Virus record (IMG/VR): IMGVR_UViG_3300033049_000020
Location: 32,001-96,000 of that record
DNA: 64,000 nucleotides
Origin: a virus
Strand: one strand, 5' to 3'
Part shown: positions 1 to 64,000 of the stretch, piece after piece
Numbering within the stretch: the stretch's first letter is position 1
Layout of the letters: every line of letters starts with the position of its first letter
Notes under the pieces: model-generated
What the model was told of the DNA's origin: nothing
The model's database searches: none
What the model saw: the letters and a program-made list of their open reading frames with translations, nothing else
Translations under genes and position numbers: made by a program

Positions 1-113
1 ATGACGGTGTGGTAAGTATCAGAAAGACCAAAAAATCTGTCATTTCGAACCAAAAAGGTGAATAAGGCTAACTTTAATAAATATGCCGATATTTATATAC
101 AAAGCATTCTATA

Positions 114-1175
114 ATGGATAAAGAATTTATTAAAAATCGTTTAAGAAAGACTGTGGCTGAGGCTGCTGTTCCAGGCGTGACAGTAACTGATAAAACTCAG
201 ACTGCTTCAAAGAAGGAAAACGATAAAGCTTATAAGGACGTGGAGAAGAAGATGGCCAAATACGAGAAGGAAACCACCAAAGGTGCAACTGATGCGATTG
301 AAGAACCTAAGTATGAGTACGAAGGTAGTGAGGAAGAAACTCACAACGAAATGGAAATTCTAAATGGTCAAGAAATGCTTAGATACGATAATGACCCAAG
401 CAAGCGATTCAAAGAGAGAGCAATAATGGCGATTGAAGGTGATTCATTGATGGGTAATAGCCCTGAATATGCAAACGTTGTGGCTAAAGGCCAAGGCGGT
501 GACCCAGAATTCGGAAAAAAATTAGTCAGTAGAATTAAAGACTCTAGTGCAAAAAGAGACGCTGCCACTCCAGCTCTTGACCAATTTGGTGACGACATTG
601 AAGAAAAGAATGTTGGAATTAACGGTAAAAAGAGTGCAACTAAACCAGCTATAGATTCAAAGTCGGTAGCAGTGGAATCAAAAAAAGAAACAAAAAACCC
701 AATCATGGAAAACGATAAAATGAAAAGATTGAGATTCAAGAGTACATTCGATGGCGTTGAAAACGCATTGAATTTAATTCCTGAAAGCTACAGAGTAGAT
801 AACAAAGTCTTCGAAATGACTGATGGTAATGAAAATTATAGAATCAGATGGGAAGGTGACCTTAATGAAGGTACAGCAATTGTATTGAGAGCTTCTGATA
901 AAACGTTGGTTGAAGCAGATATGACACATATGCGACACCTTATGGGATTCAAGTCTGACTTGGGAATTCCTACGTCTGCCGAAAGACTACAAGAGAATGA
1001 TACGTTCTTAGAGAGTCTTAATATTTCAAGAGCATTGCTTACCGAATCTGAAGGTGAAAAGACTGAACTTATTTCTGAGGAGACAAGAGAAGCTTTTGGA
1101 CTTTTGAATGAAGAAATCGATGAAGCGGTTGAGCCAATCACTGCCGATACTGAAGTAGAAAAAAAAAAGTTGTAA
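114..1175 (+). CDS. Acidic, Glu/Lys-rich probable head/internal virion protein; possible -1 frameshift extension to 1441
   Basis: 353 aa ORF after ATATTTATA (89); several L/I-x-E motifs; ends at an A10 run containing A_AAA_AAG. Confidence 0.5.
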   Translation: MDKEFIKNRLRKTVAEAAVPGVTVTDKTQTASKKENDKAYKDVEKKMAKYEKETTKGATDAIEEPKYEYEGSEEETHNEMEILNGQEMLRYDNDPSKRFKERAIMAIEGDSLMGNSPEYANVVAKGQGGDPEFGKKLVSRIKDSSAKRDAATPALDQFGDDIEEKNVGINGKKSATKPAIDSKSVAVESKKETKNPIMENDKMKRLRFKSTFDGVENALNLIPESYRVDNKVFEMTDGNENYRIRWEGDLNEGTAIVLRASDKTLVEADMTHMRHLMGFKSDLGIPTSAERLQENDTFLESLNISRALLTESEGEKTELISEETREAFGLLNEEIDEAVEPITADTEVEKKKL

Positions 1176-1443
1176 CTGAAGTTTCCGAAAGGAAGAAGAA
1201 GGAACACGCACACGATGAGCATCATCACAGTGATTACCCTGATGGGTCTAAGTCTGACTGTTGTGGTGCTTCATTTGTTGATGGTGACCGATGCTCAGAC
1301 TGTAAAGAGCATGCTAACAAATACGAAGAAGTAAAAGAAGCTAGCGAATACGGTCACAATGGGGTAGACCCATTTATGAATGTGGGTAAAGACGGAAGCT
1401 TCAACGAGAGTTTCGAATTATTTAAAAAATTAAACAAGTAATC

Positions 1444-1767
1444 ATGAGAAGAAGAGATAAAACAAAGAATATGCTTAAAGCCAATAGAATGGCCGAACAA
1501 TATTACCTCGAATCAAAAGGTATTATAGCTGAAACTACTGTAGTTGAAGGAGCTGGTATGACACATGCGGCAGGTTTTGCTGATGGTGGAAGCGGCTTTG
1601 TAAACGGTGGAGGTATGATGAAGGAAAAAGAAGATGAGATAAAAGAATCGGACACATCAAATGGTAAGGTCGACCCTAAGTGTGAAACTTGTGGTGGGTC
1701 TGGCAGGTACGAAACCAATACTGGAAACGGTCATGATGTTGAAGCTGTTTGTCCATGTGTTAAATAA
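1444..1767 (+). CDS. Hypothetical protein with C-terminal CxxCxGxG...CxC zinc finger
   Basis: CETCGGSG...VCPC. Confidence 0.5.
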   Translation: MRRRDKTKNMLKANRMAEQYYLESKGIIAETTVVEGAGMTHAAGFADGGSGFVNGGGMMKEKEDEIKESDTSNGKVDPKCETCGGSGRYETNTGNGHDVEAVCPCVK

Positions 1768-1779
1768 TTAATTTAACTT

Positions 1780-2721
1780 ATGAGAGTAGAGAGAGGAGAT
1801 AAAGGGGCTTCCGTAAAGGAGATTCAGAAGTTATTAGGAATTAAAGCCGATGGAGATTTCGGTGGTGGTACAGAAGACGCAGTAAAGAAGTTTCAAAGAA
1901 GTAGAGGGCTAAAAGATGATGGTATCGTAGGTAATAAGACCTATGCGCTTCTAATATCCTTCACCAGCGATATTTCAGATGGTACGTTCATAGAGAACGA
2001 TGGTATTATTAATGATAGTGGTATATATACAACCACAGAGGGCTTAATCATCAACAAGTCATACTTGGATACCGATGAGTATGTTACAGACCGTGGTACG
2101 ACAGAAAAAGACACAATATTTATTCACCATACCGCAGGTAGAGCAAATCCATATAAAACGATAAAAAATTGGAACTTAGATACCAGAGGTAGAATCGCCA
2201 CCCAATATGTGATTGGCGGCATGTCATTGAATGGTAATACCGAAAATGATGGTGTTGTTGTGGAGTGTTTTCCAGACGAATATTTCGCTTGGCATTTAGG
2301 AAAAACTGGTAGTCATCATATGCATACTCATTCAGTGGGTATAGAACTAAATAACTGGGGCTATTTATATAAAGATGCTAACACTTATTACAATTATGTT
2401 GATATTGAAGTTCCTAAAGGACAAGTGGTCAAATTGACCCGAAAGTTCAACGGTAATTATTACTATCACAAATATACTGACGCTCAAATAGAATCGTTAA
2501 AATTATTAATCTACGAGATTAAGCGAAGACACCCAAAAGTAAATATTAATCTTGGATTACCACAGATGTTGATGAATATGGATAAATATGAAGCATTTGG
2601 ATTCCAGAAAGCCGCATACGATGGCGACATTAAGGGTATATTAACACACACAAATGTGCGTATAGATAAAACAGATTGTTATCCCGATGATAGGTTAGTC
2701 AGTATGTTAAATAATTTGTAA
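1780..2721 (+). CDS. Endolysin-like: peptidoglycan-binding domain plus Amidase_2 N-acetylmuramoyl-L-alanine amidase
   Basis: ADGDFGGGTEDAVKKFQ..DGIVG PG-binding repeat; IFIHHTAG, AWHLG, SVGIEL, THTN..KTD amidase motifs. Confidence 0.85.
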   Translation: MRVERGDKGASVKEIQKLLGIKADGDFGGGTEDAVKKFQRSRGLKDDGIVGNKTYALLISFTSDISDGTFIENDGIINDSGIYTTTEGLIINKSYLDTDEYVTDRGTTEKDTIFIHHTAGRANPYKTIKNWNLDTRGRIATQYVIGGMSLNGNTENDGVVVECFPDEYFAWHLGKTGSHHMHTHSVGIELNNWGYLYKDANTYYNYVDIEVPKGQVVKLTRKFNGNYYYHKYTDAQIESLKLLIYEIKRRHPKVNINLGLPQMLMNMDKYEAFGFQKAAYDGDIKGILTHTNVRIDKTDCYPDDRLVSMLNNL

Positions 2722-2771
2722 TCAAAACTATTCACTTTACGGTTAGATTGGTTATTCTTTACTCATAGCCA

Positions 2772-3230
2772 ATGGGATTATTAAAACACATCAGAACGCC
2801 TATCAGTAGGCAGAGTATAGAAATACTATACAATAGCAATAATGTAGAGTACGAGAAGGTCGTATTGTATGGAGATTTTGTTAACTCATTTGTAGACTTA
2901 GTATTAACCACCTACATGGGTGATGACGTTACCACAGACTTGCAGCAATTATACCACTTTAACTGGTGTTGGAGGAAAACCGTTAACAATTTTGAAGAAG
3001 AGGGGGTCAACTTAGGGAAGTTAGATAATGCTAGAGCTTATTTCTTAGATTTCATGATAGAGTTTTATTATAATGCTATAGATAAGAGTTTAGAATCTAC
3101 TGCGGTCACCAAGACCAGTACCTTATGGTTTCAATTGTTTGATTATATGGGAGAAAAAACTAGAGCCGATATTGACGGTTTCTTAGAAGTTTATAAACTA
3201 TTTGAAAAATCTGTCAAAGATAAGACTTGA
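2772..3230 (+). CDS. Hypothetical protein
   Basis: 152 aa ORF in gene-dense run. Confidence 0.5.
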   Translation: MGLLKHIRTPISRQSIEILYNSNNVEYEKVVLYGDFVNSFVDLVLTTYMGDDVTTDLQQLYHFNWCWRKTVNNFEEEGVNLGKLDNARAYFLDFMIEFYYNAIDKSLESTAVTKTSTLWFQLFDYMGEKTRADIDGFLEVYKLFEKSVKDKT

Positions 3231-3262
3231 TAATTGTTTTATAAGTTCGTATATTTATCACT

Positions 3263-3529
3263 ATGAGAATTTGGAATACCGTATTTACTGGATTAATACA
3301 TGAAAAAAGCAAAATTGAAAGTGATTTAGAGAGAGCTATTAATAACGATGATAATGCCGATAATAAAACTATTATCATTGGTGAACTATTAAACATGTAT
3401 GTGTTGGTAGAGGCCAAGATAGTTAAATGGGGAGATTTGAAGACTGCATACTTGCAGACTGCATACTTGCAGGCTCAGACGCCACAACAAAACGAAGAAA
3501 ATGGAGATACTGATAGCACTACTGGATAA
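3263..3529 (+). CDS. Hypothetical protein
   Basis: 88 aa ORF after ATATTTAT (3251). Confidence 0.45.
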   Translation: MRIWNTVFTGLIHEKSKIESDLERAINNDDNADNKTIIIGELLNMYVLVEAKIVKWGDLKTAYLQTAYLQAQTPQQNEENGDTDSTTG

Positions 3530-3719
3530 GATACTATTATTCATATTTTTTATGGCAACACTAAACATTATCAGGAACAGTTTTAACTTAATACAAACGT
3601 TTTTCGCTAGTACGGAAAATGATACAGTTAAATACTTGTTATCAACCAAGGAATTAATATTTTTAGGAATGTCTGTAGCATTCGTACTAATGTCAATATT
3701 CAGTGGAATAATTATTTAA
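3501..3719 (+). CDS. Small two-helix membrane protein
   Basis: Two hydrophobic segments. Confidence 0.5.
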   Translation: MEILIALLDKILLFIFFMATLNIIRNSFNLIQTFFASTENDTVKYLLSTKELIFLGMSVAFVLMSIFSGIII

Positions 3720-3724
3720 ATAAT

Positions 3725-4342
3725 ATGTTAATACAAGAAAGATTGGACGAGCTGAGTCCCTACGTTACAGCCATACAATACAGTAAAATTCCTATCATTG
3801 AAGCTGCCTTCCCAAAATCGTGGGGTGTACAAGAGCATCAGAAGATTGCGGTTAAACCAATAGAAGGTGATAATAAATTGATATTTAACTGTATTGTATA
3901 CAGCGAATTAGATGACGTATCGATAGATGATGTATTAGATTACATAGGTCAAACAATTTTAATAAATAAAGAGCGAGAAGCTAAAAAAGTGTTACTGAAA
4001 CATAAAGTGGAGGAACTAAAAGTACTTTTCAATGCCAACTCATTGACCAAGTTAGGCGACTTATATTTTGGGTTCTCGGAAGAGGATGTAGAAGATGAGT
4101 TAGAATTAGAGTTAGAATTAGAGCCAGATAAGGTAAAAGAGGAAGAGTCAGAAGTGATAGAAGAGGGTGTGGTCACGAATGCTGAATTAGATAAACGTAT
4201 TAAACAGAAAAAAAAGGAAGAGATAGTGACTAAAGTAGAGTTACCACCAAGAAAACCAGTGGCTCCAGTACTTGAAGAGTTCGTAATACCGACATGCAAC
4301 TGTGGGCAAGGACAGTCTTGCCCTGAATGTACGGATTACTAA
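3725..4342 (+). CDS. Hypothetical acidic protein with C-terminal Cys cluster
   Basis: 205 aa; CNC...CPEC. Confidence 0.5.
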   Translation: MLIQERLDELSPYVTAIQYSKIPIIEAAFPKSWGVQEHQKIAVKPIEGDNKLIFNCIVYSELDDVSIDDVLDYIGQTILINKEREAKKVLLKHKVEELKVLFNANSLTKLGDLYFGFSEEDVEDELELELELEPDKVKEEESEVIEEGVVTNAELDKRIKQKKKEEIVTKVELPPRKPVAPVLEEFVIPTCNCGQGQSCPECTDY

Positions 4343-4677
4343 GCATTAGGTCTATACTCGAACCATTCTTGAATAGTATGCATAATCCATACACATCCAG
4401 AAGTTAATATTCCATCAAGGAATATCGCAGCCCAGAACATTTCCACACCATACATTTCCATTGGCGTATGCCAACCTAATGTTTGGAATGTGGCAGACAA
4501 AAGGAATCCAACCCAAGTACCTAAACACATAGGGCAACTGAATAATTTACCAAAGAAGTTAGGGCTAAAGCTATCCCATCTCTCTCTCCATTTGTCGAAA
4601 AGTGAGCCGAATACCATAATATTAGTCCAACCGTAGGCTAGAAGCATGAATACTAATAATGTTGTGAATAATGTCAT
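4339..4677 (-). CDS. DUF1360-like membrane protein (likely start ATG 4677)
   Basis: FFGKLFSCPMCLGTWVG motif with hydrophobic helices. Confidence 0.6.
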   Translation of the reverse strand: MTLFTTLLVFMLLAYGWTNIMVFGSLFDKWRERWDSFSPNFFGKLFSCPMCLGTWVGFLLSATFQTLGWHTPMEMYGVEMFWAAIFLDGILTSGCVWIMHTIQEWFEYRPNA

Positions 4678-4732
4678 TTTGTTCTTTATTTGATTACAAA
4701 GATATTTATAAAAGACAAATAAGTAAAGAGAT

Positions 4733-5176
4733 ATGAATGTTAGAAATAATTTGAGAGGTCGACTATTTGAAGGTGACCATAAAAAAGCAGTAGGAGTATG
4801 TATCATTGCGGAAGACACCAACAAGGTCTTGTTATTACTTAGAGGGTGGACACCACACAAAGGACATTGGTCACTACTCAGTGGTGGAATGGAAGAAGGT
4901 GAGGATAAATTGGAAACACTAAAGAGGGAGATAATGGAAGAAATTAGTATAAATGCTGACGCCAAATTAGACCTTAAATACAAACATACTGAAAAGAATG
5001 TAGATGGTACTACATTTCATTACTACGAAGGCTTTACTCCTACCGAATTTATACCTAAATTGGACGGAGAGAATAAGGATTTTGGTTGGTATGATGTAAA
5101 TAACTTACCATCTCCCCTATATCCTAAGACTAAAGAAAAGATAGAAAAAGCATGTCAGAAGAACTTGGAAAAATAA
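4733..5176 (+). CDS. NUDIX hydrolase
   Basis: Nudix box GGMEEGEDKLETLKREIMEEI. Confidence 0.9.
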   Translation: MNVRNNLRGRLFEGDHKKAVGVCIIAEDTNKVLLLLRGWTPHKGHWSLLSGGMEEGEDKLETLKREIMEEISINADAKLDLKYKHTEKNVDGTTFHYYEGFTPTEFIPKLDGENKDFGWYDVNNLPSPLYPKTKEKIEKACQKNLEK

Positions 5177-5472
5177 CAGAAGTAAACCAAGAACAGATAC
5201 CAAGTCTGGTACAACACTATATTAAGAATTTTAATACCTCAGACGCCCCAATAATGGTAGAAGACGAACTTGAAACCGTTGATATGGTTAAGAATGATAT
5301 AAAATCAATTGTAATGGATACAGATAGGAAGAAAGACCTATTCATCAAAGACATTAGAAGTGACTTAGGTAAAGTAATCAAGGACAGTAAAGGTGTAGGA
5401 GTGAAAATAATTGAAAAACCTAAAGAGAATCCATTTATGAGGTTCTTAAGAAGTATATTTACAAAGTTTTAA
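5152..5472 (+). CDS. Hypothetical protein
   Basis: 106 aa ORF. Confidence 0.45.
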   Translation: MSEELGKITEVNQEQIPSLVQHYIKNFNTSDAPIMVEDELETVDMVKNDIKSIVMDTDRKKDLFIKDIRSDLGKVIKDSKGVGVKIIEKPKENPFMRFLRSIFTKF

Positions 5473-5474
5473 TA

Positions 5475-5711
5475 ATGAACTACAGATTAACATATGATGA
5501 TATTATTCAGACCGTTTCAGAGATAGTAGATAATGAGAGAATACTTAAAGATGGGTTAACTTTGACATATACTATACCAACATTTAATCATAAAAAATTA
5601 GATGAAGAATTATACTATCGACACAATCCAGAGGGTAACGGTTTTGCTCACCAAGACATCATAGAAATTGAAATTGGTGATATCAACATTGTAATTTTAA
5701 AGACTGAATAA
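5475..5711 (+). CDS. Hypothetical protein
   Basis: 78 aa ORF. Confidence 0.45.
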   Translation: MNYRLTYDDIIQTVSEIVDNERILKDGLTLTYTIPTFNHKKLDEELYYRHNPEGNGFAHQDIIEIEIGDINIVILKTE

Positions 5712-5761
5712 AAATTATCTTTCTGATTATCAGTTAGTTATAAATTATTTTTACGTTTTAC

Positions 5762-5793
5762 TTGACAGACTGAAATAAATTCGGTATCTTTGT
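5762..5793 (+). promoter_or_regulatory. Bacteroidota primary-sigma-type promoter (example; similar sites near 8203, 14250, 16091, 23960, 32887, 41828, 43747, 48516, 55606, 58862)
   Basis: TTGACA...GGTATCTTTGT matches the -33 TTTG / -7 TAnnTTTG consensus. Confidence 0.85.
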
Positions 5794-5833
5794 AATCCTA
5801 AACGGATAAACAGACATCTAAATTTTATAGGAC

Positions 5834-7288
5834 ATGAATACATTAGTTAACGCAATTAGAACAAACGACAAGACTACAGAGAATGGAATGGCAACAAACT
5901 CCACGACTCTTAGTATGTGCGTAGACCTATTCTCAAGAGTAGGTGCAATGAGAACACAAACTCCTCAAGAAGTTATTAATCTTTTCGTAAAGGCATTTGA
6001 TGAAGATGCTTTGACTGCTATGAAAATTCTTTTTTGGGCAAGAGACGTTAGAGGTGGAGCTGGCGAGAGAAGAATATCACGAGATATATTTAAGTATTTA
6101 GCTGAAAACAGAGCAACAGTTCTGGCTAAGAACCTACACTTGATTCCAGAGTTCGGAAGATGGGATGACACTATGGTGTTGTTCGGTACTCCATTGGAAG
6201 ATGCTACAATCGAAATGATTGTAAAGGCATTGAATAACAAAGAAGGTCTTTGCGCTAAGTGGATGCCACGTCCAAATGTAAAGGACGCAACTAAAAAAAG
6301 AGTTGTTAAGGCACTGAGGGATAAATTGAATTTGTCTCCAAAAGAGTACCGTAAGATGTTGGTTGAATTGACTAACGTAGTGGAAACTGCGATGTGTTCA
6401 GGAGACTGGTCATCTATCGAGTACGGGAAGATTCCATCAAAGGCAATGTCTGACTACATGAAGACGTTTGGTAAGCACGATACCGATAGGTTCGTTGCAT
6501 ACTTAGCATCTGTAGAAAAGGGTGAAGCTAAAATCAATGCTGGCGCTGTATATCCATACAACGTTGTAAATTCATTGAAGCAAGGCAACACTCAAGGGGC
6601 AAATGCTCAATGGAATGCACTTCCTAACTACTTGGAAGGTAACGCTGAAAGGTTGTTACCAGTGGTAGACGTATCGGGTTCAATGGGTTGTTTAGCTAGT
6701 GGTTCAGGGTCAGTAACATGCCTTGACGTAGCGATAAGCCTTGGACTATATGTTTCAGAAAGAAATGAAGGCGCATTTAAGGATGCATTTGTAACTTTCT
6801 CAAGCAATCCTGACCTTCAATTCCTTAAGGGGAGTTTAAGTGATAGGTACAATCAATTGTCACGTAGTCAATGGAATATGAGTACTAATATTGAAAAGGT
6901 GTTCAAACTTATCCTTGATAAGGGTATTGCTGGTAATGTTCCACAAGAACAAATGCCTACCATGATTACAATATTTAGTGACATGCAGTTTAATGCGGCA
7001 ACAAGTTCGGGTTGGGGAAACTCAGGCTCAGACTGGAACCCTACTGCGCAAAGCATGATAGAAACTATGTATGAAAATGCAGGTTATGAAGTGCCTAAGT
7101 TGGTTTACTGGAACCTACACGCTAGAAATGGTGATAGTCCAGTACAATTCGACAAGCAGGGAACTGCACTGGTAAGTGGATTTAACGTTAATCTCCTAAC
7201 AAATCTATTAGCTGGTAAGGATTTGTCTCCGTACAGTATGATGATGAGCACACTTAGTAACGATAGATATGCATCTATAGCAGTATAA
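5834..7288 (+). CDS. DUF2828-type protein: helical N-terminal domain plus vWA (Ro60/TROVE-related)
   Basis: WARDVRGGAGER, FGRWDD, AKWMPR; MIDAS VVDVSGSM; FSDMQF; YWNL; LVSGF. Confidence 0.8.
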   Translation: MNTLVNAIRTNDKTTENGMATNSTTLSMCVDLFSRVGAMRTQTPQEVINLFVKAFDEDALTAMKILFWARDVRGGAGERRISRDIFKYLAENRATVLAKNLHLIPEFGRWDDTMVLFGTPLEDATIEMIVKALNNKEGLCAKWMPRPNVKDATKKRVVKALRDKLNLSPKEYRKMLVELTNVVETAMCSGDWSSIEYGKIPSKAMSDYMKTFGKHDTDRFVAYLASVEKGEAKINAGAVYPYNVVNSLKQGNTQGANAQWNALPNYLEGNAERLLPVVDVSGSMGCLASGSGSVTCLDVAISLGLYVSERNEGAFKDAFVTFSSNPDLQFLKGSLSDRYNQLSRSQWNMSTNIEKVFKLILDKGIAGNVPQEQMPTMITIFSDMQFNAATSSGWGNSGSDWNPTAQSMIETMYENAGYEVPKLVYWNLHARNGDSPVQFDKQGTALVSGFNVNLLTNLLAGKDLSPYSMMMSTLSNDRYASIAV

Positions 7289-7301
7289 TTGGGTAGGTAG
7301 G

Positions 7302-7994
7302 TTAATCCCTACCTTTCCCATTTTTATACTTCCACTTATACTCATATGCGGTTGCTCTATCTCCTTTAGCACACCTATTAATAGACTTGGCCACCAAACC
7401 ACACTCACGCTCAACATCAGCCGCAGAATCCCACTCCCTGATTAAATCATCATCTAGAGTGTATTGTAATACGGGTATTTTCATTTTTGATAGGGCGGTA
7501 TTGGTATGTTTATTTCCGAACATAGGGTTATTAATACCGCCATTCATTTTACGATAGTTGGCTTTTTGCTCTTCAGAATGAATAGGAACGCCTGTTTTAG
7601 CTTTTGATACGTTATCTTTATGCTCCCTTGACAACGGCACCCCTTTTAATTTGTCCGATACTTTTTTTCTTGATAATGGATTAGACATTGGATTGGAATC
7701 GCCACCATCAGTCATATTTTTAAGTTTAAACCCCCACGACCTGAATTGTGCTATCCAATACTGCTCCAACCACTCCCATTCTCCGTATACTTCGTCTATA
7801 ATGTCCATTTTCGGTTCTACCCCCTCCTTCAATAGTGATTTAATCCAATTACATGATAAATTATTACGCCTTTTGGTTTTGGCGTCCTTGAGGTGTCCCT
7901 TTAACCGACCTTCGGGTGTTATGGTTTTACCGACATATTTCACTATATTAGTTCTAGGGTCTGATAACGTATAAATATATGTTAATTCTTCCAT
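7302..7994 (-). CDS. GIY-YIG homing endonuclease with NUMOD DNA-binding repeats
   Basis: YIYTL...YVGKT, R..H, E..WI, NMTDGG; C-terminal ..YKWKY. Confidence 0.85.
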   Translation of the reverse strand: MEELTYIYTLSDPRTNIVKYVGKTITPEGRLKGHLKDAKTKRRNNLSCNWIKSLLKEGVEPKMDIIDEVYGEWEWLEQYWIAQFRSWGFKLKNMTDGGDSNPMSNPLSRKKVSDKLKGVPLSREHKDNVSKAKTGVPIHSEEQKANYRKMNGGINNPMFGNKHTNTALSKMKIPVLQYTLDDDLIREWDSAADVERECGLVAKSINRCAKGDRATAYEYKWKYKNGKGRD

Positions 7995-8137
7995 TCGTCA
8001 ATGTGTTTCGATAGTATTAATTCTATTAATTTAGATTTATTCTTAGATAAGTGAGCTAATTTACCATTTAGTTCCCTAGATAGAGTAATACTTAGCTTTA
8101 TTTTAGTTTCTTCTGTTGGTAGTGATTTCTTACTCAT
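7982..8137 (-). CDS. 51 aa ribbon-helix-helix (CopG-like) protein, not in ORF track
   Basis: MSKKSLPTEETKIKLSITLSRELNGKLAHLSKNKSKLIELILSKHIDEWKN; minus-strand ATATTTAT upstream (about 8154-8161). Confidence 0.6.
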   Translation of the reverse strand: MSKKSLPTEETKIKLSITLSRELNGKLAHLSKNKSKLIELILSKHIDEWKN

Positions 8138-8250
8138 ATTATTCGTCTTTATAATAAATATGTAGATAAACTATAAAAGTAGTATAAAAGTAGTATAAAT
8201 ATTTGACAAATCGGAAATAAATGTGTATCTTTGTATATAATATAAAAATA

Positions 8251-8370
8251 CTGGTAAGTGGATTCTCTCCAGCATTGCTTAAGGCATTGTTGGCTGGAAC
8301 AACCATGACTCCAGAGTCAATGATGTATGATGTCATCGGTGCCGATAGGTACGATGTCGTAACGGTATAG
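8251..8370 (+). pseudogene. Displaced alternative C-terminus of the DUF2828/vWA gene
   Basis: LVSGFSPALLKALLAGTTMTPESMMYDVIGADRYDVVTV* aligns without gaps to 7169-7288. Confidence 0.85.
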
Positions 8371-8415
8371 TTTAACGACTGACAGACGCCCTGATACGGG
8401 TTAAGGTATCCATAA

Positions 8416-8447
8416 AGGTGAGATTTCGCAAGATTTCTCACCTTTTC
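8416..8447 (+). terminator. Intrinsic terminator
   Basis: AAGGTGAGA...TCTCACCTT followed by T run. Confidence 0.6.
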
Positions 8448-8759
8448 TGTGTATTCTACTTTACTATCTCATTATTTTTGTGTAACGTTAAAGTATAAAA
8501 CAAAGATAATGAAGATAATAGTGAAAAATAGCGATAGGCTAGTGAGCACATTCCATGAAGATAAAGTAATGGATGAGTACTTAGTTTATTTAATGGATGA
8601 GGATGTAAAGGTATCCGTAGATATGGTTTATGGTGATGAGGCTAAGAATAGACTAATAGATAAATTACTTGAGGATAATTACGAATCCTTTGGTAAATAC
8701 TTCCTAAACGATGTTATCGAAGAGGTAGCATTTGAGGATTTTAATAAACAATACATATA

Positions 8760-9062
8760 ATGGAAAAATCAACACCAACAACACTTGTTTTCTACTTAGA
8801 CAGAGAGCTAATGTCCAATGCCGATATATTCATGCCTTACAGCGAGTTCATAAATGAAATGCTTGCCGAGAAGAGTGATAATATGATGGCAATATTCATG
8901 CCTACAGATGGTAATGAAAGAGTGGACTGTATTAACCCTGTTATGTATCAAGAAGCTGATATGGATAAATTTAATGCTATCCTTAATGACATTAAAGAGA
9001 ATTTTCAAGTAGGTGAAAATATGGGTGAAAATATGGGTGAAGATGCTACCAAAGATGACTAA
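8760..9062 (+). CDS. Hypothetical protein
   Basis: 100 aa ORF coupled to upstream ORF ending at 8760. Confidence 0.45.
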   Translation: MEKSTPTTLVFYLDRELMSNADIFMPYSEFINEMLAEKSDNMMAIFMPTDGNERVDCINPVMYQEADMDKFNAILNDIKENFQVGENMGENMGEDATKDD

Positions 9063-9340
9063 CTTAGTTTTTGAAGACCCACGAATTGAGTTTGATAGAT
9101 ATTACTATCTTGATGGTGAAACACTACAATCAGTGGTAAAGAATGATGTAAAACTAGAAGTCTTATATTTTGTGATAACCACCAAGGTGAATAGGTTCAA
9201 CGACCCTATATTTAGATTCGGTAAATTTAAGGATATTTCTGGTTATTACCGACTTATTCCTTTCATAGACTCAACTAGTTGGTATTATTATCCATACTTT
9301 CTTAAACATAACGTGAAGAAAAAACTAAAAGAATTAGAGA

Positions 9341-9748
9341 ATGAGTAAGAAGATTTTATTGTGTGATATAGACGGAACCATTTGTGAAGATATACCTAAT
9401 GAAGAGATGGAACGAATGGCCACGGCTGAAGCGTTCCCAGATGCTAAAGAAAGACTGAATAAATGGTATGATGAAGGAGATGAAATTCATTTCTTCACAT
9501 CCCGTACCGATGACATGCGAGAGATAACTGAAACATGGCTCAAAGCTAACGGTTTTAAATATCATACACTAATCATGAATAAACCTAGAATCAAAGATGA
9601 TGAGGTTTACATGTGGATTGACAATAAGCCTGTTAAAGGTATAACACATAAAGGTAGGTGGACTGCCTTAGTAAAGAAGACCATCCAAATTGAGGAGTTT
9701 GCTACGCAAGCTGATTTTGACGCATATGAGGCAGAAGCGGAAGATTGA
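9341..9748 (+). CDS. Capless HAD-family phosphatase
   Basis: CDIDGT, FTSR, MNKP, WIDN. Confidence 0.8.
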   Translation: MSKKILLCDIDGTICEDIPNEEMERMATAEAFPDAKERLNKWYDEGDEIHFFTSRTDDMREITETWLKANGFKYHTLIMNKPRIKDDEVYMWIDNKPVKGITHKGRWTALVKKTIQIEEFATQADFDAYEAEAED

Positions 9749-9768
9749 TAAGGGAGTATGTGAATGCT

Positions 9769-10428
9769 CTATGGTCGAGTAGATGTTCGCCTAATCTTGG
9801 TGTATGGCCAACCTGTATTATCGTGAATGATGTCGTATAGGGTTGGGATGTTAGCACTGCCACACGTTCCCATGAATACGATACCTTTAATCTTCTCATC
9901 CTTACTGTAATCATGCAGCTTATGATGTAGTCTCTGACAATCTAACTTATTCTTACAGATAATCATGTCAAATCTATCTTCATTCTGAACAACTAGCTTA
10001 TTGTGGACAACAATCGCTTGCCTACTACTATTAGCATCCTCAGAATCTGTGAAAACCAGCCTTAGCACGTCTTTAAAGGTTTTTCTATCCTTTCGGGAAG
10101 GGTGACCATATATCCAGAAAGTTTCTTCAATAAAATACTCGCTAGACTCTTTTACCGTCCATAGGTCAAATATTGGTGTTTCCTCATATACACGACCAAG
10201 TTCATCCCTTATGAATCGATTTTTATCACCCCCTTCAATATCCTTAACTAAGAATATTTCATACTTGATGGGTTTAATCACTTTATCGTTCACGAACGCC
10301 TTGGGGAAAATAACTGACTCGTTTTCTTCCTTAATCCTATTGTAGTTAATATACGCTGTTGACTCCTTCACACATCTATGAATTGTCTTGCGATATTTGC
10401 CGTTCCCAATTAAAATTGTTCGATACAT
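9769..10428 (-). CDS. Hypothetical protein
   Basis: 219 aa ORF. Confidence 0.5.
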   Translation of the reverse strand: MYRTILIGNGKYRKTIHRCVKESTAYINYNRIKEENESVIFPKAFVNDKVIKPIKYEIFLVKDIEGGDKNRFIRDELGRVYEETPIFDLWTVKESSEYFIEETFWIYGHPSRKDRKTFKDVLRLVFTDSEDANSSRQAIVVHNKLVVQNEDRFDMIICKNKLDCQRLHHKLHDYSKDEKIKGIVFMGTCGSANIPTLYDIIHDNTGWPYTKIRRTSTRP

Positions 10429-10477
10429 TTGGTTTTTACATAAATAATACGTATCTTTGTGGTAAATACAATACTTA

Positions 10478-11482
10478 ATGAAAGATTATTATGCGATTCT
10501 GGGAGTATCAAAGGATGCTACTGAAAAGGAGATAAAGAAGGCTTACCGTAAATTATCAATGAAGCATCACCCAGATAAGGGTGGTGATGCTGATAAGTTT
10601 ACCGAACTTAATGAAGCCAATGAGATTCTCAGTGACGCTAATAAGAGAGCTAATTATGATAATCCCCCACAACAAGCTGGTGGCTTTGGTTTCGGTGGCT
10701 TTAGTTTCGGTGGTAGTATGCGCCAAGCACAACAAATCAATCCACATATAACAGTAAACATCACGATAAGTCTTGAAGAGTGCTTCACTGGCGCTGACGT
10801 TAACGTCAATTACGACAGACTTAATCTATGTACTGACTGTAATGGAGAAGGTGGTTCAAATCCTTCGACTTGTTCCGAATGCGGTGGCCAAGGTCACGTA
10901 AGATTCATGATGGGTAATACGGAAGTGGCGATGGAGTGTAGAACATGTGAAGGTTCTGGACAAATGAATATTGACCCATGTAATAAGTGTAACTCAACAG
11001 GATTTACTAAGATGAAAGCTGAGACGGTAATTAAGTTACCACCAAGTTTATTAACTGGCTCCATATTACGAGTAGCTGGTGGTGGAAACCAAGTCGGTGG
11101 TGGTCAAGCTGGAGAACTAAGAATTAAGGTCAAGGTAGACCCACATCCGATATTCGAACACGAATCACTCAACCAACCATTCAACTTAGTCCAAGACTTA
11201 GACCTAACCTATCCTGAGATGGTATTGGGCTGCGAAAAGACAGTGCCCAATATTGAAGGTAAGAAGTTGAAGATAACTATTCCACCATTAAGTCAGAACG
11301 GAGCCAAGTTACGACTTAAGGGTCAAGGTTTATTTCATAGAAGTTCTAGAGAGGTAAAGAAGAATAGAGGAGACATGACAGTTGAGGTATGGGTGAAGAT
11401 GCCCACCAATCTTTCAGAGTCCGAGGAAGAGGCGATTCGTCAACTTCAAGGTAAAATAGAGGAAAAAGAGATTAGGGGTTGA
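10478..11482 (+). CDS. dnaJ: DnaJ chaperone
   Basis: DYY..LGV, HPD, G/F region, CxxCxGxG repeats. Confidence 0.93.
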
Positions 11483-11543
11483 AATTGTCAAATTAATTGT
11501 GTATCTTCGCAATACAATAACGAAGTTTTAAAAATACAAATAA

Positions 11544-12014
11544 ATGTCAAAACAACCAAAATATAGTGAATTATTTCCTGACTTAGAGGACGTATTCAGA
11601 GCATCTTTCAGCATTGCTGATTTAGAACGTAACGTTAATCTATGCGTTATTAACACTCTAAATTTACCGATTACCAACGGATTACCAACCAAAGTGGTCA
11701 AGGCGTCACCAAAAGTGAAATATCATACTGGTGGTGAAGAAAATGGGTATGATGTAGAGGTTGAGGTTAATGGAGCTATCTTTGAAATGTTAACCCCAGC
11801 TCACCAAGCAATTATCGCTGAAGAAACCATCGCTCAAATTTCATATAGTTTTGAGAATGATAAGATTGCCATCACTCAACCAGATTACCAAGTAATGTCA
11901 CTGATTGCTAATAAGCATGGACATAATATTATGGAAGGAGTACGTAAAACTGTTAAGGCGTGTTACTCTCAACAAAAAGACTTAGCAGACGAAACTAAAG
12001 CAATTACAGCATAA
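11544..12014 (+). CDS. Hypothetical protein
   Basis: 156 aa ORF coupled to clpP. Confidence 0.45.
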   Translation: MSKQPKYSELFPDLEDVFRASFSIADLERNVNLCVINTLNLPITNGLPTKVVKASPKVKYHTGGEENGYDVEVEVNGAIFEMLTPAHQAIIAEETIAQISYSFENDKIAITQPDYQVMSLIANKHGHNIMEGVRKTVKACYSQQKDLADETKAITA

Positions 12015-12700
12015 TGAATGATTTCGAAAATTACGCAAAGAACCATCTCGGTGTTAGTGGAATGCAATTCCACAACTGGGAGAAGATGCAAGAACGGTTG
12101 TATGGAGCGACTGCTTCAATGACCCCTTACATTGTTGAAGAACGAGAAATGAGAGCCATCCAGATGGACATTTTCTCTAGATTGATGATGGATAGGATTA
12201 TTTGGTTGGCAGGACCTGTCCACGATGGCATGTCAACAGTGGTTCAAGCGCAGTTAATGTGGCTCGATTTGCAAGACGATTCAACAGACATAACAATGCA
12301 TATTGATACTCCAGGAGGCTCAGTTAAATCTGGTCTAAGTATGATTGATGTTATGAAGTATATTAGTCCTGACATTATCACGATTAATACTGGAATGGCT
12401 GCAAGTATGGGGAGTGTACTGTTAGGTGCTGGTACAAAGGGTAAACGATACTCTCTACCACACTCAAGAGTGATGCTACACCAAGTTAGTGGTGGTGCTC
12501 AAGGTAATATCCAAGATATGGAGATTAGTATTGCAGAAGCTAAGAAGGTGAACGCAGAGTTGTTCGAATTACTTGGAGAGTACTGCGGTAAAGCTCCAGA
12601 ACAAGTATTAGAGGATTCAACTAGAGATAACTGGTTGAAGAGTGATGAGGCCGTAGAATATGGAATCATTGATGAGATAATTGTTAAGAAAGTTAAATAA
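12014..12700 (+). CDS. clpP: ClpP protease subunit
   Basis: DIFSRLMMDRII, TPGGSV, GMAASMG (catalytic Ser), MLHQ, RDNW. Confidence 0.95.
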   Translation: MNDFENYAKNHLGVSGMQFHNWEKMQERLYGATASMTPYIVEEREMRAIQMDIFSRLMMDRIIWLAGPVHDGMSTVVQAQLMWLDLQDDSTDITMHIDTPGGSVKSGLSMIDVMKYISPDIITINTGMAASMGSVLLGAGTKGKRYSLPHSRVMLHQVSGGAQGNIQDMEISIAEAKKVNAELFELLGEYCGKAPEQVLEDSTRDNWLKSDEAVEYGIIDEIIVKKVK

Positions 12701-12750
12701 GAGTTGCCTTTCTAAGTAAGAGTCTTATATTTATAATATAGCGAATACAT

Positions 12751-13126
12751 GGGGTCGACTGGTTTTGACTGCAAGAGATTGGATGTATAAGCAAGCACTG
12801 GGAATTTTTGGATTATACCAGTATAAAATGTATCTGAAAACTATAACTGACGAAACTAACGTAACATCAGCACAATATCTAGAAAGCATTGCACTTGCAG
12901 TGACTTCAGAGAAGGCAGCGCTATCTGCATAATAAGCGCCAATTAGGAGAAGCCTAATAAAGCCTCAGTGTTCTTTCATTGATGAGGTTGAAACTACAAA
13001 GAAAGATGGGTTTGTGAATTCCTATAAAGATTCACTAGTTTGATGGTTTAGAAAAACTAAATAAGCTTGTAGAAAGTATGTATGGTACTTGTTAGGACGA
13101 GGGTTCGATTCCCTCCGACTCCACCC
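12751..13126 (+). ncRNA. ssrA: tmRNA with 27-codon tag DETNVTSAQYLESIALAVTSEKAALSA (12849-12932)
   Basis: 5' GGGGTCG pairs with 3' CGACTCC-A; T-arm GAGGGTTCGATTCCCTC; ATAACT before resume codon; Ala-ending tag then TAATAA. Confidence 0.9.
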
Positions 13127-13192
13127 CAGACATTCGCTTAAAAGATACGGATTAAAGTTGCATATGTCAATTTTTTTCCGTATCTTTGTTTT

Positions 13193-13348
13193 ATGGAAGA
13201 TAACGAACCAGTATTTGAAGGGTGTACATGTGCTACAGAATATGATGATGAGCACACATGCCCATTCGCAGAAGAGATTCATAACGATAGTGAAACACTA
13301 TGTACCTGCTGTGCCGTATGTACATACGAATGTGGAATGAACATATAA
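13193..13348 (+). CDS. 51 aa Cys-rich protein, not in ORF track
   Basis: MEDNEPVFEGCTCATEYDDEHTCPFAEEIHNDSETLCTCCAVCTYECGMNI, directly after a TATCTTTG promoter. Confidence 0.55.
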   Translation: MEDNEPVFEGCTCATEYDDEHTCPFAEEIHNDSETLCTCCAVCTYECGMNI

Positions 13349-13508
13349 TTTACACTTTTATCTTTTTCCCACATATTTAATAGAACCCACTAAGAAATTA
13401 ATCTTGCTATATGCTTCCACGCAAGTGGAATTAAGACCTCTGACTAAGCTCCTGTCAGGGGCTTTTCTTTTTCTAGTTAAGCTATATTTATATGTAAAGA
13501 TAATAATT

Positions 13509-13874
13509 ATGGCAAATATGTTAAAGGAAGCTCTAAGCTCCGACAGTAAAATTTCTAGTAAACGAGTAATCACTATCTCATCATTTCTATTGATGTCAGC
13601 CGCATTTATTGGTGACTTAGGGTGGGATTTAACAGTAGCTGAACATGTATATAACTCAATGTCATATATTACAATAGCTGGGTTGGGCTTTACGGCTTCA
13701 GAATGGTTATTTTCAGGTAAATCACCTAAAGACGGTAATGGGGGTGGTGGCCAAGGCGATTATCGAAACCAAACAGCTAATAGTGGATACGATAGGGGGT
13801 ATAAGGATGGGTATCAGGCAGGTAAAGAAGCATGCCTTAGTGGTAATAGTGAAACCGAAGCAGATATGTATTAA
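13509..13874 (+). CDS. Two-TM holin-like protein (likely start 13509)
   Basis: ISSKRV followed by two hydrophobic helices; ATATTTATA upstream. Confidence 0.45.
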   Translation: MANMLKEALSSDSKISSKRVITISSFLLMSAAFIGDLGWDLTVAEHVYNSMSYITIAGLGFTASEWLFSGKSPKDGNGGGGQGDYRNQTANSGYDRGYKDGYQAGKEACLSGNSETEADMY

Positions 13875-14313
13875 TTACTTTTTAGGTCTTGGCTTAGGCT
13901 TTGGCTTATTACAGCCACAACCTCTAAATTCAAATGATTTAAGTTGTGTTTTCATATCTATAAATATGCGTGAGCACGAATAAAGTCTTGAATCATTAGT
14001 AAAATGACTTAAATTAGTAAAAATGTTTGATAAGAAAATACACATAATCAACAAACAATGGGATTATATCACATCCATGAGAACAGCATCAGTTCCACAT
14101 AGAGACGAGCTAATTCATATTGACGGACAATACAATATAGTAGTAAATATAATCTACGAATCTAAGTGGTATGGTACCAAAATATTCGTTATTACGGAAC
14201 CAGTTACAACTAATATTGAACCTGAAACAGAAAAAAAGTAAGAAAAAGCTTGTATTATCGGATAATTATTCGTATCTTTGTCATCAACTAATATTTATAT
14301 AAAAACAAGTAAG

Positions 14314-14697
14314 ATGAAGAAAGAACAAGATTGTATGTAGATTTGTAAGAACAACAAGTTAATTACTATTACGAGGCAAGATATGCCTTATGGGTATCAG
14401 TGCGTCCAGAGCGCACATTCAGTAGCATACTTTGCTATTGACTACCGTGAAGAATTCGAAAGATGGCACGAGACCTCACAATACATGGTCTCCCTAGGTG
14501 CTAAAGATGAAAATCATTTAAAGGAGCTAATCAATAAAGCTGATGAGAAGGGTGTTAAAGTCTCTATCTTCATCGAGCCTGACCTTGATAATCAAATAAC
14601 GTCTATAACATTGGAACCTTGTGAGGCAGCTCGTAAGATGACCAGTTCATTACCAAAAATAATGAAAGAATTAGGTTGGGAGGTGCCAGCATCATGA
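14314..14697 (+). CDS. Pth2-like peptidyl-tRNA hydrolase with in-frame TAG at codon 9 (14338-14340)
   Basis: MKKEQDCM*ICKNNKLITITRQDMPYGYQCVQSAH...FIEPDLDNQITSI...TSSLP. Confidence 0.75.
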
Positions 14698-14997
14698 GAA
14701 CTATCATATTCAAAGACGATAAGGTACGCCCTATCACATTCCATTTCAATAAAGGTCATTTACAAGACTCTAACATTCCAATGTGGATTGTTAAGTATAA
14801 GGGTGAGACACATTACGTCCACCATGTTACTGTAAGTGAAGGGATAGGATTATCGACTAAGGAATCACCCGACCACCCGACTACCAAAGGTAGCTTAAGG
14901 TTCAAAGGGTCGTTAACCATAACTACAGGGGATGATAAGAAATTATTAGCCGAAATTTGCTAAAGTGAAAATAATTTAGTATCTTTGTATAATAGAA

Positions 14998-15068
14998 GTG
15001 TAGGTGTCAGAGTGGTTATGTAGTTCCCTGCAAAGGTTCTTACGGTGGTTCGATTCCATCCCTACACT
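14998..15068 (+). tRNA. tRNA-Cys(GCA), weak anticodon stem
   Basis: GTGTAGG/CCTACAC acceptor, CT-GCA-AA loop, U73. Confidence 0.65.
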
Positions 15069-15334
15069 CTTAATCATAATATTTATGGAATATTATTTAA
15101 CTAATAAATGACTAATTATTACGAAATAACTAAATACACTAAGTTCTTTATACAGCACTTGAACTCAGATGTATATACCATACATAGAGACGATAATAAT
15201 TGTCCTAATATTAAAGTAGGTGACACCATCAATGTCGGGGGTGAGGTATTTGAGATAGAGAAGATGGAAAGCTTTGAAAAATCATTCGGATTAAAGGGGC
15301 AGAACGTTGCAGTAGTAGTAAGAGCAAAGAATAT

Positions 15335-15408
15335 GCCTTTGTAGCTCAGTTGGTCAGAGTAGGGGACTCTAAATCCTTTGGTCGTGGGTTCGAATCCCAC
15401 CATTGGCA
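15335..15408 (+). tRNA. tRNA with CTA anticodon (amber-suppressor type)
   Basis: Cloverleaf; GGGGA-CT-CTA-AA-TCCTT; two U-U pairs in acceptor stem. Confidence 0.85.
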
Positions 15409-15413
15409 CATAA

Positions 15414-15482
15414 GGGACAATTGTAGGTACGGGTCTGAGATTCTAAACCTCAAGGCATGGGGTTCGAATCCCCATTGTCCCT
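15414..15482 (+). tRNA. Second CTA-anticodon tRNA, degenerate D-arm
   Basis: GGGACAA/TTGTCCC; TGAGA-TT-CTA-AA-CCTCA; canonical T-arm. Confidence 0.7.
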
Positions 15483-15515
15483 CTGTTATTACCAAATAAA
15501 CTTAATATCTTTATT

Positions 15516-16043
15516 ATGTTAAAACAAATTTCATACTTCGAGAAGGAAGCTCTCATCAGGGCGGCATTTCCTAAAGATATCATTTGTCATATCTCTGGTG
15601 CTTATACTAATGGTGACGATAGTGATGAGCTTACAATAGAGAAATCCTTAAAGCAGATAGCTTTTAGAAAACAATGGAATATAGATAACCCACATGAGGT
15701 TATATACGAACCTTCTGGTACTACATATAAACGACCAGAACCAGAACTATTCGTCTTACAAGAAATAGACCCTGATTGGACTTTAGATTATTACTTCCGA
15801 GAGGAATATGGTCAAGCTATCTTTGATGAGCTGACAGCCAAACATAGGGGACAACGAATTAACTTCAAATATACTAATATAGATAAGGATATTAACATCG
15901 ATATTGATGGTACAGTAGTTGAGTTATATGCGCCTCCGAATAAAGATGCTAAACGAAATAAGGACAACTATAGGGTCTTATGGGATGACGGAAAGATAGG
16001 TGTAGTAGAATTAGAAGAAAAAGCCATAACTTTATTGAACTGA
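15516..16043 (+). CDS. Hypothetical protein
   Basis: 175 aa ORF. Confidence 0.45.
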   Translation: MLKQISYFEKEALIRAAFPKDIICHISGAYTNGDDSDELTIEKSLKQIAFRKQWNIDNPHEVIYEPSGTTYKRPEPELFVLQEIDPDWTLDYYFREEYGQAIFDELTAKHRGQRINFKYTNIDKDINIDIDGTVVELYAPPNKDAKRNKDNYRVLWDDGKIGVVELEEKAITLLN

Positions 16044-16154
16044 TTATCAATCACTTAGTAATTATTTTCAAAAAACTTTACAATAATACTTGACAAATCC
16101 AAATAAATATAGTATCTTTGTATCATAATTAACCGAAAGGTTCTTTGAAATTTT

Positions 16155-16533
16155 GGCCTTGTAGCTCAGAGAAGACGGATTTATAAGTACTTCGGTACCT
16201 TTATCTTAAAGAGCACTGTCTAGACAGATGTCGCAGGTTGAATCCCTGCCGAGGCCACATATGGGGATGAAGTAAGTACACCTAGTGTAAACTGCTTTTG
16301 GAAGCTCACCCTTCCCATCCCCACCAATTGGGGACGAAGCATTGGGGTTAAAGCCAAACGCTTACTTGGTAGTGAAAATCTACCCGTCCCCACTAATATG
16401 CGTGGATAGCATAATCAGAAAGGACACTGATAATATTGTCGTTGAATTACATTCTTGGTCGACAATCGCTAATTATACCTTTCTAGTGCAACTGCTTAGG
16501 TAGTTTGTTGAGGTGGAAACCCTCATCCATGCA
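16155..16533 (+). ncRNA. Four tandem tRNA-like RNAs lacking a normal anticodon loop (16155-16257, 16263-16326, 16330-16395, 16400-16533)
   Basis: Each has a 7-bp acceptor stem and a T-arm-like hairpin; preceded by promoter and boxA-like GTTCTTTGAAA. Confidence 0.7.
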
Positions 16534-16541
16534 CTTTTTAA

Positions 16542-16737
16542 AAGTTAGGTTCAGCAACCAAATCCAACTATGGAAGTCTGTTTCATGCGTTAACTAACTA
16601 ACTTGTAAAATATTAAAAGTAGATTTCAGCAACCCAAATCTTTCAGATAAGAAAAACCATCTACTTGAACTTTTAAAGGAAGCTTACAGCAACTTACAAA
16701 TCTAAAATCAATTTTAACGGAAAAAGATGCCTTCCTG
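16542..16737 (+). ncRNA. Three tandem CAGCAA hairpin RNAs (16542-16605, 16617-16667, 16677-16737)
   Basis: Closing stems AAGTTAG/CTAACTT, AAGTAGA/TCTACTT, AGGAAG/CTTCCT, each followed by T(T/A)CAGCAA. Confidence 0.7.
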
Positions 16738-16744
16738 ATGCACT

Positions 16745-16774
16745 AAACCCTTAGCTAACCGCTAAGGGTTTTTT
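16745..16774 (+). terminator. Intrinsic terminator of the small-RNA operon
   Basis: AAACCCTTAGC-TAACC-GCTAAGGGTTT-TTT. Confidence 0.85.
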
Positions 16775-16814
16775 CTTTATCGATAATATCAATTATTTTC
16801 GGTATCTTTGCAGT

Positions 16815-17387
16815 ATGGAAATTAAATATACCAATATTATGAATGAGAAAGTGAAGAATAAAAACGGGGTAATATTTCCTAAGTTATTAATCATCGGAAA
16901 TGGTCGCCATGGGAAAGATACAGTAGCTGAAATTCTACGAGACGAATACCAGATGACATTCAAGTCGTCATCATTAGCAGCAGCAGAGATATTCCTGTAT
17001 GATGCATTAAAAGACAAATACAATTATCAGACTCCAGAAGAGTGTTTTGAGGATAGAGCTAATCATAGACCAGAGTGGTATGAAATGATTTGTGATTATA
17101 ACAATCTTGATAAGGCTAAGTTAGCCAAGTCTATCCTAAAGGAGGCTGACTGTTATGTTGGTATGCGAGATAGAGGTGAGATAGTAGAATGTCTAAAACA
17201 AGGAGTATTTGAACTCGTTATTTGGGTGGACGCATCTGACCGATTACCGTTGGAACCAGCATCCTCATTCAACATAGATAAGTCTTGTGCAGATATAATT
17301 ATCGAGAACAATGGTACTTTAGAAGAGTTAGTCGCTAAAGTAAAGAGATTAGGAAGTGTATTGGACGTTTACGAGCCAATGTTCTAA
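16815..17387 (+). CDS. P-loop dNMP-kinase-like protein
   Basis: IIGNGRHGKDT; IIIENNGTL. Confidence 0.7.
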   Translation: MEIKYTNIMNEKVKNKNGVIFPKLLIIGNGRHGKDTVAEILRDEYQMTFKSSSLAAAEIFLYDALKDKYNYQTPEECFEDRANHRPEWYEMICDYNNLDKAKLAKSILKEADCYVGMRDRGEIVECLKQGVFELVIWVDASDRLPLEPASSFNIDKSCADIIIENNGTLEELVAKVKRLGSVLDVYEPMF

Positions 17388-17469
17388 AAGTCAGCTAAAT
17401 AGATTAATAGAAAAGCTCAGATTTGGTTATCTGGGCTTTTTTTCGTACCTTTGTATTATATTTATAGAT

Positions 17470-17928
17470 ATGAAGTTAGGAGAAGCATTTGATGAGATAA
17501 CTAACGAGCCACATATCGAAGTAGAGGATACGGAGGATGGGTTTGACGTAACGGTATATGTGGGTGGCATAAAAGCTGGTAAATTAGTGGCACAATACAT
17601 TACTGGTGGCTATTGGGGATTCGAGGATGAATTCAGTGAGGAGGAGTATGATGTAATGTTCCCAGACGATAGTTTCTTCAAGATTGAGTATGTATCTGTA
17701 GATGACGGATACAAGGGTGATGGGTTAGGTAAACTTATGATGAGTAAAGCGATTGCACTGATTAAGAATAATGGGATAGATACCGTATATTTGAATGCCT
17801 CTCCCATGGGCTTTACTGGTTTAGATATATCCGATTTAGTAGGGTTCTACAAGAAATTCGGATTTAAGGTTATACAAAAAACAGGTGATAAGTATCACGA
17901 GAATAAAGAAATGATATTGAAATTATGA
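17470..17928 (+). CDS. GNAT acetyltransferase (likely start 17470)
   Basis: VDDGYKGDGLGK; FYKKFGF. Confidence 0.85.
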   Translation: MKLGEAFDEITNEPHIEVEDTEDGFDVTVYVGGIKAGKLVAQYITGGYWGFEDEFSEEEYDVMFPDDSFFKIEYVSVDDGYKGDGLGKLMMSKAIALIKNNGIDTVYLNASPMGFTGLDISDLVGFYKKFGFKVIQKTGDKYHENKEMILKL

Positions 17929-18368
17929 GTGTAAGAGAAAATTTGCGAGGAAGACTACTAATCGAATCTGAGGAGAAGCGTATTCCTATGAATATTGAAA
18001 TCCCAGATGATATACGTAAGATTGAACAAGTGTTCAAGTCTAACGGTAAGAAGTTGTTCGTAGTGGGTGGCTCAATTAGAGACGCTATATTGGGTAAAGA
18101 ACCTAAAGATTGGGATTTGGCAACTGACGCGGTGCCAGATGATGTGATACGAATGCTTAAAATGCAATCGTTCGTCACTAACGTTATTGAGACTGGTAAA
18201 GCGTTCGGAGTCATTAATGCTTTGACAGTTAATGACGAATACGAAATTGCCACATTCAGAAAGGATATTTTTCATAATGAGAAGAAGGATTTAGATTCAT
18301 TTTTAATATATCTAAAAGGTACAGATATTGCTAAGTATGAATTGTTTAAAGAAGGGCTAATGAAATAG
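17925..18368 (+). CDS. CCA-adding/poly(A) polymerase family, N-terminal part
   Basis: VVGGSIRD, KDWDLAT, GKAFG, EIATFRKD. Confidence 0.9.
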   Translation: MSVRENLRGRLLIESEEKRIPMNIEIPDDIRKIEQVFKSNGKKLFVVGGSIRDAILGKEPKDWDLATDAVPDDVIRMLKMQSFVTNVIETGKAFGVINALTVNDEYEIATFRKDIFHNEKKDLDSFLIYLKGTDIAKYELFKEGLMK

Positions 18369-18386
18369 CGACTTTTAGACTTCTTC

Positions 18387-19085
18387 ATGATATTTATAAT
18401 AAAGAATATCATGGTAAAAGGTTACATATATAAATTGATTTGTCCGATAAGTGGTGAATGTAGATATGTTGGTAAGACTGTTCAGAGATTAAATAAACGA
18501 CTTAACAAACATAAGTATGATAAGAGAAAGAATCCGAGCCATAAGAATAGTTGGTTAATTCAATTAGAGGATAAAGGGTTATTAGGTGATATAAAAATTG
18601 AAATAATAGAGGAATGTGATACTTCGGTATTAAATGATAGGGAAATATTTTGGATTGCTAAATTAACTAGTAGTGGTTATAAGTTAACCAATATGACGGA
18701 AGGTGGTGATGTTGGTTCGTTAGGTTATAAACACACTGACGAAGCCATACGTAAAATTTCTGAGGCTGGAAAAAAACGTAAGGGGTTTAAACATACTGAT
18801 GAAGCTAAGAAAAACATTAGTAAATCTCTTATTGGTAATGATAGGCATAAAGGGTGTAACCATTCGGAAGAAACGAAGAAACAAATATCCGAAAGTAAGA
18901 AAGGTACTGTTAGTTGGAATGCACAAACAGTTTTACAATTGGATAAGGAAAGTAACATAATAAGTGAGTGGAGAAGTGCTAAGTATGCTGCCGAACAACT
19001 TGGTTTAAGTCAGGGTAATATTTGGTCGGTAATAAACGGTGACCGAAACACTTGTGGTGGGTTTAAATGGAAAAAAAATGGATGA
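18387..19085 (+). CDS. GIY-YIG homing endonuclease (NUMOD3/NUMOD1) interrupting the CCA-adding enzyme gene
   Basis: GYIY..YVGKT; HTDE/HSEETK repeats; GFKW. Confidence 0.85.
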   Translation: MIFIIKNIMVKGYIYKLICPISGECRYVGKTVQRLNKRLNKHKYDKRKNPSHKNSWLIQLEDKGLLGDIKIEIIEECDTSVLNDREIFWIAKLTSSGYKLTNMTEGGDVGSLGYKHTDEAIRKISEAGKKRKGFKHTDEAKKNISKSLIGNDRHKGCNHSEETKKQISESKKGTVSWNAQTVLQLDKESNIISEWRSAKYAAEQLGLSQGNIWSVINGDRNTCGGFKWKKNG

Positions 19086-19258
19086 AACTTATAAATATAT
19101 GAAAGGGTGGGTCGATAGAGTTAATCAACCACAAAAAGATTTTTGGGTTGAAACTCCATGGGGTAGATTTAAAAATCTTAGACCTATAACAACAGAAAAT
19201 GACGAGATTGGTGAAATTACTATAACTATGCAATATGATAAATGGGATAAACAATCAG

Positions 19259-20173
19259 ATGATGAGTAACTGGGAAGAAATAGCTAAACAATTGGTACCT
19301 GATGAATATAATGAGTTTATGGCTCATTCTTCTGATGGCCGTAGACCAGATGAGGTAGAGTTCACGGACATTGCAACCGATGTTAAAAGGCGAGACTTGA
19401 CTATTAACGCACTTTTTTATGATTTGGATACCAATGAGGTTGTTGACCTCGTAGGTGGAGTAGAGGACATTAAAAATGGTGTAGTGAAGACCGTAGGGGA
19501 TGCTGGCGAACGTTTTGAAGAGGATAAACTTAGAATCCTCAGAGCTATCAGGTTTGCTGGTAGATTCGGGAGTCAAGTGGATTCAAAGATTGACCAACTA
19601 CTTAGTAAGGATATTGACATGTCCCAGATTTCTGGAGAACGTATTAGAGACGAGTTCATTAAAGGTATTGAAAAGGCTAAATCAACAGTGCAATTCTTAG
19701 CTCTGATGAACAAGTACGACCTATTGGCACATGTGTTTCCAGACTTAATTCCTAAAGCAGGGGCTAATTCTAAAACGTTTATGGAGAGCCATGACCCAGT
19801 ACTGGTCATATCCTCAATCCTATTACCATTTGCAACCAGTAAATTAAAATCTCAATTGAATGGGCTTAAATACCCACAGTCTGAGGCTTCTAATATAGAA
19901 TTTTTAACGACTTGGCTACCAAATCTTAACCCTAATTTCATAAATCAATTTAAGAAGAAGCAAGTCAGAACTACATTATCTGATGAACAGGTAATGGAGT
20001 TTGCCAAGTTCAACAGTATGGATGTTAATATGATTTCTACTATGCTTAAGTTTAACCTAAGCGTTAAAGGTGATGAAGTGATGTCCAAATATGGAATTAA
20101 GGGTAAAGAAGTGGGTAACATGATAGATAAACTTGAGGCCAGTAACTTCAAGTCTACCCTTAATAACTTGTAG
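19259..20173 (+). CDS. CCA-adding/poly(A) polymerase family, C-terminal part
   Basis: DGRRPD, RRDLTINAL, RFEEDKLRILRAIRF, ISGERIRDE. Confidence 0.9.
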   Translation: MMSNWEEIAKQLVPDEYNEFMAHSSDGRRPDEVEFTDIATDVKRRDLTINALFYDLDTNEVVDLVGGVEDIKNGVVKTVGDAGERFEEDKLRILRAIRFAGRFGSQVDSKIDQLLSKDIDMSQISGERIRDEFIKGIEKAKSTVQFLALMNKYDLLAHVFPDLIPKAGANSKTFMESHDPVLVISSILLPFATSKLKSQLNGLKYPQSEASNIEFLTTWLPNLNPNFINQFKKKQVRTTLSDEQVMEFAKFNSMDVNMISTMLKFNLSVKGDEVMSKYGIKGKEVGNMIDKLEASNFKSTLNNL

Positions 20174-20354
20174 TTAACAAATTTCACGGAAAAATGTTAA
20201 GAAACTTGACACTTGTTTTATCTACTTTAAAATCGTAACATATTGATAATCATCAGTTTACGTTAACCTAGGGTTAATAAAATTGACTCGGTAGAGGTAT
20301 GAAGACAAGTACTATGGTACTTGTCTTCATATTTATAGAAGAATAATTGGAAAT

Positions 20355-20978
20355 ATGGAAGATATAGTGAATACGTTATTGACTGGTGGGGTAGCAGTTG
20401 CATTGATTGGGGTGGCTAGTCAGTTATTATTCTGGTGGTTAAACTATGAAAAACCACCCAACTACAAAGAGGAGGGTGAAGTATCATCAACTTATTTTGA
20501 TGATTTGATTGAGATACAGCAGATTATGGAACGAGTTCTGAATAAGACCGATGTCCAGAGGTTTTTAATATTAAAAACCGAAAATGGGGGTGGTAAACCT
20601 AGATTGGGGAGCCATCTATATGCTAGTGTTATGTATGAGGCCATAGATGAACCCTTAGAATCGGTAAGAGATGACTATCAAAGATTATTGGTTGACGATA
20701 TTTATGTCAAGATGTTAAGTGATATAGGTCCTGGAATTCCTAATAAACTTATCAGGAATAAAATGAAAGATGGCATTCTTAAGCGTATTTATTTAAAAGA
20801 GAATATTGCCTATTCTGAAGTACACTATATAGATGAAACGGACAGTGCGTTTTTCTATCTTAGTTTAGCAACTAGTGAGGACTCAAGATTTGATAATCCG
20901 ATAGATAGGGTGGAGATTGAAATAGCTATAAGCAAATTGGTCAATATATTTGACCGCATTAAAAAGGGGGAATTGTAA
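20355..20978 (+). CDS. Membrane-anchored protein
   Basis: N-terminal TM helix; paired with the next gene. Confidence 0.45.
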   Translation: MEDIVNTLLTGGVAVALIGVASQLLFWWLNYEKPPNYKEEGEVSSTYFDDLIEIQQIMERVLNKTDVQRFLILKTENGGGKPRLGSHLYASVMYEAIDEPLESVRDDYQRLLVDDIYVKMLSDIGPGIPNKLIRNKMKDGILKRIYLKENIAYSEVHYIDETDSAFFYLSLATSEDSRFDNPIDRVEIEIAISKLVNIFDRIKKGEL

Positions 20979-21539
20979 ATGGAGTTACTAATCGCAATAA
21001 TACTCGTATTAATATTCATTAATACGTGGATGATGTTTAAATTATTTTTAAATCCTACCCGTGTTATCACACCAGCAATGAAAGCAATTAAGGCGATAGA
21101 CGAAGTTTATACTATATTGAATGAAATGGCAGATGGTACAGATACACATAAAGTATCGATAGGTAGGGTTTGTTATACGTCTGACGAACCGTTTGTAGAA
21201 ATATTATACGATAATAATATCGTGGATGAGATTAGGTACAATAAGAAGTTTAATAAAATATTTTTAGACCAGAAAATGGTCGATGAATTTAAATTGGTAT
21301 CTAAAGGTGATGTTTTAAAGATAACTATTTCAGATTTATCAGCAGGGCAAAGAAAAACTATATGCCAACATGAAGACATCAAATATTCTGAAATACATAA
21401 GATAATAGAGAATGACTCGGTTATGTATGTTCTAGGATTACATCATAAAAAAGAGATAGGTGAAATTAAACAAGTATCACCTAACATATATGTTGATAGA
21501 TTAATTGACATTTTCCAAAATAACGAGACAGACACTTAA
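20979..21539 (+). CDS. Membrane-anchored protein
   Basis: N-terminal TM helix. Confidence 0.45.
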   Translation: MELLIAIILVLIFINTWMMFKLFLNPTRVITPAMKAIKAIDEVYTILNEMADGTDTHKVSIGRVCYTSDEPFVEILYDNNIVDEIRYNKKFNKIFLDQKMVDEFKLVSKGDVLKITISDLSAGQRKTICQHEDIKYSEIHKIIENDSVMYVLGLHHKKEIGEIKQVSPNIYVDRLIDIFQNNETDT

Positions 21540-21575
21540 TTGTAAATCCCAATTTTATTTCGTATCTTTGTAGAT

Positions 21576-22616
21576 ATGATTTCAAAGGGGCACCCATTAT
21601 ACATTAATAAAAAGGTTTGGAACAAGTTTTCAGACCAAGAAATGGAACGGTTTGTTAAAGACGTATTTGATAATTATCGAGATTCCTCATTTCCTTACTT
21701 TAATTTATCTCCAGAAGATGTGGAGAAAGGAGTTAAGAAGATGTTGGAGTTTGATACCAGTACTTTGACATTAAAGGATAATACGCTCAAACAAGTAATG
21801 TTAGGATTGAACGTAGTTAATTACTTTATGCCGCATATGTTTGATGTGAAATGTAATAACTTCCAATCCCCAATGGAATGTTTCGAGGATGATGAGAAGT
21901 TCATGAAGGCGATTCGCAAGAGAATTAAGCTTGGAGATAATATGAGTGACGCTGGAATGAGAAAGGCGTTAAGTTGGACAAGTGGAACCCAGAAAGTGTC
22001 TAACTTCAGACCAACAATAGCAAAATACATTTATGATAATTACTCTGGTGATGGTGGTGTACTAGATTTCAGTTCGGGGTTCGGTGGCCGACTATTAGGA
22101 GCCACCACATCAGATAAAGTGAAGAAGTATACTGGCGTTGACCCATCAAAGGAAACATTCTATCGATTGTGTGAACTAGCTGAAGAAATATCGGAATATG
22201 GTACAGACACACCTTACATCGCTATGCATAATAATGCAATAGAGGATTGTGTGTTTTCTGATGGTGAATTTGACTTAGCATTCTCATCCCCACCATACTT
22301 CAATACTGAAGAGTATGCATATGAAGAGACTCAATCTTTTGTGAGATATACCGAAGCTGAATTGTGGAGAGACAATTTTTTAGTACCATTAATAGACAAC
22401 TGTCACAAATGGTTAAAGGAAGATGGGTATTTTATAATCAATATAGCTGATGTAAGGACATATAAGACGTTAGAAGATGATACGGTTAGGTTGGCTAAGG
22501 AAAGAGGATTTAAGCTCGTTAAAACGTATAAAATGGCGTTGTCGTCACTAATGAAAGGAGGGTTCAAGTATGAGCCAATATTTGTATTTAAAAAAGAGAA
22601 CAATGAAAATAATTGA
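21576..22616 (+). CDS. Amino (N4-C/N6-A) DNA methyltransferase
   Basis: LDFSSGFGG (motif I), FSSPPYF (motif IV). Confidence 0.85.
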   Translation: MISKGHPLYINKKVWNKFSDQEMERFVKDVFDNYRDSSFPYFNLSPEDVEKGVKKMLEFDTSTLTLKDNTLKQVMLGLNVVNYFMPHMFDVKCNNFQSPMECFEDDEKFMKAIRKRIKLGDNMSDAGMRKALSWTSGTQKVSNFRPTIAKYIYDNYSGDGGVLDFSSGFGGRLLGATTSDKVKKYTGVDPSKETFYRLCELAEEISEYGTDTPYIAMHNNAIEDCVFSDGEFDLAFSSPPYFNTEEYAYEETQSFVRYTEAELWRDNFLVPLIDNCHKWLKEDGYFIINIADVRTYKTLEDDTVRLAKERGFKLVKTYKMALSSLMKGGFKYEPIFVFKKENNENN

Positions 22617-23024
22617 AAATTTAGACGTTAGAGTAACTTACGTAGTAGGACTTGGTAATGTAGAAGTACCTGATGAAATATATGAAGAGCTTATGGATAT
22701 TGCCAATAACGGAATTGAAGTAGATGAGCATTGCCAACATTATGAAGCTGCTGAATGGTTACGTAATAACATTAGAGAAGGAGATAGTTGCGAACATAGC
22801 ACTGAAATTGAAGACATGTTTTAATGAACGAGACCGAAAACCCAATAGCATCGGAAGTGACACCAACTAAACCTAATAGTATTAGATGTAAGTTTGGTTC
22901 ACATAAGAAAATATATGTACAAGAACATAGAATTAACGGAGAACCATTTGATAAGAAGTGCGTTCGATGTGGAAAGGATTTCGATGTTCTATACCTAATA
23001 ACATTAATGTAATAGAAATAAGAT

Positions 23025-23522
23025 ATGTATAATGAAGTAACAGGTAACTTAATTAAATTAGCGGAGGCTGGAGAATTTGATGTAATTGCACATGGTTGTA
23101 ATTGCTTCTGTCAGATGGGTGCTGGAATAGCACCACAGATGGCCAAGGCATTCGGAGTAGATGACTTCAAGTTGGAAGGTGATGAGTATAAACGAGACTT
23201 TAATAAACTTGGTAATATTGATTACGAACATGTTGGTTATCACCCAAAAGGGGCTAAGGTAGGTAGACGGTTGACTGCGGTTAATACTTATACTCAGTTT
23301 GGATTCGGTAGAAATCATGACAATGGAACTGAGCAACCTTTGAATTATTATGCATTAGGTATGTGCCTGACAAAAATTAATCACGAATTTAAGGGTCAAC
23401 ATATTGGGTTACCGATGATTGGGTGCGGTCTTGCAGGTGGAGATTGGGATGTGGTTAAGGAGATGATTAAAGACCTATTGGTCGATTGTAACGTAACAGT
23501 AGTAATGTACGATGGAATATAG
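23025..23522 (+). CDS. Macro domain protein (ADP-ribose processing)
   Basis: HGCNCFCQMGAGIA; PMIGCGLAGGDW. Confidence 0.88.
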   Translation: MYNEVTGNLIKLAEAGEFDVIAHGCNCFCQMGAGIAPQMAKAFGVDDFKLEGDEYKRDFNKLGNIDYEHVGYHPKGAKVGRRLTAVNTYTQFGFGRNHDNGTEQPLNYYALGMCLTKINHEFKGQHIGLPMIGCGLAGGDWDVVKEMIKDLLVDCNVTVVMYDGI

Positions 23523-24051
23523 AGCAGACATTCCCACACCACCAAATAAAAATAATAAACTATGATAGAAGAAGACAATATAACCGCTCAGTTAATAGAA
23601 GAGCAAGCATCACTAACGATGATAATAGAACAACTGGATAGTATGACCTCAATAGAATTTGTTGAGTTCGGTAACGCAACACGATTGAGTAGAGATATTA
23701 CTAAAGGTAAGATAGAAGCATTGAAATGGGTATTAGAAATAGAGAATGACCAATAAGAAATTTGCATTAACCCTAGTGGCAATGGCTACAATAGGAGCCA
23801 TACCATTATTATTATTAGAGGGTAGAGAAATAATAATTGGAGTCACCGTTTGGTACCTATCAGTATTAGTGATGATAGGTAATGGTACAACCGTAGTAAA
23901 AAATTTTTGGAAAATTAAGCACAAAATACAAAAATAATAGAAAATATTTTCCAGAAGACTTGTATTATTGGAAACTTTTTCGTATCTTTGTACTAATTAT
24001 AATAAACAGGTAGAACTTTCTGCCTAACCTAAAGAATAGAAATCGGTGAAA

Positions 24052-24141
24052 ATGATGAGTATACATATTAGTTCGATTAATTGGAGACGCAATGTCACCA
24101 TGGTCAGCAATTGCTTAGATTTCACCAAAACAGGAATATAA
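24052..24141 (+). CDS. Leader peptide of tRNA array 1: MMSIHISSINWRRNVTMVSNCLDFTKTGI
   Basis: Lies between promoter (23960-23991) and terminator; codons match the downstream tRNA isotypes. Confidence 0.75.
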   Translation: MMSIHISSINWRRNVTMVSNCLDFTKTGI

Positions 24142-24161
24142 AGCAATATCTCGAAAGAGTT

Positions 24162-24196
24162 AAGCCCTGACCAGTTAAACGGTCAGGGCTTTTTTA
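24162..24196 (+). terminator. Attenuator terminator 1
   Basis: AAGCCCTGACC...GGTCAGGGCTT-TTTT; competing TGGTCAG at 24101-24107. Confidence 0.85.
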
Positions 24197-24202
24197 TTAT
24201 AT

Positions 24203-24274
24203 GGTGTTTTAAGCTTTAAGGTGAAGCGCTAGGCTGTGAACCTAGAGAAAACGGCTCGGTACCGTTATTACACC
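24203..24274 (+). tRNA. tRNA-His(GTG), atypical T-loop
   Basis: CTAGG-CT-GTG-AA-CCTAG; G-1/C73. Confidence 0.75.
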
Positions 24275-24327
24275 CTTTAGTGGTCGTTTTTGTACCAGCG
24301 ACATATTTATATTAAAACAATATAGAT

Positions 24328-24975
24328 ATGGCAAGGAAACGAAACAAGTATCACTACATTTATAAGACTACCAATCTTTTAAATGATAAATATTACATAG
24401 GTATGCACTCAACGTCTAATTTAGACGATGGGTACATGGGAAGCGGTAAGAGATTGAGGTATTCAATCAATAAGCATGGTGTAACAAACCATAAGATTGA
24501 GATACTGGAATTCTTCGACAGTAGAGAAGAGTTGGTTAAGCGTGAAGAGGAAGTGGTTAATTTAGATGAAATAGCCAAAGTGGAGTGTATGAATTTAAGA
24601 GTTGGTGGTAGTGGTGGGTTTTCACCAGAACAACAACGATTAAACGCTGAGAAGTCCAATGCGAAGCAAAGGGTTCTTAGGGAAACAGACCCAGAGTGGG
24701 TGGGAGCATACAATAATAAGATTAGTGCTGCTAGAGTAAAGGAGTACGCTGATGGTGAGAGAAGTAAGAAGTGGCAGAAGGATTGGACAGGACTAAAACA
24801 TAGTGAAGAGGCTAAACGAAAGATGAGCGAATCCACTAAAGGTACTGGAACTGGGAAGGATAATTCACAGTATGGTACTTATTGGATAAGTAAAGATGGG
24901 GTTAGCAAAAAAATAAAGAAGGAAGACTTAGAAAGTATGACTCAACAAGGTTGGGTCAGAGGAATAAAAAAATAG
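24328..24975 (+). CDS. Seg-like GIY-YIG/NUMOD3 homing endonuclease
   Basis: YIYKTTN..YYIGMH..YMGSG; NSQYGTYW. Confidence 0.85.
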   Translation: MARKRNKYHYIYKTTNLLNDKYYIGMHSTSNLDDGYMGSGKRLRYSINKHGVTNHKIEILEFFDSREELVKREEEVVNLDEIAKVECMNLRVGGSGGFSPEQQRLNAEKSNAKQRVLRETDPEWVGAYNNKISAARVKEYADGERSKKWQKDWTGLKHSEEAKRKMSESTKGTGTGKDNSQYGTYWISKDGVSKKIKKEDLESMTQQGWVRGIKK

Positions 24976-25051
24976 TTGTTATCTGTGAGATAACATGTTC
25001 TTTGACATCTTGGTATTAATTTTATCCGCACATAACCGTGTGCGGATATAC

Positions 25052-25122
25052 ACAGGTGAGAGCTTAGGAGCCAGCAAGTCTCCAAAACTTCGCTGTAGGG
25101 GGTTCGATGCCCTCCACCTGTG
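25052..25122 (+). tRNA. tRNA-Trp(CCA)
   Basis: ACAGGTG/CACCTGT; AAGT-CT-CCA-AA-ACTT. Confidence 0.75.
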
Positions 25123-25127
25123 CAATC

Positions 25128-25215
25128 GGAAAGGCAAGCCAATAGGTGGTGGCCGCACTTTGCTAAAGTGTTAGGAGTAACCAGTCTCGTATGGGTTCGA
25201 TTCCCATTCTTTCCG
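25128..25215 (+). tRNA. tRNA-Ser(GCT)
   Basis: GCACT-TT-GCT-AA-AGTGT; long variable arm; G73. Confidence 0.85.
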
Positions 25216-25222
25216 CAACAAT

Positions 25223-25305
25223 AGAGGGTACCGTCAAGGTGACAAACTGGTTTTGAACGTCAGGGGTACGGGTGACTGTACGGGTTTCGATTACTCTACC
25301 CTCTA
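25223..25305 (+). tRNA. tRNA-Ser(TGA)
   Basis: AGAGGGT/ACCCTCT; CTGGT-TT-TGA-AC-GTCAG; long variable arm. Confidence 0.75.
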
Positions 25306-25329
25306 CCCTTGACTTTTTGGTACTTAGCA

Positions 25330-25371
25330 CTACGTTTATTCGTAGCAATGGTTCGATTCCATTATCTTCCG
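25330..25371 (+). pseudogene. 3' half of a Ser-type tRNA
   Basis: Variable arm CTACG/CGTAG, T-arm, ATCTTCCG; preceded by an orphan endonuclease-leader motif. Confidence 0.6.
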
Positions 25372-25382
25372 CTTGACTTTAT

Positions 25383-25454
25383 GGTGTCTATAGTGTAGTG
25401 GTAACACGACTGCTTGTGGTGCAGTTATCGTCAGTTCGAACCTGATTAGACACC
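25383..25454 (+). tRNA. tRNA-His(GTG)
   Basis: CTGC-TT-GTG-GT-GCAG; G-1/C73. Confidence 0.85.
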
Positions 25455-25464
25455 CTTAAATTTT

Positions 25465-25580
25465 TAGGTGAAAGCGGAATGGGAGACGCGGCTCTAAAAC
25501 GTGGAGTGTCAGAGACTAAAATCTCGCAATGAAACCTACCAAGGTGAATTTGTAATTGAGTTCGAATCTCAATCACCTGA
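25465..25580 (+). ncRNA. Expanded tRNA-like RNA with extra internal hairpins
   Basis: TAGGTGA/TCACCTG acceptor, GCG/CGC D-arm, TTGAGTTCGAATCTCAA T-arm. Confidence 0.6.
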
Positions 25581-25620
25581 CTAAAATTAAAAAAATGTGT
25601 AGAATTAACAAATGAAATAA

Positions 25621-25694
25621 GGGGAGATGTATAACTGGTTTAATCGGTGGCGTTGTTAGCGCTTACCATGTCGGTTCGAATCCGACTCGCCCCT
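25621..25694 (+). tRNA. Atypical tRNA-Asn(GTT) with extended anticodon stem
   Basis: GGT-GGCG-TT-GTT-AG-CGCT-TACC; canonical T-arm. Confidence 0.6.
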
Positions 25695-25726
25695 CAAAAT
25701 GCCTCCATGGTGTAACTGGATAACAT

Positions 25727-25802
25727 GGCTCTATGGTGTAATTGGATAACATTTTTCTCTTCTAAAGAAAAGTTTCAGGTTCGAACCCTGATAGGGCTAC
25801 CA
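25727..25802 (+). tRNA. tRNA-Arg(TCT), inside a split tRNA-Arg (halves 25701-25726 and 26380-26422)
   Basis: TTTCT-CT-TCT-AA-AGAAA; encoded CCA. Confidence 0.88.
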
Positions 25803-25852
25803 TGTAACGGATAATTTTTGAACTTTATCCATTGCACTCCATATTTATTACT

Positions 25853-26380
25853 ATGGAGAAAGAATTTCTAGTGGATTGTATTGACAAAGATATGTCAGTA
25901 TACCAAATATCTAAGGTGATTAAAAAAGCGCCTAACACTGTTACCTATTGGTTGAACAAGTTTGAATTAAAGACTAACCATAAATCGTTTAAAGATAAGG
26001 GTATTCTTGACTATGGTGGTGAAAGGGAATGTCCCAGATGCACTAAAACAAAGCCGTTAAGTGAATATTACGATAGAAGGGGTAAGAAGGGTTCATCAGT
26101 TTATTGTAAGCCCTGTACCACAGACCAATCTACAGAACGACAACGTAACTTGAAGCAGCTTGCTATCGATTATAAGGGTGGTGGTTGTGAAGTGTGTGGG
26201 TATGACAAATATAATGGTGCTTTAGATTTTCACCATATAGACCCTACTGAAAAGGATTTCAACATATCCAAAATAACTAGTTACACGTTTACTGATAAAG
26301 TTAAAGCTGAATTAGATAAATGTGCCCTAGTATGCTCCAATTGTCATAGGGAGATATATGGTGGGGTAATAGAATTGTAG
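25853..26380 (+). CDS. HNH endonuclease
   Basis: YKGGGCEVCGY..LDFHH..ELDKCALVCSNCHRE. Confidence 0.88.
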   Translation: MEKEFLVDCIDKDMSVYQISKVIKKAPNTVTYWLNKFELKTNHKSFKDKGILDYGGERECPRCTKTKPLSEYYDRRGKKGSSVYCKPCTTDQSTERQRNLKQLAIDYKGGGCEVCGYDKYNGALDFHHIDPTEKDFNISKITSYTFTDKVKAELDKCALVCSNCHREIYGGVIEL

Positions 26381-26829
26381 CCTTCTAAGCGTTTGTTCTG
26401 GGTTCGAGTCCTAGTGGGGGTACATTAATAATTAAAATTAGAAACAATGGCAAGAGAACTATTACCTGAAGTACGAGAGTTCACATATGACTATGTGAAA
26501 AGGTATCCATATACCACTTCAGCACCTATTGTTAGCCTATCTTATATTAAAGGTTGGAGCGATGGTTTGAAGCATATGGAATTGAGAGCATTGGTCATCA
26601 AAGAGATGGACAGAGCTAAGAAGAGAATTAAGGGTGAGAAAGATGACCTTATAACTAAACATGGTGGTAAGTGTAAGAAGTGTAAGAGAGATGTTAAGTT
26701 TGAGGTGATGCCCGATTATGATAGAATGGAAGATTATGGTAGGGCTATAATGTATGGTGACGGTCACGGACACAGCGATGTGATGTATTGTCAACGATGT
26801 TATACGCATAGAATAACAAAATAATAAAT

Positions 26830-26903
26830 TGGGTGTCCTAGTAGTAGGGTACATTGTAGTCTGCGCAGATGAAATTACGAAGGTGCAACACCTTCACACC
26901 CAG
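26830..26903 (+). ncRNA. tRNA-like RNA
   Basis: TGGGTGT/ACACCCA stem; GAAGG-TGCAACA-CCTTC T-like arm; no canonical anticodon loop. Confidence 0.5.
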
Positions 26904-26986
26904 CATATTGACTTATGGTGAAATTGGTTATCACTTGACTTTTATAGAACTAGCGTTATATTTATATCATATAAAGATACATTAAT

Positions 26987-27589
26987 ATGGCTAGTTTAAA
27001 AGAAAAGATAGTAAAATTACGTAAAGAAGGTAAAACGTATGACGATATAAAAGAAAATTTAGGATGTTCAAAATCGACAATATCTTATCATTGCCAAAGA
27101 CATAACGTTGGAGATAAGCGTAAGCGAACGTTTTTAACTGATGAGGATGTTATTAAATTACAAAATTATTACTTAATACACACCATTGAGGAATGCTGTA
27201 ACGAGTTCAACATTTCAAGGACTACAGTACATAGATATACTGACAATAAGATTTGGGGTCTGACGGAGGATGAGAAAAAAAGTAGAAATTATAATAGGGT
27301 TAAATTACATAGACAAAAGATAAAAGAGAAAGCAGTAGAATATAAAGGTGGGGAGTGTGAAAAATGTGGATACAATAAATGCTATTGGGCATTCGATTTT
27401 CACCATACTAACCCAGATGACAAAGAATTTACTATCTCCAAATACTCAACTCTGTCATGGGACAGAATTAAAGTGGAATTAGATAAGTGTGAGATGTTAT
27501 GTGCTAACTGTCATAGAGAATCACATTATCAAGAGTATATCGATGATTTATATTGTGCGGTAACCAGCGTGTCTGATACACATGACTAA
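26987..27589 (+). CDS. HTH plus HNH endonuclease
   Basis: N-terminal HTH; FDFHH..ELDKCEMLCANCHRE. Confidence 0.88.
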   Translation: MASLKEKIVKLRKEGKTYDDIKENLGCSKSTISYHCQRHNVGDKRKRTFLTDEDVIKLQNYYLIHTIEECCNEFNISRTTVHRYTDNKIWGLTEDEKKSRNYNRVKLHRQKIKEKAVEYKGGECEKCGYNKCYWAFDFHHTNPDDKEFTISKYSTLSWDRIKVELDKCEMLCANCHRESHYQEYIDDLYCAVTSVSDTHD

Positions 27590-27630
27590 GGTAACGGTTG
27601 AAAATAAGGGTTCGATTCCCTTTCGCACAA
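27554..27630 (+). tRNA. Rearranged tRNA-Ile(GAT)
   Basis: TGTGCGG/TCGCACA; CGTGT-CT-GAT-AC-ACATG lies before the D-loop-like GTAACGG. Confidence 0.7.
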
Positions 27631-27635
27631 CACAT

Positions 27636-27729
27636 AGGCATGTAGCAGCCCAACCTGATAAGTTGGAGAACTGTAATTGGTATCTTGCGATAACTTCAAA
27701 TGTGGGTTCGATTCCCATCTTGCCTACCA
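27636..27729 (+). tRNA. Rearranged tRNA-Ile(GAT)
   Basis: CCAAC-CT-GAT-AA-GTTGG before GTAATTGG; encoded CCA. Confidence 0.7.
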
Positions 27730-27861
27730 ATAAGTCACCAACGCCTCTCGTAGAAGCGCATCTTGGTATCTAAATGAGAATCAACGGATGTCGGCAGATG
27801 TTGATAGGATTTGTGACGGATGTTTATGGTCATCTAGGGCGTTCTTTTTAAAACCATACTT

Positions 27862-27941
27862 CCAGACATACCGAGCCAAGCTTATATCTTGGATATTCGT
27901 AGCGGTTGTTGAAAACGAGGGTTCGAATCCCTCTGTCTGGA
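27862..27941 (+). tRNA. Rearranged tRNA-Ile(TAT)
   Basis: CCAGACA/TGTCTGG; CCAAG-CT-TAT-AT-CTTGG before GTAGCGG. Confidence 0.7.
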
Positions 27942-28010
27942 CTTTTATAGTTGATTTATATACTTGTTGAATTGTATATGTTAAATTAATTTAGTATCTT
28001 TACATTATAT

Positions 28011-28085
28011 TGCGGATTGGAGCAGTAGTAGCTCGCAAGGCTCATAACCTTGAGGTCGGGGGTGCAAATCCCTCATCCGCTTCCA
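28011..28085 (+). tRNA. tRNA-Met(CAT), initiator-like
   Basis: 1:72 mismatch; CAAGG-CT-CAT-AA-CCTTG; encoded CCA. Confidence 0.8.
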
Positions 28086-28451
28086 GAGGTTTACTTTTTG
28101 TTCCTAGATTAAAGGTCGTAAGATATAATAATATGAAGTCAATTAATCAAATATTCTTAACTAATCCATCGTTGATGGATGAATCTGAAGTAAAAGATTT
28201 AATCGAATATTGTCAAGAACTGGAAGATGACGTAATTGAATTAAAACAGGAAGATGTAGCCATTATGGAGAATAAATTATCAGTATTGGTTTCAGATATT
28301 TATCATAGTATTAATGATGTATTAAAAAAAGACGCTGAATCTATACGATTTGGTGATACTGAACGAATAGATTTTAATAAAGCCATAATTAATTTAAAGG
28401 AGTACTTATTGGATTTTTCTAAAAGTAATGGGTTCTATTTTTAAACATAAA

Positions 28452-28539
28452 TGCAGGGTCGAGAAGTGGTATCTCATGAGTCTCATAAGCTCAAATAGCC
28501 TAACGGTTGTCGATGGTTCGATTCCATCTCCTGCTTCCA
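28452..28539 (+). tRNA. tRNA-Met(CAT), long variable arm
   Basis: TGAGT-CT-CAT-AA-GCTCA; encoded CCA. Confidence 0.8.
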
Positions 28540-28592
28540 GAGGTTTACTTTTTGTACTTTAGCCTTATATTTATATCTAAACGATATAGATT

Positions 28593-29216
28593 ATGGCAAG
28601 AAGAGAAAAGAAGTTTCACTACATCTACAAGACAACTAATTTACTTAGTGGTAGATATTACATCGGTATGCATTCAACAGATAACTTAGAAGATGGTTAT
28701 ATGGGTTCTGGAACAAGATTAAAGAGGTCACTTAATAAACATGGTAAAGAAAACCATAAGGTTGAATTCATAGAGTTCCTTGACACCAGAAAAGAGTTGA
28801 AGGATAGGGAAACTGAAATAGTTAATCTTAATGAGGTAGCTAAAGAAGACTGTATGAATCTGAAGGTAGGTGGTGAAGGCGGCTTCTCAAGTGAAGAACA
28901 GAGAAAGAATTTCCATTCTGCTGGTGGTCGCAAAGTATTCCAATTATTGAGTAGTAGACACGCCAATAGACTAAAAACAGACCCAAATTACAGAGAATAC
29001 TGGTTAGCGTCTTTAAAGCCATACGATTGGACTGGTCGAAAGCATTCAGAGGAAACAAAAGAGAAGATGTCTGAATCATCTAAAGGTATGGGAACTGGAA
29101 AGACTAACTCTCAATACGGTACTTGTTGGGTAACCAGAGATGGCTTAAATAAGAAGATAAAGAAAGATAATCTTAGCGAATTTATCGATGATGGGTGGAT
29201 AAGGGGTCGAAAGTGA
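28593..29216 (+). CDS. Seg-like GIY-YIG/NUMOD3 homing endonuclease
   Basis: Paralog of 24328..24975. Confidence 0.85.
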   Translation: MARREKKFHYIYKTTNLLSGRYYIGMHSTDNLEDGYMGSGTRLKRSLNKHGKENHKVEFIEFLDTRKELKDRETEIVNLNEVAKEDCMNLKVGGEGGFSSEEQRKNFHSAGGRKVFQLLSSRHANRLKTDPNYREYWLASLKPYDWTGRKHSEETKEKMSESSKGMGTGKTNSQYGTCWVTRDGLNKKIKKDNLSEFIDDGWIRGRK

Positions 29217-29506
29217 TTTGTATATGTCAAATATGTTTTGTATCTTTGCACTATGGAAGATGTTAAAATGTTTCTATTCGCAAGGTGGATAGCCACTTGT
29301 TATGCTGACACTCACTTAGATGGTGAGATGAGAAGTGAAGCTGATAAAGGGTTTGACGTATCAGATAATATGTCTGTTTTGAACGGGGAAGATGGTTATT
29401 GGTATAAGAAACAACTCAAACACTTCAATGAAGTTGTATACCCTAACTACCTTGAGAATGGAACAGTTAAGGATACTGAAGACTTCCTTAAAGTAAAATA
29501 ATATAT

Positions 29507-29598
29507 CGCGGAAATGAGGGCTGGTGGTGACGCTCAGATAGGCTCATAACCTATCAGGTTGAAACATACTGTGATTGGTTCGATTCCAACTTCCGCAA
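29507..29598 (+). tRNA. tRNA-Met(CAT), C1-A72 mismatch, long variable arm
   Basis: ATAGG-CT-CAT-AA-CCTAT. Confidence 0.75.
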
Positions 29599-29688
29599 CT
29601 TTTGATATTTCTCTAGAGAGGCTGATACCCGTAGAGTGTAAAGTGGTAATATAGCTTAGAAAGTGAAGTTCACAATATCAAAAAATAT

Positions 29689-29774
29689 TCTCAGTTCGCA
29701 TAGTGGCCGATTGCAGAAGACTGTTAATCTTCCGAGGGTTCCCCTCCACGCTAGTTCGAATCTAGCACTGAGAG
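29689..29774 (+). tRNA. tRNA-Asn(GTT), long variable arm
   Basis: GAAGA-CT-GTT-AA-TCTTC; G73. Confidence 0.85.
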
Positions 29775-29832
29775 CATCTATTTACATTTTCTTGTAAGTT
29801 GACTATATTTATTAACGTAAACAGTTAATAAT

Positions 29833-30282
29833 ATGAGCGATACACGACACAAGAATAAACTATCTGAAGAGTTAGTAACTAAGTTACAGAATTACTATGA
29901 TGAAGGTAATTCATGTCAGAAAACGGCAGATAAGTTTGGCGTTGGTAAGACAACTGTTAGGAGTTACGTTACTATCAGACCTAAGAAATTATTGACAGAT
30001 AAGGAGCGCAAGGCGTCTGCTGTTAAGGCGGTCACCAAACGAAGGCGTAAAATTAAAGAAATGGCCATCGAATATAAAGGTGGTAAATGCTGTAAATGTA
30101 GTTATAATAGGTGTAATGACGTTTTGGAGTTCCACCATTTAGACCCAAGTAAAAAAGATTTTAACATTTCTCAAAGAGGACATTCAAGGTCTTGGGTTAG
30201 AGTAAAAAAAGAATTAGATAAATGTATTATGGTGTGTAGTAATTGTCATAGAGAGATACATGCTGGACTTATAGAGGCTTAA
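29833..30282 (+). CDS. HTH plus HNH endonuclease, followed by a tRNA 3' half (30279-30319)
   Basis: LEFHH..ELDKCIMVCSNCHRE. Confidence 0.88.
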   Translation: MSDTRHKNKLSEELVTKLQNYYDEGNSCQKTADKFGVGKTTVRSYVTIRPKKLLTDKERKASAVKAVTKRRRKIKEMAIEYKGGKCCKCSYNRCNDVLEFHHLDPSKKDFNISQRGHSRSWVRVKKELDKCIMVCSNCHREIHAGLIEA

Positions 30283-30441
30283 CTCTCAGGTCGAGATTTC
30301 GAAATTCTCTGTAGGCGCAAAATGAATTGTCCAGATGGTATAAAGCAGTCTGGTTTAAGGAGTTCGAATCTCCACCTAGGGGTCTTACCCAAGATTCCCT
30401 AGGTATAACAAATCAAGGAAGAGCGTACATTCATTTAACAA

Positions 30442-30513
30442 CCCGATATGGTATAATGGCTAGAACGACACTCTCATAAGGTGTAGGACACAGTTCGATT
30501 CTGTGTATCGGGA
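30442..30513 (+). tRNA. tRNA(CAT), Met or Ile2
   Basis: ACACT-CT-CAT-AA-GGTGT. Confidence 0.8.
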
Positions 30514-30520
30514 CTAACAT

Positions 30521-30590
30521 TGCGGTGCTTAGTGGCAGAGGTCTTTGGCTCATATCCGAAGATAAGGCAGTTCGAACCTGCTCACCGCGA
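30521..30590 (+). tRNA. tRNA(CAT), reduced D-arm
   Basis: TTTGG-CT-CAT-AT-CCGAA. Confidence 0.7.
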
Positions 30591-30628
30591 CACTTGATTT
30601 TTTAGTAATAAATGTGTATCTTTGTAAA

Positions 30629-30967
30629 ATGGAAGAAATTAAAATGAGTGGAGACACTAACAACTTGATAACGGTAAAAGCTAAGATTCGTTTACATAGT
30701 CGAGGTGGTAGAAAAGCTGGCATTGTAAGTGGATATCGACCAGAACACGTATTTGAATATCTACACGGTGACACCATCAAAGCAAATTTCATGGGTCAAA
30801 TAGACTTTGAGTATGATGAAATAAAACGTGGAGAAGATAAAATTGTAACGGTTAAATTCATTAACACTGAAACCGTTAGAGAATACCTTACCGTTGGACG
30901 TACATGGTGGTTGTACGAAGGTGCCCGTCAAGTAGGTGAAGGTAAGATAATCGAAATAGTGGAATGA
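30629..30967 (+). CDS. Stand-alone EF-Tu domain III-like protein
   Basis: GGRKAGIVSGYRPEHVF...LYEGARQVGEGKI resembles EF-Tu GGRH..F..GYRPQFYF...REGGRTVGAG. Confidence 0.7.
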   Translation: MEEIKMSGDTNNLITVKAKIRLHSRGGRKAGIVSGYRPEHVFEYLHGDTIKANFMGQIDFEYDEIKRGEDKIVTVKFINTETVREYLTVGRTWWLYEGARQVGEGKIIEIVE

Positions 30968-31189
30968 ACGAACAAATAAAAAGATTTTTTAAAGGATATA
31001 CAGATTCAATGAATCTACCCAACCTAATAGTGGTACTTATTCTATTTAATGTTATGTTATTTTCGGATGAATTTACATGGTGGGCATTTATGGCTCTAAA
31101 TGGATTCTTCTTCGTAATAACGTGGTTGAACTACTTAACATGGCATTTCGAGAAAAAAAAACTAAAAAGAACCTTAAAAACAAGGAATA

Positions 31190-32380
31190 ATGAAAATCAA
31201 AATCAATGAGGTAAAACAAACCCCACCTAATATGGATTTCGGTCTATGTGTGTACGGGAAGCCTAATGAAGAAGTCACTGAATGGTGTGAACATTGGGGA
31301 TTGGCAACGGAGGAATCTGGAGCTTATACCAACATCATATTGAATGATGACTCTATCTTAGAACATATGTTTGAAGGTCATACGGTGTATAAGTATATGG
31401 ATGGGTTTAGTCCTAATCTTAATAAGCACTTACACGTTGGCCACCTATCCAACTTAGTTTTTGCTTCAGCATTCAGTAATATGGGAGTAACAGCAAAGAC
31501 TATCACTATTTTAGGTGATACGTTAGAGGGTGAAGTCGCTCATAAGGATGCGCTAGAAGAATTTGTAATTATATGTAACCAGTTCAATTATTACGTTGAT
31601 GATTATCATTATGCTTCTATGGTTGAATGCGACCATGAGTTGCTTGTAGCTGGTGAAGACGATTACGAAGGTACTTTAGTATTCGATTTGGGAGAAGAGA
31701 AGATTGTCGGGCTTAAATCGGACGGTAATACAACATACTTCTATCAAGATGTGGCTTTAGCCACACAATTAAATGACGATACATTATACTTGACTGGTGC
31801 AGAACAAGAAAACCACTTTACCCTATTGAAAACGATTGCACCTAAAGTAAACCACTTACCATTAGGTTTAGTGATGGTAGGTAATAATAAACTTAGTAGT
31901 CGAAACGGTAATGCAATGTTAGCTTCCGAATTGATTGCAGAGCTGATGGAAAAGTTAGATAATAACATCGAATTGGTGGTAAACATTATCAAAGGTCAGT
32001 TTTTGAAGTCAAAACCTAACTCAACTAAGAATATCTGGATTAAGGATATGTTAGAACCTAAAACATCCTCTGGATTGTATCTTAGCTACACAATGGCTCG
32101 TTTACTATCTGCTGGGTTGGCACTCCCAACGTATGAAGATATATTAGCTGATTCCTTCATCAGTAAGGAGATTCAATTCGCCTACATTAAGGCAAAGATT
32201 AATATGATGCCTAATACGCTATTAGAAGCGTTGGTAGAGCACTGTAAGATGATTAACACGTTATACATCGACCATCATATTAAGGACAATCCTGAGAATC
32301 AGAAGATGTTCCAGCCAATGTTGGAAGATTTATCTTACGGAATGTTGTGCTTAGGTATGTACGAAGTAACTAAAGTATAA
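31190..32380 (+). CDS. argS: Short arginyl-tRNA synthetase-like protein
   Basis: SPNLNKHLHVGHL, KSDG.TTY..QD, EQ..HF, KLSSRNG, YLSYTMARL. Confidence 0.8.
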   Translation: MKIKINEVKQTPPNMDFGLCVYGKPNEEVTEWCEHWGLATEESGAYTNIILNDDSILEHMFEGHTVYKYMDGFSPNLNKHLHVGHLSNLVFASAFSNMGVTAKTITILGDTLEGEVAHKDALEEFVIICNQFNYYVDDYHYASMVECDHELLVAGEDDYEGTLVFDLGEEKIVGLKSDGNTTYFYQDVALATQLNDDTLYLTGAEQENHFTLLKTIAPKVNHLPLGLVMVGNNKLSSRNGNAMLASELIAELMEKLDNNIELVVNIIKGQFLKSKPNSTKNIWIKDMLEPKTSSGLYLSYTMARLLSAGLALPTYEDILADSFISKEIQFAYIKAKINMMPNTLLEALVEHCKMINTLYIDHHIKDNPENQKMFQPMLEDLSYGMLCLGMYEVTKV

Positions 32381-32520
32381 TGGCGACTATTGGAGAAAAC
32401 TGGAATGAGCATGAGTCAGATGATAAGGTGCTAATGATTCTTGCCTTTGTAATTGGTTTTATAATGGCAATGGGATTTGGATTAGGTTTTTTAATTGCTT
32501 GGTTCATGTTTGCTTAAAAC

Positions 32521-32591
32521 GCCCCTATGGTGTAATGGATGCATAAGACTTTCCTAAAGTTTTGGTGGAGGTTCGAACCCTTCTAGGGGTA
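32521..32591 (+). tRNA. tRNA-Arg(CCT)
   Basis: AGACT-TT-CCT-AA-AGTTT. Confidence 0.82.
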
Positions 32592-32594
32592 CAC

Positions 32595-32667
32595 ACTCTC
32601 TTGGTGTAACTGGATAGCACTTGAAACTACGAATTTCAGAGTAAGAGTTCAAATCTCTTGGAGAGTA
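32595..32667 (+). tRNA. tRNA-Arg(ACG)
   Basis: TGAAA-CT-ACG-AA-TTTCA. Confidence 0.85.
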
Positions 32668-32673
32668 CTTTAT

Positions 32674-32752
32674 GGCGGTGTAGCCCGTTCAGGTTTCGAC
32701 CCTGTTAACGGTAATGGAGCTGCAAATGTGGGTTCGAATCCCACCTCCGTCT
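32674..32752 (+). tRNA. Rearranged tRNA-Arg(TCG)
   Basis: CCGTT-CAGG-TT-TCG-AC-CCTG-TT-AACGG then TAATGGA. Confidence 0.7.
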
Positions 32753-32785
32753 CAACGTTACAGTATATACTTTATTGTGTAATAT

Positions 32786-32865
32786 GGGGGTATAACCGAC
32801 TAAGTTTTCTAAACTTTTAATCGTAATCGGAGTTGAAAATGGGGGTTCGAGTCCCTCTACCCCTT
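32786..32865 (+). tRNA. Rearranged tRNA-Arg(TCT)
   Basis: AAGT-TT-TCT-AA-ACTT then GTAATCGGA. Confidence 0.7.
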
Positions 32866-34232
32866 CAACAATTTAATACCAAGGTTTACATTGATTTTCT
32901 CAATAATTATGCGTATCTTTGTACTATAAAACTTAGAACATGATTAAACTTAAAGAGAAAAATACGGACAAGCCCAAAGGTGGCAAAATACCTTATTACG
33001 AACTAGTATTCGACTACATGATTGGTGATGCTAATGGGGATACAACAGAGACGATTACAACATCAGTGGACAACCCACATGTAGAGAGATTTGTAAAATT
33101 AATAAACAGCTTAAAACCACTAAACGGTACTTGGGGTATCGTATTCTGTGAATATGAGGTAGAGGGATTTTCAGAGCAATTGGAATTGGAGGACTACCAA
33201 TTTCTGAATGCTGCATTGTTTGGTATTCACGGTAGAGAGGATTTGGATGATAATCCATATTTCGCAGAGGGTTTTGAAGATAACTATTTATGTGAATTTG
33301 AAGACGGAGTTCGTGGAGAGACTGAGTATTCATTCTTAGTATTTCAAGGAGTTGACCTATATTACTATGACGAATACGGTGTAAAGAACGAAACTGAAAT
33401 CACCTCATAATGGTAGATATCAAGGAAGAGTATAACAAATTCGAAGTCTGGCTATCAACACAATCTAAAGTTGATATAGCTGGTCTTTTGTTGCCGACTA
33501 GAAATTGGTCTAATATAAAGACCAATGCTCACGAAATTCTTGAAAGACGTTATCGTTGGTTTACAACAATACAAGAGGAACCTAATATCGAAATAGTAAT
33601 GGGTGATAAGGTAGTTACGTTGGAAGATATATCTAACCATATGGTTAAGTACATTAGTAAGTTTGAGGATGAGCCTCAATCGGTGACTTTGACTGAAGCT
33701 CAGTATAAAGTGCTGGAAGAGTCAGAACACAAACGAATGTGGTTACGGTCATTAAAGAACATCTAATGAAATGTGATAAGCATAGTCAAGGTATGATAGT
33801 CCTACACGCATTCTCCGATGGTGAGTGTGAAGTATGTGGACAAGAGGTAGTTACAGCGCATATCCCTTGTGATGAGGTATGTGAACGTTGTAGTGAAGAC
33901 AATAACCTTTGCCAAGTTTGTGGAGAGAAGATAAGTAAGGTTACAGTCAAGATTGGCCACGTAACCGACATTGACGAGGGAGTGGTAACCTGTTTACTAC
34001 GAGCCGAAAAAGAAATTCACGATGAAATCGAATTCAACATAGAAACATTAACTGAAGAACAACTACAATACGTAGAAATAGGTAATACTATGAGATTCAA
34101 TAAGGAGACTTATGAGATTGAATTCATGAAAGAAGATATGAGCTACATCCAACCTAATTATGAGTTGGAGTACTGTGAAACCTGTATACAAATGACCAAC
34201 CACTTATACGGTAAGTGTCAAAAACATAAAAA

Positions 34233-34547
34233 ATGAAAGAACATTACGAACGAAGTCATGAGCTTAATACTTATGATGTTGCACCCACTTCTGAGAAGCT
34301 ATGTAAATTATTCGAAGAGGTCGGAGAATTGGCTCAAGGGGTTAATAAAACCATCGGTAGAAAGATTACCAATGATACGCCAGAAGATATACGAGATAAT
34401 GTATTAGAAGAGGCGGCAGATACACTACAATGTATTTTCTCCCTATTGGGTGATTATGACGTTACTTACGAAGAATTATGTGACCGAATAGGAGTCAAAA
34501 ATGAGAGATGGTTAGAAGTAATTAATAAGCGTAAACAGAAGGTATAA
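34233..34547 (+). CDS. MazG-like nucleotide pyrophosphohydrolase
   Basis: LFEEVGELA...EEAAD. Confidence 0.8.
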   Translation: MKEHYERSHELNTYDVAPTSEKLCKLFEEVGELAQGVNKTIGRKITNDTPEDIRDNVLEEAADTLQCIFSLLGDYDVTYEELCDRIGVKNERWLEVINKRKQKV

Positions 34548-34783
34548 TCTTTACCATGTGAGGCGATATTTATATCTAAAGCCCACATGAAGGACTCAAT
34601 CAGAAATAAGCTTCGGGAAGCTATTAAGTTTAATGGTATAGTTTACGATGGTGTAGACACACCTAACGGTAAAGTCATGATAAGTGACGATGGTGTATTA
34701 GGTTATGATGGAATTCTAATTCCGTGGGATATAATCGAAAGCCAAATGATTAAACGTGGGGCTAGTAATTGTTCTCAGTGGAA

Positions 34784-35434
34784 ATGAAATTGTACCCAAT
34801 ATTAGAATCAGTTTTATCTGAAGAGGAAGTATTTGAAACTATCGAGACTTTAATGGGTGAAGAATATCCTTCCAGTTTTAATATGGAAGAGTTCAAAACA
34901 TTGCGTTCATATAGTGCAAGGGTACGATACTGTGAAACTCATTTACAACGAATAGCGGCTGGTACTGCCAGAGTGGTATTTAAAATTGATAATGAAAAGG
35001 TACTTAAGTTGGCCAAGAATCAAAAAGGTCTGGCTCAGAACGAAGTTGAAATATCTTATTCCCAATATAATGACCTTGAACATGTTCTAGCTAGAACATT
35101 CGATTACGAACCAAATGAAACTAAATACAGCACAATTCACTAATATAACAGGATTCAAATGGAAGGATTTTCAAGCTGCTATTCATAATTATGGACAAGA
35201 TGTTAATGGACGTGGTGGTGGTTATAAAATGCCAATAGACCACATGGTTTCATAAACCATGTGGGAAGAAGAATTTATTTATGGTGTATTCGATTATATT
35301 GGTAACTACGGTGTTCCAGCAGGTGACCTTACTAGAATGAATTCTTATGGAGTTGTTAAGCGTGGTGGAACTGACGAAATTGTTATCATTGACTACGGTT
35401 TAACATCTGACGTATATTCATCATATTATAGTTA
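34784..35434 (+). pseudogene. Disrupted protein-kinase-like gene
   Basis: GTARVVF, VLKLAK, NEVE; frame change near 35143; internal TAA; then GDL..NSYG and IIDYG. Confidence 0.7.
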
Positions 35435-35554
35435 AATTTATTTGTATTTCTCAATTTAATTTAGTATCTTTGTAATATGATTTTTGCAATAGATTTTGAT
35501 GGGTAGCGGATTTTACTGATTTATCTACATATTTATTACTATAAAGGTAATGAT

Positions 35555-36271
35555 ATGGCAAAGGATAAAATCGGTATCTATATGATACTTAACAAAGTTA
35601 ACGGTAAAAGGTATATAGGTTCATCTAAGAATGTTCGGAAAAGAAAAAACAGACATTTTAGTGAACTTAGACGAGACGTACATAAGAATCGTAAGTTACA
35701 AAATTCATTTAACAAATACGGTGAAGATAAGTTTGAATTTAAACTATTAGAGGAAGTTTCGGACGAGAAGGACTTGATAGTTAGGGAACAGGTATTTATA
35801 AACGAATTAAAACCAAAGTTAAATATAAATTTAATTGCAAACTCTTCATTAGGTGTAAAACGAAGTGAGGAGACTAAAGAGAAAGTAAGGCAAGCTAACT
35901 TAGGACTTAAACATCCAGAATGGAGAAATAAAATAAAGAGTGAGGCGCAGGGTGGTGATAATCATTGGACTAAGAGTAAATCGTTTTCTGATGAAGCCAA
36001 AGAAAATATGAGTAACACTCATAAAGAGTTATATAAAAATGGGTATGTTAACCCTAGAAAAGGGGTTAAGGAATCTGAAGAGATTATAAATAGGAAGAGA
36101 ATAATAAGTGCTAAACCAATACAAATGTTTGATTTAGAGGGTAATATGGTTGGAGAATTTGGTTCTGCGAAAGAAGCGCACGAACAATGCGGCTTCAGTC
36201 CCCAATACATTGGTCAATGTTGTAATGGTAAACGAGAAAAATATAAAGGATATGTCTGGAAATTCAAATAA
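35555..36271 (+). CDS. GIY-YIG homing endonuclease
   Basis: GIYMI..YIGSS; NUMOD repeats; GYVWK. Confidence 0.9.
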   Translation: MAKDKIGIYMILNKVNGKRYIGSSKNVRKRKNRHFSELRRDVHKNRKLQNSFNKYGEDKFEFKLLEEVSDEKDLIVREQVFINELKPKLNINLIANSSLGVKRSEETKEKVRQANLGLKHPEWRNKIKSEAQGGDNHWTKSKSFSDEAKENMSNTHKELYKNGYVNPRKGVKESEEIINRKRIISAKPIQMFDLEGNMVGEFGSAKEAHEQCGFSPQYIGQCCNGKREKYKGYVWKFK

Positions 36272-36683
36272 AACAATTACAGTAGCCGTGGATTTTGATG
36301 GTACTTGTGTCACACATGAATACCCATTAGTGGGTTCGGATATAGGTGCGGCTGAAGTTCTACGTAAATTAGTAGATAAAGGCCATCAATTAATCCTATT
36401 CACTATGCGTAGTGATGGAGAGGTAAGTAATACGAGTTTCGGCACTCCACATGGACTAACCGATGCCGTTAATTGGTTCAAAAAGAATGACTTACCATTA
36501 TTTGGTATTCAGACTAATCCAGAGCAAAAATCGTGGACAGAATCACCAAAGGCATATGCTCAAATGTATATTGACGATGCAGCATTAGGTTGTCCGTTAC
36601 TATATGATGCAAATTTATCCTTAAGACCATTTGTAGATTGGAAAAGTGTAGAAAAACTATTAAAAGCTAAAGAGTTGATATGA
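36252..36683 (+). CDS. Capless HAD hydrolase (likely start 36252)
   Basis: AVDFDGT, LFTMR, SPK, YIDD. Confidence 0.85.
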   Translation: MSGNSNKTITVAVDFDGTCVTHEYPLVGSDIGAAEVLRKLVDKGHQLILFTMRSDGEVSNTSFGTPHGLTDAVNWFKKNDLPLFGIQTNPEQKSWTESPKAYAQMYIDDAALGCPLLYDANLSLRPFVDWKSVEKLLKAKELI

Positions 36684-37441
36684 AACGTGCATTTTTAGAA
36701 AAGGAAGCTGGTGAATGGGCTTATGATTTTGTTTTCACGTCCAAACAAGCAGCTATTGATTTAGGGTATGAAGTAATACCTTGTGATACTGTCAGAGGAT
36801 TCGACTTTAATTACCCAAATATTACTGAGGATATTTGTATTGGTTCAGTAGAGTTCACAGAGATGTTTTTCAAGGAATGTGGTGTAATGACTCCTGAATA
36901 TCTTGGCTATCCAGACTCTCTCATTAATAATAAGAGCGCTATGGGTAGAACTGTAACTGAATGTACTGTGTATGACTTAATTAACCATGAATATCCATAC
37001 TTTGTTAAACCTTCAAGAAAGGTTAAACAGTTTACGGGTGACGTGATAGAGAATGATGGTCAAATGCGAATATTCAGAGATTATTATGATGTAGCTGATG
37101 ATACGGAATTGTACCTATCAGATGTGGTTAATTTCGTAAGTGAATATCGATGCTTTATTCATAATGGTGAGTTGAAAGGTATTCAATACTATAAAGGTGA
37201 CTTTACGGTATTCCCTAGAATGAAAGCGATTAAATACATTATGAATATCTATGAAAATGATTTAACCACAAAACCATTGGCTTATACAATGGATGTTGGT
37301 GTATTGGATACTGGGGAAACACATTTGGTAGAGTTGAATGACATGTGGGCAATTGGTGCTTATGGATTTGACTCAGAGGATTATGTTAGAATGATAATTA
37401 GTCGTTTTAGACAAATGGCTTTTGCGTTAACTACGAAATAA
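36680..37441 (+). CDS. ATP-grasp protein (DUF4343/R2K-like)
   Basis: FVKP, FTG, SEYRCF, DVG, LVELND. Confidence 0.75.
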   Translation: MKRAFLEKEAGEWAYDFVFTSKQAAIDLGYEVIPCDTVRGFDFNYPNITEDICIGSVEFTEMFFKECGVMTPEYLGYPDSLINNKSAMGRTVTECTVYDLINHEYPYFVKPSRKVKQFTGDVIENDGQMRIFRDYYDVADDTELYLSDVVNFVSEYRCFIHNGELKGIQYYKGDFTVFPRMKAIKYIMNIYENDLTTKPLAYTMDVGVLDTGETHLVELNDMWAIGAYGFDSEDYVRMIISRFRQMAFALTTK

Positions 37442-37447
37442 TAAGAA

Positions 37448-38398
37448 ATGAACAAGAACGTAATAAGAAATAAGGTAAGAGAAGCACTAGGAAGTGTTAA
37501 CTCTATTGGGGTGGCTATCACTAAGCCAAACCAAGAGTTAATTGTTATGAGGGGTGTTTCTGGGGCTGGTAAGTCCACTAGAGCTAGAGAAGTAGTCGGT
37601 GAAGGAGCAATACACTCAACTGATGACCTTTGGGAAGCTACTGGTGACTACTTAGGTGCCTTCAAGAAGATGAACGAGACTGGTGACTGGTCGGCACACG
37701 GTAAGATGCATAACTTAAATTTCACTAACGCGAAAGCGTCAATGGAAACGGGTGTATCTCCAGTTGTTATCGATAATACCAATCTTAAGGCTTCGGATGC
37801 GAAAGCATATGTTAAGGCTGCATTGGAATTGGGTTATTCGGATGTTAATATCAAGGTTGAAGACGTTGGAACGAACGGTTTGACTGTTGAGGTATTGGCT
37901 GAAAGAAATACTCACGGTGTACCATTGGATAAAATTAAGAAGATGGTTAACGTTCATAAGAGCGTTGGAACATTGACAGTTAAGAAGATTATGGAAGCCT
38001 CTGGCGGTAAGAACCGACCAAAGGTTCTATATTCTGCTGTGGTTTTAGATGAAAACTCTAAGACCAAATTGTTGACTGCGTTGAAGCATTTAATCCCAGA
38101 AGGATGGGCACTATTCGCGCATCACATGACAATTGTATTTGCTAAAGGACTACCTGATGACCTTAAAGGGGATTTGGGTGAGACTGTGACGCTTAGAGCG
38201 ACTGAAATCGGTATATCCGATATGGCGATAGCCGTTAAGGTTGATGGATATTTCACAACTAACGATATTCCACACATTACGCTTGCGGCTAACACTGAGG
38301 CAGGTGGGAAGCCATTCATGTCTAATAAAATTACAAATTGGAAACCATTGGGGTCATACGTGAGCCTTACTGGTGTTGTAACTGAGATAAGGTCATGA
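37448..38398 (+). CDS. P-loop polynucleotide kinase fused to 2H cyclic phosphodiesterase (RNA end healing)
   Basis: MRGVSGAGKST, IDNTN, RNTHGVP; HHMTI and PHITL. Confidence 0.8.
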   Translation: MNKNVIRNKVREALGSVNSIGVAITKPNQELIVMRGVSGAGKSTRAREVVGEGAIHSTDDLWEATGDYLGAFKKMNETGDWSAHGKMHNLNFTNAKASMETGVSPVVIDNTNLKASDAKAYVKAALELGYSDVNIKVEDVGTNGLTVEVLAERNTHGVPLDKIKKMVNVHKSVGTLTVKKIMEASGGKNRPKVLYSAVVLDENSKTKLLTALKHLIPEGWALFAHHMTIVFAKGLPDDLKGDLGETVTLRATEIGISDMAIAVKVDGYFTTNDIPHITLAANTEAGGKPFMSNKITNWKPLGSYVSLTGVVTEIRS

Positions 38399-38655
38399 GG
38401 ATAGTTGATAAAATAATTGAACAGTATCCTGATGAACATATAATATTGTTTGATGGTTTTGACGATGCAGTTATTGGGCTTGACCCATATAAAATGACTG
38501 TTATATATTCAATAGAGCAGTGTCTGGAGATTCTTGTTGAAAGAGATGAAATGACTCCAGACGAAGCTGTTGAATTCTTTGAATTCAACGTAGCTGGCAC
38601 ATTATTAGGTGAAGACACACCAATATGGTTGGATGATTTAACGGAATATTAGGAT

Positions 38656-39210
38656 ATGTCAAAATTATTTCGTACCTTTGTAGAAGAAAAAAGAAAACAG
38701 AAAAATATGCCAAAAGACATAGAGATTGAACGTAAGTTTCTAATGAGGGTTAATCCTTTCAGATTCGATTATGACGATGTAGTAGAGATACACCAATGCT
38801 ACCTTCCCAGAGATGAGGAAGGGTTTACGGTTAGATATCGAGCAACAGCATTAGATGGAGTCGCGGCATACGTCAAGACAAGGAAGAAAAGAATATCTGA
38901 CATGTCATGTACAGAACTTGAACATAAAGTGACCAAGCCTGAGTATGATAGAGCAGAAGAAGAGAGTTTAAAGAGTTTAGTAAAATTAAGATATAGAAAG
39001 AAAATAGGTAATTTAGTTTGGGAACTAGATGATTTCTTAACGTCCCGACTTATGATTATGGAGGTAGAATTACCTAGCGAAGATTATGAGTTTGATATTC
39101 CTAAAGAGGTGGAAATTTGTACACTTATGGAAGTAACGGGAATTGATGAGTTCTACAATGAAAACATTGCAATTACAGACGAAGTTGCTGCAACACAGAT
39201 AAGAGTATGA
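38656..39210 (+). CDS. CYTH-domain protein
   Basis: EIERKFL, WELD, EVEL, EVTG. Confidence 0.85.
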   Translation: MSKLFRTFVEEKRKQKNMPKDIEIERKFLMRVNPFRFDYDDVVEIHQCYLPRDEEGFTVRYRATALDGVAAYVKTRKKRISDMSCTELEHKVTKPEYDRAEEESLKSLVKLRYRKKIGNLVWELDDFLTSRLMIMEVELPSEDYEFDIPKEVEICTLMEVTGIDEFYNENIAITDEVAATQIRV

Positions 39211-39379
39211 TTGACGGAGACGAATTAATTAAAAGATTTTGGAAAGAAAGTGCTGAACTTATGGAAAGGCACAGGGAAAAGGATAAAGAAAGACAAGCTC
39301 AAGGTATAGTAGATTGTAGAATCTTAATAACTAGGATACAGGGCACGTTAAAACAAGAAGAGTTTAACAAGAAGAAATA

Positions 39380-40075
39380 ATGATTATAATTGGTGACATC
39401 CACGGTAACTTCGGGTACCTTGAGTACCTATTTAAGCAAATGAAGGGGCTAAACCTTTTTCATGTTGGTGATTTCGGTATGGGCGATAGCATCATCAATG
39501 GTGGTGTTACGCTTAAGAGGTTAGATGCTAAATTGAAAGTGGCCAATAATGTCATGTACGTTATTCGTGGTAATCACGACAATCCAGCATTTTGGACTGG
39601 TGACCACATGTACGACAACATCAAGCTAATTCCTGACTACACAGTTGTAGAAGCAGAAGGAAAAAGGTTTCTTGGTGTAGGTGGTGCAATAAGCATCGAT
39701 AGAGTACCTAGATTAGCTGGAATTGGGTTTTGGTGGGAAGATGAGGTATTCGTTCTAGATAGAGATAAATTGGCTGAGATGCGAGATATAGATGTCGTAG
39801 TGACACATACTGCGCCTCACTTTGCATATCCTACTGAAATTAATGGTCTTGTGAGAAGCTACGCTAAGAACGACCCAATGCTGATTCAAATGTTGGCAAA
39901 GGAGAGACTTGACCTTACAGAGATGTATGATATTATTAAGGAGAATAATACCATCACTGATTGGTTTTACGGTCACTTTCATACTAACAAGTTGACGCTG
40001 CATGATGGTGTTAAGTTTAGAGTTATCGGAATTAACGATACTTACGACCTAAGATTAGATATGGAGACTGGGTAG
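39380..40075 (+). CDS. Calcineurin-like metallophosphoesterase
   Basis: GDIHG, GDFG, RGNHD, GHFH. Confidence 0.9.
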   Translation: MIIIGDIHGNFGYLEYLFKQMKGLNLFHVGDFGMGDSIINGGVTLKRLDAKLKVANNVMYVIRGNHDNPAFWTGDHMYDNIKLIPDYTVVEAEGKRFLGVGGAISIDRVPRLAGIGFWWEDEVFVLDRDKLAEMRDIDVVVTHTAPHFAYPTEINGLVRSYAKNDPMLIQMLAKERLDLTEMYDIIKENNTITDWFYGHFHTNKLTLHDGVKFRVIGINDTYDLRLDMETG

Positions 40076-40121
40076 ACAATTTAGTCTACCCAGTCTCCTA
40101 CTTATAGAAAAGAAGATTACA

Positions 40122-40706
40122 ATGGAAAATGAAGTATTAAATAATTTAAGGAAAAGATTGACTGAGATGAAGAATGGGGTAACAAGGTTAGAGGTATTTG
40201 ATTTTGATGGCACTTTGATTGATACGCCACTACCAGAGAATGGGAAACCAATCTGGGAGAAAGCAACTGGTAAAGAATGGCCACATAAAGGTTGGTGGAG
40301 TAGACTTGAGTCTCTTGACCAAGACATCTTCGAGATGAGAGCTTTGCCACAGGTAACTGCTGCTTACAAGCAAGCGGCATCTAGACTAGATACCATGAAA
40401 ATCATGATGACAGGAAGACGTGGTGGGCGAAAGTATGATGCGCTGATGGCGGCTGTTAAATCTATCTTAGACAAGAAGGGACTTACTTTCGATGGGTATT
40501 ACTACAACTATAAGGGTGAAACATCTGCTTATAAGATTAGTGAACTTAATAAAATATTGTCTGAAAATCCTAACATCGTTGATGTAACGTTGTATGATGA
40601 TAGAGTGGCTCACGAGCCAACATTTCAGGAATGGGGGAAATCGCTACTAGATAATGGGAGACTAGAGAATTTCACATTTAACTTGGTAACGAGTGACCAT
40701 CATTAG
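40122..40706 (+). CDS. HAD phosphatase, RNA-repair-associated type
   Basis: FDFDGTL..TP, GWW, MTGR, YDDR..H. Confidence 0.75.
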   Translation: MENEVLNNLRKRLTEMKNGVTRLEVFDFDGTLIDTPLPENGKPIWEKATGKEWPHKGWWSRLESLDQDIFEMRALPQVTAAYKQAASRLDTMKIMMTGRRGGRKYDALMAAVKSILDKKGLTFDGYYYNYKGETSAYKISELNKILSENPNIVDVTLYDDRVAHEPTFQEWGKSLLDNGRLENFTFNLVTSDHH

Positions 40707-41325
40707 AATCCTTTTTTATGAATCGATTAATATAAGTGCATAATGGTTGAAGATTTGTATGATGGTTTAACCTGATTACATCTTCTTCCGTTATTGCTGA
40801 CGATATTACCACAACGTGGTCAATATCCCAAGTCTTATTCAGTTCATATATACCGTCTTTAGGATTACCGTAGTTGTCCCAATTCATCCAATCTTCCCAT
40901 TGTGACTCAATATGTATTTTGAATTCATCGAATGAACATCCTAATATTTCATGGGTTCTAGACTTCTTACGATACCCACGTTTCTTAAATGCGCCCCTAA
41001 TGGAACATCTAGTATAATGCTTCAACTTATATAGTGGGTCGGTAGCTAGCTTCTTACGAACATAATCCCCATTAGCTTTTTTACGTTTATCTGGGTTATT
41101 TTTAGCCCATAACACTTTTCTAGCGTTTTCTTGCTCTACATTCTTCTGAGCGTATTTCTTATCACTAATCTTTTTTCCCTCTTTATTACGCAGTTTATTC
41201 TCCGCAATTATATCTGGATTTTTCATTCTCCATACTTTAGCCTTTTCCCGTAGTTTAACTTTGTTTTTCCTCCGATATTCTATATCGTATAATCTTTTAG
41301 CTTCTTTTTTCTCTTCTGGTATCAT
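40678..41325 (-). CDS. HNH-type endonuclease (likely start 41325)
   Basis: ILGCS, WMNWDNYG, WDIDHV, HTNLQPL. Confidence 0.8.
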   Translation of the reverse strand: MIPEEKKEAKRLYDIEYRRKNKVKLREKAKVWRMKNPDIIAENKLRNKEGKKISDKKYAQKNVEQENARKVLWAKNNPDKRKKANGDYVRKKLATDPLYKLKHYTRCSIRGAFKKRGYRKKSRTHEILGCSFDEFKIHIESQWEDWMNWDNYGNPKDGIYELNKTWDIDHVVVISSAITEEDVIRLNHHTNLQPLCTYINRFIKKDSNDGHSLPS

Positions 41326-41869
41326 ACTATTGTTTTTAGATAAATATAGGGCTAACAACCCAAAAGACGACAGAGACGAACATTTATTTTCGGTTGGGGG
41401 GTTGACAAAACGAAAAGTTTCGCGTAACTTTGTACTATAAATTAATACTATGACATTTAATAATAAAATTAACATACCAAACCCACCCCAGTTTCCTGTG
41501 ATGGAATTTAGCGATAAAGCACTAATATGTATATACGGCAATGTTGACCTAACAGAAGTTAGAAAGTTAAAGCCTTACCATGAGGTGCTGAAAGATATTC
41601 CATGGTTTTTAAGTAATCACGATATTACCAAAGTAAAAGAAATTAATAAGATGCCTTTTATGGAAATATTAGAACGATTAAATAGTATAGTGGAAACTAA
41701 TAACCTACCAAAGAAAATGATACCTAATTTAAAAAAGATTAGTCTTATTCCAAGAAAGAAAATTGATACGAGGACTGGAGATGTCACAGCGCAATGAGTT
41801 TGCTGAAATTTATTATCCGTAAAGACTTGTATAAGTCAATATAATTTCGTATCTTTGTAAAGAAAGAAG

Positions 41870-42379
41870 ATGAATTACATGGACACAAAAGTAAAAGAAG
41901 CAAGGATGGTCGCTGTTAAGGCGCACTCAGGACAATACTATGATGATATTTTCCCTTACGAGAAGCATCTTGATGATGTAGTAGAGGTTCTTAAATCTCA
42001 TAATATTGTATCACCTTCATTATTGAAGGCGGCTTATCTACACGATGTGATTGAGGACTGTAATGTATCCTACAACGATATTAAAGATTATTTTGGTGAA
42101 GATGTTGCAGAAATTGTGTACTGTGTAACAGATGAGCTTGGACGTAATCGTAAAGAGCGAAAAGCTAAGACTCTTCCAAAGATAGCGTCAAACGCTGATG
42201 CCGTCATCGTGAAGCTGGCTGATAGAATTGCCAATATTAATCACGGTGGTAAGGTTGGTATGTATGCTAAAGAGTACTCTGATTTTAGAGATGTATTAAA
42301 GCAACCTGACACATTAGCTGAACCACTATGGGATGAACTAGATAGAATTATGAATTATAAAATAGAGGTAAATGTCTAA
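41870..42379 (+). CDS. HD-domain (p)ppGpp hydrolase-like protein
   Basis: AHSGQ..PY..H; AYLHDVIED; VTD; VKLADRIAN. Confidence 0.82.
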   Translation: MNYMDTKVKEARMVAVKAHSGQYYDDIFPYEKHLDDVVEVLKSHNIVSPSLLKAAYLHDVIEDCNVSYNDIKDYFGEDVAEIVYCVTDELGRNRKERKAKTLPKIASNADAVIVKLADRIANINHGGKVGMYAKEYSDFRDVLKQPDTLAEPLWDELDRIMNYKIEVNV

Positions 42380-42788
42380 TAATTGGGACGAGCTTGCGGC
42401 CAAGGAAGGTTTAGAGACTGAAGCTGGATATAAAGTGGTTTTTATGAATCACAAACATTTCGATAGAAATAGTCCTATGATGTTAAATCATTTTAAGGAT
42501 GGTGAGAAATATGTTACAGTAGAAGAAGCATTAAGTGCCATAAGATTAGCAGAACAAGCACTAAAAAAGAAGTACAATATAAAATAATGCAACACAAGAA
42601 AGATTTATTAATGGGTAGAGTCCTTAAATTAAAGGAAGATACCGAGTTAAGCAACGATTTAAAGTTCAAGAAAGGACAAGAGTTTGAATTGGTTAAGAAT
42701 ATGGTGTACATGAGGGGTATACCAGTTCAACCTAATATGCAACGGTACATATATAACTGGATAATAAACAACCAAAAACTATTTGTAG

Positions 42789-43517
42789 ATGACACAAGAA
42801 CTTGGTAAGAAACAATCACCATACAAATGGTGTTTAGAACATAACGTAAGACCTTTTAATCCTGAGAAATGGGGTGAGGGTAGCAATGAATTTAGCTTTG
42901 GTCACTTCCATGAAACAATGATGAGTGAAGAAGACTTTCTAAATAGATTGAAGGATGTTAAGTATAAAAATAATTCTCGTCCACGTAAGATGAATGAGTT
43001 CCTAGCATATAGGATGTATGGAATGGTTATATACCAATTGAAGGGTATCCAACAAGGTATTCAATTCCAACACTCAACATCTAGATATGTTAAAAATTTA
43101 CCTGAAGAAACCAATCTTATCAACACCTACAACTGGTGGATGGAAAGGAATGAAACTAGTATCATATTGAATGGTGGTAGTACTAATAATAATCTTAACC
43201 GTTTAGGAACAATTAATGTATTCATGAATGAGTTGATTGATAATGGTATTCATGTAGAGCCATTCTATGAAATTGACCTTAATGATGCTTTAACTGCATT
43301 CTCCTTCGTGGTGGATGAAAGAGTGTTCCTTAAGGAAGATTACCCAGATTATAAGAACTCACCATACACTTGGGATTCGAAGCATACACCTAATGACGCT
43401 ACTTACAAGAAGTGGGAGGACGATAATGCTAAGAATCATAAGAAGTGGGTAGAGAAGATAGGTGGAGAGCAAAACGCTTTCTTACGCGAATTTTTAATTG
43501 GAAAAAGATTAGCCTAA
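42789..43517 (+). CDS. Second Pth2-like protein
   Basis: GIQQGIQFQH, IILNGG, FYEIDLNDALTA. Confidence 0.5.
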   Translation: MTQELGKKQSPYKWCLEHNVRPFNPEKWGEGSNEFSFGHFHETMMSEEDFLNRLKDVKYKNNSRPRKMNEFLAYRMYGMVIYQLKGIQQGIQFQHSTSRYVKNLPEETNLINTYNWWMERNETSIILNGGSTNNNLNRLGTINVFMNELIDNGIHVEPFYEIDLNDALTAFSFVVDERVFLKEDYPDYKNSPYTWDSKHTPNDATYKKWEDDNAKNHKKWVEKIGGEQNAFLREFLIGKRLA

Positions 43518-43785
43518 AATGTTACCAAGAAAATTACACTTAGAGCAGATTAATAGGTTTCACGACACTTATGAAAAATTGGACACTGATATTCAGAATA
43601 AAATAGATGAAGTAGCTGACGTACACGATGACGAACTATACCAACTAATGAAAATCTGGAGAGATATGATTAAGATTTGGGAAAAGATGGACGACTTCAT
43701 TGAATATGATATTAAACATGAGTTAGATTGTAATATCAAAGTTTAATTTGGTTTTCTCAATTTAATTTAGTACCTTTGTATAACA

Positions 43786-44325
43786 ATGAAGGAAAACACC
43801 ATAACGGTTAAAGGTAAAATCGTGTTCGACCCTGACAACAAAACCAAGAAGCACTCAGCTCAAGGTAGTTGGAAGAGGGTCGCAATGGTATTTTTTTCTG
43901 GTGACCTATGCGAATATTATGCTTGGTTTGTTGAAAAGCGATACGCACTACCATTAGCAAGACCATTAAGGAATGCACATATTTCTTTTATCAACGATAG
44001 AGGAAGTGATACCAATGGTAAGTGGGAAGAGGTAAAGAAGAAGTGGGATGGTAAGAAGATTGAAATAACGTTAAGTGTTGACCCAAGAACCGATGCCACA
44101 CACTGGTGGTTAATTGTCCCAGAGGGAGATAGAGTAGAGTTACAAGGTATACGAAGTGAGTTAGGGTTATCTAATCCGTATTACCCTTTTCATATGACGA
44201 TAGGGTATCCTACTGACTCATATGATAATGTTGATTTAGGGTCTAACGTGGCGAAGGCTAAACGAATGAATAAAGAGCATTCGAAGTATATTCATAGACT
44301 AATCAGGGATGGGTGGATTAGTTAA
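43786..44325 (+). CDS. 2H phosphoesterase
   Basis: AHISF and FHMTIG. Confidence 0.7.
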   Translation: MKENTITVKGKIVFDPDNKTKKHSAQGSWKRVAMVFFSGDLCEYYAWFVEKRYALPLARPLRNAHISFINDRGSDTNGKWEEVKKKWDGKKIEITLSVDPRTDATHWWLIVPEGDRVELQGIRSELGLSNPYYPFHMTIGYPTDSYDNVDLGSNVAKAKRMNKEHSKYIHRLIRDGWIS

Positions 44326-45090
44326 GTCCACCCCCATTTATAACCCAAATACGTCTTTCTCTTACCGTAACATACTCTACTCACATTGGTTTTACTAAAT
44401 CCAGCGAGACCCAATTTTATTGGTTCAATCACCATTCGGTTTCTACTGGCAAATATTAGGGGCTTGGGATGAGGAGATGATTTTATTAGGAGAACTATAA
44501 ATAGAAAATAATTGGTGATAAAATAAAGAATTATGACACAAGACAAAAAAGCAAAACTGTACGATGACCTAGTAAGAGAAGGTGATAAAATAAATGCAAA
44601 GATTAGTAAATTAAAAGCCAATACAATCTCTGGTATGACACCAGAGGATGAACAGAATTTAGCTAACCTTAAGGAACAATTAACTAATTTAGAAAAGCGA
44701 GTTCAACAATTAATGAACGGTTAAAAATAAGAAGCACTTAAATTATTAACTAAATGAGAGAGTTTAAAACAATGTTTGATGGTATTGTGGACTTAGATGA
44801 CCCTAACACCTACGACTATCTACCTAGGGATGTTAAAACGTTGCAGAATAGGATATTGTTCGAGATTGGGTATTCTCATGTGTGGCAAAAGCATTGGCAT
44901 CCAGAAGGTAAATCCTCTCAACCAGAGCGAGTAGAAATATTGGTTAAGGAGTTTGCAGATGATTATATGACTAATATTAGTAACGTATTATGGTTACAAG
45001 AATTTTTATTCCGATTTGTAGATGAAATCGAGAATATGTGTTAAAAATAAGATTAAACTAAATAGTATATTAACTAAAAGAATTAGATAA

Positions 45091-46089
45091 ATGGGTGGTA
45101 GAGCACTAAAAAATACCGTAACAAGGCGTTACAATAAGAGGGAATTCACCAGCATTTCAACTGATATTTTAAGGAAAGTCAGGCGTGAATTTGCTAAGGC
45201 TGAGGTACCTAGATATTATCACAATAAGGAAACTTTTGGTGATGCCGATATTATTGTATCAATCGAAGGTTACAAGGGTGATATTCACAAATGGATTAAA
45301 GAAGTATTTGAGCCTAATGAAACATTCTCTAATGGTAATTGTATATCATTTGACTACAAAGAGTTCCAAATTGACCTAATGTTGGTTGAGGGAGAACATT
45401 TTGATTCAATGTTCAATTATCTGAGTTTTAATGATTTAGGTAACTTTATTGGTAGATTATCTCATGGATTCGGATTGAGATATGGTCAAGAAGGATTATG
45501 GTACACCTATTTTTATAAGAATACTAAGCACAAGCTAATGGTATCCAAGGACTATCCAAAGATATATGAATTCTTGGGGTTAGATTATAGACGATGGTTG
45601 AAAGGTTTTGATACGCTTGAGGATATCTTCGAGTTTATATCAGAATCACCTTATTTCAATTGGCAAAAGTTCCAACCTGAAGAGTTGAATAGGATTAATA
45701 GAGAGCGTAACCTTAAGAGAGCTTCCTATATGACGTTCCTTGAATGGATGGATGTCAATGTAGCTGATGAAGACCATGAGTATAAGTTCGAAAAGGACAA
45801 GACTACTTACCTGTCAATAATTGACCGATTCTTCCCAGAAGCTGGTCTTTTGAATGAGATGGAAAGAGTAGACTACGAGGTCTCAAAGAAGAAGTACGCT
45901 GCTACAATATTCAATGGTAAGCTAATAATGGATACCTATGGATTGACTGGTGGTGAACTTGGAAAATCTTTGCAGGGGTTTAAGGAGCATCTAGAAATGA
46001 GAGGTACTGATGACATCCCAGATTACTATATCCAAATGGGTAGGAAGCAGATGTTAGTAGAGTACGATTACTACCTGGATGTTCAATAA
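45091..46089 (+). CDS. Pol-beta superfamily nucleotidyltransferase
   Basis: KETFGDADII, FQIDL. Confidence 0.65.
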   Translation: MGGRALKNTVTRRYNKREFTSISTDILRKVRREFAKAEVPRYYHNKETFGDADIIVSIEGYKGDIHKWIKEVFEPNETFSNGNCISFDYKEFQIDLMLVEGEHFDSMFNYLSFNDLGNFIGRLSHGFGLRYGQEGLWYTYFYKNTKHKLMVSKDYPKIYEFLGLDYRRWLKGFDTLEDIFEFISESPYFNWQKFQPEELNRINRERNLKRASYMTFLEWMDVNVADEDHEYKFEKDKTTYLSIIDRFFPEAGLLNEMERVDYEVSKKKYAATIFNGKLIMDTYGLTGGELGKSLQGFKEHLEMRGTDDIPDYYIQMGRKQMLVEYDYYLDVQ

Positions 46090-46096
46090 TACCTTC

Positions 46097-46411
46097 TCAG
46101 GTATAAAAGGGATTCTCCCGTAAAAGAAGGTCGATGAGTTCATCGGCCTTTTTTGCTTCATCACTAAACGACATTACTTGTTTGTGAGTTAAATTAAACC
46201 ATTCACCAATAGCTCTGCTAGTTCCGTAATAACGATGCAGCATACCCTCAACTTTACGATAGTTAACAGAGTCGTATTTGTTGACTAAGAATATCTCTTG
46301 AGAGTTGCCAGTTTGGAGTTGTTTAATACGTTTATTCACATCACTTTTAGTGATACCGATTTTGAATCTGCCATTATCGCAGAACTCACCTAATAGATAA
46401 ACTGTTCCCAT
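46097..46411 (-). CDS. T5orf172/GIY-YIG family protein
   Basis: KIGIT, RIKQLQTGN, GEWF. Confidence 0.8.
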   Translation of the reverse strand: MGTVYLLGEFCDNGRFKIGITKSDVNKRIKQLQTGNSQEIFLVNKYDSVNYRKVEGMLHRYYGTSRAIGEWFNLTHKQVMSFSDEAKKADELIDLLLRENPFYT

Positions 46412-48496
46412 ACTTTAAATATACACATTAAATTTGCATATGTCAATTATTTTTAGTATCTTTGTTCTATGAAAATTAAAAATGTTTGAAATTTTAAAGA
46501 AATACTTCAATATTCAGAATTCAAGTCAAAAGGCTTTGATAGTTGAAGAGAAGATTAAGTACAATGAAATCATTGACGCTATACGAACTGATGACAACAG
46601 TAATAGTAGGGAAATAACTAATCGACTTAATGGTCGTTGTCCTAATTGTGGTGAGACAACCAAAATAGTGAATAAGATACAACAAACCCATGGTAGTGGC
46701 TCAGTATCTGGTAGCTTTTCTTTAGGGTTTGGCTCAGTATATGGTAGTTCCAGTTTGGATACTGACCCTGTAAATCACTGTAATGGTTGTGGTAATCAAT
46801 GGAAGAAATACCGTTCTAATCATAAGAGTAGTAAGGATGTGTCACGAAGTATGTTAAGAAGTGTGGAAAGTATCTTGGAGGGAAATGATTATAGATTCCA
46901 ACTTAGTGATTATGAAAAACTTAAACATTTTCATGCCGAAACTATAGAGGTTGTTAATGAAGATTTAGGTGGCCATTGGCTTACGGGACAGAGGGAGTTC
47001 ACACTAAAAGAATTAAGAACGATGTTTAAATCAGTATTTGACAAACAATAATATGGGATGTGATATACACGGATACCTTGAATACTCAGGGATACCAAAG
47101 AAAGAAGACTTAGATAAAGGTAAAAAGAGATATTGGCGCTCAATGGGTGACCAGATTTCATTAAATAGAAACTATTACATGTTTGGAACATTATGTAAGG
47201 GTGTTAGGGGAGACCTAAAACATACATTTATACCTAAAGGTATCCCAGAAGATATTGGGTATTTTGCTCAGTTTGATAATAGATTACACCTAACAGATAA
47301 CCCAAATGAGGGAGGGGAAGAGTATGCCGACAGTAAGTCAGCCAAAAGGTGGGTGGAACAAGGTATAAGTGAATATCTTATGAATAGAGATGGCAAACCA
47401 TATGCGGTGACACATCCAGACTGGCACTCACACAGTTACCTATCAACTGCTGAATTTAAAGAAGCGTTTGAGATGTACAAGAAGAATCTAACTAATGAGG
47501 GAGATGATTCGGAAGGATGGGGTCTTGCTGCTACATACTACGCGGTGTTAGGGGCAATGGAAGCATATGAAACCAGAGACATGGAAGCCAGATTTGTATT
47601 TTGGTTTGATAACTAATGGAAGGCGGTCAAGAAATAATACGCAACGTTCTCAAGAGAATAAAGAAGCGTAAATCACCTTTCCACGGTAACATAAAGTGTG
47701 ATTGTGGCCATACTCAGAAAGACCATTCTGGTGGTCAAGGATGGTGTCACGATAGTAGACATCCAAATGCTGGAAAGTGTGGTTGCACTTGGTTTCACCC
47801 AAATGTAAGTTATATTAATAAACGAAAAAATAAATAATTATGCCATCAGGATTTACAGCAGGTATTATAGACGGAAAACACAAAACCTTCACAGACTTTG
47901 CAAAGGATTGTATGAGGAACTTTGGTGCCACCATACATATGAGAGATGATGCTAGGGATAAGGAATATGAAGCTAGAGTTGTTTCTCCATACTACAACGA
48001 AAGGTTTGAGGAATATGTAATAAACTTAGGTAAACTATTAACAGCAACTGACAAGCAACTAATAACTAAGGAGAAAAAAAAACTAAAAGATAGGATAGTT
48101 CGTGCTACCGAAAAAATAATAGAAATTACTGCAACCAAAGAACGGTTAAACGCTTTCTTAAAAGAGGCTAAAGCATACCAATCACCGACACCAGAACATG
48201 ACGGTATTAGAGAGTTCATGATTAATCAAATTAAAGAGACTACTAAGTTTGATGGTAGTACTGAGTATTACGATAAAGAATTAGCTACCTGTAAAGAAGA
48301 GTTAAAGAATATTAACGTTGAAGAGATAAGAAGTAAAAATAAAGTATATCTTAAGGAAGATATTGAACGTGCTCTTGAGAATGAGAAAGACGAAAAAGAT
48401 AGATGTGACAACTCAAATGAGTGGGTTAGAACATTTCTTGATAGTCTTGAAGAAGAAAAAACCGAGAGTATTTGAACTTAAATTAGATAAAAATCA

Positions 48497-48566
48497 AAAA
48501 TATTTTACAAAAGACTTGTATTATCCAAATACTTTTCGTATCTTTGTACTATATTTAATAGAAAGA
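48497..48566 (+). repeat. About 70-bp promoter block, identical copy at 58843-58912
   Basis: AAAATATTTTACAAAAGACTTGTATTATCCAAATACTTTTCGTATCTTTGTACTATATTTAATAGAAAGA at both sites. Confidence 0.9.
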
Positions 48567-48577
48567 AGAAACAAGTT

Positions 48578-48673
48578 ATGTTTACAACAATTACAATATT
48601 AGTCTTATGTTTACTGAGCAGCGTGGTGCTGTTGAGGCAAGAGAGCTATGATGTAATCTATTGTAAAGCATAA
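48578..48673 (+). CDS. Leader peptide of tRNA array 2: MFTTITILVLCLLSSVVLLRQESYDVIYCKA
   Basis: Promoter, Leu/Val/Cys-rich uORF, terminator. Confidence 0.75.
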   Translation: MFTTITILVLCLLSSVVLLRQESYDVIYCKA

Positions 48674-48698
48674 AGAACTACAATACTTAATACATTAG

Positions 48699-48729
48699 AA
48701 GCTCTTACTCTCCAGTAAGGGCTTTTTTT
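48699..48729 (+). terminator. Attenuator terminator 2
   Basis: AAGCTCTTACT-CTCC-AGTAAGGGCTT-TTTTT. Confidence 0.85.
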
Positions 48730-48755
48730 ATGTCCAGTTCTTTGAAATAAAATAT

Positions 48756-48841
48756 GTGTAGGTGCCTGAGTGGTCGAAAGGTGCGGTCTGCAAAACCGTA
48801 AGGAGAAATCCTCATCGTCAGTTCGAATCTGACCCTACACT
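48756..48841 (+). tRNA. tRNA-Cys(GCA), long variable arm
   Basis: GCGGT-CT-GCA-AA-ACCGT; U73. Confidence 0.85.
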
Positions 48842-48847
48842 CTAAAT

Positions 48848-48920
48848 GTCCCTATAGTGTAGCGGTTCAGCACGTAACTCTTACAAAGTTGCAGCCCAGA
48901 TTCGAATTCTGGTGGGGATA
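48848..48920 (+). tRNA. tRNA-Val(TAC)
   Basis: TAACT-CT-TAC-AA-AGTTG. Confidence 0.85.
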
Positions 48921-48947
48921 CAAAGAGGAATGAAGTACAAGTTCCTT

Positions 48948-49464
48948 GGCTAAGTGGTGGAATTGGTATACACGCCCTCTGAAGGGGAGAGTTCATTACG
49001 ATACCAGAACGGAGTTGCGAGAGCGTGAGAAGGAGTTAGTTAATGAGGGTTTGTTGAAAGAGGTTTTATGTATGAATTTGGCAATAGGTGGAGGCGGTGG
49101 GTTTACTAGTAAAGAGCATATGTTAAAAGCTACTAAAGCTGGTAATAAAGCGACCCTTAAGAAGAGGTGGATTGATAATAGAGAAGTGAATGTTGATAAT
49201 TTGGTTAAACTAAACAAGAGTATGTGGGCTGACCCACATATGAGAGAAAAAATGCTTAAATCTAATGGGTTTAAAGATAAGACACATAGTGAAGAAACGT
49301 TGGGGAAGATGAGAGAGGTTATGAAGGGTAAAGGTACTGGGAAGGATAACTCGCAATATGGTACTTGTTGGATAACCAGAGATGGTGAGAGTAAGAAGAT
49401 AAATAAAGAAGGAATTAACGAATACCTTGCAAAAGGTTGGGCTAAAGGAAGAAAAGGAACATAA
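48948..49464 (+). pseudogene. 5' part of a Leu-type tRNA fused to an N-terminally truncated Seg-like endonuclease
   Basis: GTGGTGGAATTGGTATACACG D-arm; ORF lacks the GIY-YIG motif but keeps CMNL..GG and NSQYGTCW. Confidence 0.7.
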
Positions 49465-49696
49465 AATGGGTAAAGTAAAATATATAAGTAAAGTAGGTGA
49501 ATGGTTTAAAGAAGGTACAGAAGCTTTCCGTGAAGAACCTACCTATGAGGGTCATGCAATATACAAAGGTGTTTATGTTGTCGGAAGTTCTGGTGGTGGG
49601 TATGACAACTTTTGGTATAATAAAGGTCATAAGGATGGTGATGAGGTAGAGATGAGGGAACATTGTTCAGATGATGAATTTGATATTAAATAATAC

Positions 49697-49768
49697 GTCT
49701 CTATGGTGTAACGGCAAGCATCTCACTATGACATGGTGAACGGATTGGTTCGATTCCAATTAGAGATA
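49697..49768 (+). tRNA. tRNA-Val(GAC)
   Basis: TCACT-AT-GAC-AT-GGTGA. Confidence 0.8.
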
Positions 49769-49779
49769 CAATAATATAA

Positions 49780-49862
49780 GCCGCAGTGGTGAAATGGTAG
49801 ACACGCCAGACTTAGAATCTGGTGCCCTTACGGGCGTGTGAGTTCGAGTCTCACCTGCGGTA
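49780..49862 (+). tRNA. tRNA-Leu(TAG)
   Basis: CCAGA-CT-TAG-AA-TCTGG. Confidence 0.9.
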
Positions 49863-49873
49863 CAGTATCACAT

Positions 49874-49956
49874 GGGGATGTGGTGGAATGGTAGACACAC
49901 TAGCTTGAGGGGTTAGTGCCGTGAAAGGCGTGTGGGTTCGACTCCCACCATCCTCA
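49874..49956 (+). tRNA. tRNA-Leu(GAG)
   Basis: CTAGC-TT-GAG-GG-GTTAG. Confidence 0.88.
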
Positions 49957-49964
49957 CAACATAT

Positions 49965-50042
49965 GCGCTAGTAGTCCAATTGGTTAGAGGCATCAGGCTT
50001 AAACCCTGTCCAGTGTGGGTTCGAGTCCCACTTAGCGTACCA
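49965..50042 (+). tRNA. tRNA-Leu(TAA), short variable loop
   Basis: CAGG-CT-TAA-AC-CCTG; encoded CCA. Confidence 0.85.
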
Positions 50043-50045
50043 AAT

Positions 50046-50129
50046 GCCGTAGTGGTGGAATAGGTAGACACGAGGGTTTCAAAAGCCCTTTCCAGTAATG
50101 GAGTGTGGGTTCGAGTCCCACTTACGGTA
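50046..50129 (+). tRNA. tRNA-Leu(CAA)
   Basis: AGGGT-TT-CAA-AA-GCCCT. Confidence 0.88.
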
Positions 50130-50458
50130 CAAAATGAATGGAAAGCTAAAAACGGATATTAAGATGGAAATGAAACATAGTATTAAAGAAATAGTGAAAG
50201 ACAATACAGCTATACTGGAGTATAGTCAAAGTGGTAAATTATATTACTCTGTGGAAGTTGCAGATAGTACATATAGTGTGACAGCTACTAAATATACCTT
50301 CCCAGTAGACGTTACTAATAGTGATGACGTTGGAGATAGCAGATTTGAGTTAACGCATAAAGCGATTACTCTAATGAGGTATATTCGAAAGGCTATTAAG
50401 TCTGAAGAGATTCGTTGGGAAGAGTGTGCTATAAACTTTTCACAGTTGTAATTAGTAT

Positions 50459-50530
50459 TTCCCTATGGCGTAACGGCAAGCGTATCGTTTTTACATGACG
50501 AAGGGGATGGTTCGATTCCATCTAGGGAAA
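50459..50530 (+). tRNA. tRNA-Val(TAC)
   Basis: TCGTT-TT-TAC-AT-GACGA. Confidence 0.82.
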
Positions 50531-50568
50531 CTGGTGACTTTTTGGTACCTAGCACTATATTTAACTAT

Positions 50569-51213
50569 ATGAGGAAACCAAAAACGATACATTACATTTA
50601 CAAAACCACTTGTGATGTAACTGGTCGATACTATGTAGGGATGCATAGTACCAGTAACCTAGAAGATGGTTATATGGGTTCAGGTAAGAGGTTAAGACGT
50701 TCCATACGTAAGTACGGAGAAGATAATCATACCAAAGAGGTTGTGGCGTTCTACGATAGTAGGGAACTACTGGTTGAAGCTGAGAAGGAAGCCATCACAC
50801 CATATATGATTGGGGATAGGGATTGTATGAATCTGATGGGAGGTGGAACTGGCGGTTGGTGTAGTGAGGAGCACATGGTTAAATGTACTATAGCTGCTGG
50901 AAAAGCTAATAAAGTAAGGTTTGAAGTGGATATTGAGTATAAGAATTGGTGTTTAGATATTATGGCTAAAGGTAGGGCTAAATTAATTGATACGGGAGCG
51001 TATAAAAAGAAAGGTAAGGGGTTAGGTAGAGTTCATTCAGATGAAACTAAACAGAAAATGTCCAAATCGTCTAAAGGGAATGGTGTTGGAAAGTCTAACT
51101 CTCAATATGGTACTTGTTGGATAACCAGAGATGGTGAGAACAAAAAAATAAAGAAAGAAACTCTTAATGAATACTTAGAGATAGGTTGGGTTAGGGGAAG
51201 AGGAATAAAATGA
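50569..51213 (+). CDS. Seg-like GIY-YIG/NUMOD3 homing endonuclease
   Basis: YIYKTT..YYVGMH..YMGSG. Confidence 0.85.
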   Translation: MRKPKTIHYIYKTTCDVTGRYYVGMHSTSNLEDGYMGSGKRLRRSIRKYGEDNHTKEVVAFYDSRELLVEAEKEAITPYMIGDRDCMNLMGGGTGGWCSEEHMVKCTIAAGKANKVRFEVDIEYKNWCLDIMAKGRAKLIDTGAYKKKGKGLGRVHSDETKQKMSKSSKGNGVGKSNSQYGTCWITRDGENKKIKKETLNEYLEIGWVRGRGIK

Positions 51214-51302
51214 AGGATAGGTTCAGCAAAAACCAACAGGTAAACAATTTGATTTCAACTCAGATTCAGGTGGTTCAAATCCATCGAACAATATCTATCC
51301 TG
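51214..51302 (+). ncRNA. CAGCAA hairpin RNA with an embedded TCA anticodon arm and T-arm
   Basis: AGGATAG/CTATCCT; GTTCAGCAA; TTTGA-TT-TCA-AC-TCAGA; GGTGG-TTCAAAT-CCATC. Confidence 0.65.
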
Positions 51303-51603
51303 TCTTATTTAATTTGGATAAGTGAAAATTTTTACTTATCTTTGTACTATTATGACTAAAGAAGAGAAAAAAGCTAAAAGATTAGCAAGGGCAGAACGCA
51401 GACGCGAGAAGCAACGTAAGAGAACTTGGTTCGACTATGGTACTCTTCGTACAGACATCCCTCTTTGGGCTGCAAGACAGATTGCCCGAAAAGGCTACTC
51501 TTCAGCAAGTTGGGATGACCCTAGTTCACCAACTGGCAGAAGCCAAGTTTGTGATTGGAGTGGAGTCTGTCAAGCTCCTTGTAATGGTGATTGTTAGTAT
51601 ATC

Positions 51604-51662
51604 TGTGGGGTAGCTCAGTTGGCTAGAGCCTTGTTTCGGTGGTTCGAATCCGCCCCCCACAA
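51604..51662 (+). ncRNA. tRNA-like RNA without anticodon arm
   Basis: Intact acceptor, D-arm and T-arm joined by the 8-nt CTTGTTTC. Confidence 0.75.
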
Positions 51663-51887
51663 CTAAATAATTATTTATATGTTTGAAAAATTAAAATGTA
51701 AGGTGTTTGGTCATGAGTGGAGATATAACTTCTCCACCATGCCAAACAAAACTATTTGTGCTAATTGCAAAATAAAGGCTAAGTTTGATTTGAGAGGATT
51801 GGAGTGGAATCCAATCGACACCTTTGAAGGTGAAAAAAGAACCGATGAAGAATTAATTGCCGAGTGGGGTAGTAAATTGTATTAATA

Positions 51888-53162
51888 ATGAAAGAAGATA
51901 AGTTTTACTGTTTGACTATGTTTCCTTATCCTAGTGGTAGTGGGTTGCATGTCGGTCACGCCTATAACTACGCTGTTATGGATAGCTATTGCCGTTGGAA
52001 GAATTTCTGTGGCGTAGAGACATTCCAACCGTTTGGTTATGATGCATTTGGCTTGCCAGCAGAGAATTACGCTATTAAACACAATCGAGACCCAAGAGAG
52101 ATTACTTATGAAAATATCGATAATTTTCGTGGTCAAATGGATAGAATGACTACCAATTACGAAGAGATGGTTATCACTTCTGACCCATCTTACTACAAGT
52201 GGTCACAATGGTTGTTCACCAAGATGGTGGAACACGATATGGCCTACAAGAAGAATGCGCCTGTGAATTTTTGTCCTTCATGTAATACTGCTTTGGCTAA
52301 CGCTCAAGTGGTTGAAGATAAGTGTGAACGATGCGATACTAAGGTAGAACAACGAGATATGAACCAATGGTTTTTCAGGTTGAGCAAGTATGCAGATAGG
52401 TTGGTCTCCAACTTGGACATCATTGACTTCCCAGAGAAGACAAAGAAGCAGCAACGTCACTGGTTGAAAGAACCCCAAGATTGGTGTGTATCTAGGCAAA
52501 GAGCTTGGGGTACACCAATCCCTATTAAGGGAGAAACCGACACATTGGATACATTCGTTGACAGCTCATTTTACTTTATAAGGTATTGTGACCCAACTAA
52601 CGAGAATGAAATAGCCGCTAAGGATAAGATACGTCAAGTAGACTTGTATGTAGGTGGTAATGAACACGCTTGTATGCACTTGGTGTATGCTAGGTTTGTA
52701 AATATGTTCTTGTTTGATATTGGTGTGACCCCATTTGAAGAGCCATTCAAGAAATTGGTTCACCAAGGTATGATAATCAAGGATGGTGAGAAGATGAGCA
52801 AATCTAAAGGTAATATTGTTAATCCAGACGATTATGACCCAGACGAGATGCGAGAATATTTGATGTTTTTGGGTCCTTATACCCAAGGTGGTGATTGGAG
52901 CGATAGTGCTATGGTGGGCATTAGGAGGTTCAACGGTAGGTTTAATAGATGGTTGGGTAATGCCCAGATTGACGGTGAATCAATAGATGTTGGACAATTG
53001 ATGAGTGATATTGATAAAAATGTGGAGATATTTAATTTTCATTTGGTTATTAGTTCATTTATGAAATTCTATAATTCAAACAAGGGTAAAGTTATCAACA
53101 TTAACACTAAGAATGAATTGACTAAAATGTTTACCTGTTTTGCACCCAATTTTACGTCTTAG
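51888..53162 (+). CDS. leuS: Short leucyl-tRNA synthetase-like protein (no CP1 editing domain)
   Basis: MFPYPSG..LHVGH, DAFGLPAEN, DWCVSRQRAWGTPIP, DTFVDSS, KMSKSKGN; only 424 aa. Confidence 0.88.
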   Translation: MKEDKFYCLTMFPYPSGSGLHVGHAYNYAVMDSYCRWKNFCGVETFQPFGYDAFGLPAENYAIKHNRDPREITYENIDNFRGQMDRMTTNYEEMVITSDPSYYKWSQWLFTKMVEHDMAYKKNAPVNFCPSCNTALANAQVVEDKCERCDTKVEQRDMNQWFFRLSKYADRLVSNLDIIDFPEKTKKQQRHWLKEPQDWCVSRQRAWGTPIPIKGETDTLDTFVDSSFYFIRYCDPTNENEIAAKDKIRQVDLYVGGNEHACMHLVYARFVNMFLFDIGVTPFEEPFKKLVHQGMIIKDGEKMSKSKGNIVNPDDYDPDEMREYLMFLGPYTQGGDWSDSAMVGIRRFNGRFNRWLGNAQIDGESIDVGQLMSDIDKNVEIFNFHLVISSFMKFYNSNKGKVININTKNELTKMFTCFAPNFTS

Positions 53163-54039
53163 GAAATATTTCGTCTAACCAACCATTTTTATATGCGGAT
53201 TTATAAGCGGCTTGATTATCACCTCTAAAAGATGTCCTATTTTTATAACCCGTTGAAGCCTCAAAACATTTATCCTTAGTCCAATAGTATTTTTCGTGCC
53301 CATCCTTGGACATGTGCTTACAAATATCATCCAACCAACCCCTTCTTAATGCTATATTATAAACTGAAACGTGTTTTTTTCTAAATTCACTTTTAGTCTT
53401 ACAATTAATGCTTATTTCCCGACACCTGTCCTTATCCCAAAACCCTCTGGGTTTAATTTTATTTGGAATAATATCGTATACGTCTACCAACCACCCACCG
53501 TTTTTTGCCGAATTGTAAGCTCCATGGTATTTTTTTATGAAATAGTCTCTACTTTCACATAATTTAGCCACTTCCAGACATTTTTCTCTTGTCCACTTGG
53601 TAGTATTACCCCCTAAACCACCACGTTTTCGATTAATTATATTAACCTTAGACTCTTGGTATTCTTTAATTATTTTAGACTCTAATTTAGCCGCTTCTTC
53701 TTTATCTATATAGTCGGTTAATTGTTTGACAATGAATTTATGATTATTCTTAGCTAAATATCGGTATATTGAACTTCTTCGGTCTACTCTGTGTTTATAT
53801 TTCCTAACGTCTAAATTGTAAGTTAAACCAATATAGATAGCGCCACCCTCAAATTCATAAGCGTATACGCACCTATTATATCTGTTACCGTTATTAGACA
53901 TATGTTCACATAGTTCTTCGTGCCACCCCATTTTCAACGACTTATTATAAGCACCACTGAACCTAATAGTAAATTCGGTTTTAGTAGAACATAATAAGGC
54001 TAATTCCTTACATTTATTTTTGGTTAGTTTATATTTCAT
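53152..54039 (-). CDS. GIY-YIG endonuclease with W-T-K-E-K-C type repeats
   Basis: VYAY..YIGLT; repeated WT/D...C...A...GWL. Confidence 0.75.
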   Translation of the reverse strand: MKYKLTKNKCKELALLCSTKTEFTIRFSGAYNKSLKMGWHEELCEHMSNNGNRYNRCVYAYEFEGGAIYIGLTYNLDVRKYKHRVDRRSSIYRYLAKNNHKFIVKQLTDYIDKEEAAKLESKIIKEYQESKVNIINRKRGGLGGNTTKWTREKCLEVAKLCESRDYFIKKYHGAYNSAKNGGWLVDVYDIIPNKIKPRGFWDKDRCREISINCKTKSEFRKKHVSVYNIALRRGWLDDICKHMSKDGHEKYYWTKDKCFEASTGYKNRTSFRGDNQAAYKSAYKNGWLDEIFPKT

Positions 54040-54090
54040 TATTACGGTTTATTATAAATATGGGCTAGAACCAAGAAAACCCATTAATTT

Positions 54091-54396
54091 ATGTACTTGA
54101 TGTTCATTGGTCACTATTTCGAAGGTGGTGATTGGGACGATAGGGCTATTAAAGGTATTCGTAAGTTCAAAGGACGAATGGATAGATGGTTGAACGAAGC
54201 TGAGAAGCATGGTGAAGCTATTGACGTTAGAACGTTTATCGATACAGTTGATGGGTACGTTGAGGCATTCAAATTCAATAAGGTTATTAGTAGTTTTATG
54301 GAGTTCTACAATAAGAACAAGAATACCACAATAGATATACCTACGGCCAATATCATAAGGGAGATGATGAAATGTATATCTCCTAATTTCAAATAA
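54091..54396 (+). pseudogene. Displaced alternative C-terminus of the LeuRS-like gene
   Basis: YLMFIG..GGDW..GIR..VISSFM.FYN.NK..PNF aligns to 52857-53162. Confidence 0.85.
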
Positions 54397-54822
54397 GGTT
54401 GCACAAGTCAATTTAATTTAGTATCTTTGTATTATGAAAAATTTTATATATTTCGTTATGGCGGTGCAAGTAGTTCTAATAGGCTTAGGTGTCTATGATG
54501 TTTACCAAGGAGACGTAGGTTTCGGAGTAAGTATGATACTATTCAACGGATTCTTCTTAGCTAATAATGTGAAGACTATGAATCGCTGAGACTAATGGCA
54601 ACTGACGAAGAATTACTGAAAATCTATAGGCTCGGCTTCAATGATGAACTATGGGATAAGCCACGACAAGCTTTTAATGATGACTTCCAAGACCGAGCCT
54701 ATGGGTTAGGTATGATGGATGCAATAGCAGGTGATGACGTATCATCAGTCGATGAGAAGTCCAACGAGGAAACCTTGAAGCAGATTAAAGGATTATAGCT
54801 CGGTTAACCTATATTTATAGGT

Positions 54823-55605
54823 ATGTTACCAAGCATAAGAAAAAGTTTACGAGAAGGATTAATGTTCGAGCACGATGTTGTGGACTCAAAGAGAGTACGC
54901 AATCAAATAGACCACATACGGTATGTCTTTACAGTTAATGGTGTTTTATATAACGTCAATTTCTGGCATGATGACAAGGTGCATAAATTTGGTGAGTACG
55001 AACTAGAGTTTTCAATTGATAATCAAAACAATACTGGTCAAAGAGTTGGTAAAGACCTTAGACACCTTAACACAGTTTTATACACGGTTACCAACATTAT
55101 CGAAAGAGAAGTTCAAGAAAAAGGTATCATACGAGTGAAGATTGAGGGTGCTGGTGACGCTAAGGATAGTGCTGGAATATTCAATCCAACTATTAGAGCT
55201 AAACTATACCTTAGATTCCTAAAGAACAAATATCCAACGGACGCTATAACTGCCGCAGGTCGTTATATTAATATGGATATGACCAAGATATATCCTAACA
55301 TGAAACGAGACGCTGAGAGTAGCTCAGATAAGCTTATCAAGGCTCTACTGGTTGTGTCTGATGCCGACCCAGATGAGACAGGTCTTAGAAGAGGCTTAAG
55401 TGGTAAGGATGAGTCACAATTCGTCATCAATACTGACTTTATTCAAAGCTCTAAATTTGGAACCATCTACGTAGAGATACGAGTGTGGGGTGCTATCAAC
55501 GAATATGAGCTTGCTTGGGATATAAACAGTACTGGAAACGAAGGTAGTAAAGAGTTCGAGAGCGTTGACCAAATGGTTGAGTTCATATTAGCCAATTTTA
55601 AATAA
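54823..55605 (+). CDS. Probable late/virion protein
   Basis: ATATTTATA promoter motif; IRKSLRE N-terminus. Confidence 0.45.
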   Translation: MLPSIRKSLREGLMFEHDVVDSKRVRNQIDHIRYVFTVNGVLYNVNFWHDDKVHKFGEYELEFSIDNQNNTGQRVGKDLRHLNTVLYTVTNIIEREVQEKGIIRVKIEGAGDAKDSAGIFNPTIRAKLYLRFLKNKYPTDAITAAGRYINMDMTKIYPNMKRDAESSSDKLIKALLVVSDADPDETGLRRGLSGKDESQFVINTDFIQSSKFGTIYVEIRVWGAINEYELAWDINSTGNEGSKEFESVDQMVEFILANFK

Positions 55606-55661
55606 ATTTGTATATATCAATTTAATTTAGTATCTTTGTATTATTAAATCAAAACATATAA

Positions 55662-56879
55662 ATGGGTAGTTTTTCATATACTTGCAAATTAACTGGAGTC
55701 CCTATCACATCAGGTGAGCCAGCAGTTCTAATCCCGATAAAACCTTCGGGGAAATTATATGACAATTCAGAAAAGAGTCTAAGTGAGTACGGAAAAACGT
55801 GCTTGGTATCAAATGATGGTGCTAGACTTAAATTTAATCCATGCTGGTTCCCAATCAGATTAAACTATAACGACTATGGTAGTGGTGAAGATATTGTAAA
55901 GGACGACAACACTGAAGTACTGGAAAAGTACTATAATCTACCCATAGAAACATTGGTTGAAATCATCACTTCACATAGAAAGGATGATGGATATGATGAT
56001 GCATTAGATGAAATCAAAGACCAAGAAAATCCTGGTGAGTACGGAGCGCCTAATTACCAAGATAGATATAAAGAACTTTTGAATATTTCTGGCATGTGGG
56101 TTCATGGAACCGTATATGATGAATTAGTCAAAGAGCAAGACCACTCGACCACTTCATGGGGATTTCCATTAGACTTGGGTATGCCAGAGATTCTAATTTC
56201 TTTCGGGTTTACCGAGATTGAAGAAGACCCGAAAGAAGCTAGATATAAACGACAGTTTGAGAAAGACGGATTGGTTGTTAATTCTGATGGTACTTGGTTA
56301 CATGTTAAAGACACTAATGGGATATATGATTTAGTTAACCTACAAGACTATTGTAAGTCGGAAGGGGTTACAATCGACATCAGTAATCATGAAAATAAGA
56401 GTTCTTGGGAGTTACTAAATGACTTCTTCATACCAACTATAGATAACTTAGACGGTGACCGTGGCTTGTTACTTAGTATGAGCACAAAGTCTATGGGTAC
56501 TATACTTAGAGAGCTAATGGCTGACGGAATGGATGAGGAAGATGCTGCGGATTTAGCTTTCGAATTAAAACATGGTATGATGTCCGAATCTAAAAAGAAA
56601 ATCGCTTACCGATTACTTAATTTTGGTTGTAATGAACATTCAGTTAAAAATCCGATAACTAGAGCATACTTTGAAGCTGTCAAAGAAGGTAAACTGAGAG
56701 ATGTAGTTAGAGACTTCTGGAGATTCGACAGTTATATGTACCCAACTGGTAGATTTTACGATATTATCGGTACGTCTCCACAATGTGGAGACGCTATATC
56801 GGTTAAAAGAGTATTGGAAGCCGCATTGGTAGCAGTAGCCCCACAAGTAGCTCAAGAAGAGGAATACGCAAACGAATGA
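55662..56879 (+). CDS. Hypothetical protein
   Basis: 405 aa ORF after a TATCTTTG promoter. Confidence 0.5.
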   Translation: MGSFSYTCKLTGVPITSGEPAVLIPIKPSGKLYDNSEKSLSEYGKTCLVSNDGARLKFNPCWFPIRLNYNDYGSGEDIVKDDNTEVLEKYYNLPIETLVEIITSHRKDDGYDDALDEIKDQENPGEYGAPNYQDRYKELLNISGMWVHGTVYDELVKEQDHSTTSWGFPLDLGMPEILISFGFTEIEEDPKEARYKRQFEKDGLVVNSDGTWLHVKDTNGIYDLVNLQDYCKSEGVTIDISNHENKSSWELLNDFFIPTIDNLDGDRGLLLSMSTKSMGTILRELMADGMDEEDAADLAFELKHGMMSESKKKIAYRLLNFGCNEHSVKNPITRAYFEAVKEGKLRDVVRDFWRFDSYMYPTGRFYDIIGTSPQCGDAISVKRVLEAALVAVAPQVAQEEEYANE

Positions 56880-57586
56880 AAAAAAATTTAAAAACATCAA
56901 AAGAGTGGGAAGAGTTAGTTCCCAAAAGATTTAAATTGCAAATCCTAGACCCAGATGGTTGGGATAGAAGTAACTATGAATTCTCCTTTCATGAGGAGTT
57001 GATTACGTGGGAGCAATTCCGTAACAGGATGTCTTATTCTACGTGCATTGTACATGCCGATATTCATAAGTGGGATGGTTTAATATTTCGGGAGGAATTA
57101 GAAGAAAACGGATGGAAAGAAGAAGAAGGATTGTGGCGTCACGAAACGTTCGGTGCAGAAGGATTGATGTACGATGAGGCGGTACCAAACCTACCATCAC
57201 AAAATGAAATACCAGAAGGCTGGATGGATTGGAATAATCAGTCAATGGACTTCTATGTAAGTGTACTTGGGGGGTGGCAATTCCAAAGTAGTGGAGAAGC
57301 TAAAGCTATATGCAAATTGATAGCGTTCTATGAAGCCAACAAGGATAGAGACCCAAACCGAACAGAAACGGAACTATACTCAATCAAAGACGAGTGGGTG
57401 CGACATAACGCTAAAACAGATAGAGTAATTGCAGAAGGAACTAATCGTATAAATGGAATGTTCACAATGGAAGAAGCTCAAGCGTATGTAGCTAAACAAG
57501 ATGAGAGGGTAGAACTAGAGAAGTTCAACCAATATAGGTTACACTCTTTTATAATAGAAGAAATCACCAGTAAACCATTAGTATAA
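56876..57586 (+). CDS. Hypothetical protein
   Basis: 236 aa; ILDPDGWDR motif. Confidence 0.5.
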   Translation: MKKNLKTSKEWEELVPKRFKLQILDPDGWDRSNYEFSFHEELITWEQFRNRMSYSTCIVHADIHKWDGLIFREELEENGWKEEEGLWRHETFGAEGLMYDEAVPNLPSQNEIPEGWMDWNNQSMDFYVSVLGGWQFQSSGEAKAICKLIAFYEANKDRDPNRTETELYSIKDEWVRHNAKTDRVIAEGTNRINGMFTMEEAQAYVAKQDERVELEKFNQYRLHSFIIEEITSKPLV

Positions 57587-58923
57587 GATGGACTTAGAAA
57601 AACAATGGAACGACTTACGTAACGATGGTAAATTATTATCATATATTGAGGATAAGTTTGACCACTATAAAGAACTTGGCTATCAAGTAAGTGCCTTCAT
57701 AAGCTCTTCTTATATTAGTATTGGAGATGAGAGTATCACAGGCAACAAATCCATGTACCACGAATTAAAGAGTATTCATGATATGGATGCGTACTTAAAA
57801 GATAAAGAGGAAAGTCAACCATGAACAAACTACACGCAAGAAAAATAAGTGAAACCATACCTGATGTTGCAATATTCAACATGCTGGAACGTGCTAAGAC
57901 TGAGGTAAAGGATTGGTCGGTTCCATGTAAGGTGAATGGTCAGATAAGTAGGGGACATTTCTGGAACATGTTCGCATGTCAACTTAAAGCTCCAGATTTT
58001 GAAATCGTGAGTAGTATGGTTAAGTATAGTCTTATATATGAGTTCGGTGACCTACTTCCAAAGGAGTACCAACCACCCAAAAAGAAAAAAGGTAAGGAGT
58101 TACCATTAAACTATATTCATTCAGAACCAAAATTTAACTAATGGAAACAGATGGAGATTACGATACTGGATGGGATGAATCAGAAGATACTGAACTAGAA
58201 GCATGGGATGTAGAAACGGATTCTGAAGACCCAGAATTTGAAACTGGTAAGGAACCAAATAAGGATATTGATTATTTATACATTCTTGGTGAGGCTTGGC
58301 CAGTATATCCGCAAGGTATCACCACTATTTTCGAAGATAAATATGAAAGACCTCATATTGTATCTAGAGAGCAATTTGATGCTATTCACACCAAATACTC
58401 TTGTATAGATATTGATGATGAGGTAACGGCTATCGATATAGTCAAAATTGGAAACACATCTTACGAATTTACCATTAAAGAACTTAATATCAGATGTCGC
58501 TCTAACTATCCTTGGGCATTCTTTGAGAACACTCCAGAGAATAGACCGAAAATCAATGAGTACTATAGACAGAAAAAGAATAGAGAAGAGTTGGCTGAAA
58601 TAGTTGAAGTATTAAGAAACGATATTGCACAACTATGAACGAAGAAGTTACCCACTTCAATTATTGTATAGCTAGACCATGGAAAAATAATCCAAATAGT
58701 CTATCCGCATACGCTTTAGGTACTCAATTATTTTATGGTACTATGGAGGAGGCTGAAGACACAAGAGCGAATATAAGTAAACGAGCTGGAAAAGAATATG
58801 AAATCTATAAGCTTGATAATCAACCACTTATGAGAAAACCTTAAAATATTTTACAAAAGACTTGTATTATCCAAATACTTTTCGTATCTTTGTACTATAT
58901 TTAATAGAAAGACATAAACAGTT

Positions 58924-58992
58924 ATGAGAAACTTTAACGACATATTCGAATTCAACTTTGCCGCATTTGCGGAGGAGGATGATTGCATCTAG
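58924..58992 (+). CDS. Leader peptide of tRNA array 3: MRNFNDIFEFNFAAFAEEDDCI
   Basis: Promoter, Phe/Ala/Glu/Asp-rich uORF, terminator. Confidence 0.8.
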   Translation: MRNFNDIFEFNFAAFAEEDDCI

Positions 58993-59034
58993 ATGCCAAA
59001 GGATATGTTGTAAACGAAACTCAATACGATATAC

Positions 59035-59068
59035 AAAACCTTTGGCTAACCAGTCAAAGGTTTTTTTT
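59035..59068 (+). terminator. Attenuator terminator 3
   Basis: AAAACCTTTGGCT-AACC-AGTCAAAGGTTTT-TTTT; competing GCCAAAGG at 58995-59002. Confidence 0.88.
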
Positions 59069-59185
59069 ATGCCTTAAAATTAAAATATGCGACCTAAGCT
59101 AACTTGGTAGAAGCACTGGCTTGAAACCCTTCTTTCTAATAGAAGTAAAACAATTAGAGTGAGTTCTTTGACATCTTGGTTAAAT

Positions 59186-59259
59186 GGGGTAGTGGTAGAG
59201 TTGGTCAATTGCGTTCGGTTGAAGCCCGAAAGATGTAGGTTCGATTCCTACCTGCCTCA
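59186..59259 (+). tRNA. tRNA-Phe(GAA), inside a split tRNA-Phe (halves 59089-59129 and 59741-59768)
   Basis: TTCGG-TT-GAA-GC-CCGAA. Confidence 0.85.
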
Positions 59260-59323
59260 CAAAAGTTTGAACTATTTTTACACTTTTCAGTCTTTGTTGA
59301 TATTTATATTAAACGATGATATT

Positions 59324-59740
59324 ATGGAAAAGAAAATTTGTACACGATGTGAAGATAGTAAAGAGTTAGACGACTTCAGTTGGAAGAGTAAAGTAAAAGG
59401 GACTAAACAGTCTAAGTGTAAAGTATGTATGCGTGAGTTGGATAAGATAAAATACGCTAATGATACTGAAAGGAGAAGAAGAATAAGGGAAACCGCAAAA
59501 CTGGCTTATATTAGGAATCGTGATTTTGTGCGGAGAGTAAAAAGGTTGGGTAGCTGCTCTGAATGTGTAGAAGATAGGTGGTATTGTTTAGACTTCCATC
59601 ATTGTGGAGATAAAGAGTTTGAACTTAGTGATATGGTACATTCTGGGTATTCCATTATTAAGATTAAAAAGGAAATTAGAAAATGTAAGCTTCTATGTGC
59701 TAATTGTCATAGAGAAGAACATTACCAGAATGGTTATTGA
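59324..59740 (+). CDS. HNH endonuclease
   Basis: LDFHH..EIRKCKLLCANCHRE. Confidence 0.88.
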   Translation: MEKKICTRCEDSKELDDFSWKSKVKGTKQSKCKVCMRELDKIKYANDTERRRRIRETAKLAYIRNRDFVRRVKRLGSCSECVEDRWYCLDFHHCGDKEFELSDMVHSGYSIIKIKKEIRKCKLLCANCHREEHYQNGY

Positions 59741-59776
59741 CGCGGTTCGAAACTGGTAGGTCGCACCAAAACATAC

Positions 59777-59849
59777 GTGACAGTAGCTCAGTTGGTAGAG
59801 CATCGCCCTGAAGAGGCGAGTGTCGGGGGTTCGAGACCCTCTTGTCACA
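59777..59849 (+). tRNA. tRNA-Phe(GAA)
   Basis: TCGCC-CT-GAA-GA-GGCGA. Confidence 0.9.
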
Positions 59850-60013
59850 CAGCTAATATTTTAGCCAGAAATAGCTAAAATAGAGGTAAATAGTTAATAT
59901 ATTAGCTATTGTTCTTTGACATCTTGGTTAAATGGTGCTGTATGCAAGCGGTTCAACGCAGCAATTTGACATTTTCTAAATGTTTAGTATATTTATATTA
60001 AAATAGATATATT

Positions 60014-60640
60014 ATGGTAAGAAAATGGAGAGAAAAGGAAATTGAGTTTTTAAAGCTTAATTATGGTGCTAATGGTTGTAAATACGTTTGTGAAAAATTA
60101 AATAGAGGTAGAGGTAGTGTACAGAAAAAGGCTAAAGTCTTCAACCTGAAAGTAGATAGGAAAAAAATTTATTATTCAGTGGAAGTTGTTAGTAGAATAG
60201 TCAGTGAAAGTATGTCGATGAAGGATGTGGTGTTGGCATTAGGTAAAAGTGTTAGTGGTAAACAATATAAGGTAATAAAAAAGTTTATAGATGATAATAG
60301 TATTGACGATACACATTTTAATCCTTACCACTTAAATAAAACTAATTTAAAAATTGGTAGAGTCACATATCCAATTGACCATTGGCTTAAGAACGGTTCT
60401 AATATTAGTAGTTCTAACTTAAAGGTTAAACTATATAAAGAAGGTCTGAAGAAGAGGGATTGCGAAATGTGTGGGCAAGGTGAAGAATGGTTAGGTAAAA
60501 AAATGAGTTTAATACTTGACCATATTAATGGGGTGAATGATGATAATAGGTTGGATAACTTAAGGATTGTTTGCCCTAATTGTAACGCTACCTTGGAAAC
60601 CCATTGTAGAGGTAGTAAGGGATTAAAACAACGTGCGTAA
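60014..60640 (+). CDS. HNH endonuclease
   Basis: CEMCG..LDHINGVNDDNRLDNLRIVCPNC. Confidence 0.9.
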   Translation: MVRKWREKEIEFLKLNYGANGCKYVCEKLNRGRGSVQKKAKVFNLKVDRKKIYYSVEVVSRIVSESMSMKDVVLALGKSVSGKQYKVIKKFIDDNSIDDTHFNPYHLNKTNLKIGRVTYPIDHWLKNGSNISSSNLKVKLYKEGLKKRDCEMCGQGEEWLGKKMSLILDHINGVNDDNRLDNLRIVCPNCNATLETHCRGSKGLKQRA

Positions 60641-60714
60641 TGCAATTGGGTGCGCAACTGGGCTTTCACCCCAGCTACATTGTTAGAGAGTGGGTTCGAT
60701 TCCCACACGCATGA
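60632..60714 (+). tRNA. tRNA-Glu(TTC), long variable arm, inside a split tRNA (halves 59934-59964 and 60720-60767)
   Basis: CTGGG-CT-TTC-AC-CCCAG. Confidence 0.8.
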
Positions 60715-60908
60715 CTATACAACCTTGTGTCTATATGACTTCGAGGGTTCGAATCCCTTCGGCACTACATTATTGGTGTTCCAAATTGACCTAAAATTGA
60801 GTGTTTTGGAACACCAATAACCAGCCAAAACTACCTGTTTTAGGGTACATTTGGCTGGTTATAGAACGCGGAATGTACTTAAATGTGGTAGATTCCGAGA
60901 AATATCAC

Positions 60909-60981
60909 CGCCCGTTGGTCTATCGGTTAGGACGTCTGGTTTTCAACCAGAAGGTGATGGGTTCAATTCCCATACGGGTGA
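60909..60981 (+). tRNA. tRNA-Glu(TTC)
   Basis: TCTGG-TT-TTC-AA-CCAGA. Confidence 0.88.
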
Positions 60982-61011
60982 CCTTGACAATCTGGAAAGA
61001 CAGATAATTAT

Positions 61012-61088
61012 GGGGGATGGGACTGCTTTGGAGTGGTCACCTCACTTGCAATGAGGAAATCAGATGGGTTCGAATCCCATATCCTCCA
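61012..61088 (+). tRNA. tRNA-Ala(TGC)
   Basis: CCTCA-CT-TGC-AA-TGAGG; G3-U70. Confidence 0.85.
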
Positions 61089-61153
61089 CTCAATGTGGGA
61101 CTTTGATTTACTTTTTCTCCACTTTGCGTATATTTATAATAAAGACTAAATAA

Positions 61154-61933
61154 ATGGCTAAGTGTAAGAATATTGAGTGTAAAAATAATACAGAAGGTAA
61201 ACGAGTTTATTGTTCGTTACAGTGTAGGAACTATTATGTTAACAAATATATTAGGGACTACAATAAAAATAGCAAGGGGCTTGCCAAAGACGCTAAGAAA
61301 GTTTATGAGGACAACCCTAAATATTGCTTAAACCCTAATTGCGGAGAGAAGATAACATATAAGAAAAGAAGGAACCAATATTGTAATAGCTCATGTCAGG
61401 CGTCTGTTACGGGTGTAGGTAGAATTGTTAGCGAAAGTACTAGGGAAAAGCATAGATTAAGTAGGTTAAAACAAATTGGTGATTACAAAAAGGTTGATTG
61501 TAAATGGTGTGGTTCAGAACTATTAGTTATGAATAGAAGACTATATTGTGATTCAGAATGTAGAAGAAAATATAATCGTAAGAATATGGATGAGTTCTTA
61601 ATCTACAAAGCTGACACAAAATTCGGTTTTAATTTGGGTGATTATCCTAAAGAATTTAATTTTGGGCTGATAGAGGAACACGGTTGGTACTCACCAACCA
61701 ATTCAAGAAAGCCTAATATTGGTGGTATAAGTAGAGACCACATGTTATCAGTTAGAGAAGGGTTTAATAGTGGGATAGACCCAAAATTATTGAGTCATCC
61801 AGCCAATTGTAAATTGATGATTCATGGTGATAATATTAGTAAGAATAAGAAATCTAGTATAACAGAAGAAGAATTAAAGGAAAGGATTAAAGAATGGAAT
61901 AAGAAATATGGGGCTATGGTGACAACTGGCTAA
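61154..61933 (+). CDS. Zinc-finger-rich HNH-like endonuclease
   Basis: YCS..C repeats; SRDH..HPANC. Confidence 0.7.
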   Translation: MAKCKNIECKNNTEGKRVYCSLQCRNYYVNKYIRDYNKNSKGLAKDAKKVYEDNPKYCLNPNCGEKITYKKRRNQYCNSSCQASVTGVGRIVSESTREKHRLSRLKQIGDYKKVDCKWCGSELLVMNRRLYCDSECRRKYNRKNMDEFLIYKADTKFGFNLGDYPKEFNFGLIEEHGWYSPTNSRKPNIGGISRDHMLSVREGFNSGIDPKLLSHPANCKLMIHGDNISKNKKSSITEEELKERIKEWNKKYGAMVTTG

Positions 61934-61983
61934 CACGTTGCTTTTGCAAGGCAGAGATGGGGTATCGTACACCCCTAGCTCCA
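61910..61983 (+). tRNA. tRNA-Ala(TGC), atypical T-loop
   Basis: GGGGCTA/TAGCTCC with G3-U70; TT-TGC-AA loop. Confidence 0.8.
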
Positions 61984-62297
61984 CTTATTAACTTAAAAAT
62001 GAAGTAAAATGAGACTTACAGAGAAAAGAGAAATGCTTATGAAATTGGGTGAGAACCTAATGAGTAAAGGTGGTAAGCTAACACTTAACTTCACCAACGG
62101 TAGTATGAGGTATACGGAGCTTATAGCTTCTGAACAGTATCACTATCAAAGTGACAAACGATATGTCGAAATATCGGCTATGGTTCATTTCAGTGAACCA
62201 AACGTCTACAGGGTAATACCTATAGGCACTAATACAATTAGTTTTGTACTGGAAACACTTCTGAGTAACTCCAAGTAACCGCTTGGCATCAGTAATT

Positions 62298-62369
62298 GGT
62301 CTTGAAGCACAATGGCTGTGCAACTCGTTGTCTGCGAGAAAGTTGCGAGTTCGAATCTCGTCAGGACCG
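62298..62369 (+). tRNA. tRNA-Asp(GTC)
   Basis: CTCG-TT-GTC-TG-CGAG; G73. Confidence 0.82.
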
Positions 62370-62398
62370 CCTTTGACAATCTGGAAAGACAGATAAAT

Positions 62399-62481
62399 GG
62401 ATATGGCGCATAACGGCTGGTGTACCTGACTGTCACTCAGGTGTGTGTAACACGTAGTGGGTTCGACTCCCATCATATCTG
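62399..62481 (+). tRNA. tRNA-Asp(GTC), long variable arm
   Basis: CCTGA-CT-GTC-AC-TCAGG; G73. Confidence 0.82.
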
Positions 62482-62517
62482 CCCTTGACTTTTTGGTACT
62501 TAGCCATATTTATATGT

Positions 62518-63159
62518 ATGAGGAAACCAAAAACGATACATTACCTTTACAAGACTACTTGTAAAGTAACAAATAGGTACTATGTAGGGATGCATAGTAC
62601 CAACGACTTAGAAGACGGTTATATGGGTTCTGGAAGAAGGTTACGAGCCTCAATCAGGAAACATGGTGAAGATAACCATACCAAAGAGATATTGGAGTTC
62701 TTTGATGATAGAGGACGACTGATAGAAGCAGAGAAGGAATCTATTACCTTAGACATGATTGATGATAAGGATTGTATGAATCTGATGGGAGGTGGAACAG
62801 GTGGTTTCATCAGCGAAGACCAACAGAGGCATCGTTCAACGATTGCAGTGGAGAAGAGAGAAAAGAAGAGAGAGGACGACCCAGAGTGGGATAAAGAGTA
62901 TAGACAAGCTCAATCCCTATCATTGATGAAGCAATATGAGAGTGGTAAGCGAGTATCCAAGCTCCCAAACTGGGAAGGTAGGAAACATTCAGAAATTACT
63001 AAAGAGAAGATGAGGGAGACTAAGAAGGGACAAGGCTCTGGCGAAACTAACTCTCAATACGGTACTTGTTGGATAACCAAAGATGGTTCCAACAAGAAGA
63101 TTAAGAAACAACTTCTTGATTCATTCCTTACTGAAGGATGGGTTAAAGGTAGAAAATAA
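62518..63159 (+). CDS. Seg-like GIY-YIG/NUMOD3 homing endonuclease
   Basis: Close paralog of 50569..51213. Confidence 0.85.
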   Translation: MRKPKTIHYLYKTTCKVTNRYYVGMHSTNDLEDGYMGSGRRLRASIRKHGEDNHTKEILEFFDDRGRLIEAEKESITLDMIDDKDCMNLMGGGTGGFISEDQQRHRSTIAVEKREKKREDDPEWDKEYRQAQSLSLMKQYESGKRVSKLPNWEGRKHSEITKEKMRETKKGQGSGETNSQYGTCWITKDGSNKKIKKQLLDSFLTEGWVKGRK

Positions 63160-63465
63160 TTTGGATAGGTCGAATATTTTACGTATCTTTTACGTATCTT
63201 TGTAGGATGAAAAGATTTAAGATAGGCGATACGTTCGTCAATAATGTAGACCATAGTAAGGTTAGTTCTAAAGGATATGACCATGCAGTTAACTACCTGC
63301 CATACACTTCAGAACCAGATGAAAGTTTGGAAACTATTGGTAAAACACAAACGGTTATAGATATTGAAGATGGTGATACTATAATCACTGATTTTGTTTT
63401 ATCATCTGGAGAAACGTACTGGTTTGAAAAGGATTCCTCATACGCAGAAAGTTGTAAAAAAATAC

Positions 63466-63576
63466 GAATGTAAGAGCAAGCTGTCGTGAGACGCTGTATT
63501 GGGTTCATTACCCGATAAGTCTACGGTTAAAGGTGGTACCATTGTTAACTTATAGGTGCAATTCCTATTACATTCG
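63466..63576 (+). ncRNA. Expanded tRNA-like RNA
   Basis: GAATGTA/TACATTC; ATAGG-TGCAATT-CCTAT T-like arm. Confidence 0.5.
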
Positions 63577-63579
63577 CTA

Positions 63580-63661
63580 AGGTTGAATACAGCAAACAAA
63601 AATTCCGAGAGATGTGCCCACGGGCACCCTTCCCGACCAAATTCCCGAAAGGGGTCAACCT
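63580..63661 (+). ncRNA. CAGCAA hairpin RNA
   Basis: AGGTTGA/TCAACCT; ATACAGCAA; internal GC hairpins. Confidence 0.6.
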
Positions 63662-63667
63662 ACATTC

Positions 63668-63739
63668 CGTCCTATGGTGTAACGGCTAACATGCTACCCT
63701 GTCACGGTGGCGCTAGGGGTTCGATTCCCCTTGGGACGG
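63668..63739 (+). tRNA. tRNA-Asp(GTC)
   Basis: CTACC-CT-GTC-AC-GGTGG; G73. Confidence 0.88.
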
Positions 63740-64000
63740 CTCTGGAACTTTTGTACCTTAGCTATATGAGGAAACAAAATGATGGTGTTTCAAGTAGAAA
63801 ATAATTTGTAAATGTCAAATAAATTTTGTATCTTTGTATTATGAGTAGATATGAAGTAAGGGTAATATGGTACGAGGGTGCCACTCAAACTGAAATAATC
63901 ACAGGTAACCTAACCATGGGTAATAATTATTATCAGATAGTTGACGAAGATTTTAAGGACTGGTTCTTCCCAATGGGAAGAACCGTAATTCAAGAACTAT

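What the first reader, a model, noticed from the sequence alone, without database searches (positions are those of the whole stretch)
14314..15482. Pth2-like gene needs TAG read-through and lies next to two CUA-anticodon tRNAs
ATG 14314 reads MKKEQDCM-TAG-ICKNNKLITITRQD in frame with the ORF at 14383. KLITITRQD resembles the first beta-strand of Pth2 (K-x-V-I-V-V-R-x-D) and no ATG lies between the TAG and this strand. Two CTA-anticodon tRNAs follow about 1 kb downstream. Other genes end normally at TAG (for example 20173, 23522, 26380), so the genome is not globally recoded. Inference: a termination-efficiency sensor that makes peptidyl-tRNA hydrolase when RF1 is limiting or the suppressor tRNAs are expressed.
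Basis: partly seen in the sequence, partly recalled or inferred. Interest (0 to 1): 0.8.

Follow-up and report, generated by a model that had tools for sequence, protein, structure and literature searches.

The report
Amber-gated phage Pth2-like gene with suppressor tRNAs
A large phage of Bacteroidota keeps a UAG stop as codon 9 of a small tRNA-hydrolase-like gene and carries two UAG-reading tRNAs 1 kb away; over 100 diverged phage loci, one from a lab-grown phage, keep this layout, so the enzyme and a coupled partner protein are probably made only when the phage's own tRNA overrides the stop.

Summary
ATG 14314, eight codons, TAG 14338-14340, then an open frame to TGA 14695-14697 encode a Pth2-fold protein. 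Its first strand and two invariant residues lie upstream of the next canonical start, ATG 14383. Two tRNA(CUA) genes lie at 15335-15409 and 15414-15483.

The 152-kb fragment is not TAG-recoded, and I found no other gene in it that needs read-through. But it is only about 43% of the phage.

Among 137 non-redundant related phage loci, 102 have an ATG, 1-8 codons, and then an in-frame stop before the same strand. That stop is always TAG, never TAA or TGA. In the 72-locus subset tallied, the base after TAG is a purine in 71. A CUA (rarely UUA) tRNA lies within about 5 kb in 89 of the 102.

A conserved 89-aa protein of unknown fold follows, coupled by an ATGA overlap. In six other phage loci checked it carries its own ATG-x-TAG gate.

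Best reading (0.65): an operon gated by the suppressor tRNA. The link to the tRNAs is supported. RF1 sensing and hydrolase activity are untested. I found no published description. This scan has already noted the same motif on many other genomes.

The parts
14273..14280 (+). Promoter-like box TATCTTTG, which fits the Bacteroidota -7 consensus TAnnTTTG. It lies 34 nt upstream of ATG 14314, and no ATG lies in between.
   Evidence: The motif occurs 31 times in the window against 4.1 expected, mostly on the + strand; sequence. Its function as a promoter is inferred.
14314..14337 (+). Leader of 8 sense codons (MKKEQDCM). A second ATG at 14335 sits directly before the stop.
   Evidence: Relatives have leaders of 1-8 codons with unrelated sequences.
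14338..14340 (+). In-frame TAG (the gate), followed by ATT, so the base after the stop is A.
   Evidence: TAG is kept in 102 of 137 related loci and is never TAA or TGA. The base after it is A in 59, G in 12, C in 1 and T in 0.
14341..14697 (+). Body of the Pth2-like protein (118 aa plus the stop TGA 14695-14697). Strand 1 is residues 7-12 (14359-14376), upstream of ATG 14383.
   Evidence: Pfam PF01981; PDB profile match to 2zv3, E 3e-9; AlphaFold2 pLDDT 92.7; Foldseek TM 0.72-0.77 to archaeal Pth2 and Bit1.
14694..14963 (+). Conserved 89-aa partner gene. Its ATG overlaps the Pth2-like stop (ATGA), which suggests translational coupling.
   Evidence: tblastn finds it at 41-68% identity directly downstream of the Pth2-like gene in about 40 loci. 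In L055, L061, L074, L078, L092 and L164 it has its own ATG-x-TAG gate. No Pfam, PHROG or solved-fold match.
14980..14987 (+). Second TATCTTTG box, 11 nt upstream of tRNA-Cys. It is the likely promoter of the tRNA unit.
14998..15069 (+). tRNA-Cys (GCA).
   Evidence: 44 bits.
15335..15409 (+). tRNA(CUA) no. 1. Anticodon loop CU-CUA-AA, discriminator A73, and two U-U mismatches in the acceptor stem.
   Evidence: ARAGORN; Rfam tRNA 64.4 bits.
15414..15483 (+). tRNA(CUA) no. 2. It has a shortened D arm, anticodon loop UU-CUA-AA closed by an A-C mismatch, and discriminator U73.
   Evidence: ARAGORN; Rfam tRNA 31.8 bits, just above the gathering score of 29. Similar short CUA tRNAs occur in L003 and L040.

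Best explanation
This is a small operon gated by the phage's own amber-suppressor tRNAs. The proposed steps are as follows. Transcription starts just after the TATCTTTG box at 14273 (inferred). Ribosomes start at ATG 14314, the first ATG of the mRNA (inferred), and meet UAG as codon 9. If RF1 acts there, only an octapeptide is made. If one of the two phage tRNA(CUA) species, made from the neighbouring unit behind the same kind of promoter box, reads the UAG, the ribosome goes on to make the 127-aa protein with a complete Pth2 fold. On reaching TGA 14695 it restarts at the overlapping ATG 14694 and makes the 89-aa partner. Both proteins would therefore be made in step with suppressor activity. 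What is shown: the anatomy, the fold, the conservation of TAG in frame with both the ATG and the domain, its purine context, and its co-occurrence with CUA tRNAs. What is inferred: that the tRNAs are expressed and charged, that read-through happens, and what the proteins do. My guess for the function (about 0.3) is that this tRNA-ester hydrolase deals with by-products of suppression, or acts on the suppressor tRNA itself.
For: Strand 1 and the invariant residues R12 and D14 are encoded between the TAG and the next canonical start. TAG is kept in frame in 102 of 137 non-redundant related loci and is never TAA or TGA, although TAA ends 124 of 180 ORFs in this genome. Leader length and sequence vary (2 codons in 38 loci, 3 in 13, 4 in 13, up to 8) while the TAG stays. 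Clustered at 70% identity, 41 of 55 protein clusters are entirely gated. The base after TAG is a purine in 71 of 72; from my own knowledge (Bossi 1983; Miller and Albertini 1983) this context favours amber suppression. A CUA or UUA tRNA lies in the locus of 89 of 102 gated loci against 12 of 35 ungated ones. With at least 2.5 kb of flank the counts are 76 and 6 against 10 and 20 (odds ratio 25), and the CUA tRNA is often the only tRNA in 10 kb. The complete genome of the cultured Tenacibaculum phage pT24 has ATG-AAA-TAG-ATA before its Pth2-HD fusion and a tRNA(CUA) 2.5 kb upstream, one of only 4 tRNAs. The partner gene carries the same ATG-x-TAG-ATT gate where it is not coupled. Some relatives have further TAGs inside the domain, which only decoding can pass. 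The first 10 residues of the model are the least confident part of the folded region (mean pLDDT 79), so any inserted residue should be tolerated. This fits the mixed discriminator bases of the tRNAs: A in 46, U in 14, G in 10.
Against: Nothing here is experimental. Whether the tRNAs are expressed, processed and charged, and with which amino acid, is unknown. tRNA no. 1 has two U-U mismatches in its acceptor stem, and no. 2 barely passes the Rfam threshold. TAG also ends 23 ordinary ORFs in this fragment, with no sign of back-up stops (p = 0.29), so a strong suppressor should be costly. ATT follows the TAG in 48 of 72 loci; ATT can serve as a weak start codon, so restarting is not excluded for those. 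Thirteen gated loci show no suppressor tRNA within the DNA held, and 12 ungated loci have one. The loci are related by descent, so the Fisher p-values overstate independence.
Confidence: 0.65

Rival explanations
1. The phage is TAG-recoded in late genes that lie in the unseen 57% of its genome. Decoding those genes would be the main job of the CUA tRNAs, and the Pth2-like TAG would be just one more recoded codon that times this gene to the late phase.
For: CheckV puts the record at 43% complete. The largest ORFs in hand are replication, nucleotide-metabolism and unknown proteins, and no capsid or tail gene was recognised. Block-wise recoding of late genes is documented in phages (bioRxiv 10.1101/2021.08.26.457843). 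A few relatives have extra TAGs inside the domain.
Against: I found no other gene in the 152 kb that needs TAG read-through. In most related 10-kb loci, TAG-as-sense gains no more than the TGA-as-sense control. The cultured phage pT24 is annotated throughout in the standard code. A randomly recoded codon would not stay at one position across 41 diverged clusters. This rival overlaps with the gate reading rather than excluding it.
Confidence: 0.15
2. The leader is a mini-ORF. The ribosome terminates at TAG and restarts at the adjacent AUU 14341 (a weak, non-canonical start), so no read-through is needed.
For: ATT, ATA, ATC, ATG or GTG follows the TAG in 56 of 72 loci, and ATT alone in 48. Very short ORFs that abut a start are a known coupling device (my own knowledge).
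Against: In 15 of 72 loci the next codon is GTA, GTT, AAC, AGC, AAA or GGC, with no start before strand 1; the closest relative L009 (TAG-GTT) is a further case outside that tally. Restarting would work with any stop, yet all 102 gates use TAG, the rarest stop here. It does not explain the linkage to CUA tRNAs or the TAGs inside the domain in some relatives.
Confidence: 0.1
3. The gate senses RF1 activity on its own. When RF1 is scarce or inhibited during infection, near-cognate host tRNAs read the UAG, and the phage tRNAs are not required.
For: TAG is the one stop read only by RF1, which fits the exclusive use of TAG. Thirteen gated loci show no CUA tRNA in the DNA held.
Against: Seven of those 13 have short flanks, and the tRNA may lie elsewhere in the genome. 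The co-occurrence with CUA tRNAs is strong. No gene of the RF-1 family was found in the fragment, and I did not look for any inhibitor of RF1.
Confidence: 0.07
4. The gene is broken or shortened, and a 104-aa protein starting at ATG 14383 is the real product, or there is none.
For: Gene callers report the 104-aa form for this gene and its close relatives (P0001, P0003-P0007).
Against: That form lacks strand 1 and the invariant residues R12 and D14. The upstream codons are conserved as protein in distant phages. A chance nonsense mutation would not recur at the same place in 102 loci.
Confidence: 0.03

Closest known systems
Stop-codon-recoded phages with phage-encoded suppressor tRNAs (TAG read as Gln, 'code 15'; crAss-like, Lak and others; Borges et al., bioRxiv 10.1101/2021.08.26.457843)
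   Same: A phage-encoded tRNA(CUA), and an in-frame TAG that blocks translation until the tRNA is present, proposed there as a timer for gene expression.
   Different: In those phages TAG is scattered through many late and lysis genes. Here a single TAG sits at a fixed place, 1-8 codons after the ATG, in one small operon of a genome stretch that otherwise uses TAG as a stop. That paper does not mention a hydrolase.
prfB (RF2) autoregulation through an early in-frame UGA
   Same: A conserved in-frame stop near the 5' end makes synthesis depend on failure of termination at that codon.
   Different: prfB needs a +1 frameshift, and its product is the factor that reads the stop, which closes the loop. 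Here the frame continues straight through, the decoder is a separate tRNA gene, and nothing shows that the product acts on UAG decoding.
Archaeal and eukaryotic peptidyl-tRNA hydrolase 2 (Pth2/Bit1; PDB 2zv3, 3erj, 1q7s, 1xty)
   Same: The same fold (TM 0.72-0.77) and shared motifs: KL-x-V-V-x-R-x-D-L in strand 1 and Q-x-x-H-A in helix 1.
   Different: Only 17-26% identity. The phage family lacks the two-residue G-K insert after strand 1. It has E-P-D...N-Q-I-T where Pth2 has D-A-G-x-T, with a 3-4 residue deletion. Activity is untested.
Orphan suppressor tRNAs of standard-code phages (for example Xanthomonas phage XacN1, Stenotrophomonas phage Summit)
   Same: CUA tRNAs in phages that otherwise use the standard code.
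   Different: The authors of those studies looked past annotated stop codons and found no target genes (PMC5852040; PMC9022506 abstract). Here a target is evident at the 5' end of a gene. XacN1's own distant Pth2-like domain is a C-terminal fusion without this gate.
Lambda bar-type minigenes (two- or three-codon ORFs that shed peptidyl-tRNA and are toxic when Pth is low; my own knowledge)
   Same: When not suppressed, most leaders are ATG-x-stop minigenes, and they sit in front of a Pth-like gene.
   Different: No evidence here of drop-off or toxicity. The window's own leader has 8 codons. This is a lead, not a test.

Membership tests
Pfam PTH2 (PF01981) / Pth2 fold | HMM score above the curated cut-off | tested here: met
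   33.6 bits against 23 for the read-through form, and 31.9 for the form starting at ATG 14383; 33.2 bits in the genome search.
Pfam PTH2 (PF01981) / Pth2 fold | Alpha/beta fold with a four-stranded sheet that superposes on solved Pth2 | tested here: met
   AlphaFold2 pLDDT 92.7, strands at 7-12, 49-54, 74-79 and 85-91. Foldseek to 2zv3, 3erj, 1q7s and 1xty gives TM 0.70-0.77 and E values of 6e-7 to 1e-5.
Pfam PTH2 (PF01981) / Pth2 fold | Canonical active-site motifs (the G-K after strand 1 and D-A-G-x-T before strand 4) | tested here: inconclusive
   The profile alignment to 2zv3 shows that both motifs are altered or shortened in the phage family, while R-x-D and Q-x-x-H are kept. Which residues are catalytic rests on my memory; the paper I tried to check was not held.
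Pfam PTH2 (PF01981) / Pth2 fold | Hydrolysis of peptidyl-tRNA | not testable with these tools
   Needs an enzyme assay.
Amber suppressor tRNA | Cloverleaf that passes the Rfam tRNA threshold | tested here: met
   64.4 and 31.8 bits against a gathering score of 29. The second has a shortened D arm.
Amber suppressor tRNA | Anticodon CUA in a 7-nt loop with U33 and a purine at 37 | tested here: met
   The loops are CU-CUA-AA and UU-CUA-AA. Of the related CUA tRNAs with a readable loop, 55 of 70 have CU-CUA-AA.
Amber suppressor tRNA | Expressed, charged and active at UAG | not testable with these tools
   Comparison with the genome's other tRNAs named no parent (best identity 0.69).
TAG-recoded phage (code 15) | In-frame TAG in many genes and low coding density under the standard code | tested here: not met
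   Reading TAG as sense raises ORF length 1.12-fold, less than the TGA control at 1.19. I found no other gene in the 152 kb that needs it. Only 43% of the phage has been seen.
prfB-like autoregulatory recoding | Conserved early in-frame stop | tested here: met
   TAG lies 1-8 codons after the ATG in 102 of 137 loci.
prfB-like autoregulatory recoding | A frameshift is needed, and the product is the factor that reads the stop | tested here: not met
   The frame is continuous. The product has a Pth2 fold and is not a release factor.
Termination-reinitiation at an upstream mini-ORF | A usable start codon at or next to the stop; any stop codon serves | tested here: not met
   15 of 72 loci have a non-start codon after the TAG and no start before strand 1. 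The stop is TAG in every one of the 102 gates.

The most novel reading that the evidence does not exclude
The module is a self-contained homeostat for suppression. The Pth2-like enzyme, perhaps together with the 89-aa partner, strips the amino acid or peptide from the suppressor tRNA itself, or from tRNAs stranded by read-through. Because making the enzyme needs that same tRNA to read its UAG, the pair forms a negative feedback loop that sets how strongly UAG is overridden in the infected cell. This would give the orphan suppressor tRNAs of standard-code phages a defined circuit. It would also explain why relatives without a gate still sit beside tRNAs with odd UCA-like anticodon loops.
Probability: 0.15. 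Interest if true: 0.85.

Novelty: new variant of a known kind. Interest (0 to 1): 0.7.

Why it matters
Suppressor tRNAs turn up in many phages that use the standard code, and published analyses report finding no target genes for them (PMC5852040; PMC9022506). This layout supplies a concrete, conserved target: a translation-related enzyme whose synthesis appears locked to the phage's own UAG-reading tRNA. The lab-grown phage pT24 has the same layout, so the idea can be tested directly.

If the reading holds, it would be a compact natural example of gene control by competition between a tRNA and a release factor. It might also represent a stage on the way to full stop-codon reassignment.

There is a practical point as well. 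Gene callers cut these genes short: 104 aa here, and an internal ATG in the pT24 record. Annotations of this family are therefore systematically wrong at the 5' end.

Tried and rejected
- **Complex prediction:** Complex prediction for the Pth2-like protein with the 89-aa partner did not complete. There is no result either way.
- **Fold of the 89-aa partner:** Foldseek against the PDB found nothing at E <= 0.001. VIA-align wide gave a best Z of 3.4. The Atlas search by features gave no usable hit, and the Atlas fold library was not available. Pfam and PHROGs gave nothing.
- **Other TAG-gated genes in this genome:** every candidate from the scan turned out to have an ordinary ATG start or to be two adjacent genes in one frame.
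- **Back-up stops after TAG-terminated genes:** they lie no closer than after other stops (p = 0.29).
- **Release factor:** no gene of the RF-1 family in the fragment.
- **Which amino acid the CUA tRNAs carry:** comparison with the genome's 41 other tRNAs gave no parent. Columns aligned to internal TAGs in relatives are mostly E, D or Q, which is not decisive.
- **Initiator-tRNA reading of UAG:** the CUA tRNAs lack the three G-C pairs next to the loop and the 1-72 mismatch (by eye).
- **Literature:** four full-text searches found no description of this layout. The paper on Pth2 active-site residues was not held.
- **First alignment for the locus search:** too diverse to give search patterns.

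Full report
**Setting**

The window is bases 32001-96000 of a single 152,464-bp IMG/VR virus record (36.5% G+C). CheckV rates it about 43% complete. Genes run almost entirely on the + strand. The window holds 29 tRNA genes and a tmRNA, and the whole record holds 43 tRNAs. The box TATCTTTG, which fits the Bacteroidota -7 promoter consensus TAnnTTTG (my own knowledge), occurs 31 times against 4.1 expected. The closest cultured relative of the gene in question is a Tenacibaculum phage. This is therefore a fragment of a large, tRNA-rich phage of Bacteroidota.

- ATG 14314 is followed by seven codons, TAG at 14338-14340, ATT at 14341, and an open frame to TGA 14695-14697.
- No ATG, GTG or TTG lies between the TAG and ATG 14383.
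- The product matches Pfam PTH2 above its cut-off. The match reaches further toward the N-terminus when the upstream codons are included.
- A profile of 53 family members aligns K-L-I-T-I-T-R-Q-D with the first strand of solved archaeal Pth2, from residue 2 of chain 2zv3.
- The AlphaFold2 model (pLDDT 92.7) places strand 1 at residues 7-12 of the product counted from ATT 14341. Met15 is ATG 14383.
- The model superposes on Pth2/Bit1 structures with TM 0.72-0.77.
- The family-invariant residues R12 and D14 lie before Met15. A start at 14383 would therefore lose one of four sheet strands and two of ten invariant residues.
- Two CUA-anticodon tRNAs lie at 15335-15409 and 15414-15483. The first scores well but has two U-U mismatches in its acceptor stem. 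The second has a shortened D arm and only just passes the Rfam threshold.

**The fragment is not TAG-recoded**

Reading TAG as sense lengthens ORFs less than the TGA control does. Every other candidate for read-through turned out to be one of three things:
- a gene with an ordinary ATG start;
- two adjacent genes that share a frame;
- a split gene carrying an inserted homing endonuclease.

Most of the phage is unseen, however, and I recognised no structural gene among the largest ORFs.

**Comparative evidence is the core of the case**

tblastn against deposited phage genomes showed the same layout in very distant phages:
- ATG-AAA-TAG-ATA in Tenacibaculum phage pT24;
- ATG-TCG-TAG-ATT and ATG-AAG-TAG-ATT in two uncultured huge phages.

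Close relatives recovered through the protein database keep the TAG while the leader changes: MKKEVDCI-TAG-V, MEEVG-TAG-I and MKDM-TAG-I. The 'Q' in one database protein is a TAG in the DNA.

Two profile-guided scans of IMG/VR gave about 160 loci. Among 137 non-redundant loci:
- 102 have an in-frame ATG, 1-8 codons, a stop, and then the conserved strand. The stop is TAG in all 102 and never TAA or TGA.
- In the first set of 72, the base after TAG is A in 59, G in 12, C in 1 and T in 0. From my own knowledge, this is the context that favours amber suppressors.
- A CUA (rarely UUA) tRNA lies on the same strand within the locus in 89 of the 102 gated loci, against 12 of 35 ungated ones.
- With at least 2.5 kb of flank the counts are 76 and 6 against 10 and 20, an odds ratio of 25.
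- The tRNA often sits about 70 nt upstream of the gene or about 1 kb downstream, and it is often the only tRNA in 10 kb.

The loci are related by descent, so the p-values overstate independence. Even so, at 70% protein identity there are 55 clusters, 41 of them entirely gated. In pT24, a complete genome annotated in the standard code, one of only four tRNAs is a tRNA(CUA), 2.5 kb upstream of the gated gene. The deposited CDS starts at an internal ATG.

**A second gene belongs to the module**

The ORF at 14694-14963 starts with an ATG that overlaps the Pth2-like stop (ATGA). Its product is conserved at 41-68% identity directly downstream of the Pth2-like gene in about 40 loci. In six loci where it is not coupled in this way, it has its own ATG-x-TAG-AT(T) gate. 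The gate thus behaves as a portable element, applied to both genes. The partner is a small all-beta protein (pLDDT 87.7) with no family or fold match.

**Weighing the rival readings**

- **Restart at AUU.** This fits the frequent ATT (48 of 72). It fails for 15 loci with codons that cannot start translation, and likewise for the closest relative. It does not explain why only TAG is used or why CUA tRNAs travel with the gate.
- **RF1 sensing without the tRNAs.** This fits the TAG-only rule but not the linkage.
- **Late-gene recoding in the unseen part of the genome.** This cannot be excluded. It would complement the gate reading rather than replace it.
- **A broken gene.** This is excluded by conservation.

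**What the proteins do is open**

The family has the Pth2 fold but differs from canonical Pth2 at two conserved motifs. The suppressor tRNAs fall into at least three discriminator classes. The gate lies in the less confident N-terminal tail, so the inserted residue probably does not matter.

Ungated relatives in G+C-rich phages still sit 1-2 kb from tRNAs with odd anticodon loops containing UUCA. In the L089 and L103 loci inspected, a protein resembling a tRNA-binding domain and an HD-domain protein lie in between (both domain calls are by eye). In pT24 the Pth2-like domain is fused to a domain with an HD motif. The enzyme's tie to unusual tRNAs therefore seems deeper than the gate itself. I rate 'handles by-products of suppression or acts on the suppressor tRNA' at about 0.3.

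**Novelty**

Four full-text searches found no description of this layout. Published work on suppressor tRNAs in standard-code phages reports no identified targets (abstract). The main paper on phage recoding does not mention a hydrolase.

This scan has already noted the same motif on at least 143 other genomes. I reached my reading before I looked at those notes, and it agrees with them. I could not reproduce one note's claim that the stop codon and the anticodon change together, because I found no TAA or TGA gates.

I class this as a new variant of a known kind: gene control by a phage suppressor tRNA, here confined to a single fixed codon in one operon.

Noticed in passing
window 12014-13126: A ClpP protease gene (12014-12700; Pfam CLP_protease, E 1e-61) sits directly upstream of a phage tmRNA (12751-13126; Rfam 90.7 bits; tag ends ...AALSA). 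Both lie 1.2 kb upstream of the gated operon. The same ClpP-tmRNA-Pth2 order occurs in the relative L014. It may form a ribosome-rescue and quality-control block together with the suppressor module.
   Followed up: partly
window 17925-20173: The gene for a CCA-adding enzyme is split. 17925-18368 matches PolyA_pol head positions 1-77, and 19226-20173 matches positions 72-125 plus the RNA-binding domain. A GIY-YIG/NUMOD homing endonuclease gene (18387-19085) lies between them. It is a likely intron or split-gene arrangement. The TAG at 18366 is a real stop.
   Followed up: partly
window 16148-16546: Behind another TATCTTTG box (16113) lie four tRNA-like sequences that ARAGORN and Rfam do not call. 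One has tRNA acceptor and T arms with an insert of about 37 nt in the D region (16154-16257). Two are Y-shaped RNAs of about 60 nt with 7-bp acceptor-like stems (16263-16322 and 16330-16391; folding z-scores -3.4 and -3.9). One is a longer version (16399-16533). A terminator follows at 16745-16771.
   Followed up: partly
L089, L095-L115, L121 (IMG/VR loci), about 0.3-2 kb downstream of the Pth2-like gene: A G+C-rich clade has an ordinary ATG start and no TAG gate. Instead it has one or two tRNAs with 6- or 8-nt anticodon loops containing UUCA, which ARAGORN reports as 'ttca', 'tc' or Glu. These may read UGA. In the L089 and L103 loci inspected, a protein that looks like a tRNA-binding domain and a SpoT-like HD-domain protein (both judged by eye from the translation) lie between the gene and the tRNAs.
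   Followed up: partly
L001 (Tenacibaculum phage pT24, LC168164.1) 1465-2418: In pT24 the gated Pth2-like domain is fused to a C-terminal domain of about 200 aa with an H-D-L-G-K-P motif (HD-like). The deposited CDS BPT24_235 starts at an internal ATG (locus position 1600) and so lacks strand 1.
   Followed up: partly
L037/L038 3963-5333: A single open frame holds two gate motifs (MKH-TAG-I and MKET-TAG-I). They flank an insert of about 330 aa rich in C-P-I-H-G-E-F-E-Q repeats. It looks like a Pth2-like gene interrupted or duplicated around a mobile insert.
   Followed up: no
whole record (window 24204-63740 and beyond): Many of the phage's tRNAs are unusually long for their type (for example Met 93 nt; Cys, Asn and Asp 87 nt). 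One is called with a 4-base anticodon 'aaaa' (genome 105677-105762). No tRNA for Trp or Ala, and no Ile(GAU) tRNA, was found in the fragment.
   Followed up: no
window 15108-15344: A 78-aa ORF lies between tRNA-Cys and the first CUA tRNA and overlaps that tRNA by 10 nt. It has no homolog in any related locus, so it is probably not a gene.
   Followed up: partly

What the first reader, a model, noticed from the sequence alone, without database searches (positions are those of the whole stretch)
16091..16774. Self-contained operon of seven small non-coding RNAs
Promoter, boxA-like motif, four tRNA mimics, three CAGCAA RNAs and a strong terminator, with no ORF. Two mimics (16155, 16400) have long hairpins inserted in the D-loop and a stub in place of the anticodon arm (CTGTCTAGACAG; CTGCTTAGGTAG). 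Two (16263, 16330) are about 64-nt mini-tRNAs with GGGGA(T/C)G acceptor stems, one ending ACCA. They could be RNase P/Z-processed decoys or scaffolds.
Basis: partly seen in the sequence, partly recalled or inferred. Interest (0 to 1): 0.72.

Follow-up and report, generated by a model that had tools for sequence, protein, structure and literature searches.

The report
Phage Y-like and tRNA-like RNA operon
A giant marine phage has a self-contained gene cluster that makes seven small RNAs and no protein. Three carry a conserved "handle" that in many other phages lies beside the gene for a ring-shaped Ro60-like RNA-surveillance protein, which this phage also has. Four are tRNA look-alikes without an anticodon loop. 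The cluster most likely supplies the RNA parts of an unpublished phage version of the Ro60/Y-RNA particle.

Summary
Window 16090-16778 is a promoter-to-terminator unit with no credible ORF. It holds four tRNA-shaped RNAs and three stem+CAGCAA RNAs.

The CAGCAA RNAs belong to a real, covarying family: the 7-bp closing stem is 98.8% paired and 6 of 7 pairs show compensatory changes. My covariance model finds this family next to DUF2828 genes in distant phages and bacterial or MAG contigs. Thirty-two of 36 hits lie within 400 nt of the gene, all on the gene strand (P~1e-38).

The window encodes such a protein at 5834-7288. Its predicted fold matches Ro60/TROVE+vWA; the top 13 PDB hits are all Ro60.

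The tandem GGGGA...CCCC-ACCA minis recur directly after the DUF2828 gene of an unrelated 482-kb phage.

Best reading: the operon supplies Y-RNA-like and tRNA-like ligands for a phage Ro60-like particle. Binding, processing and transcription are untested, and the role of the four tRNA look-alikes is the least certain part.

None of the seven RNAs reaches the Rfam tRNA, YrlA or Dictyostelium Class I thresholds.

This scan has already reported the handle/DUF2828 pairing on many other genomes. I found no paper describing it. New here are the stand-alone operon and the free anticodon-less tRNA-likes.

The parts
16090..16120 (+). Promoter: -33 TTGACA (16090-16095) and -7 TAtcTTTG (16113-16120), Bacteroidota type
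   Evidence: The same block occurs at window 8198, 48523 and 58869 and in relatives.
16139..16150 (+). boxA-like leader motif GGTTCTTTGAAA
   Evidence: Conserved about 20 nt after the -7 box in the RNA operons of L005, L011, L013 and L020. A role in antitermination is inferred.
16155..16257 (+). tRNA-shaped RNA 1: acceptor GGCCUUG/CGAGGCC plus A73, D stem GCUC/GAGC with a UUCG-capped insert, 12-nt stub CUGU[CUAG]ACAG in place of the anticodon arm, T arm GCAGG-UUGAAUC-CCUGC
   Evidence: Fold (centroid; z = -1.6). No tRNA call. The GU[CUAG]AC hairpin recurs in RNA cargo of L013.
16263..16326 (+). Mini 1: acceptor GGGGAUG/CAUCCCC, one long arm with a CUA triloop, 5-bp arm with a 6-nt loop, encoded ACCA
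   Evidence: Fold z = -3.2. Weak match to the tmRNA tRNA-like-domain model, 10.5 bits. The tandem-mini architecture is shared with L197/G007.
16330..16395 (+). Mini 2: acceptor GGGGACG/CGUCCCC, arm with loop GGUUAAAG, T-like arm GGUAG-UGAAAAU-CUACC, ends ACUA
   Evidence: Fold z = -3.4, 0 of 200 shuffles as good. Junction CCCCACCAAUUGGGGA is identical in L197.
16400..16533 (+). tRNA-shaped RNA 2: acceptor GCGUGGA/UCCAUGC with G3:U70 and A73, about 75-nt rod-like hairpin growing from the D stem, stub ACUGC[UUAG]GUAGU, T arm UGAGG-UGGAAAC-CCUCA
   Evidence: Fold z = -3.2. No tRNA call. The T loop UGGAAAC is shared with another tRNA-like of the same genome.
16542..16605 (+). CAGCAA (handle) RNA 1
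   Evidence: R1 41.6 bits, E = 8e-6. Member of alignment A1.
16617..16667 (+). CAGCAA (handle) RNA 2
   Evidence: R1 46.6 bits, E = 8e-7. A1.
16677..16737 (+). CAGCAA (handle) RNA 3 (CUUACAGCAAC)
   Evidence: R1 48.3 bits, E = 3e-7. Rfam Dicty_Class_I 19.5 bits, below threshold.
16745..16778 (+). Intrinsic terminator: 11-bp stem, 5-nt loop, T run
5834..7288 (+). Gene for the 484-aa DUF2828+DUF7788 protein with a Ro60 (TROVE ring + vWA/MIDAS) fold; proposed protein partner
51211..51306 (+). Fourth handle RNA of the window, carrying an internal T-arm-like hairpin GGUGG-UUCAAAU-CCAUC
   Evidence: R1 27.3 bits, E = 0.008. Sequence.

Best explanation
The unit is a stand-alone non-coding RNA operon in the tRNA/tmRNA island of a Bacteroidota jumbo phage. 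It supplies the RNA ligands of the phage's Ro60-like ring protein, the DUF2828+vWA protein at window 5834-7288.

Proposed course:
- Inferred: transcription starts at the TTGACA/TAtcTTTG promoter. The boxA-like element keeps RNA polymerase going across about 650 untranslated, highly structured bases, up to the strong terminator.
- Inferred: the transcript is cut like a tRNA precursor. RNase P cuts at the four U|G junctions, 3' ends are trimmed, and CCA is completed by the phage CCA-adding enzyme encoded 1.2 kb downstream.
- Association shown, binding inferred: the three released CAGCAA RNAs bind the ring protein through their handle. The handle is a 7-10 bp clamp of the 5' and 3' ends, followed on the 5' strand by single-stranded YC(A/U)GCAA and ending in ...YCU-G. 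This is analogous to the way Y RNAs use a terminal stem and a 5'-strand motif to bind Ro60 and to gate or tether it.
- Inferred, least certain: the four anticodon-less tRNA-shaped RNAs play in trans the part that the tRNA-like domain plays inside YrlA-type Y RNAs. Alternatively they are ring ligands through their acceptor helix plus single-stranded ACCA tail.
- Inferred: the particle acts on the phage's very large and partly non-canonical tRNA pool, in quality control or in the conflict with the host over tRNAs.
For: (1) The family is real. In 24 RNAs from this phage clade the closing stem is paired in 98.8% of cells, with compensatory changes at 6 of 7 pairs. This beats 500 of 500 shuffles and all slid controls.

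(2) Model R1, which includes the three window RNAs, was searched against 80 viral loci around DUF2828 homologues of 42-66% identity. It gave 36 hits at E<=0.01, all on the gene strand. Thirty-two lie within 400 nt of the gene, in 24 loci; binomial P~3e-38.

(3) In 80 bacterial or MAG loci (35-53% identity), all 19 hits are on the gene strand and most lie 20-300 nt upstream of the gene.

(4) Fourteen of the 34 loci with such hits (24 viral, 10 bacterial/MAG) have no tRNA gene nearby. The link is therefore not merely a shared tRNA island.

(5) Four relatives (three 100% complete, one 86%) and G007 (complete) each have both DUF2828 and R1 hits. One 36%-complete fragment has neither.

(6) The window protein has a confident model (pLDDT 93.7). 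Its 13 best PDB matches are all Ro60/TROVE proteins over the full length, E 8e-10 to 3e-5. After those come only vWA domains. The MIDAS motif DxSxS is invariant.

(7) Some gene-adjacent family members enclose a circularly permuted tRNA (T arm, closed acceptor, D arm). One of them hits Rfam YrlA positions 24-84 at E = 2e-5.

(8) Tandem minis with the identical junction CCCCACCAAUUGGGGA start 16 nt after the DUF2828 stop codon in a 482-kb phage, and a terminator follows them.

(9) Relatives keep the same operon (promoter, boxA-like motif, handle RNAs, odd G-rich-acceptor tRNA-likes) at the same syntenic place.

(10) All four tRNA-likes have U(-1)/G(+1) and fully paired stems.
Against: - No binding, processing or transcription data exist. 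No RNA run holds the region.
- In this genome the RNAs lie 9 kb from the protein gene, so the link rests on other lineages and on synteny within one clade.
- The tRNA-likes have no detectable homologues beyond G007 and three relatives.
- The mini/DUF2828 adjacency is a single independent case.
- The handle lacks the GNCGAA motif of known bacterial Y RNAs.
- Pfam TROVE does not match the protein.
- The three window handle RNAs carry no tRNA-like cargo and fold weakly on their own (z -0.6 to -1.5).
- No RtcB or RNA ligase was found in the 43%-complete record.
Confidence: 0.57

Rival explanations
1. Mixed operon. Only the CAGCAA RNAs work with the Ro60-like protein. The four tRNA-shaped RNAs are independent decoys or sponges. 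They would soak up tRNA-binding enzymes or host tRNA-targeting defence nucleases, using their acceptor/T-arm body while offering no cleavable anticodon loop.
For: They have complete acceptor and T-arm bodies but truncated anticodon arms. They lack the handle. They sit in a genome rich in tRNA-related functions: Pth2, CCA-adding enzyme, tmRNA and more than 40 tRNAs. The mini/DUF2828 adjacency is only one independent case.
Against: They are co-transcribed with the handle RNAs. The tandem minis lie directly behind the DUF2828 gene in G007. The CUAG hairpin of RNA 1 recurs as cargo inside a handle RNA of L013. YrlA-type relatives put the same kind of anticodon-less tRNA body inside the handle.
Confidence: 0.2
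2. The four tRNA-shaped units are decaying tRNA gene copies. At most they are kept as RNase P/Z punctuation that frees the neighbouring RNAs, and they have no function of their own.
For: They are not recognised by ARAGORN or the Rfam tRNA model. Their sequences are poorly conserved outside this genome. T loops lack C56, and mini 1 has a 6-nt loop.
Against: Every stem is fully paired: acceptor 7/7, T 5/5, stubs 4-6 bp. Three of the four fold far better than shuffles. Inserts form long regular helices rather than random sequence. The tandem-mini architecture, with an identical junction and an encoded ACCA, is kept in a phage whose DUF2828 protein is only 48% identical.
Confidence: 0.08
3. The stem+CAGCAA elements are cis-acting RNA signals (processing, stability or regulatory sites of tRNA-type operons and of DUF2828 mRNAs). 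They are not trans-acting protein partners.
For: They lie in the UTR-like flanks of DUF2828 genes and inside tRNA operons. The interiors of the short members are A-rich and unstructured.
Against: Here they form their own promoter-to-terminator unit 9 kb from the gene. They occur in tandem arrays of 2-5. Some enclose whole permuted tRNA domains like YrlA. The conserved single-stranded motif and invariant end nucleotides look like a protein-binding site.
Confidence: 0.08
4. The tRNA-likes are unorthodox stop-codon decoders. Their loops contain CUA (RNA 1, mini 1) or UUA (mini 2, RNA 2), and two amber-suppressor tRNAs lie 700 nt upstream.
For: The loop contents are CUAG, CUA, GGUUAAAG and UUAG. 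There are CUA-anticodon tRNAs at 15335-15483.
Against: The loops are 3, 4, 4 and 8 nt, and the arms are 5 or more nt shorter than a 17-nt anticodon arm. There is no U33/R37 context. Such RNAs could not reach the decoding centre, by established tRNA geometry.
Confidence: 0.03

Closest known systems
Ro60 (Rsr) with Y RNAs, especially bacterial and phage YrlA/YrlB (Chen et al. 2014, PMC4201824; Rfam RF02553), and the Ro60 of Thermus phage phiLo (PMC12135203; PDB 9L5Y)
   Same: - A ring protein with a TROVE-like helical ring plus a vWA/MIDAS domain.
- Small RNAs whose 5' and 3' ends form a stem, with a conserved 5'-strand motif, encoded beside the protein gene in many lineages.
- Several RNAs per genome.
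- Some members carry a permuted, anticodon-less tRNA domain, with a partial YrlA hit.
- Location among tRNA and RNA-repair functions.
- M. smegmatis YrlA is cut by RNase P and receives CCA (PMC4201824).
   Different: - The protein is DUF2828/DUF7788, not Pfam TROVE.
- The handle motif is YC(A/U)GCAA after a short clamp, instead of GNCGAA(N)G in a long bulged stem.
- The three window RNAs have no tRNA domain. Four free-standing tRNA-shaped RNAs with open acceptor ends are co-transcribed instead.
- The RNAs sit 9 kb from the gene in an operon of their own.
- No Rfam YrlA hit in the window.
Class I RNAs of dictyostelid amoebae (Rfam RF01414; Kjellin et al. 2021, PMC7919456)
   Same: RNAs of about 50-65 nt. 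A short covarying stem joins the 5' and 3' ends. A conserved single-stranded motif (CCUUACAGCAA) follows directly 3' of the 5' strand. The interior is variable and A/U-rich, and the 3' end is ...CUG. Window RNA 3 has CUUACAGCAA. The Rfam model hits family members at 19.5-33.4 bits.
   Different: All hits are below the 41.5-bit gathering score. Class I RNAs are eukaryotic, with DUSE promoters, and their authors reported them as absent outside Dictyostelia. Their known direct binder is an RRM protein (Rnp1A/CIBP). No test of common ancestry or of a shared protein partner was possible here.
Small stable RNAs C and D (species 1 and 2) of the phage T4 tRNA gene cluster (recalled from memory, not tested here)
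   Same: Non-tRNA small RNAs co-transcribed and co-processed with phage tRNAs, with tRNA-like termini and unknown function.
   Different: No sequence or structural comparison was made. T4 is not known to encode a Ro60-like protein.
tmRNA tRNA-like domain (Rfam RF00023)
   Same: Mini 1 gives a weak match (10.5 bits, E = 0.08): an acceptor starting GGGG plus a T-like arm and no anticodon arm.
   Different: The minis have G3-C70, not G3:U70. They have no mRNA-like part. The phage has its own normal tmRNA at 12751-13125.

Membership tests
tRNA (Rfam RF00005) | Cloverleaf scoring at least 29 bits, or an ARAGORN call, with a 5-bp anticodon stem and a 7-nt loop | tested here: not met
   No RF00005 match even at E<=10 over 15900-17000. 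No ARAGORN call. Loops in the anticodon-arm position are 3, 4, 4 and 8 nt.
tRNA (Rfam RF00005) | 7-bp acceptor stem stacked on a 5-bp T arm, plus a discriminator base | tested here: met
   All four units. Three have a 7-nt T loop with U54...A58. Mini 1 has a 6-nt loop.
YrlA / bacterial Y RNA (Rfam RF02553; Chen 2014) | Rfam score at least 69 bits | tested here: not met
   No YrlA hit in the window region at E<=10. A relative, L220:3877-3939, reaches 39.2 bits over the tRNA-like part only.
YrlA / bacterial Y RNA (Rfam RF02553; Chen 2014) | GNCGAAN0-1G motif on the 5' strand of the terminal stem | tested here: not met
   The conserved motif is YC(A/U)GCAA, single-stranded, after a 7-10 bp clamp.
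YrlA / bacterial Y RNA (Rfam RF02553; Chen 2014) | Encoded next to a Ro60 orthologue | tested here: inconclusive
   The family lies next to Ro60-fold DUF2828 genes in 24 of 80 viral loci and in about 10 of 80 bacterial loci. In this genome the gene is 9 kb upstream, and it is not a Pfam TROVE protein.
YrlA / bacterial Y RNA (Rfam RF02553; Chen 2014) | Bound by Ro60/Rsr | not testable with these tools
   Needs RIP or EMSA.
Stem+CAGCAA handle RNA family (this scan's own family; model R1) | Covarying 7-bp or longer clamp of the 5' and 3' ends, YC(A/U)GCAA 1-3 nt after the 5' strand, 3' end ...U-G | tested here: met
   Three window RNAs score 41.6-48.3 bits, E 8e-6 to 3e-7. Covariation.
Stem+CAGCAA handle RNA family (this scan's own family; model R1) | Co-occurrence with a DUF2828 (Ro60-fold) gene in the same genome | tested here: met
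   Window 5834-7288. The relatives G001-G004 and G007 have both.
Dictyostelid Class I RNA (Rfam RF01414) | Rfam score at least 41.5 bits | tested here: not met
   19.5 bits for 16678-16737. 28.2-33.4 bits for relatives.
Dictyostelid Class I RNA (Rfam RF01414) | Short terminal stem plus an 11-nt motif next to the 5' strand, in an RNA of 42-65 nt | tested here: met
   RNA 3 has CUUACAGCAA (10 of 11). RNAs 1 and 2 have UUCAGCAA. Lengths are 51-64 nt. Feature list from PMC7919456.
Ro60 / TROVE proteins (for the proposed partner protein) | Pfam TROVE (PF05731) match | tested here: not met
   No match at E<=1 in the whole record. Pfam gives DUF2828 and DUF7788.
Ro60 / TROVE proteins (for the proposed partner protein) | Helical ring plus a C-terminal vWA domain with a MIDAS motif (fold) | tested here: met
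   AF2 pLDDT 93.7. Foldseek top 13 are all Ro60/TROVE over 510-570 columns. D279-x-S281-x-S283 is invariant. The profile's best PDB sequence hits are TROVE/Ro60, at E about 0.07-0.12.
boxA antitermination element | Conserved GYTCTTTRA-type motif early in an untranslated RNA operon | tested here: met
   GGTTCTTTGAAA here; CGTTCTTTAAC, CGTTCTTACAA, AGTTCATTGAAA and CGTTCTTAAAC in relatives. The comparison with the E. coli boxA consensus is from memory.
boxA antitermination element | Binding of NusB/NusE and read-through of terminators | not testable with these tools
   Needs biochemistry or reporter assays.

The most novel reading that the evidence does not exclude
The operon encodes a Ro60-type particle assembled in trans. 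Handle RNAs dock on the DUF2828 ring. Separate anticodon-less tRNA bodies and acceptor-stem minis with ready-made ACCA tails form a second, so far unknown ligand class of the ring; their tails may thread the central hole. This would give the phage a dedicated machine to inspect or protect tRNA 3' ends during infection.

A bolder extension is that the near-identical handle of dictyostelid Class I RNAs reflects the same kind of protein partner. I rate that extension alone at about 0.07 or less.
Probability: 0.18. Interest if true: 0.82.

Novelty: new variant of a known kind. Interest (0 to 1): 0.62.

Why it matters
Ro60/Y-RNA particles are a long-studied but still poorly understood RNA-surveillance system. 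In bacteria and phages only the TROVE/YrlA type has been described. DUF2828 proteins form a very large family: more than 6,600 clusters at 50% identity, mostly viral. I found no paper on their function.

If the CAGCAA RNAs are their partners, thousands of phages carry an unrecognised Ro60-like ribonucleoprotein linked to their tRNA genes.

This window adds three points:
- The RNAs are independent genes with their own promoter, boxA-like leader and terminator. They are not UTR elements.
- They are co-expressed with free tRNA-shaped RNAs that lack an anticodon loop.
- One of those classes, the tandem ACCA-tailed minis, also lies directly behind the protein gene in an unrelated giant phage.

This gives concrete, clonable substrates (50-135 nt RNAs and a 484-aa protein) for binding, structural and processing experiments.

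Tried and rejected
- Cultured-phage DNA search with the 711-nt unit found no match. The upstream ORF 15516-16043 has no relatives in viral contigs. The dNMP-kinase-like neighbour has no close cultured relative.
- Expression: no RNA holder listed. Contigs from four DNA runs in two studies cover parts of the unit and are identical to it, so no natural variants were available to test the stems.
- Rfam: nothing reaches a gathering score. The weak hits are the terminator (NsiR1, PyrR, SpF51), Plastid-ycf2 on the opposite strand, and skipping-rope.
- Covariance models for the minis and the two large mimics were not built. With two sequences each, MAFFT put the arms out of register.
- Pattern hunts for minis (104/105) and a stem+ACCA scan of 160 DUF2828 loci found only the 482-kb phage G007. 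The other hits were chance matches or ordinary tRNAs.
- Guide-RNA idea: complementarity of the three handle-RNA interiors to phage tRNAs, tmRNA and the tRNA-likes is no better than for shuffled sequence.
- Leader-peptide idea (UCA GCA = Ser-Ala). Long-class relatives have AUG or GUG in the clamp and short M-x-S-A frames. However, L020 has AUA with a compensatory change, and the short class, including the three window RNAs, has no start codon. Rejected as the general explanation.
- DNA-level repeat or MITE: rejected because of the compensatory changes, the strict gene-strand bias and the enclosed tRNA domains.
- RtcB and RNA-ligase families are not found in the record, which is only 43% complete.
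- Dictyostelium link: I could not test whether the uncharacterised Class I interactor DDB_G0281243 is a DUF2828 protein. No eukaryotic sequences are within reach of these tools.
Full report
**What is there.** The window is part of a 152-kb IMG/VR virus record estimated to be 43% complete, which implies a jumbo phage. Its promoters are of the Bacteroidota type. The window is packed with translation-related genes: 30 ARAGORN tRNAs, a tmRNA, ClpP, a Pth2-like gene and a CCA-adding enzyme split by a GIY-YIG endonuclease.

Positions 16090-16778 contain, in order:
- TTGACA (16090) and TAtcTTTG (16113-16120);
- the boxA-like GGTTCTTTGAAA (16139-16150);
- four tRNA-shaped units (16155-16257, 16263-16326, 16330-16395, 16400-16533);
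- three stem+CAGCAA units (16542-16605, 16617-16667, 16677-16737);
- an 11-bp terminator hairpin with a T run (16745-16778).

The longest ORFs inside are 57, 53 and 30 codons. The promoter block recurs at three other places in the genome and in relatives. The boxA-like motif is kept in the equivalent RNA operons of L005, L011, L013 and L020, but is absent from the two leader-peptide tRNA promoters of this genome.

**The tRNA-shaped units.** RNAfold reproduces the described shapes.
- Unit 1 has a 7-bp acceptor stem, a GCUC/GAGC D stem holding a UUCG-capped insert, the 12-nt palindromic stub CUGU[CUAG]ACAG, and a T arm. With z = -1.6 and a competing pairing in the MFE structure, it is the weakest.
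- The two 60-64-nt minis (z = -3.2 and -3.4) are three-way junctions: a GGGGAYG acceptor, one long arm and one T-like arm. Mini 1 ends ACCA and mini 2 ends ACUA.
- Unit 4 (z = -3.2) has a rod of about 75 nt growing from the D stem, the stub ACUGC[UUAG]GUAGU, a T arm, and a G3:U70 pair with A73.

All stems are fully paired. All four units start with G preceded by U, against 22 of 43 for the phage's ordinary tRNAs.

None is called by ARAGORN or reaches the Rfam tRNA model even at E<=10. They are tRNA-shaped but not tRNAs. The loops at the anticodon-arm position are CUAG, CUA, GGUUAAAG and UUAG; I leave this unexplained.

**The CAGCAA RNAs are a conserved family.** Loci around homologues of the downstream dNMP-kinase-like gene show the same layout in relatives: tmRNA, then a promoter+boxA-like RNA operon, then the kinase gene. 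These operons contain RNAs with a terminal clamp followed by YC(A/U)GCAA and ending ...YCU-G. There are three size classes: 49-70 nt; 78-89 nt with an internal T-arm-like hairpin; and 128-260 nt.

An alignment of 24 short members registers cleanly. The 7-bp clamp is paired in 98.8% of cells, with compensatory changes at 6 of 7 pairs. This is far above shuffled and slid controls.

The covariance model R1 finds five members in this genome, four of them in the window: the three of the finding plus 51211-51306. It finds 2-5 in each of four relatives (three 100% complete, one 86%; 306-380 kb). A pattern scan of all viral contigs, filtered with R1, recovered further members on more contigs of this kind.

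**Link to a Ro60-like protein.** Earlier notes of this scan, made on other genomes, said that this handle travels with DUF2828 proteins of Ro60 shape. I tested the claim here.

The window encodes a 484-aa DUF2828+DUF7788 protein at 5834-7288. With a 100-sequence alignment, AlphaFold gives pLDDT 93.7 and pTM 0.92. Foldseek's 13 best PDB matches are all Ro60/TROVE proteins aligned over essentially the whole length: Thermus phage phiLo Ro60, Xenopus and human Ro60, and Deinococcus Rsr, at E 8e-10 to 3e-5. Only isolated vWA domains follow. The MIDAS DxSxS motif is invariant. Pfam TROVE itself does not match. A profile search of PDB sequences ranks TROVE/Ro60 first, but only at E about 0.1.

I ran R1 on 80 viral loci centred on DUF2828 homologues of 42-66% identity. 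It gave 36 hits at E<=0.01. All are on the gene's strand, and 32 lie within 400 nt of the gene (17 upstream, 15 downstream) in 24 loci. The binomial P is about 3e-38 against uniform placement.

In 80 bacterial or MAG loci (35-53% identity), all 19 hits are on the gene strand and most lie 20-300 nt upstream. Fourteen of the 34 loci with such hits (24 viral, 10 bacterial/MAG) contain no tRNA gene, so the adjacency is not just a shared tRNA island.

Some gene-adjacent members enclose a circularly permuted tRNA body (T arm, closed acceptor, D arm). One of these hits the tRNA-like part of Rfam YrlA at E = 2e-5.

In the window's own clade the RNAs lie 6-9 kb downstream of the gene on the same strand.

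**Link of the tRNA-shaped RNAs to the same system.** The evidence here is thinner.

In the complete 482-kb phage G007, whose DUF2828 protein is 48% identical, two minis start 16 nt after the stop codon: GGGGAAG...CUUCCCC-ACCA, AUU, GGGGAAU...AUUCCCC-ACCA. A terminator follows them. The junction CCCCACCAAUUGGGGA is identical to window 16319-16334. G007 also has three handle RNAs elsewhere. Wider pattern hunts found no third lineage.

Relatives L013, L015 and L018 carry, inside their handle-RNA operons, other free-standing tRNA-likes with G-rich acceptors (GGGGAGA, AGGGGAA, AGGGAAG) and no 7-nt anticodon loop. The GU[CUAG]AC hairpin of unit 1 recurs as cargo in a handle RNA of L013.

An anticodon-less tRNA body is exactly what YrlA-type Y RNAs carry internally. 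Here it would be supplied as separate molecules.

**Mechanism, with the status of each step.**
- Shown: the sequence features; the family covariation; the genomic association with DUF2828; the Ro60 fold of the protein.
- Inferred: transcription as one unit with boxA-aided read-through; RNase P/Z-type processing and CCA completion; binding of the handle to the ring, by analogy with Ro60 contacting the 5' strand of the Y RNA stem (PMC4201824); and a role in surveillance or protection of the phage's large tRNA pool.

I put 0.57 on this overall reading. The three CAGCAA RNAs being Ro60-like partners is the stronger part. The role of the four tRNA-likes is much less certain. Rivals are given separately.

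**Comparison and novelty.** The system works like Ro60/Y RNA but fails the membership tests for YrlA (no GNCGAA motif, no Rfam hit in the window) and for TROVE (Pfam).

The handle resembles dictyostelid Class I RNAs to a surprising degree: the stem, CUUACAGCAA, and the CUG end. The Rfam model hits family members at 19.5-33.4 bits. All hits are below threshold, the authors of the Class I work found none outside Dictyostelia, and I could not test a shared protein partner. I treat this as a resemblance only.

I found no paper on DUF2828 function or on this RNA family. This scan has already reported the pairing on at least 38 other genomes. What is new here is the stand-alone operon and the co-expressed free tRNA-likes and minis. 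I class it as a new variant of a known kind.

Noticed in passing
window 51604-51661: A 58-nt tRNA-like with acceptor stem, canonical D arm and T arm but no anticodon arm at all. It lies about 300 nt after the T-arm-bearing handle RNA at 51211-51306. ARAGORN does not call it.
   Followed up: partly
window 25052-25121, 25465-25579, 27554-27629, 27862-27940, 30521-30589, 32786-32864: Several elements with a canonical GGTTCGA T arm and a 7-bp acceptor stem that ARAGORN misses.
   Followed up: no
window 17925-20173: The CCA-adding enzyme is split into an N-terminal part (17925-18368) and a C-terminal part (19235-20173) by a GIY-YIG/NUMOD homing-endonuclease gene (18387-19085).
   Followed up: no
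L005:376-573, L011:2795-3054, L015:3212-3447, L020:1172-1388, L022:1930-2076: Long-class handle RNAs (128-260 nt) come directly after the promoter+boxA-like leader in relatives. Most have AUG or GUG inside the clamp and a short in-frame M-x-S-A peptide. L020 has AUA with a compensatory change. It is undecided whether any is translated.
   Followed up: partly
window 28452-28539, 29507-29599, 29689-29775, 48756-48842, 60632-60715, 62398-62484: tRNAs of normally short isotypes (Met, Asn, Cys, Glu, Asp) are 84-93 nt long, which suggests extra arms or inserts.
   Followed up: no
G000:113178-113246 (17 kb beyond the window end): A 69-nt tRNA-like with the same unusual T loop (UGGAAAC) as unit 16400-16533, and a 6-bp stem with a 5-nt AUCUA loop in the anticodon position.
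   Followed up: no
window 16216-16227 and L013:3110-3135: CTAG-containing hairpins (GU[CUAG]AC) occur in two different phage RNAs, although GTCTAGAC is rare in about 1 Mb of related sequence: about 5 distinct sites against about 16 expected.
   Followed up: partly
window 15950-16850: Contigs from four metagenome runs in two studies (seawater 2019, subsurface 2017) cover this stretch or parts of it, and are letter-identical to it where they cover.
   Followed up: yes
window 14383-14697 and 17356-17928: A Pth2-like peptidyl-tRNA hydrolase and a GNAT acetyltransferase flank the RNA operon region. Any link to aminoacyl-tRNA chemistry was not examined.
   Followed up: no

Follow-up and report, generated by a model that had tools for sequence, protein, structure and literature searches.

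We found that three sets of tRNA genes in the window (the whole 64,000-nucleotide stretch of viral DNA analysed here, positions 32,001 to 96,000 of IMG/VR record IMGVR_UViG_3300033049_000020) are each headed by a unit which, judging from its sequence and from folding models, is probably a ribosome-mediated (leader-peptide) transcription attenuator that senses the decoding speed of the isotypes encoded in its own array. The first-pass annotation had placed three layouts of promoter, upstream ORF, terminator and tRNA genes at 23941-24196, 48497-48729 and 58843-59068, and all three were present there. Their order is invariable: a Bacteroidota-type promoter, an ORF of 22-31 codons, a strong U-tailed terminator and the tRNAs.

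23955..23995, + strand: unit 1 promoter cassette of the -33 TTG / -7 TAnnTTTG type (pattern with 2 mismatches; aligned with the other three cassettes)
24052..24141, + strand: leader ORF 1, 29 aa; codons 1-14 (24052-24093) encode only M, S, I, H, N, W and R
24162..24196, + strand: intrinsic terminator 1, hairpin and T-run, -20.6 to -23 kcal/mol
48511..48551, + strand: unit 2 promoter cassette (exact pattern match; cassette alignment)
48578..48673, + strand: leader ORF 2, 31 aa; in codons 8-19 (48599-48634) L, V and C make up 10/12
48698..48729, + strand: intrinsic terminator 2, -14 to -15 kcal/mol, 7 T
58857..58897, + strand: unit 3 promoter cassette, identical to that of unit 2 (pattern match; cassette alignment)
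58924..58992, + strand: leader ORF 3, 22 aa, TAG stop; in codons 4-20 (58933-58983) F, E, A and D make up 14/17
59036..59068, + strand: intrinsic terminator 3, about -14 kcal/mol

The promoter pattern gave 3 matches against 0 expected, copies 2 and 3 being identical and copy 1 differing from them at 2 positions. Each terminator hairpin is directly followed by 6-8 T and lies 13, 31 and 123 nt upstream of the first tRNA in units 1, 2 and 3, respectively, and no other strong terminator was found in any unit. The arrays that follow are:

24204..32865, + strand: tRNA array 1, His, Trp, Ser, Asn, Arg, Ile and Met/CAT only, with interspersed GIY-YIG endonuclease genes
48756..50531, + strand: tRNA array 2, Cys, Val x3, Leu x4
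59186..63740, + strand: tRNA array 3, Phe x2, Glu x2, Ala, Asp x3

Several of these genes had been overlooked by ARAGORN. In array 1 they are Trp(CCA) at 25052-25122, three genes for Ile, two additional ones for Arg, and one more each for Asn and for a CAT tRNA; in array 3 the gene concerned is Ala(UGC, with G3:U70) at 61012-61088. Once they were added, the isotype sets proved not to overlap (H, W, S, N, R, I, M / C, V, L / F, E, A, D), as had been claimed; counted in this way, the four arrays of the genome, the fourth of which lies outside the window, partition all 20 amino acids with zero overlap. As a correction to that annotation, one more tRNA-Cys (14998-15069) is located outside the arrays. 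The genome also carries two tRNA(CUA) genes, and the stop codon of leader 3 is TAG; the recoding of TAG that these features suggest found no support, the gain in ORF coverage being no greater with TAG read as sense than with TGA. At Rfam gathering scores, only tRNA and tmRNA were detected in the window.

The leaders were found to be enriched in the amino acids served by their own arrays, as the first-pass annotation had it: 59 of the 107 residues of the four leaders in the genome belong to their own set, where 26.6 would be expected (exact P = 1.3e-11). Of the 24 permutations of the four units, none does better than the true leader-array pairing. When the 1,206 small ORFs of the genome were ranked by own-set content, leaders 1 to 4 came 1st, 4th, 1st and 1st. 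The exceptions to the own set are Ser in leader 2 and Asn and Ile in leader 3. The match holds at the level of the amino acid (isotype); at that of the specific anticodon it exceeds expectation weakly (310 of 341 codons vs 296 expected, p = 0.015; p = 0.17 for Leu/Ser/Arg). Further leaders had been predicted for Gly, Pro, Lys, Thr, Tyr and Gln arrays elsewhere in the genome. Such a unit lies at genome positions 109566-109798, ahead of an array of exactly Pro, Gln, Tyr, Gly, Lys and Thr tRNAs, and its leader contains 15 consecutive codons restricted to T, Y, K, G, Q and P. The count of three units thus stands for the window, whereas the whole genome has four.

Relatives (giant phages) were located via the truncated LeuRS-like gene described below; the exact promoter pattern gave 0 matches in viral contigs, the ORFs directly upstream of leaders 2 and 3 retrieved no relatives when used as queries, and blastn of unit 2 against GenBank phages returned tRNA-level matches only. 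In these relatives we found about 25 further leaders of 17-43 codons, whose composition tracks arrays that are grouped differently. Thus, an alternating Leu-Ser leader stands ahead of Leu/Ser tRNAs, a NNNNQQQYQQNNY leader ahead of Asn/Gln/Tyr tRNAs, an AIIGGGAGA leader ahead of Ile/Gly/Ala tRNAs, an ITRIIRIRRR leader ahead of Ile/Arg tRNAs and a QQQQQQ leader upstream of four Gln tRNAs. In a raw permutation of 36 objectively picked leader-array pairs, the own-set fraction was 0.51 against 0.22 in the permuted pairs (z = 12.8, 0 of 100,000), and the true assignment ranked 1/24, 1/24, 1/5,040, 1/720 and 3/50,000 within individual genomes. The correspondence, whose absence from relatives had been named as grounds for abandoning the idea, therefore extends to them, differently grouped arrays having correspondingly different leaders. 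Homologous leaders keep their composition and lose the order of their residues, and they differ by synonymous codons, which fits codons used as sensors rather than a functional peptide or an RNA motif. No leader was detected for some arrays of the relatives (the first array of L010, the second array of L005, L002 and G004). Across this genome and the relatives, the terminators range from -13.6 to -23 kcal/mol, carry 6-8 T and lie 13-149 nt upstream of the first tRNA.

In each leader, a segment directly 3' of the codon block is able to pair with the 5' arm of the terminator, in agreement with the earlier description:

24101..24117, + strand: candidate antiterminator strand of unit 1, core TGGTCAG/CTGACCA; duplex of -10.2 kcal/mol vs -7.3 kcal/mol for shuffles; seen in folds of truncated transcripts
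48640..48648, + strand: candidate antiterminator strand of unit 2, in which GAGAGCT finds its complement, AGCTCTT, in the 5' arm of the terminator
58994..59003, + strand: candidate antiterminator strand of unit 3, GCCAAAGG, complementary to CCTTTGGC over 8 bp without a mismatch; begins 3 nt after the stop codon

The duplex of unit 3 reaches -14.2 kcal/mol (z = -4.0, none of 300 shuffles being as good). Over 36 cases, pairing between the leader and the terminator 5' arm was better than in dinucleotide shuffles (mean z = -2.0), and the pairing partner was always found at about nt 50-90 of the leader ORF. The geometry is conserved, the pairing segment ending a median of 17 nt upstream of the stop codon and the stop codon lying a median of 24 nt upstream of the terminator. 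Once it had reached the stop codon, a ribosome would stand between the segment and the terminator 5' arm. In a simple steric model, the 5' arm was pre-paired with a probability of 0.72 for a ribosome at codon 8 or 12 and of 0.16 for one that has reached the stop codon, a contrast shown by 26 of 26 leaders. It is partly built into that model, as a ribosome in the latter position leaves less RNA available for pairing. In an equilibrium model, with the footprint masked and pairs across the ribosome allowed, ribosome position had little influence; the switch appears only in the model that forbids such pairs. A classical 1:2 protector or pause hairpin of the trp and his type found no support, as pairing between the block region and the antiterminator strand did not exceed that of shuffles (mean z = 0.09, n = 27). 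It should be considered, then, that the classical three-hairpin scheme is reproduced incompletely and that untranslated leaders are predicted to read through; in addition, the last codons of the block adjoin the antiterminator strand, and stalls there might mask it.

The following mechanism is consistent with these features. Transcription would begin at the common Bacteroidota-type promoter, and a ribosome would read the leader of about 30 codons, the central block of which spells the amino acids of the downstream tRNAs. If a cognate aminoacyl-tRNA were scarce, the ribosome would stall within the block and leave the segment 3' of it free to pair with the emerging 5' arm of the terminator; with the terminator blocked in this way, RNA polymerase would enter the tRNA array. 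If decoding were fast, the ribosome would cover the segment and halt at the stop codon, which separates the segment from the terminator arm; the terminator would then fold and transcription would end. The leader would act as an OR gate over 1 to 8 isotypes and, because the tRNAs of the array would quicken leader translation, the loop would amount to negative feedback, tRNAs being made on demand and switched off when the supply suffices. What would set the system in motion is a matter of speculation, with starvation and the sensing of anticodon nucleases or host defence as candidates.

Other readings of the same units were weighed against this one. The small ORFs could be functional peptides or chance ORFs and the terminators mere insulators, the match to the arrays being coincidence or local compositional bias, and leader 2 and its homologues are indeed hydrophobic and could resemble a membrane peptide. 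We regard this as exceedingly improbable in view of the probability of 1.3e-11 in this genome and the z of 12.8 across relatives, of a true pairing that is best or near-best in every within-genome permutation, and of a composition conserved without residue order in leaders that rank at the top of 1,206 small ORFs. Neither does a translation-independent, T-box-like device, in which the triplets of the block would pair directly with tRNA anticodons and the ORF would be incidental, account well for the data. Its appeal is that the block triplets are complementary to anticodons of the array (310 of 341 decodable) and that a terminator/antiterminator pair exists, as in T-box leaders. Nevertheless, the triplets are always contiguous and in a single frame that opens with an ATG and closes with a stop codon, whose spacing from the terminator is conserved, and the isoacceptor-level match is barely above expectation. 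Rfam gave no T-box match in the window at the gathering threshold, nor at E <= 1 in 24000-33200, and neither a Stem I nor a specifier loop nor a T-box sequence could be recognised. We regard a device of this kind as very unlikely. Other leader families (His, Leu, Thr, Trp and others) had no match at gathering scores either, and a sub-threshold rnk_leader match over terminator 1 (30.5 vs 50 bits, E = 0.048) was judged to reflect terminator likeness.

An alternative that accepts leader translation differs in its outcome: a stall would lead to termination, to the action of Rho or to cleavage of the RNA, with positive feedback or shut-off as the result, or else the unit would do no more than time expression of the array. 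Here the lack of a conserved 1:2 hairpin, and the fact that the direction of the switch is deduced from geometry alone, weigh in its favour. The antiterminator strand, however, lies downstream of the block and upstream of the stop codon, which is the position that gives read-through upon stalling, and silencing tRNA genes at a time when the isotypes they encode run low would bring no evident gain; we therefore rate such an outcome as unlikely. Attenuation, as originally proposed, is the reading best served by the evidence: a prediction made blind came true, the leaders of relatives co-vary with their arrays, and the pairing, which beats shuffles, lies where a translating ribosome would control it.

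Two synthetase-like genes and a boxA-like motif accompany the units:

31190..32380, + strand: ArgRS-like ORF inside array 1 (Pfam PF00750, 5.9e-6; TIGR00456, 1.4e-14, partial)
51888..53162, + strand: truncated LeuRS-like gene downstream of array 2 (TIGR00396, 1.2e-120; 424 aa vs 843)
48737..48745, + strand: boxA-like GTTCTTTGA between terminator 2 and the first tRNA
59163..59171, + strand: boxA-like GTTCTTTGA directly before the first tRNA-Phe

Separate promoter-like sites, at 51344 and 51787, belong to the LeuRS-like gene, which need not therefore be co-regulated with array 2. Internal promoter-like sites at window positions 29248, 30624 and 61664 could, by their sequence, supply distal tRNAs independently of the attenuator. 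Antitermination at boxA of the rrn type operates in bacterial rRNA/tRNA operons, and GTTCTTTGA resembles that element in sequence. The + strand holds 8 copies where 0.7 would be expected, most of them shortly upstream of tRNAs; the motif stands between attenuator and tRNAs in units 2, 3 and 4, being absent there in unit 1 and in several relatives.

Textbooks describe leader-peptide attenuation for operons of amino-acid biosynthesis and for a small number of synthetase genes. A close likeness is to the multivalent attenuators of enterobacteria, such as the ilvGMEDA leader with its Ile, Leu and Val codons and the thr leader with its Thr and Ile codons. The phage units share with these a short leader (translated there and presumably here), a cluster of codons for several amino acids and an intrinsic terminator before the first structural gene, and also, as modelled, an alternative pairing that would sequester the terminator 5' arm, with ribosome position deciding. 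Unlike them, the phage units would regulate tRNAs instead of biosynthetic enzymes, with up to 7-8 isotypes per leader; they are phage-borne, have a Bacteroidota-type promoter, nested internal leaders and sets that vary with the array between phages, and lack a conserved 1:2 protector hairpin. By analogy, they would resemble the pheST attenuator of E. coli (pheM leader) in using leader-peptide attenuation to make a component of the translation machinery respond to how much charged tRNA is available. The pheST attenuator, however, is host-chromosomal, controls a synthetase, senses one amino acid and is not known to govern a tRNA gene. They may likewise be compared with T-box riboswitches, in which a sensor of tRNA status switches terminator and antiterminator before genes serving that amino acid; a T-box, though, recognises uncharged tRNA by direct binding and works without translation, whereas the triplets of the phage units form an ORF. 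A supposed E. coli precedent, a leader before a tRNA-Phe gene, was discarded, as pheV of K-12 has a plain promoter and no leader ORF. The literature searched contained no published description of leader-peptide attenuators controlling tRNA genes.

If the proposed mechanism holds, sensor and product would form a direct loop, tRNAs governing their own synthesis through decoding speed, in viruses that carry a near-complete tRNA set, tmRNA and synthetase-like genes. It offers a possible explanation for isotype-sorted phage tRNA operons, with the leaders as a label, readable from sequence, of co-regulated tRNAs, and it makes testable why large phages carry tRNAs and whether phages respond to tRNA-targeting defences. 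As compact, modular, multi-input sensors of translation status, the leaders could also become synthetic-biology parts for Bacteroidota. More tentatively, and with somewhat more doubt than belief, we suggest that a clade of large and giant phages monitors, one codon class after another, the speed at which host ribosomes decode all 20 amino acids, and that it replaces just the tRNAs in short supply, be this due to the phage's own degradation of host tRNA, to starvation or to host anticodon nucleases. Synthesis would be switched off once the supply is restored, and leaders would be rewritten as tRNA genes change operons. If true, this would be an evolvable, self-tuning controller of the viral translation apparatus and possibly an inducible counter-defence.

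The window contains a tmRNA, a small tRNA cluster and three long + strand tRNA arrays, as detected with ARAGORN and Rfam. At each of the three sites where the first-pass annotation had described a promoter, a leader ORF and a terminator ahead of a tRNA array (units 1 to 3), the sequence agreed with that description. The promoter cassette combines a TTG box with a TAnnTTTG box, the Bacteroides-type promoter consensus. This pattern gave 3 matches against 0 expected, and alignment showed that the cassettes of units 2 and 3 are identical while that of unit 1 deviates at 2 positions. The terminator hairpins (-21, -14 and -14 kcal/mol in units 1, 2 and 3, followed by 6-8 T) end 13, 31 and 123 nt before the first tRNA, respectively, and each is the sole strong terminator of its unit. 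Inside the arrays or past their ends there were also promoter-like sites (window 29248, 30624, 51344, 51787 and 61664), so that expression of distal tRNAs and of the LeuRS-like gene does not have to rely on the attenuator alone.

ORFs in and near the units of the window
24052-24141, + strand, leader ORF 1 (ATG, 29 codons)
31190-32380, + strand, ArgRS-like ORF inside array 1
48578-48673, + strand, leader ORF 2 (ATG, 31 codons)
51888-53162, + strand, truncated LeuRS-like gene (TIGR00396, 1.2e-120)
58924-58992, + strand, leader ORF 3 (ATG, 22 codons)

Genes missed by ARAGORN were recovered with Rfam at relaxed thresholds and our own T-arm-anchored scan. Once they were added, the isotype sets originally proposed (H,W,S,N,R,I,M; C,V,L; F,E,A,D) were recovered.

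tRNAs added beyond ARAGORN (window positions)
25052-25122, array 1, Trp(CCA)
25621-25694, array 1, Asn
27554, 27636 and 27862, array 1, three Ile
30521, array 1, an additional CAT tRNA
32674 and 32786, array 1, two Arg
61012-61088, array 3, Ala(UGC) with a G3:U70 pair

Several genes in the arrays were of unusual build. In five tRNA-like genes (Ile GAU twice, Ile UAU, Arg UCG and Arg UCU; window 27554-27941 and 32674-32865; Rfam tRNA scores of 28-38 bits) the anticodon stem begins merely 14-15 nt past the acceptor 5' end, indicating that they lack a normal D-arm, and a 21-32 nt stretch with a GTAA..GG motif leads into a canonical T-arm. Types that normally have a short variable loop (Met/CAT, Asn, Cys, Glu and Asp) include tRNAs of 83-93 nt with at least 12 extra nt in the variable region (window 28452-28539, 29507-29599, 29689-29775, 48756-48842, 60632-60715 and 62398-62484). 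GIY-YIG/NUMOD3 homing-endonuclease-like genes are scattered between array 1 tRNAs (window 24328-24975 and 28593-29216), and the stretch from terminator 3 to the first tRNA-Phe holds a degenerate fragment (window 59089-59160) that resembles a tRNA, has a GAA-anticodon-like loop and was called by neither ARAGORN nor Rfam.

The first pass had also forecast, from the window alone, that leaders for Gly/Pro/Lys/Thr/Tyr/Gln arrays would be found elsewhere. The source virus record comprises 152,464 bases, of which the window is bases 32001-96000, and its remaining tRNAs form a single array (genome 109944-114694: Pro x3, Gln x2, Tyr, Gly x3, Lys x2 and Thr x2). Upstream of it, the same cassette (genome 109566) is followed by a 29-codon leader ORF (109643-109732) and, 3' of this, a terminator (109766-109798). 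Codons 5-19 of this leader encode TTTYKGKQYPQGTKP, 15 consecutive residues drawn solely from Pro/Gln/Tyr/Gly/Lys/Thr, with all six present. This fourth unit is an out-of-sample confirmation of the forecast, and the four arrays partition all 20 amino acids with zero overlap.

The tmRNA and the small cluster (window 12751-13125 and 14998-15483) belong to none of the four arrays and lack a leader. The cluster comprises a tRNA-Cys and two amber-suppressor-type tRNAs with CUA anticodons, and whole-genome ORF statistics gave no sign of TAG recoding. Suppression of the TAG at the end of leader 3 would let the ribosome read seven extra codons, taking it across the antiterminator strand, the segment pairing with the terminator 5' arm. 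Genome-wide, about 26 + strand promoter-like sites carry a TATCTTTG box (e.g. window 13175, 29235, 46451 and 54416), and at many of them the ATG of the next ORF is just 6-8 nt downstream, so many phage mRNAs may be leaderless or almost so; the four attenuator units, in contrast, have 5' UTRs of 25-57 nt.

Residues of the own set, i.e. the amino acids served by the array behind a given leader, accounted for 59 of the 107 leader residues (initiator Met left out), against 26.6 expected from the amino-acid usage of the genome (exact P = 1.3e-11). The 4x4 leader/array table was likewise far from random (chi-square P = 1e-9), and among the 24 leader/array permutations the true pairing scored 59 and the runner-up 42. 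When all ATG ORFs of 15-60 codons in the six frames of the genome were ranked for own-set enrichment, the leaders came 1st, 4th, 1st and 1st among 1,206. The match of leader codons to specific anticodons was marginal, and sensing is therefore claimed at the isotype level only.

No close relatives were found among GenBank phages, nor by searches with the promoter pattern or neighbouring ORFs. The LeuRS-like gene (51888-53162) as query retrieved 11 IMG/VR loci (52-66% identity), 5 of them in 368-508 kb records that each contain 42-68 tRNAs; the tRNA-rich regions of these records were added to the comparison. A single fixed rule was applied to both strands of all loci: a hairpin plus T-run no more than 700 nt ahead of a tRNA, preceded by an ATG ORF (10-60 codons) whose end lay within 95 nt of the hairpin. 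The relatives group their arrays otherwise, and leader composition tracks the grouping.

Leaders of relatives and the tRNAs downstream
Alternating Leu-Ser, twelve residues: Leu, Ser x3, Leu x2, Ser, Leu
NNNNQQQYQQNNY: Asn x3, Gln, Tyr x2, Gln x2
PQFQFVVPF: Pro, Phe, Pro, Phe, Val x2
ITRIIRIRRR: Ile, Arg x4
AIIGGGAGA: Ile, Gly, Ala, Gly, Ala, Gly
IYIGYIAEGGYEAG: Glu x3, Tyr x2, Gly x3, Ile, Ala x2
QQQQQQ: Gln x4
SSSSRSS: Ser, Arg, Ser

One relative has a 23-residue block (the codon run cognate to the array) made of L,T,V,N,M,I,C,R, and the array behind it carries those isotypes alone. Over the 36 rule-chosen pairs, noise included, the mean own-set fraction was 0.51, against 0.22 with arrays permuted (z = 12.8; 0/100,000). 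Since kinship among phages inflates this cross-phage permutation, permutations were also run within genomes: the true assignment was the single best in genomes G000 (1/24), G002 (1/24), G003 (1/5,040) and G005 (1/720), and ranked 3 of 50,000 in G001. The proposed leader/array correspondence thus extends to the relatives, in which nested attenuators also occur, a second leader and terminator within the operon gating a subset of isotypes (e.g. an H/K/F/S/W leader and, further on, an S/R leader). An N-terminal M-K-N/T-x-x-N-I motif recurs in front of the variable block in many of their leaders, suggesting that existing leaders were duplicated and rewritten to give new ones (nested attenuators or shared motif: loci L021 3459 and 6283; L026 3258 and 8152; L010 13847 and 17625; L021 16311 and 17552; L022; L025). 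Homologous leaders keep composition and not residue order, and differ by synonymous codons, which fits selection for which codons occur rather than for peptide or RNA sequence. Not every relative has the system: in the DNA examined, L002 and G004 showed no leader, and neither did some arrays in L005 and L010.

In all four leaders of the genome, the segment immediately 3' of the block complements the terminator 5' arm.

Predicted antiterminator pairing
Unit 1: TGGTCAG / CTGACCA
Unit 2: GAGAGCT / AGCTCTT
Unit 3: GCCAAAGG / CCTTTGGC
Unit 4: CACTGAG / CTCAGTG

Complementarity is retained although the pairing sequences vary between leaders. The leader/5'-arm duplex was stronger than in dinucleotide-shuffled leaders (mean z = -2.0, 36 cases), and its partner in the leader invariably fell around nt 50-90 of the ORF. 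A trp-type 1:2 protector pairing was not conserved (mean z = 0.09). Median geometry places the pairing segment at nt 60-70 of a 90-nt ORF, 17 nt from segment end to stop codon and 24 nt from stop codon to terminator. Given this conserved spacing, a ribosome that shields about 15 nt to either side of its A site would act in two ways: when terminating, it would occupy the gap separating the antiterminator strand and the terminator 5' arm, and a stall anywhere in the block's first two thirds would leave both free. In a steric model in which only RNA 3' of the ribosome folds and the terminator 3' arm is not yet made, the 5' arm was pre-paired with a probability of 0.72 when the ribosome stalled at codon 8 or 12, and of 0.16 once it stood at the stop codon; 26/26 leaders showed this direction, the contrast being partly inherent in the model design. 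An alternative model permitting pairs across the ribosome gave little effect. As no 1:2 protector is conserved, we favour a two-state scheme, which predicts that a wholly untranslated leader would read through into the array.

Classical ribosome-mediated attenuation, applied to tRNA operons, is the best-supported reading of these data. Slow decoding of any one listed isotype would cause read-through into the array, and the tRNAs produced would speed up decoding of the leader and restore termination. The trigger could be host tRNA decay in infection, starvation or anticodon nucleases. A motif, GTTCTTTGA(C/A)AT, occurs in 8 copies on the + strand against 0.7 expected (including window 16140, 24997, 48737, 59163 and 59911, and genome 104310 and 109837), mostly directly after a promoter or attenuator and directly before tRNAs. 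It resembles boxA, an element of bacterial rRNA operons, and by analogy would suggest processive antitermination past the decision point.

The closest known systems are the ilvGMEDA and thr leaders, multivalent like the multi-isotype phage leaders; the pheST leader, which likewise regulates a gene of the translation apparatus; and T-box leaders, which follow the same logic without translation. Rfam leader and T-box models had no match in the phage sequence, no leader was found at E. coli pheV, and full-text literature searches turned up no description of an attenuator preceding tRNA genes. The attenuation mechanism is familiar; what is unfamiliar is its target, the multi-isotype 'bar code', its rewriting alongside operon content and the viral setting.

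Follow-up and report, generated by a model that had tools for sequence, protein, structure and literature searches.

A candidate ribosome-mediated transcription attenuator in front of a phage tRNA array

Four tRNA cassettes and the contents of array 1

We analysed a 64,000-nucleotide stretch (the window; G000:C1:32001-96000) of a 152-kb virus record, in which a promoter (23960-23990), a short leader ORF (24052-24141) and an intrinsic terminator (24162-24197) precede a long tRNA array (array 1; 24203-32865), all on the + strand. We refer to this unit as cassette 1. Genes for a macro-domain protein and a DNA methylase (23025-23522 and 21576-22616) lie directly upstream of it. The 152-kb contig encodes primase, exonuclease, SbcC-like and sigma-factor genes and carries about 50 tRNA genes, a tmRNA and two amber-anticodon tRNAs. 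A single-protein scan of viral contigs and a DNA search of GenBank phages returned no close relative, and no cultured close relative was found. The element TATCTTTG, the Bacteroidota -7 promoter element, occurs 50 times along the coding strand and 10 times along the opposite one, and from this strand bias the phage host is probably a member of the Bacteroidota. Throughout the window, TATCTTTG often stands just 4-5 nt 5' of an ATG (e.g. 29241, 30617 and 46457), a spacing that suggests leaderless mRNAs.

Each of the four tRNA arrays on the contig is preceded by the same promoter, an ORF of 22-31 codons and a U-tailed terminator. Apart from a few weak relaxed calls, the arrays divide the 20 amino acids into sets of seven, three, four and six (H/W/S/N/R/I/M, C/V/L, F/E/A/D and P/Q/Y/G/K/T). 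In cassette 2 (48578-48729, + strand), a Leu/Val/Cys leader and terminator are followed by Cys/Val/Leu tRNAs and a LeuRS-like gene; in cassette 3 (58924-59068, + strand), a Phe/Asp/Glu/Ala leader and terminator precede Phe/Glu/Ala/Asp tRNAs. Cassette 4, with a Thr/Tyr/Lys/Gly/Gln/Pro leader, lies outside the window at G000:C1:109643-109800. The fraction of leader residues 2-20 that belonged to the set of the leader's own array was 0.84, 0.53, 0.74 and 0.79, against at most 0.26 for the other arrays. Together, 55 of 76 residues matched, compared with 19 ± 5.5 for random partitions, none of which did as well in 1e6 trials. Synonymous codon diversity in the four leaders was not above chance (p=0.24; GC3, p=0.054), leaving a design at the level of isoacceptors unsupported in this genome. 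The two CTA-anticodon tRNAs, a tRNA-Cys and the tmRNA (15335-15483 and 12751-13125) stand outside the putatively attenuated arrays. Since TAG ends 5 of 44 long ORFs, there is no sign of general recoding; leader 3 also ends in TAG.

Array 1 holds tRNA genes for His (two), Trp, Ser (two), Asn (two), Arg and Ile and five with a CAT anticodon, interspersed with GIY-YIG/HNH-like and other ORFs. The original prediction had listed these isotypes and no others. ARAGORN at default settings called two His, Ser GCT, Arg TCT/CCT/ACG, Asn and four CAT genes and no further isotype, and relaxed scores added Trp, Ser TGA and the second Asn. Pro, Ala and Cys calls appeared only at -ps85/80, where they overlapped an ORF or D-armless genes. 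The restriction to seven isotypes therefore stood, with a less regular gene complement than had been listed: the Ile GAT/TAT and Arg TCG genes lack a D arm, and the fifth CAT gene (30520) has a cloverleaf fold yet falls below the Rfam cut-off. Three of the D-armless genes (27554-27941, + strand), with Ile anticodons GAT, GAT and TAT, were matched by Rfam only, and the Arg TCG and second Arg TCT genes share their layout, in which the anticodon arm begins about 6 nt past the acceptor and sits inside a short helix formed with a segment 3' of the arm. The five genes lie at 27554-27630, 27636-27726, 27862-27941, 32674-32752 and 32786-32865, their anticodons agree with leader 1, and genes of a similar kind occur in orthologous arrays (L183, L184, L190 and L209). 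On these sequences, Ile sensing in array 1 would rest on non-canonical genes; the same array in relatives has a canonical tRNA-Ile(GAT).

Several further elements lie within the array. The apparent 5' and 3' halves of a split tRNA-Arg(TCT) gene (25701-25727 and 26378-26425) are about 650 nt apart, separated by another tRNA-Arg and an HNH-like ORF (25832-26380), which looks like an endonuclease insertion. Two tRNA-like elements (25464-25583 and 26830-26905) have an acceptor stem and T arm without an assignable anticodon, and a similar one is found at G000:C1:105677-105762. A short ArgRS-like protein of 396 aa (31190-32380, + strand) has more than 600 relatives of equal length in phage-like contigs; both it and the LeuRS-like protein of 424 aa (51888-53162) are much shorter than the bacterial enzymes. 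Internal promoter-like sites were found on the + strand at 29218-29248 and at 30594-30624, the latter ahead of a stand-alone ORF of 112 aa resembling EF-Tu domain 3 (30629-30967). These sites may bypass the switch proposed below and transcribe the distal 40% of array 1 regardless of it; from 23990 to 29218, a stretch holding 11 tRNA genes, no promoter-like match was detected. A boxA-like motif, GTTCTTTGAC (24997-25006, + strand), has 8 copies on the + strand, where 0.7 would be expected, and the heads of the four arrays account for 5 of these. It occurs 3' of all four terminators, a placement that would be in keeping with antitermination of the Nus type across long non-coding arrays.

Architecture and predicted folding of leader 1

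The sigma-A promoter consensus of Bacteroidota is well established, and the cassette 1 promoter is of this type, with TTG at -33 and TAnnTTTG at -7; near-identical promoters stand before all four leaders. The ORF beginning at 24052 has 29 codons and a stop at 24139-24141, and reads as had been claimed, its first 14 codons drawing on only seven isotypes. The true start may be the second ATG (24055), as the nearest relative (L185) has ACG in place of the first and keeps TGGTCAG/CTGACCA. The control codons, 2-14 (24055-24093), specify solely Met, Ser, Ile, His, Asn, Trp and Arg, with a predicted effective window of about codons 4-13; the Met codons at positions 1-2 are at the edge of this window, and an internal Met is present in most orthologues. 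The two Ser boxes are both represented, as are the two Arg boxes and the two Ile readers. Of 31,186 13-mers in the proteome of the phage, none is made up solely of these seven residues. The probability of such a restriction by chance is about 1e-7 at a fixed position, or about 3e-6 once the N/T/I-rich N-termini common to all these leaders are allowed for.

The predicted fold contains four elements. The first is a protector (1:2) hairpin (24071-24108; -9.3 kcal/mol) with an inner hairpin at 24082-24100. Next comes the antiterminator strand TGGTCAG (segment 2; 24101-24107), the partner of which, CTGACCA (24167-24173), lies within the 5' arm and loop of the terminator. A hairpin nested within the antiterminator (24110-24147; -7.4 kcal/mol) contains the stop codon. 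The terminator itself has an 11-bp stem (24162-24191) followed by a U tract, and the first gene of the array, a tRNA-His, begins 6 nt past this tract. Folding gave -17.9 kcal/mol for the antiterminator, -7.4 of which comes from the nested hairpin, and -21.1 kcal/mol for the terminator. The complementarity of TGGTCAG to the terminator arm had been pointed out in the original prediction and its positions were confirmed; with p=0.025, the 7-nt match on its own is weak evidence, and the orthologues described below supply its support. A predicted protector helix, in which the control codons pair with TGGTCAG, is an addition to the attenuator as first proposed. A search of Rfam matched the leader to neither a leader nor a T-box family, a weak sub-threshold match to the rnk leader being driven by the terminator and discarded. 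No NCBIfam family matched the leaders.

It had also been claimed that a ribosome stalled early would leave TGGTCAG free, and a folding scan with a modelled ribosome agreed. Once the terminator arm had been made, the antiterminator held (0.83) with the A site at codons 2-13 and dropped from codon 14. Before the terminator arm exists, segment 2 was predicted to be paired upstream (0.89 here; orthologue mean, 0.76), and a ribosome on the control codons freed it (0.09-0.56 from codon 4 on). In an equilibrium model, segment 2 re-paired with the terminator arm both with a ribosome at the stop codon and with none (0.82-0.86), so the order of folding must decide termination. The same scan showed no clear switch for leader 2.

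Conservation and distribution of leader-array pairs

Orthologues of leader 1 were collected by two pattern scans of IMG/VR, which yielded about 30 contigs. The counts below are not independent, as the orthologues are related to one another and the Trp-Arg-Arg-Asn codons were set by the search patterns; the conservation of this core among the orthologues is likewise partly imposed by the search. The arrays behind 27 distinct orthologous leaders gave 177 assignable tRNA calls, every one of them for His, Ile, Met, Asn, Arg, Ser or Trp; 17 were canonical Ile GAT. In the control regions, 320 of 326 codons fell within the seven-isotype set. Segment 2 and the terminator arm varied in concert (GTCAG/CTGAC, GTCGGG/CCCGAC, GTCAAGG/CCTTGAC and GAGACG/CGTCTC). 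In total, 20 cells changed on both sides, compared with 5.7 after shuffling (0/500), and the duplex of segment 2 with its own arm averaged -13.3 kcal/mol against -9.8 kcal/mol for permuted pairs (0/20000). In a second leader family, segment 2 and the terminator arm also changed together. For the protector, predicted pairing in the orthologues averaged 0.76, with covariation not above that of shuffles.

The switch point in the orthologues was predicted to lie just past the last control codon. Where the spacer is longer, the antiterminator was lost two codons later, and the added codons are Ser and His. The reading frame past the control codons is not conserved, being offset by one base between this phage's group and the remaining orthologues, which makes it unlikely that the tail of the leader peptide matters. 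The covariation, together with the folding scan, supports the claim that leader 1 is a leader-peptide attenuator.

We then collected leader/array pairs from unrelated phages using the array 1 ArgRS-like gene as bait and a rule blind to composition: a terminator just 5' of a tRNA gene, and an ATG-initiated ORF ending just 5' of the terminator. Among 28 such pairs, the mean match was 0.61, compared with 0.26 ± 0.04 after permutation (0/1e5). Held-out arrays fetched later, including those of the cultured Cellulophaga phages phi4:1 and phi38:1, gave the same leader-array match. A 274-kb IMG/VR contig has a four-way partition identical to that of this phage. LR745206.1 is divided into N/R/L/V/I/T/M, P/D/Q, Q, H/F/W/K, R/S, E/Y and I/G/M/A blocks, each with a matching leader. 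In phi4:1 (NC_021788.1; L154, 86.2-91.5 kb) and phi38:1 (NC_021796.1; L156, 34.5-39.3 kb), there are three cassettes per phage, one for P/E/Q/H/L/R, one for K/I/G/M/D/T/V/R and one for Y/S/N/W/F/C, with the terminators of phi38:1 at about 35.4, 36.9 and 38.1 kb of its record; one leader has a GTG start, an antiterminator was predicted for each cassette, and none is annotated as a leader in the record. Strand-specific RNA-seq of phi38:1 infection has been published and reported six unexplained intergenic non-coding RNAs (PMC5335546).

Arg-rich leaders with a terminator were also found about 30 nt 5' of a phage ArgRS gene with no tRNA between (L037, L039, L056, L061, L068, L069 and L102; also L003), and these would attenuate a viral synthetase in the manner of pheM. 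No codon-matched leader was found before the tRNA clusters of phages PAU, immuto and pT24, one mixed MAG-contig array or six small MAG tRNA loci, indicating that such leaders are not universal. A search with a terminator-shaped DNA pattern gave 11 matches, all without tRNA arrays.

A model for the switch and its trigger

We consider it highly probable that array 1 is gated by a ribosome-mediated transcription attenuator acting on a phage tRNA operon. In this model, host RNA polymerase would initiate at the promoter and a ribosome would translate the leader. With fast decoding at the His, Ile, Ser, Asn, Trp and Arg codons, the ribosome would pass over segment 2, which behind it would refold with the control region as the protector; the terminator would then form and the array would stay off. 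A shortage of any of these aminoacyl-tRNAs would stall the ribosome at about codons 4-13, where it covers the protector strand, both leaving segment 2 uncovered and releasing it from the protector. Segment 2 could then pair with the loop-proximal terminator arm, and polymerase would enter the matching tRNA genes. The phage probably makes the array tRNAs only when ribosomes decode the codons of the leader slowly, and four cassettes for 20 amino acids would amount to modular negative feedback on tRNA supply. From the computed anatomy, composition match, conservation, covariation and stall geometry, we infer that the leader is translated, that polymerase reads through and that the switch runs in this direction in vivo.

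What the switch responds to is a separate question. We infer that what naturally sets it off is the loss of functional tRNA, not a mere lack of amino acid. We propose, tentatively and at somewhat less than even confidence, that the cassettes form a closed-loop tRNA homeostat spanning the entire code, each cassette detecting the loss of particular host tRNAs and switching on only its replacement block as an inducible, RNA-only counter-defence; such loss could come, for example, from anticodon-nuclease immunity or phage-induced decay. It is rather unlikely that the same attenuator senses amino-acid starvation, as in the biosynthetic operons, and tunes phage tRNAs and synthetases to host nutrients. 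The two readings differ only in the trigger, and the mechanism cannot separate starvation from tRNA loss. ArgRS- and LeuRS-like genes in the arrays, Arg leaders that control ArgRS alone and a codon diversity not above chance, with a conserved TCG that may be structural, are all in keeping with a response to starvation. However, the output is mostly tRNA, and extra tRNA should bring no relief for a missing amino acid; moreover, biosynthesis genes were not seen in array 1, and leader 1 samples both Ser and both Arg boxes and both Ile readers.

Two other explanations would dispense with codon-specific sensing. If the leader sensed translation coupling in general, or acted as an arrest peptide, read-through would follow from any slowdown, such as one caused by host shut-off, antibiotics or a ligand, and codon identity would be secondary. 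The Trp-Arg-Arg-Asn core is conserved in the orthologues, as arrest motifs are, and the Anabaena tRNA array answers general translational stress (PMC8421152). This is nonetheless very improbable, as leader composition tracks array composition over many differing partitions, the leaders of different arrays being wholly different, and the invariance of the core derives partly from the search pattern. We give still less credence to the idea that the ORF is incidental or encodes a functional small protein, with a constitutive terminator and the tRNAs transcribed from other promoters. The promoter-like sites at 29218 and 30594 and the strength of the terminator would allow for it, but the 11 tRNA genes between 23990 and 29218 have no such site, and neither the composition match and covariation nor the unconserved tail and the lack of an NCBIfam family fits such a role.

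Returning to the attenuator reading, cassette 1 has, as far as sequence and in silico folding tell, the following features of the trp/his/thr/ilv attenuator class, together with a predicted protector helix over the control codons. There is a short ORF between the promoter and the regulated genes, its codons are cognate to the downstream function, and a U-tract terminator stands before the first gene. The antiterminator excludes the terminator and shows compensatory changes, and in silico a stall on the control codons frees segment 2, whereas passage covers it. The thrL, ilvGMEDA leader, ilvBN, trpL, hisL and pheL attenuators (PMC1183508) are alike in their short cognate-codon ORF, their antiterminator and terminator, their stall geometry and, as predicted for cassette 1, their protector. 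They differ in that the phage cassettes regulate tRNA genes rather than biosynthetic enzymes, would address six or seven isotypes simultaneously, each through one or two codons, and divide the whole code among four units. Cassette 1 falls outside the narrow class of amino-acid operons, as the regulated genes are tRNAs, endonuclease-like ORFs and ArgRS.

The pheM-pheST and trpS2 leaders (bioRxiv 10.64898/2026.09.09.750475) likewise feed charged-tRNA supply back through leader codons. Of known systems, pheM-pheST is the nearest in logic, and the Arg leaders before phage ArgRS genes are its direct analogues; pheM-pheST and trpS2 differ in having a single amino acid, a protein-coding target and a bacterial chromosomal location. 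The trn L-array of Anabaena PCC 7120 is also a long supernumerary tRNA array with a homing endonuclease that is silent until translation is impaired, but it is a single array with a proposed repressor acting on promoter direct repeats, whereas the phage arrays are sorted by isotype and, as proposed here, gated by terminators; the paper on it mentions neither attenuation nor a leader (PMC8421152). The tRNAs of T5 rescue the phage against PARIS/AriB immunity (PMC12409363), making PARIS-type defence a plausible trigger for the phage cassettes by analogy. Both these counter-defence tRNAs and the tRNA/synthetase sets of huge phages (PMC7162821) can replace those of the host, with no sensing or attenuation described; in the huge-phage paper, the words "attenuation" and "leader" have no matches (PMC7162821). 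The absence of the Rfam T-box motif from cassette 1 sets it apart from T-box riboswitches. These are terminator/antiterminator switches that respond to tRNA charging by binding tRNA directly, without translation. Our literature search, in which coverage of subscription papers was poor, turned up no account of tRNA genes under the control of a leader-peptide attenuator. The mechanism would be classical attenuation; its target, phage tRNA arrays, and its scale are apparently unpublished.

The reason for which phages carry tRNAs has long been debated, with codon bias, host tRNA decay and anti-defence all considered. Where a leader spells out the isotypes under its control, slow decoding of the corresponding codons would be the signal under selection, which turns this into a testable question, and the cassettes of the cultured phages phi38:1 and phi4:1 make the system accessible to experiment. 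The leaders could also help to identify odd tRNAs overlooked by gene finders. More broadly, these cassettes would take ribosome-mediated attenuation beyond protein-coding operons, to tRNA genes, and also into viruses.
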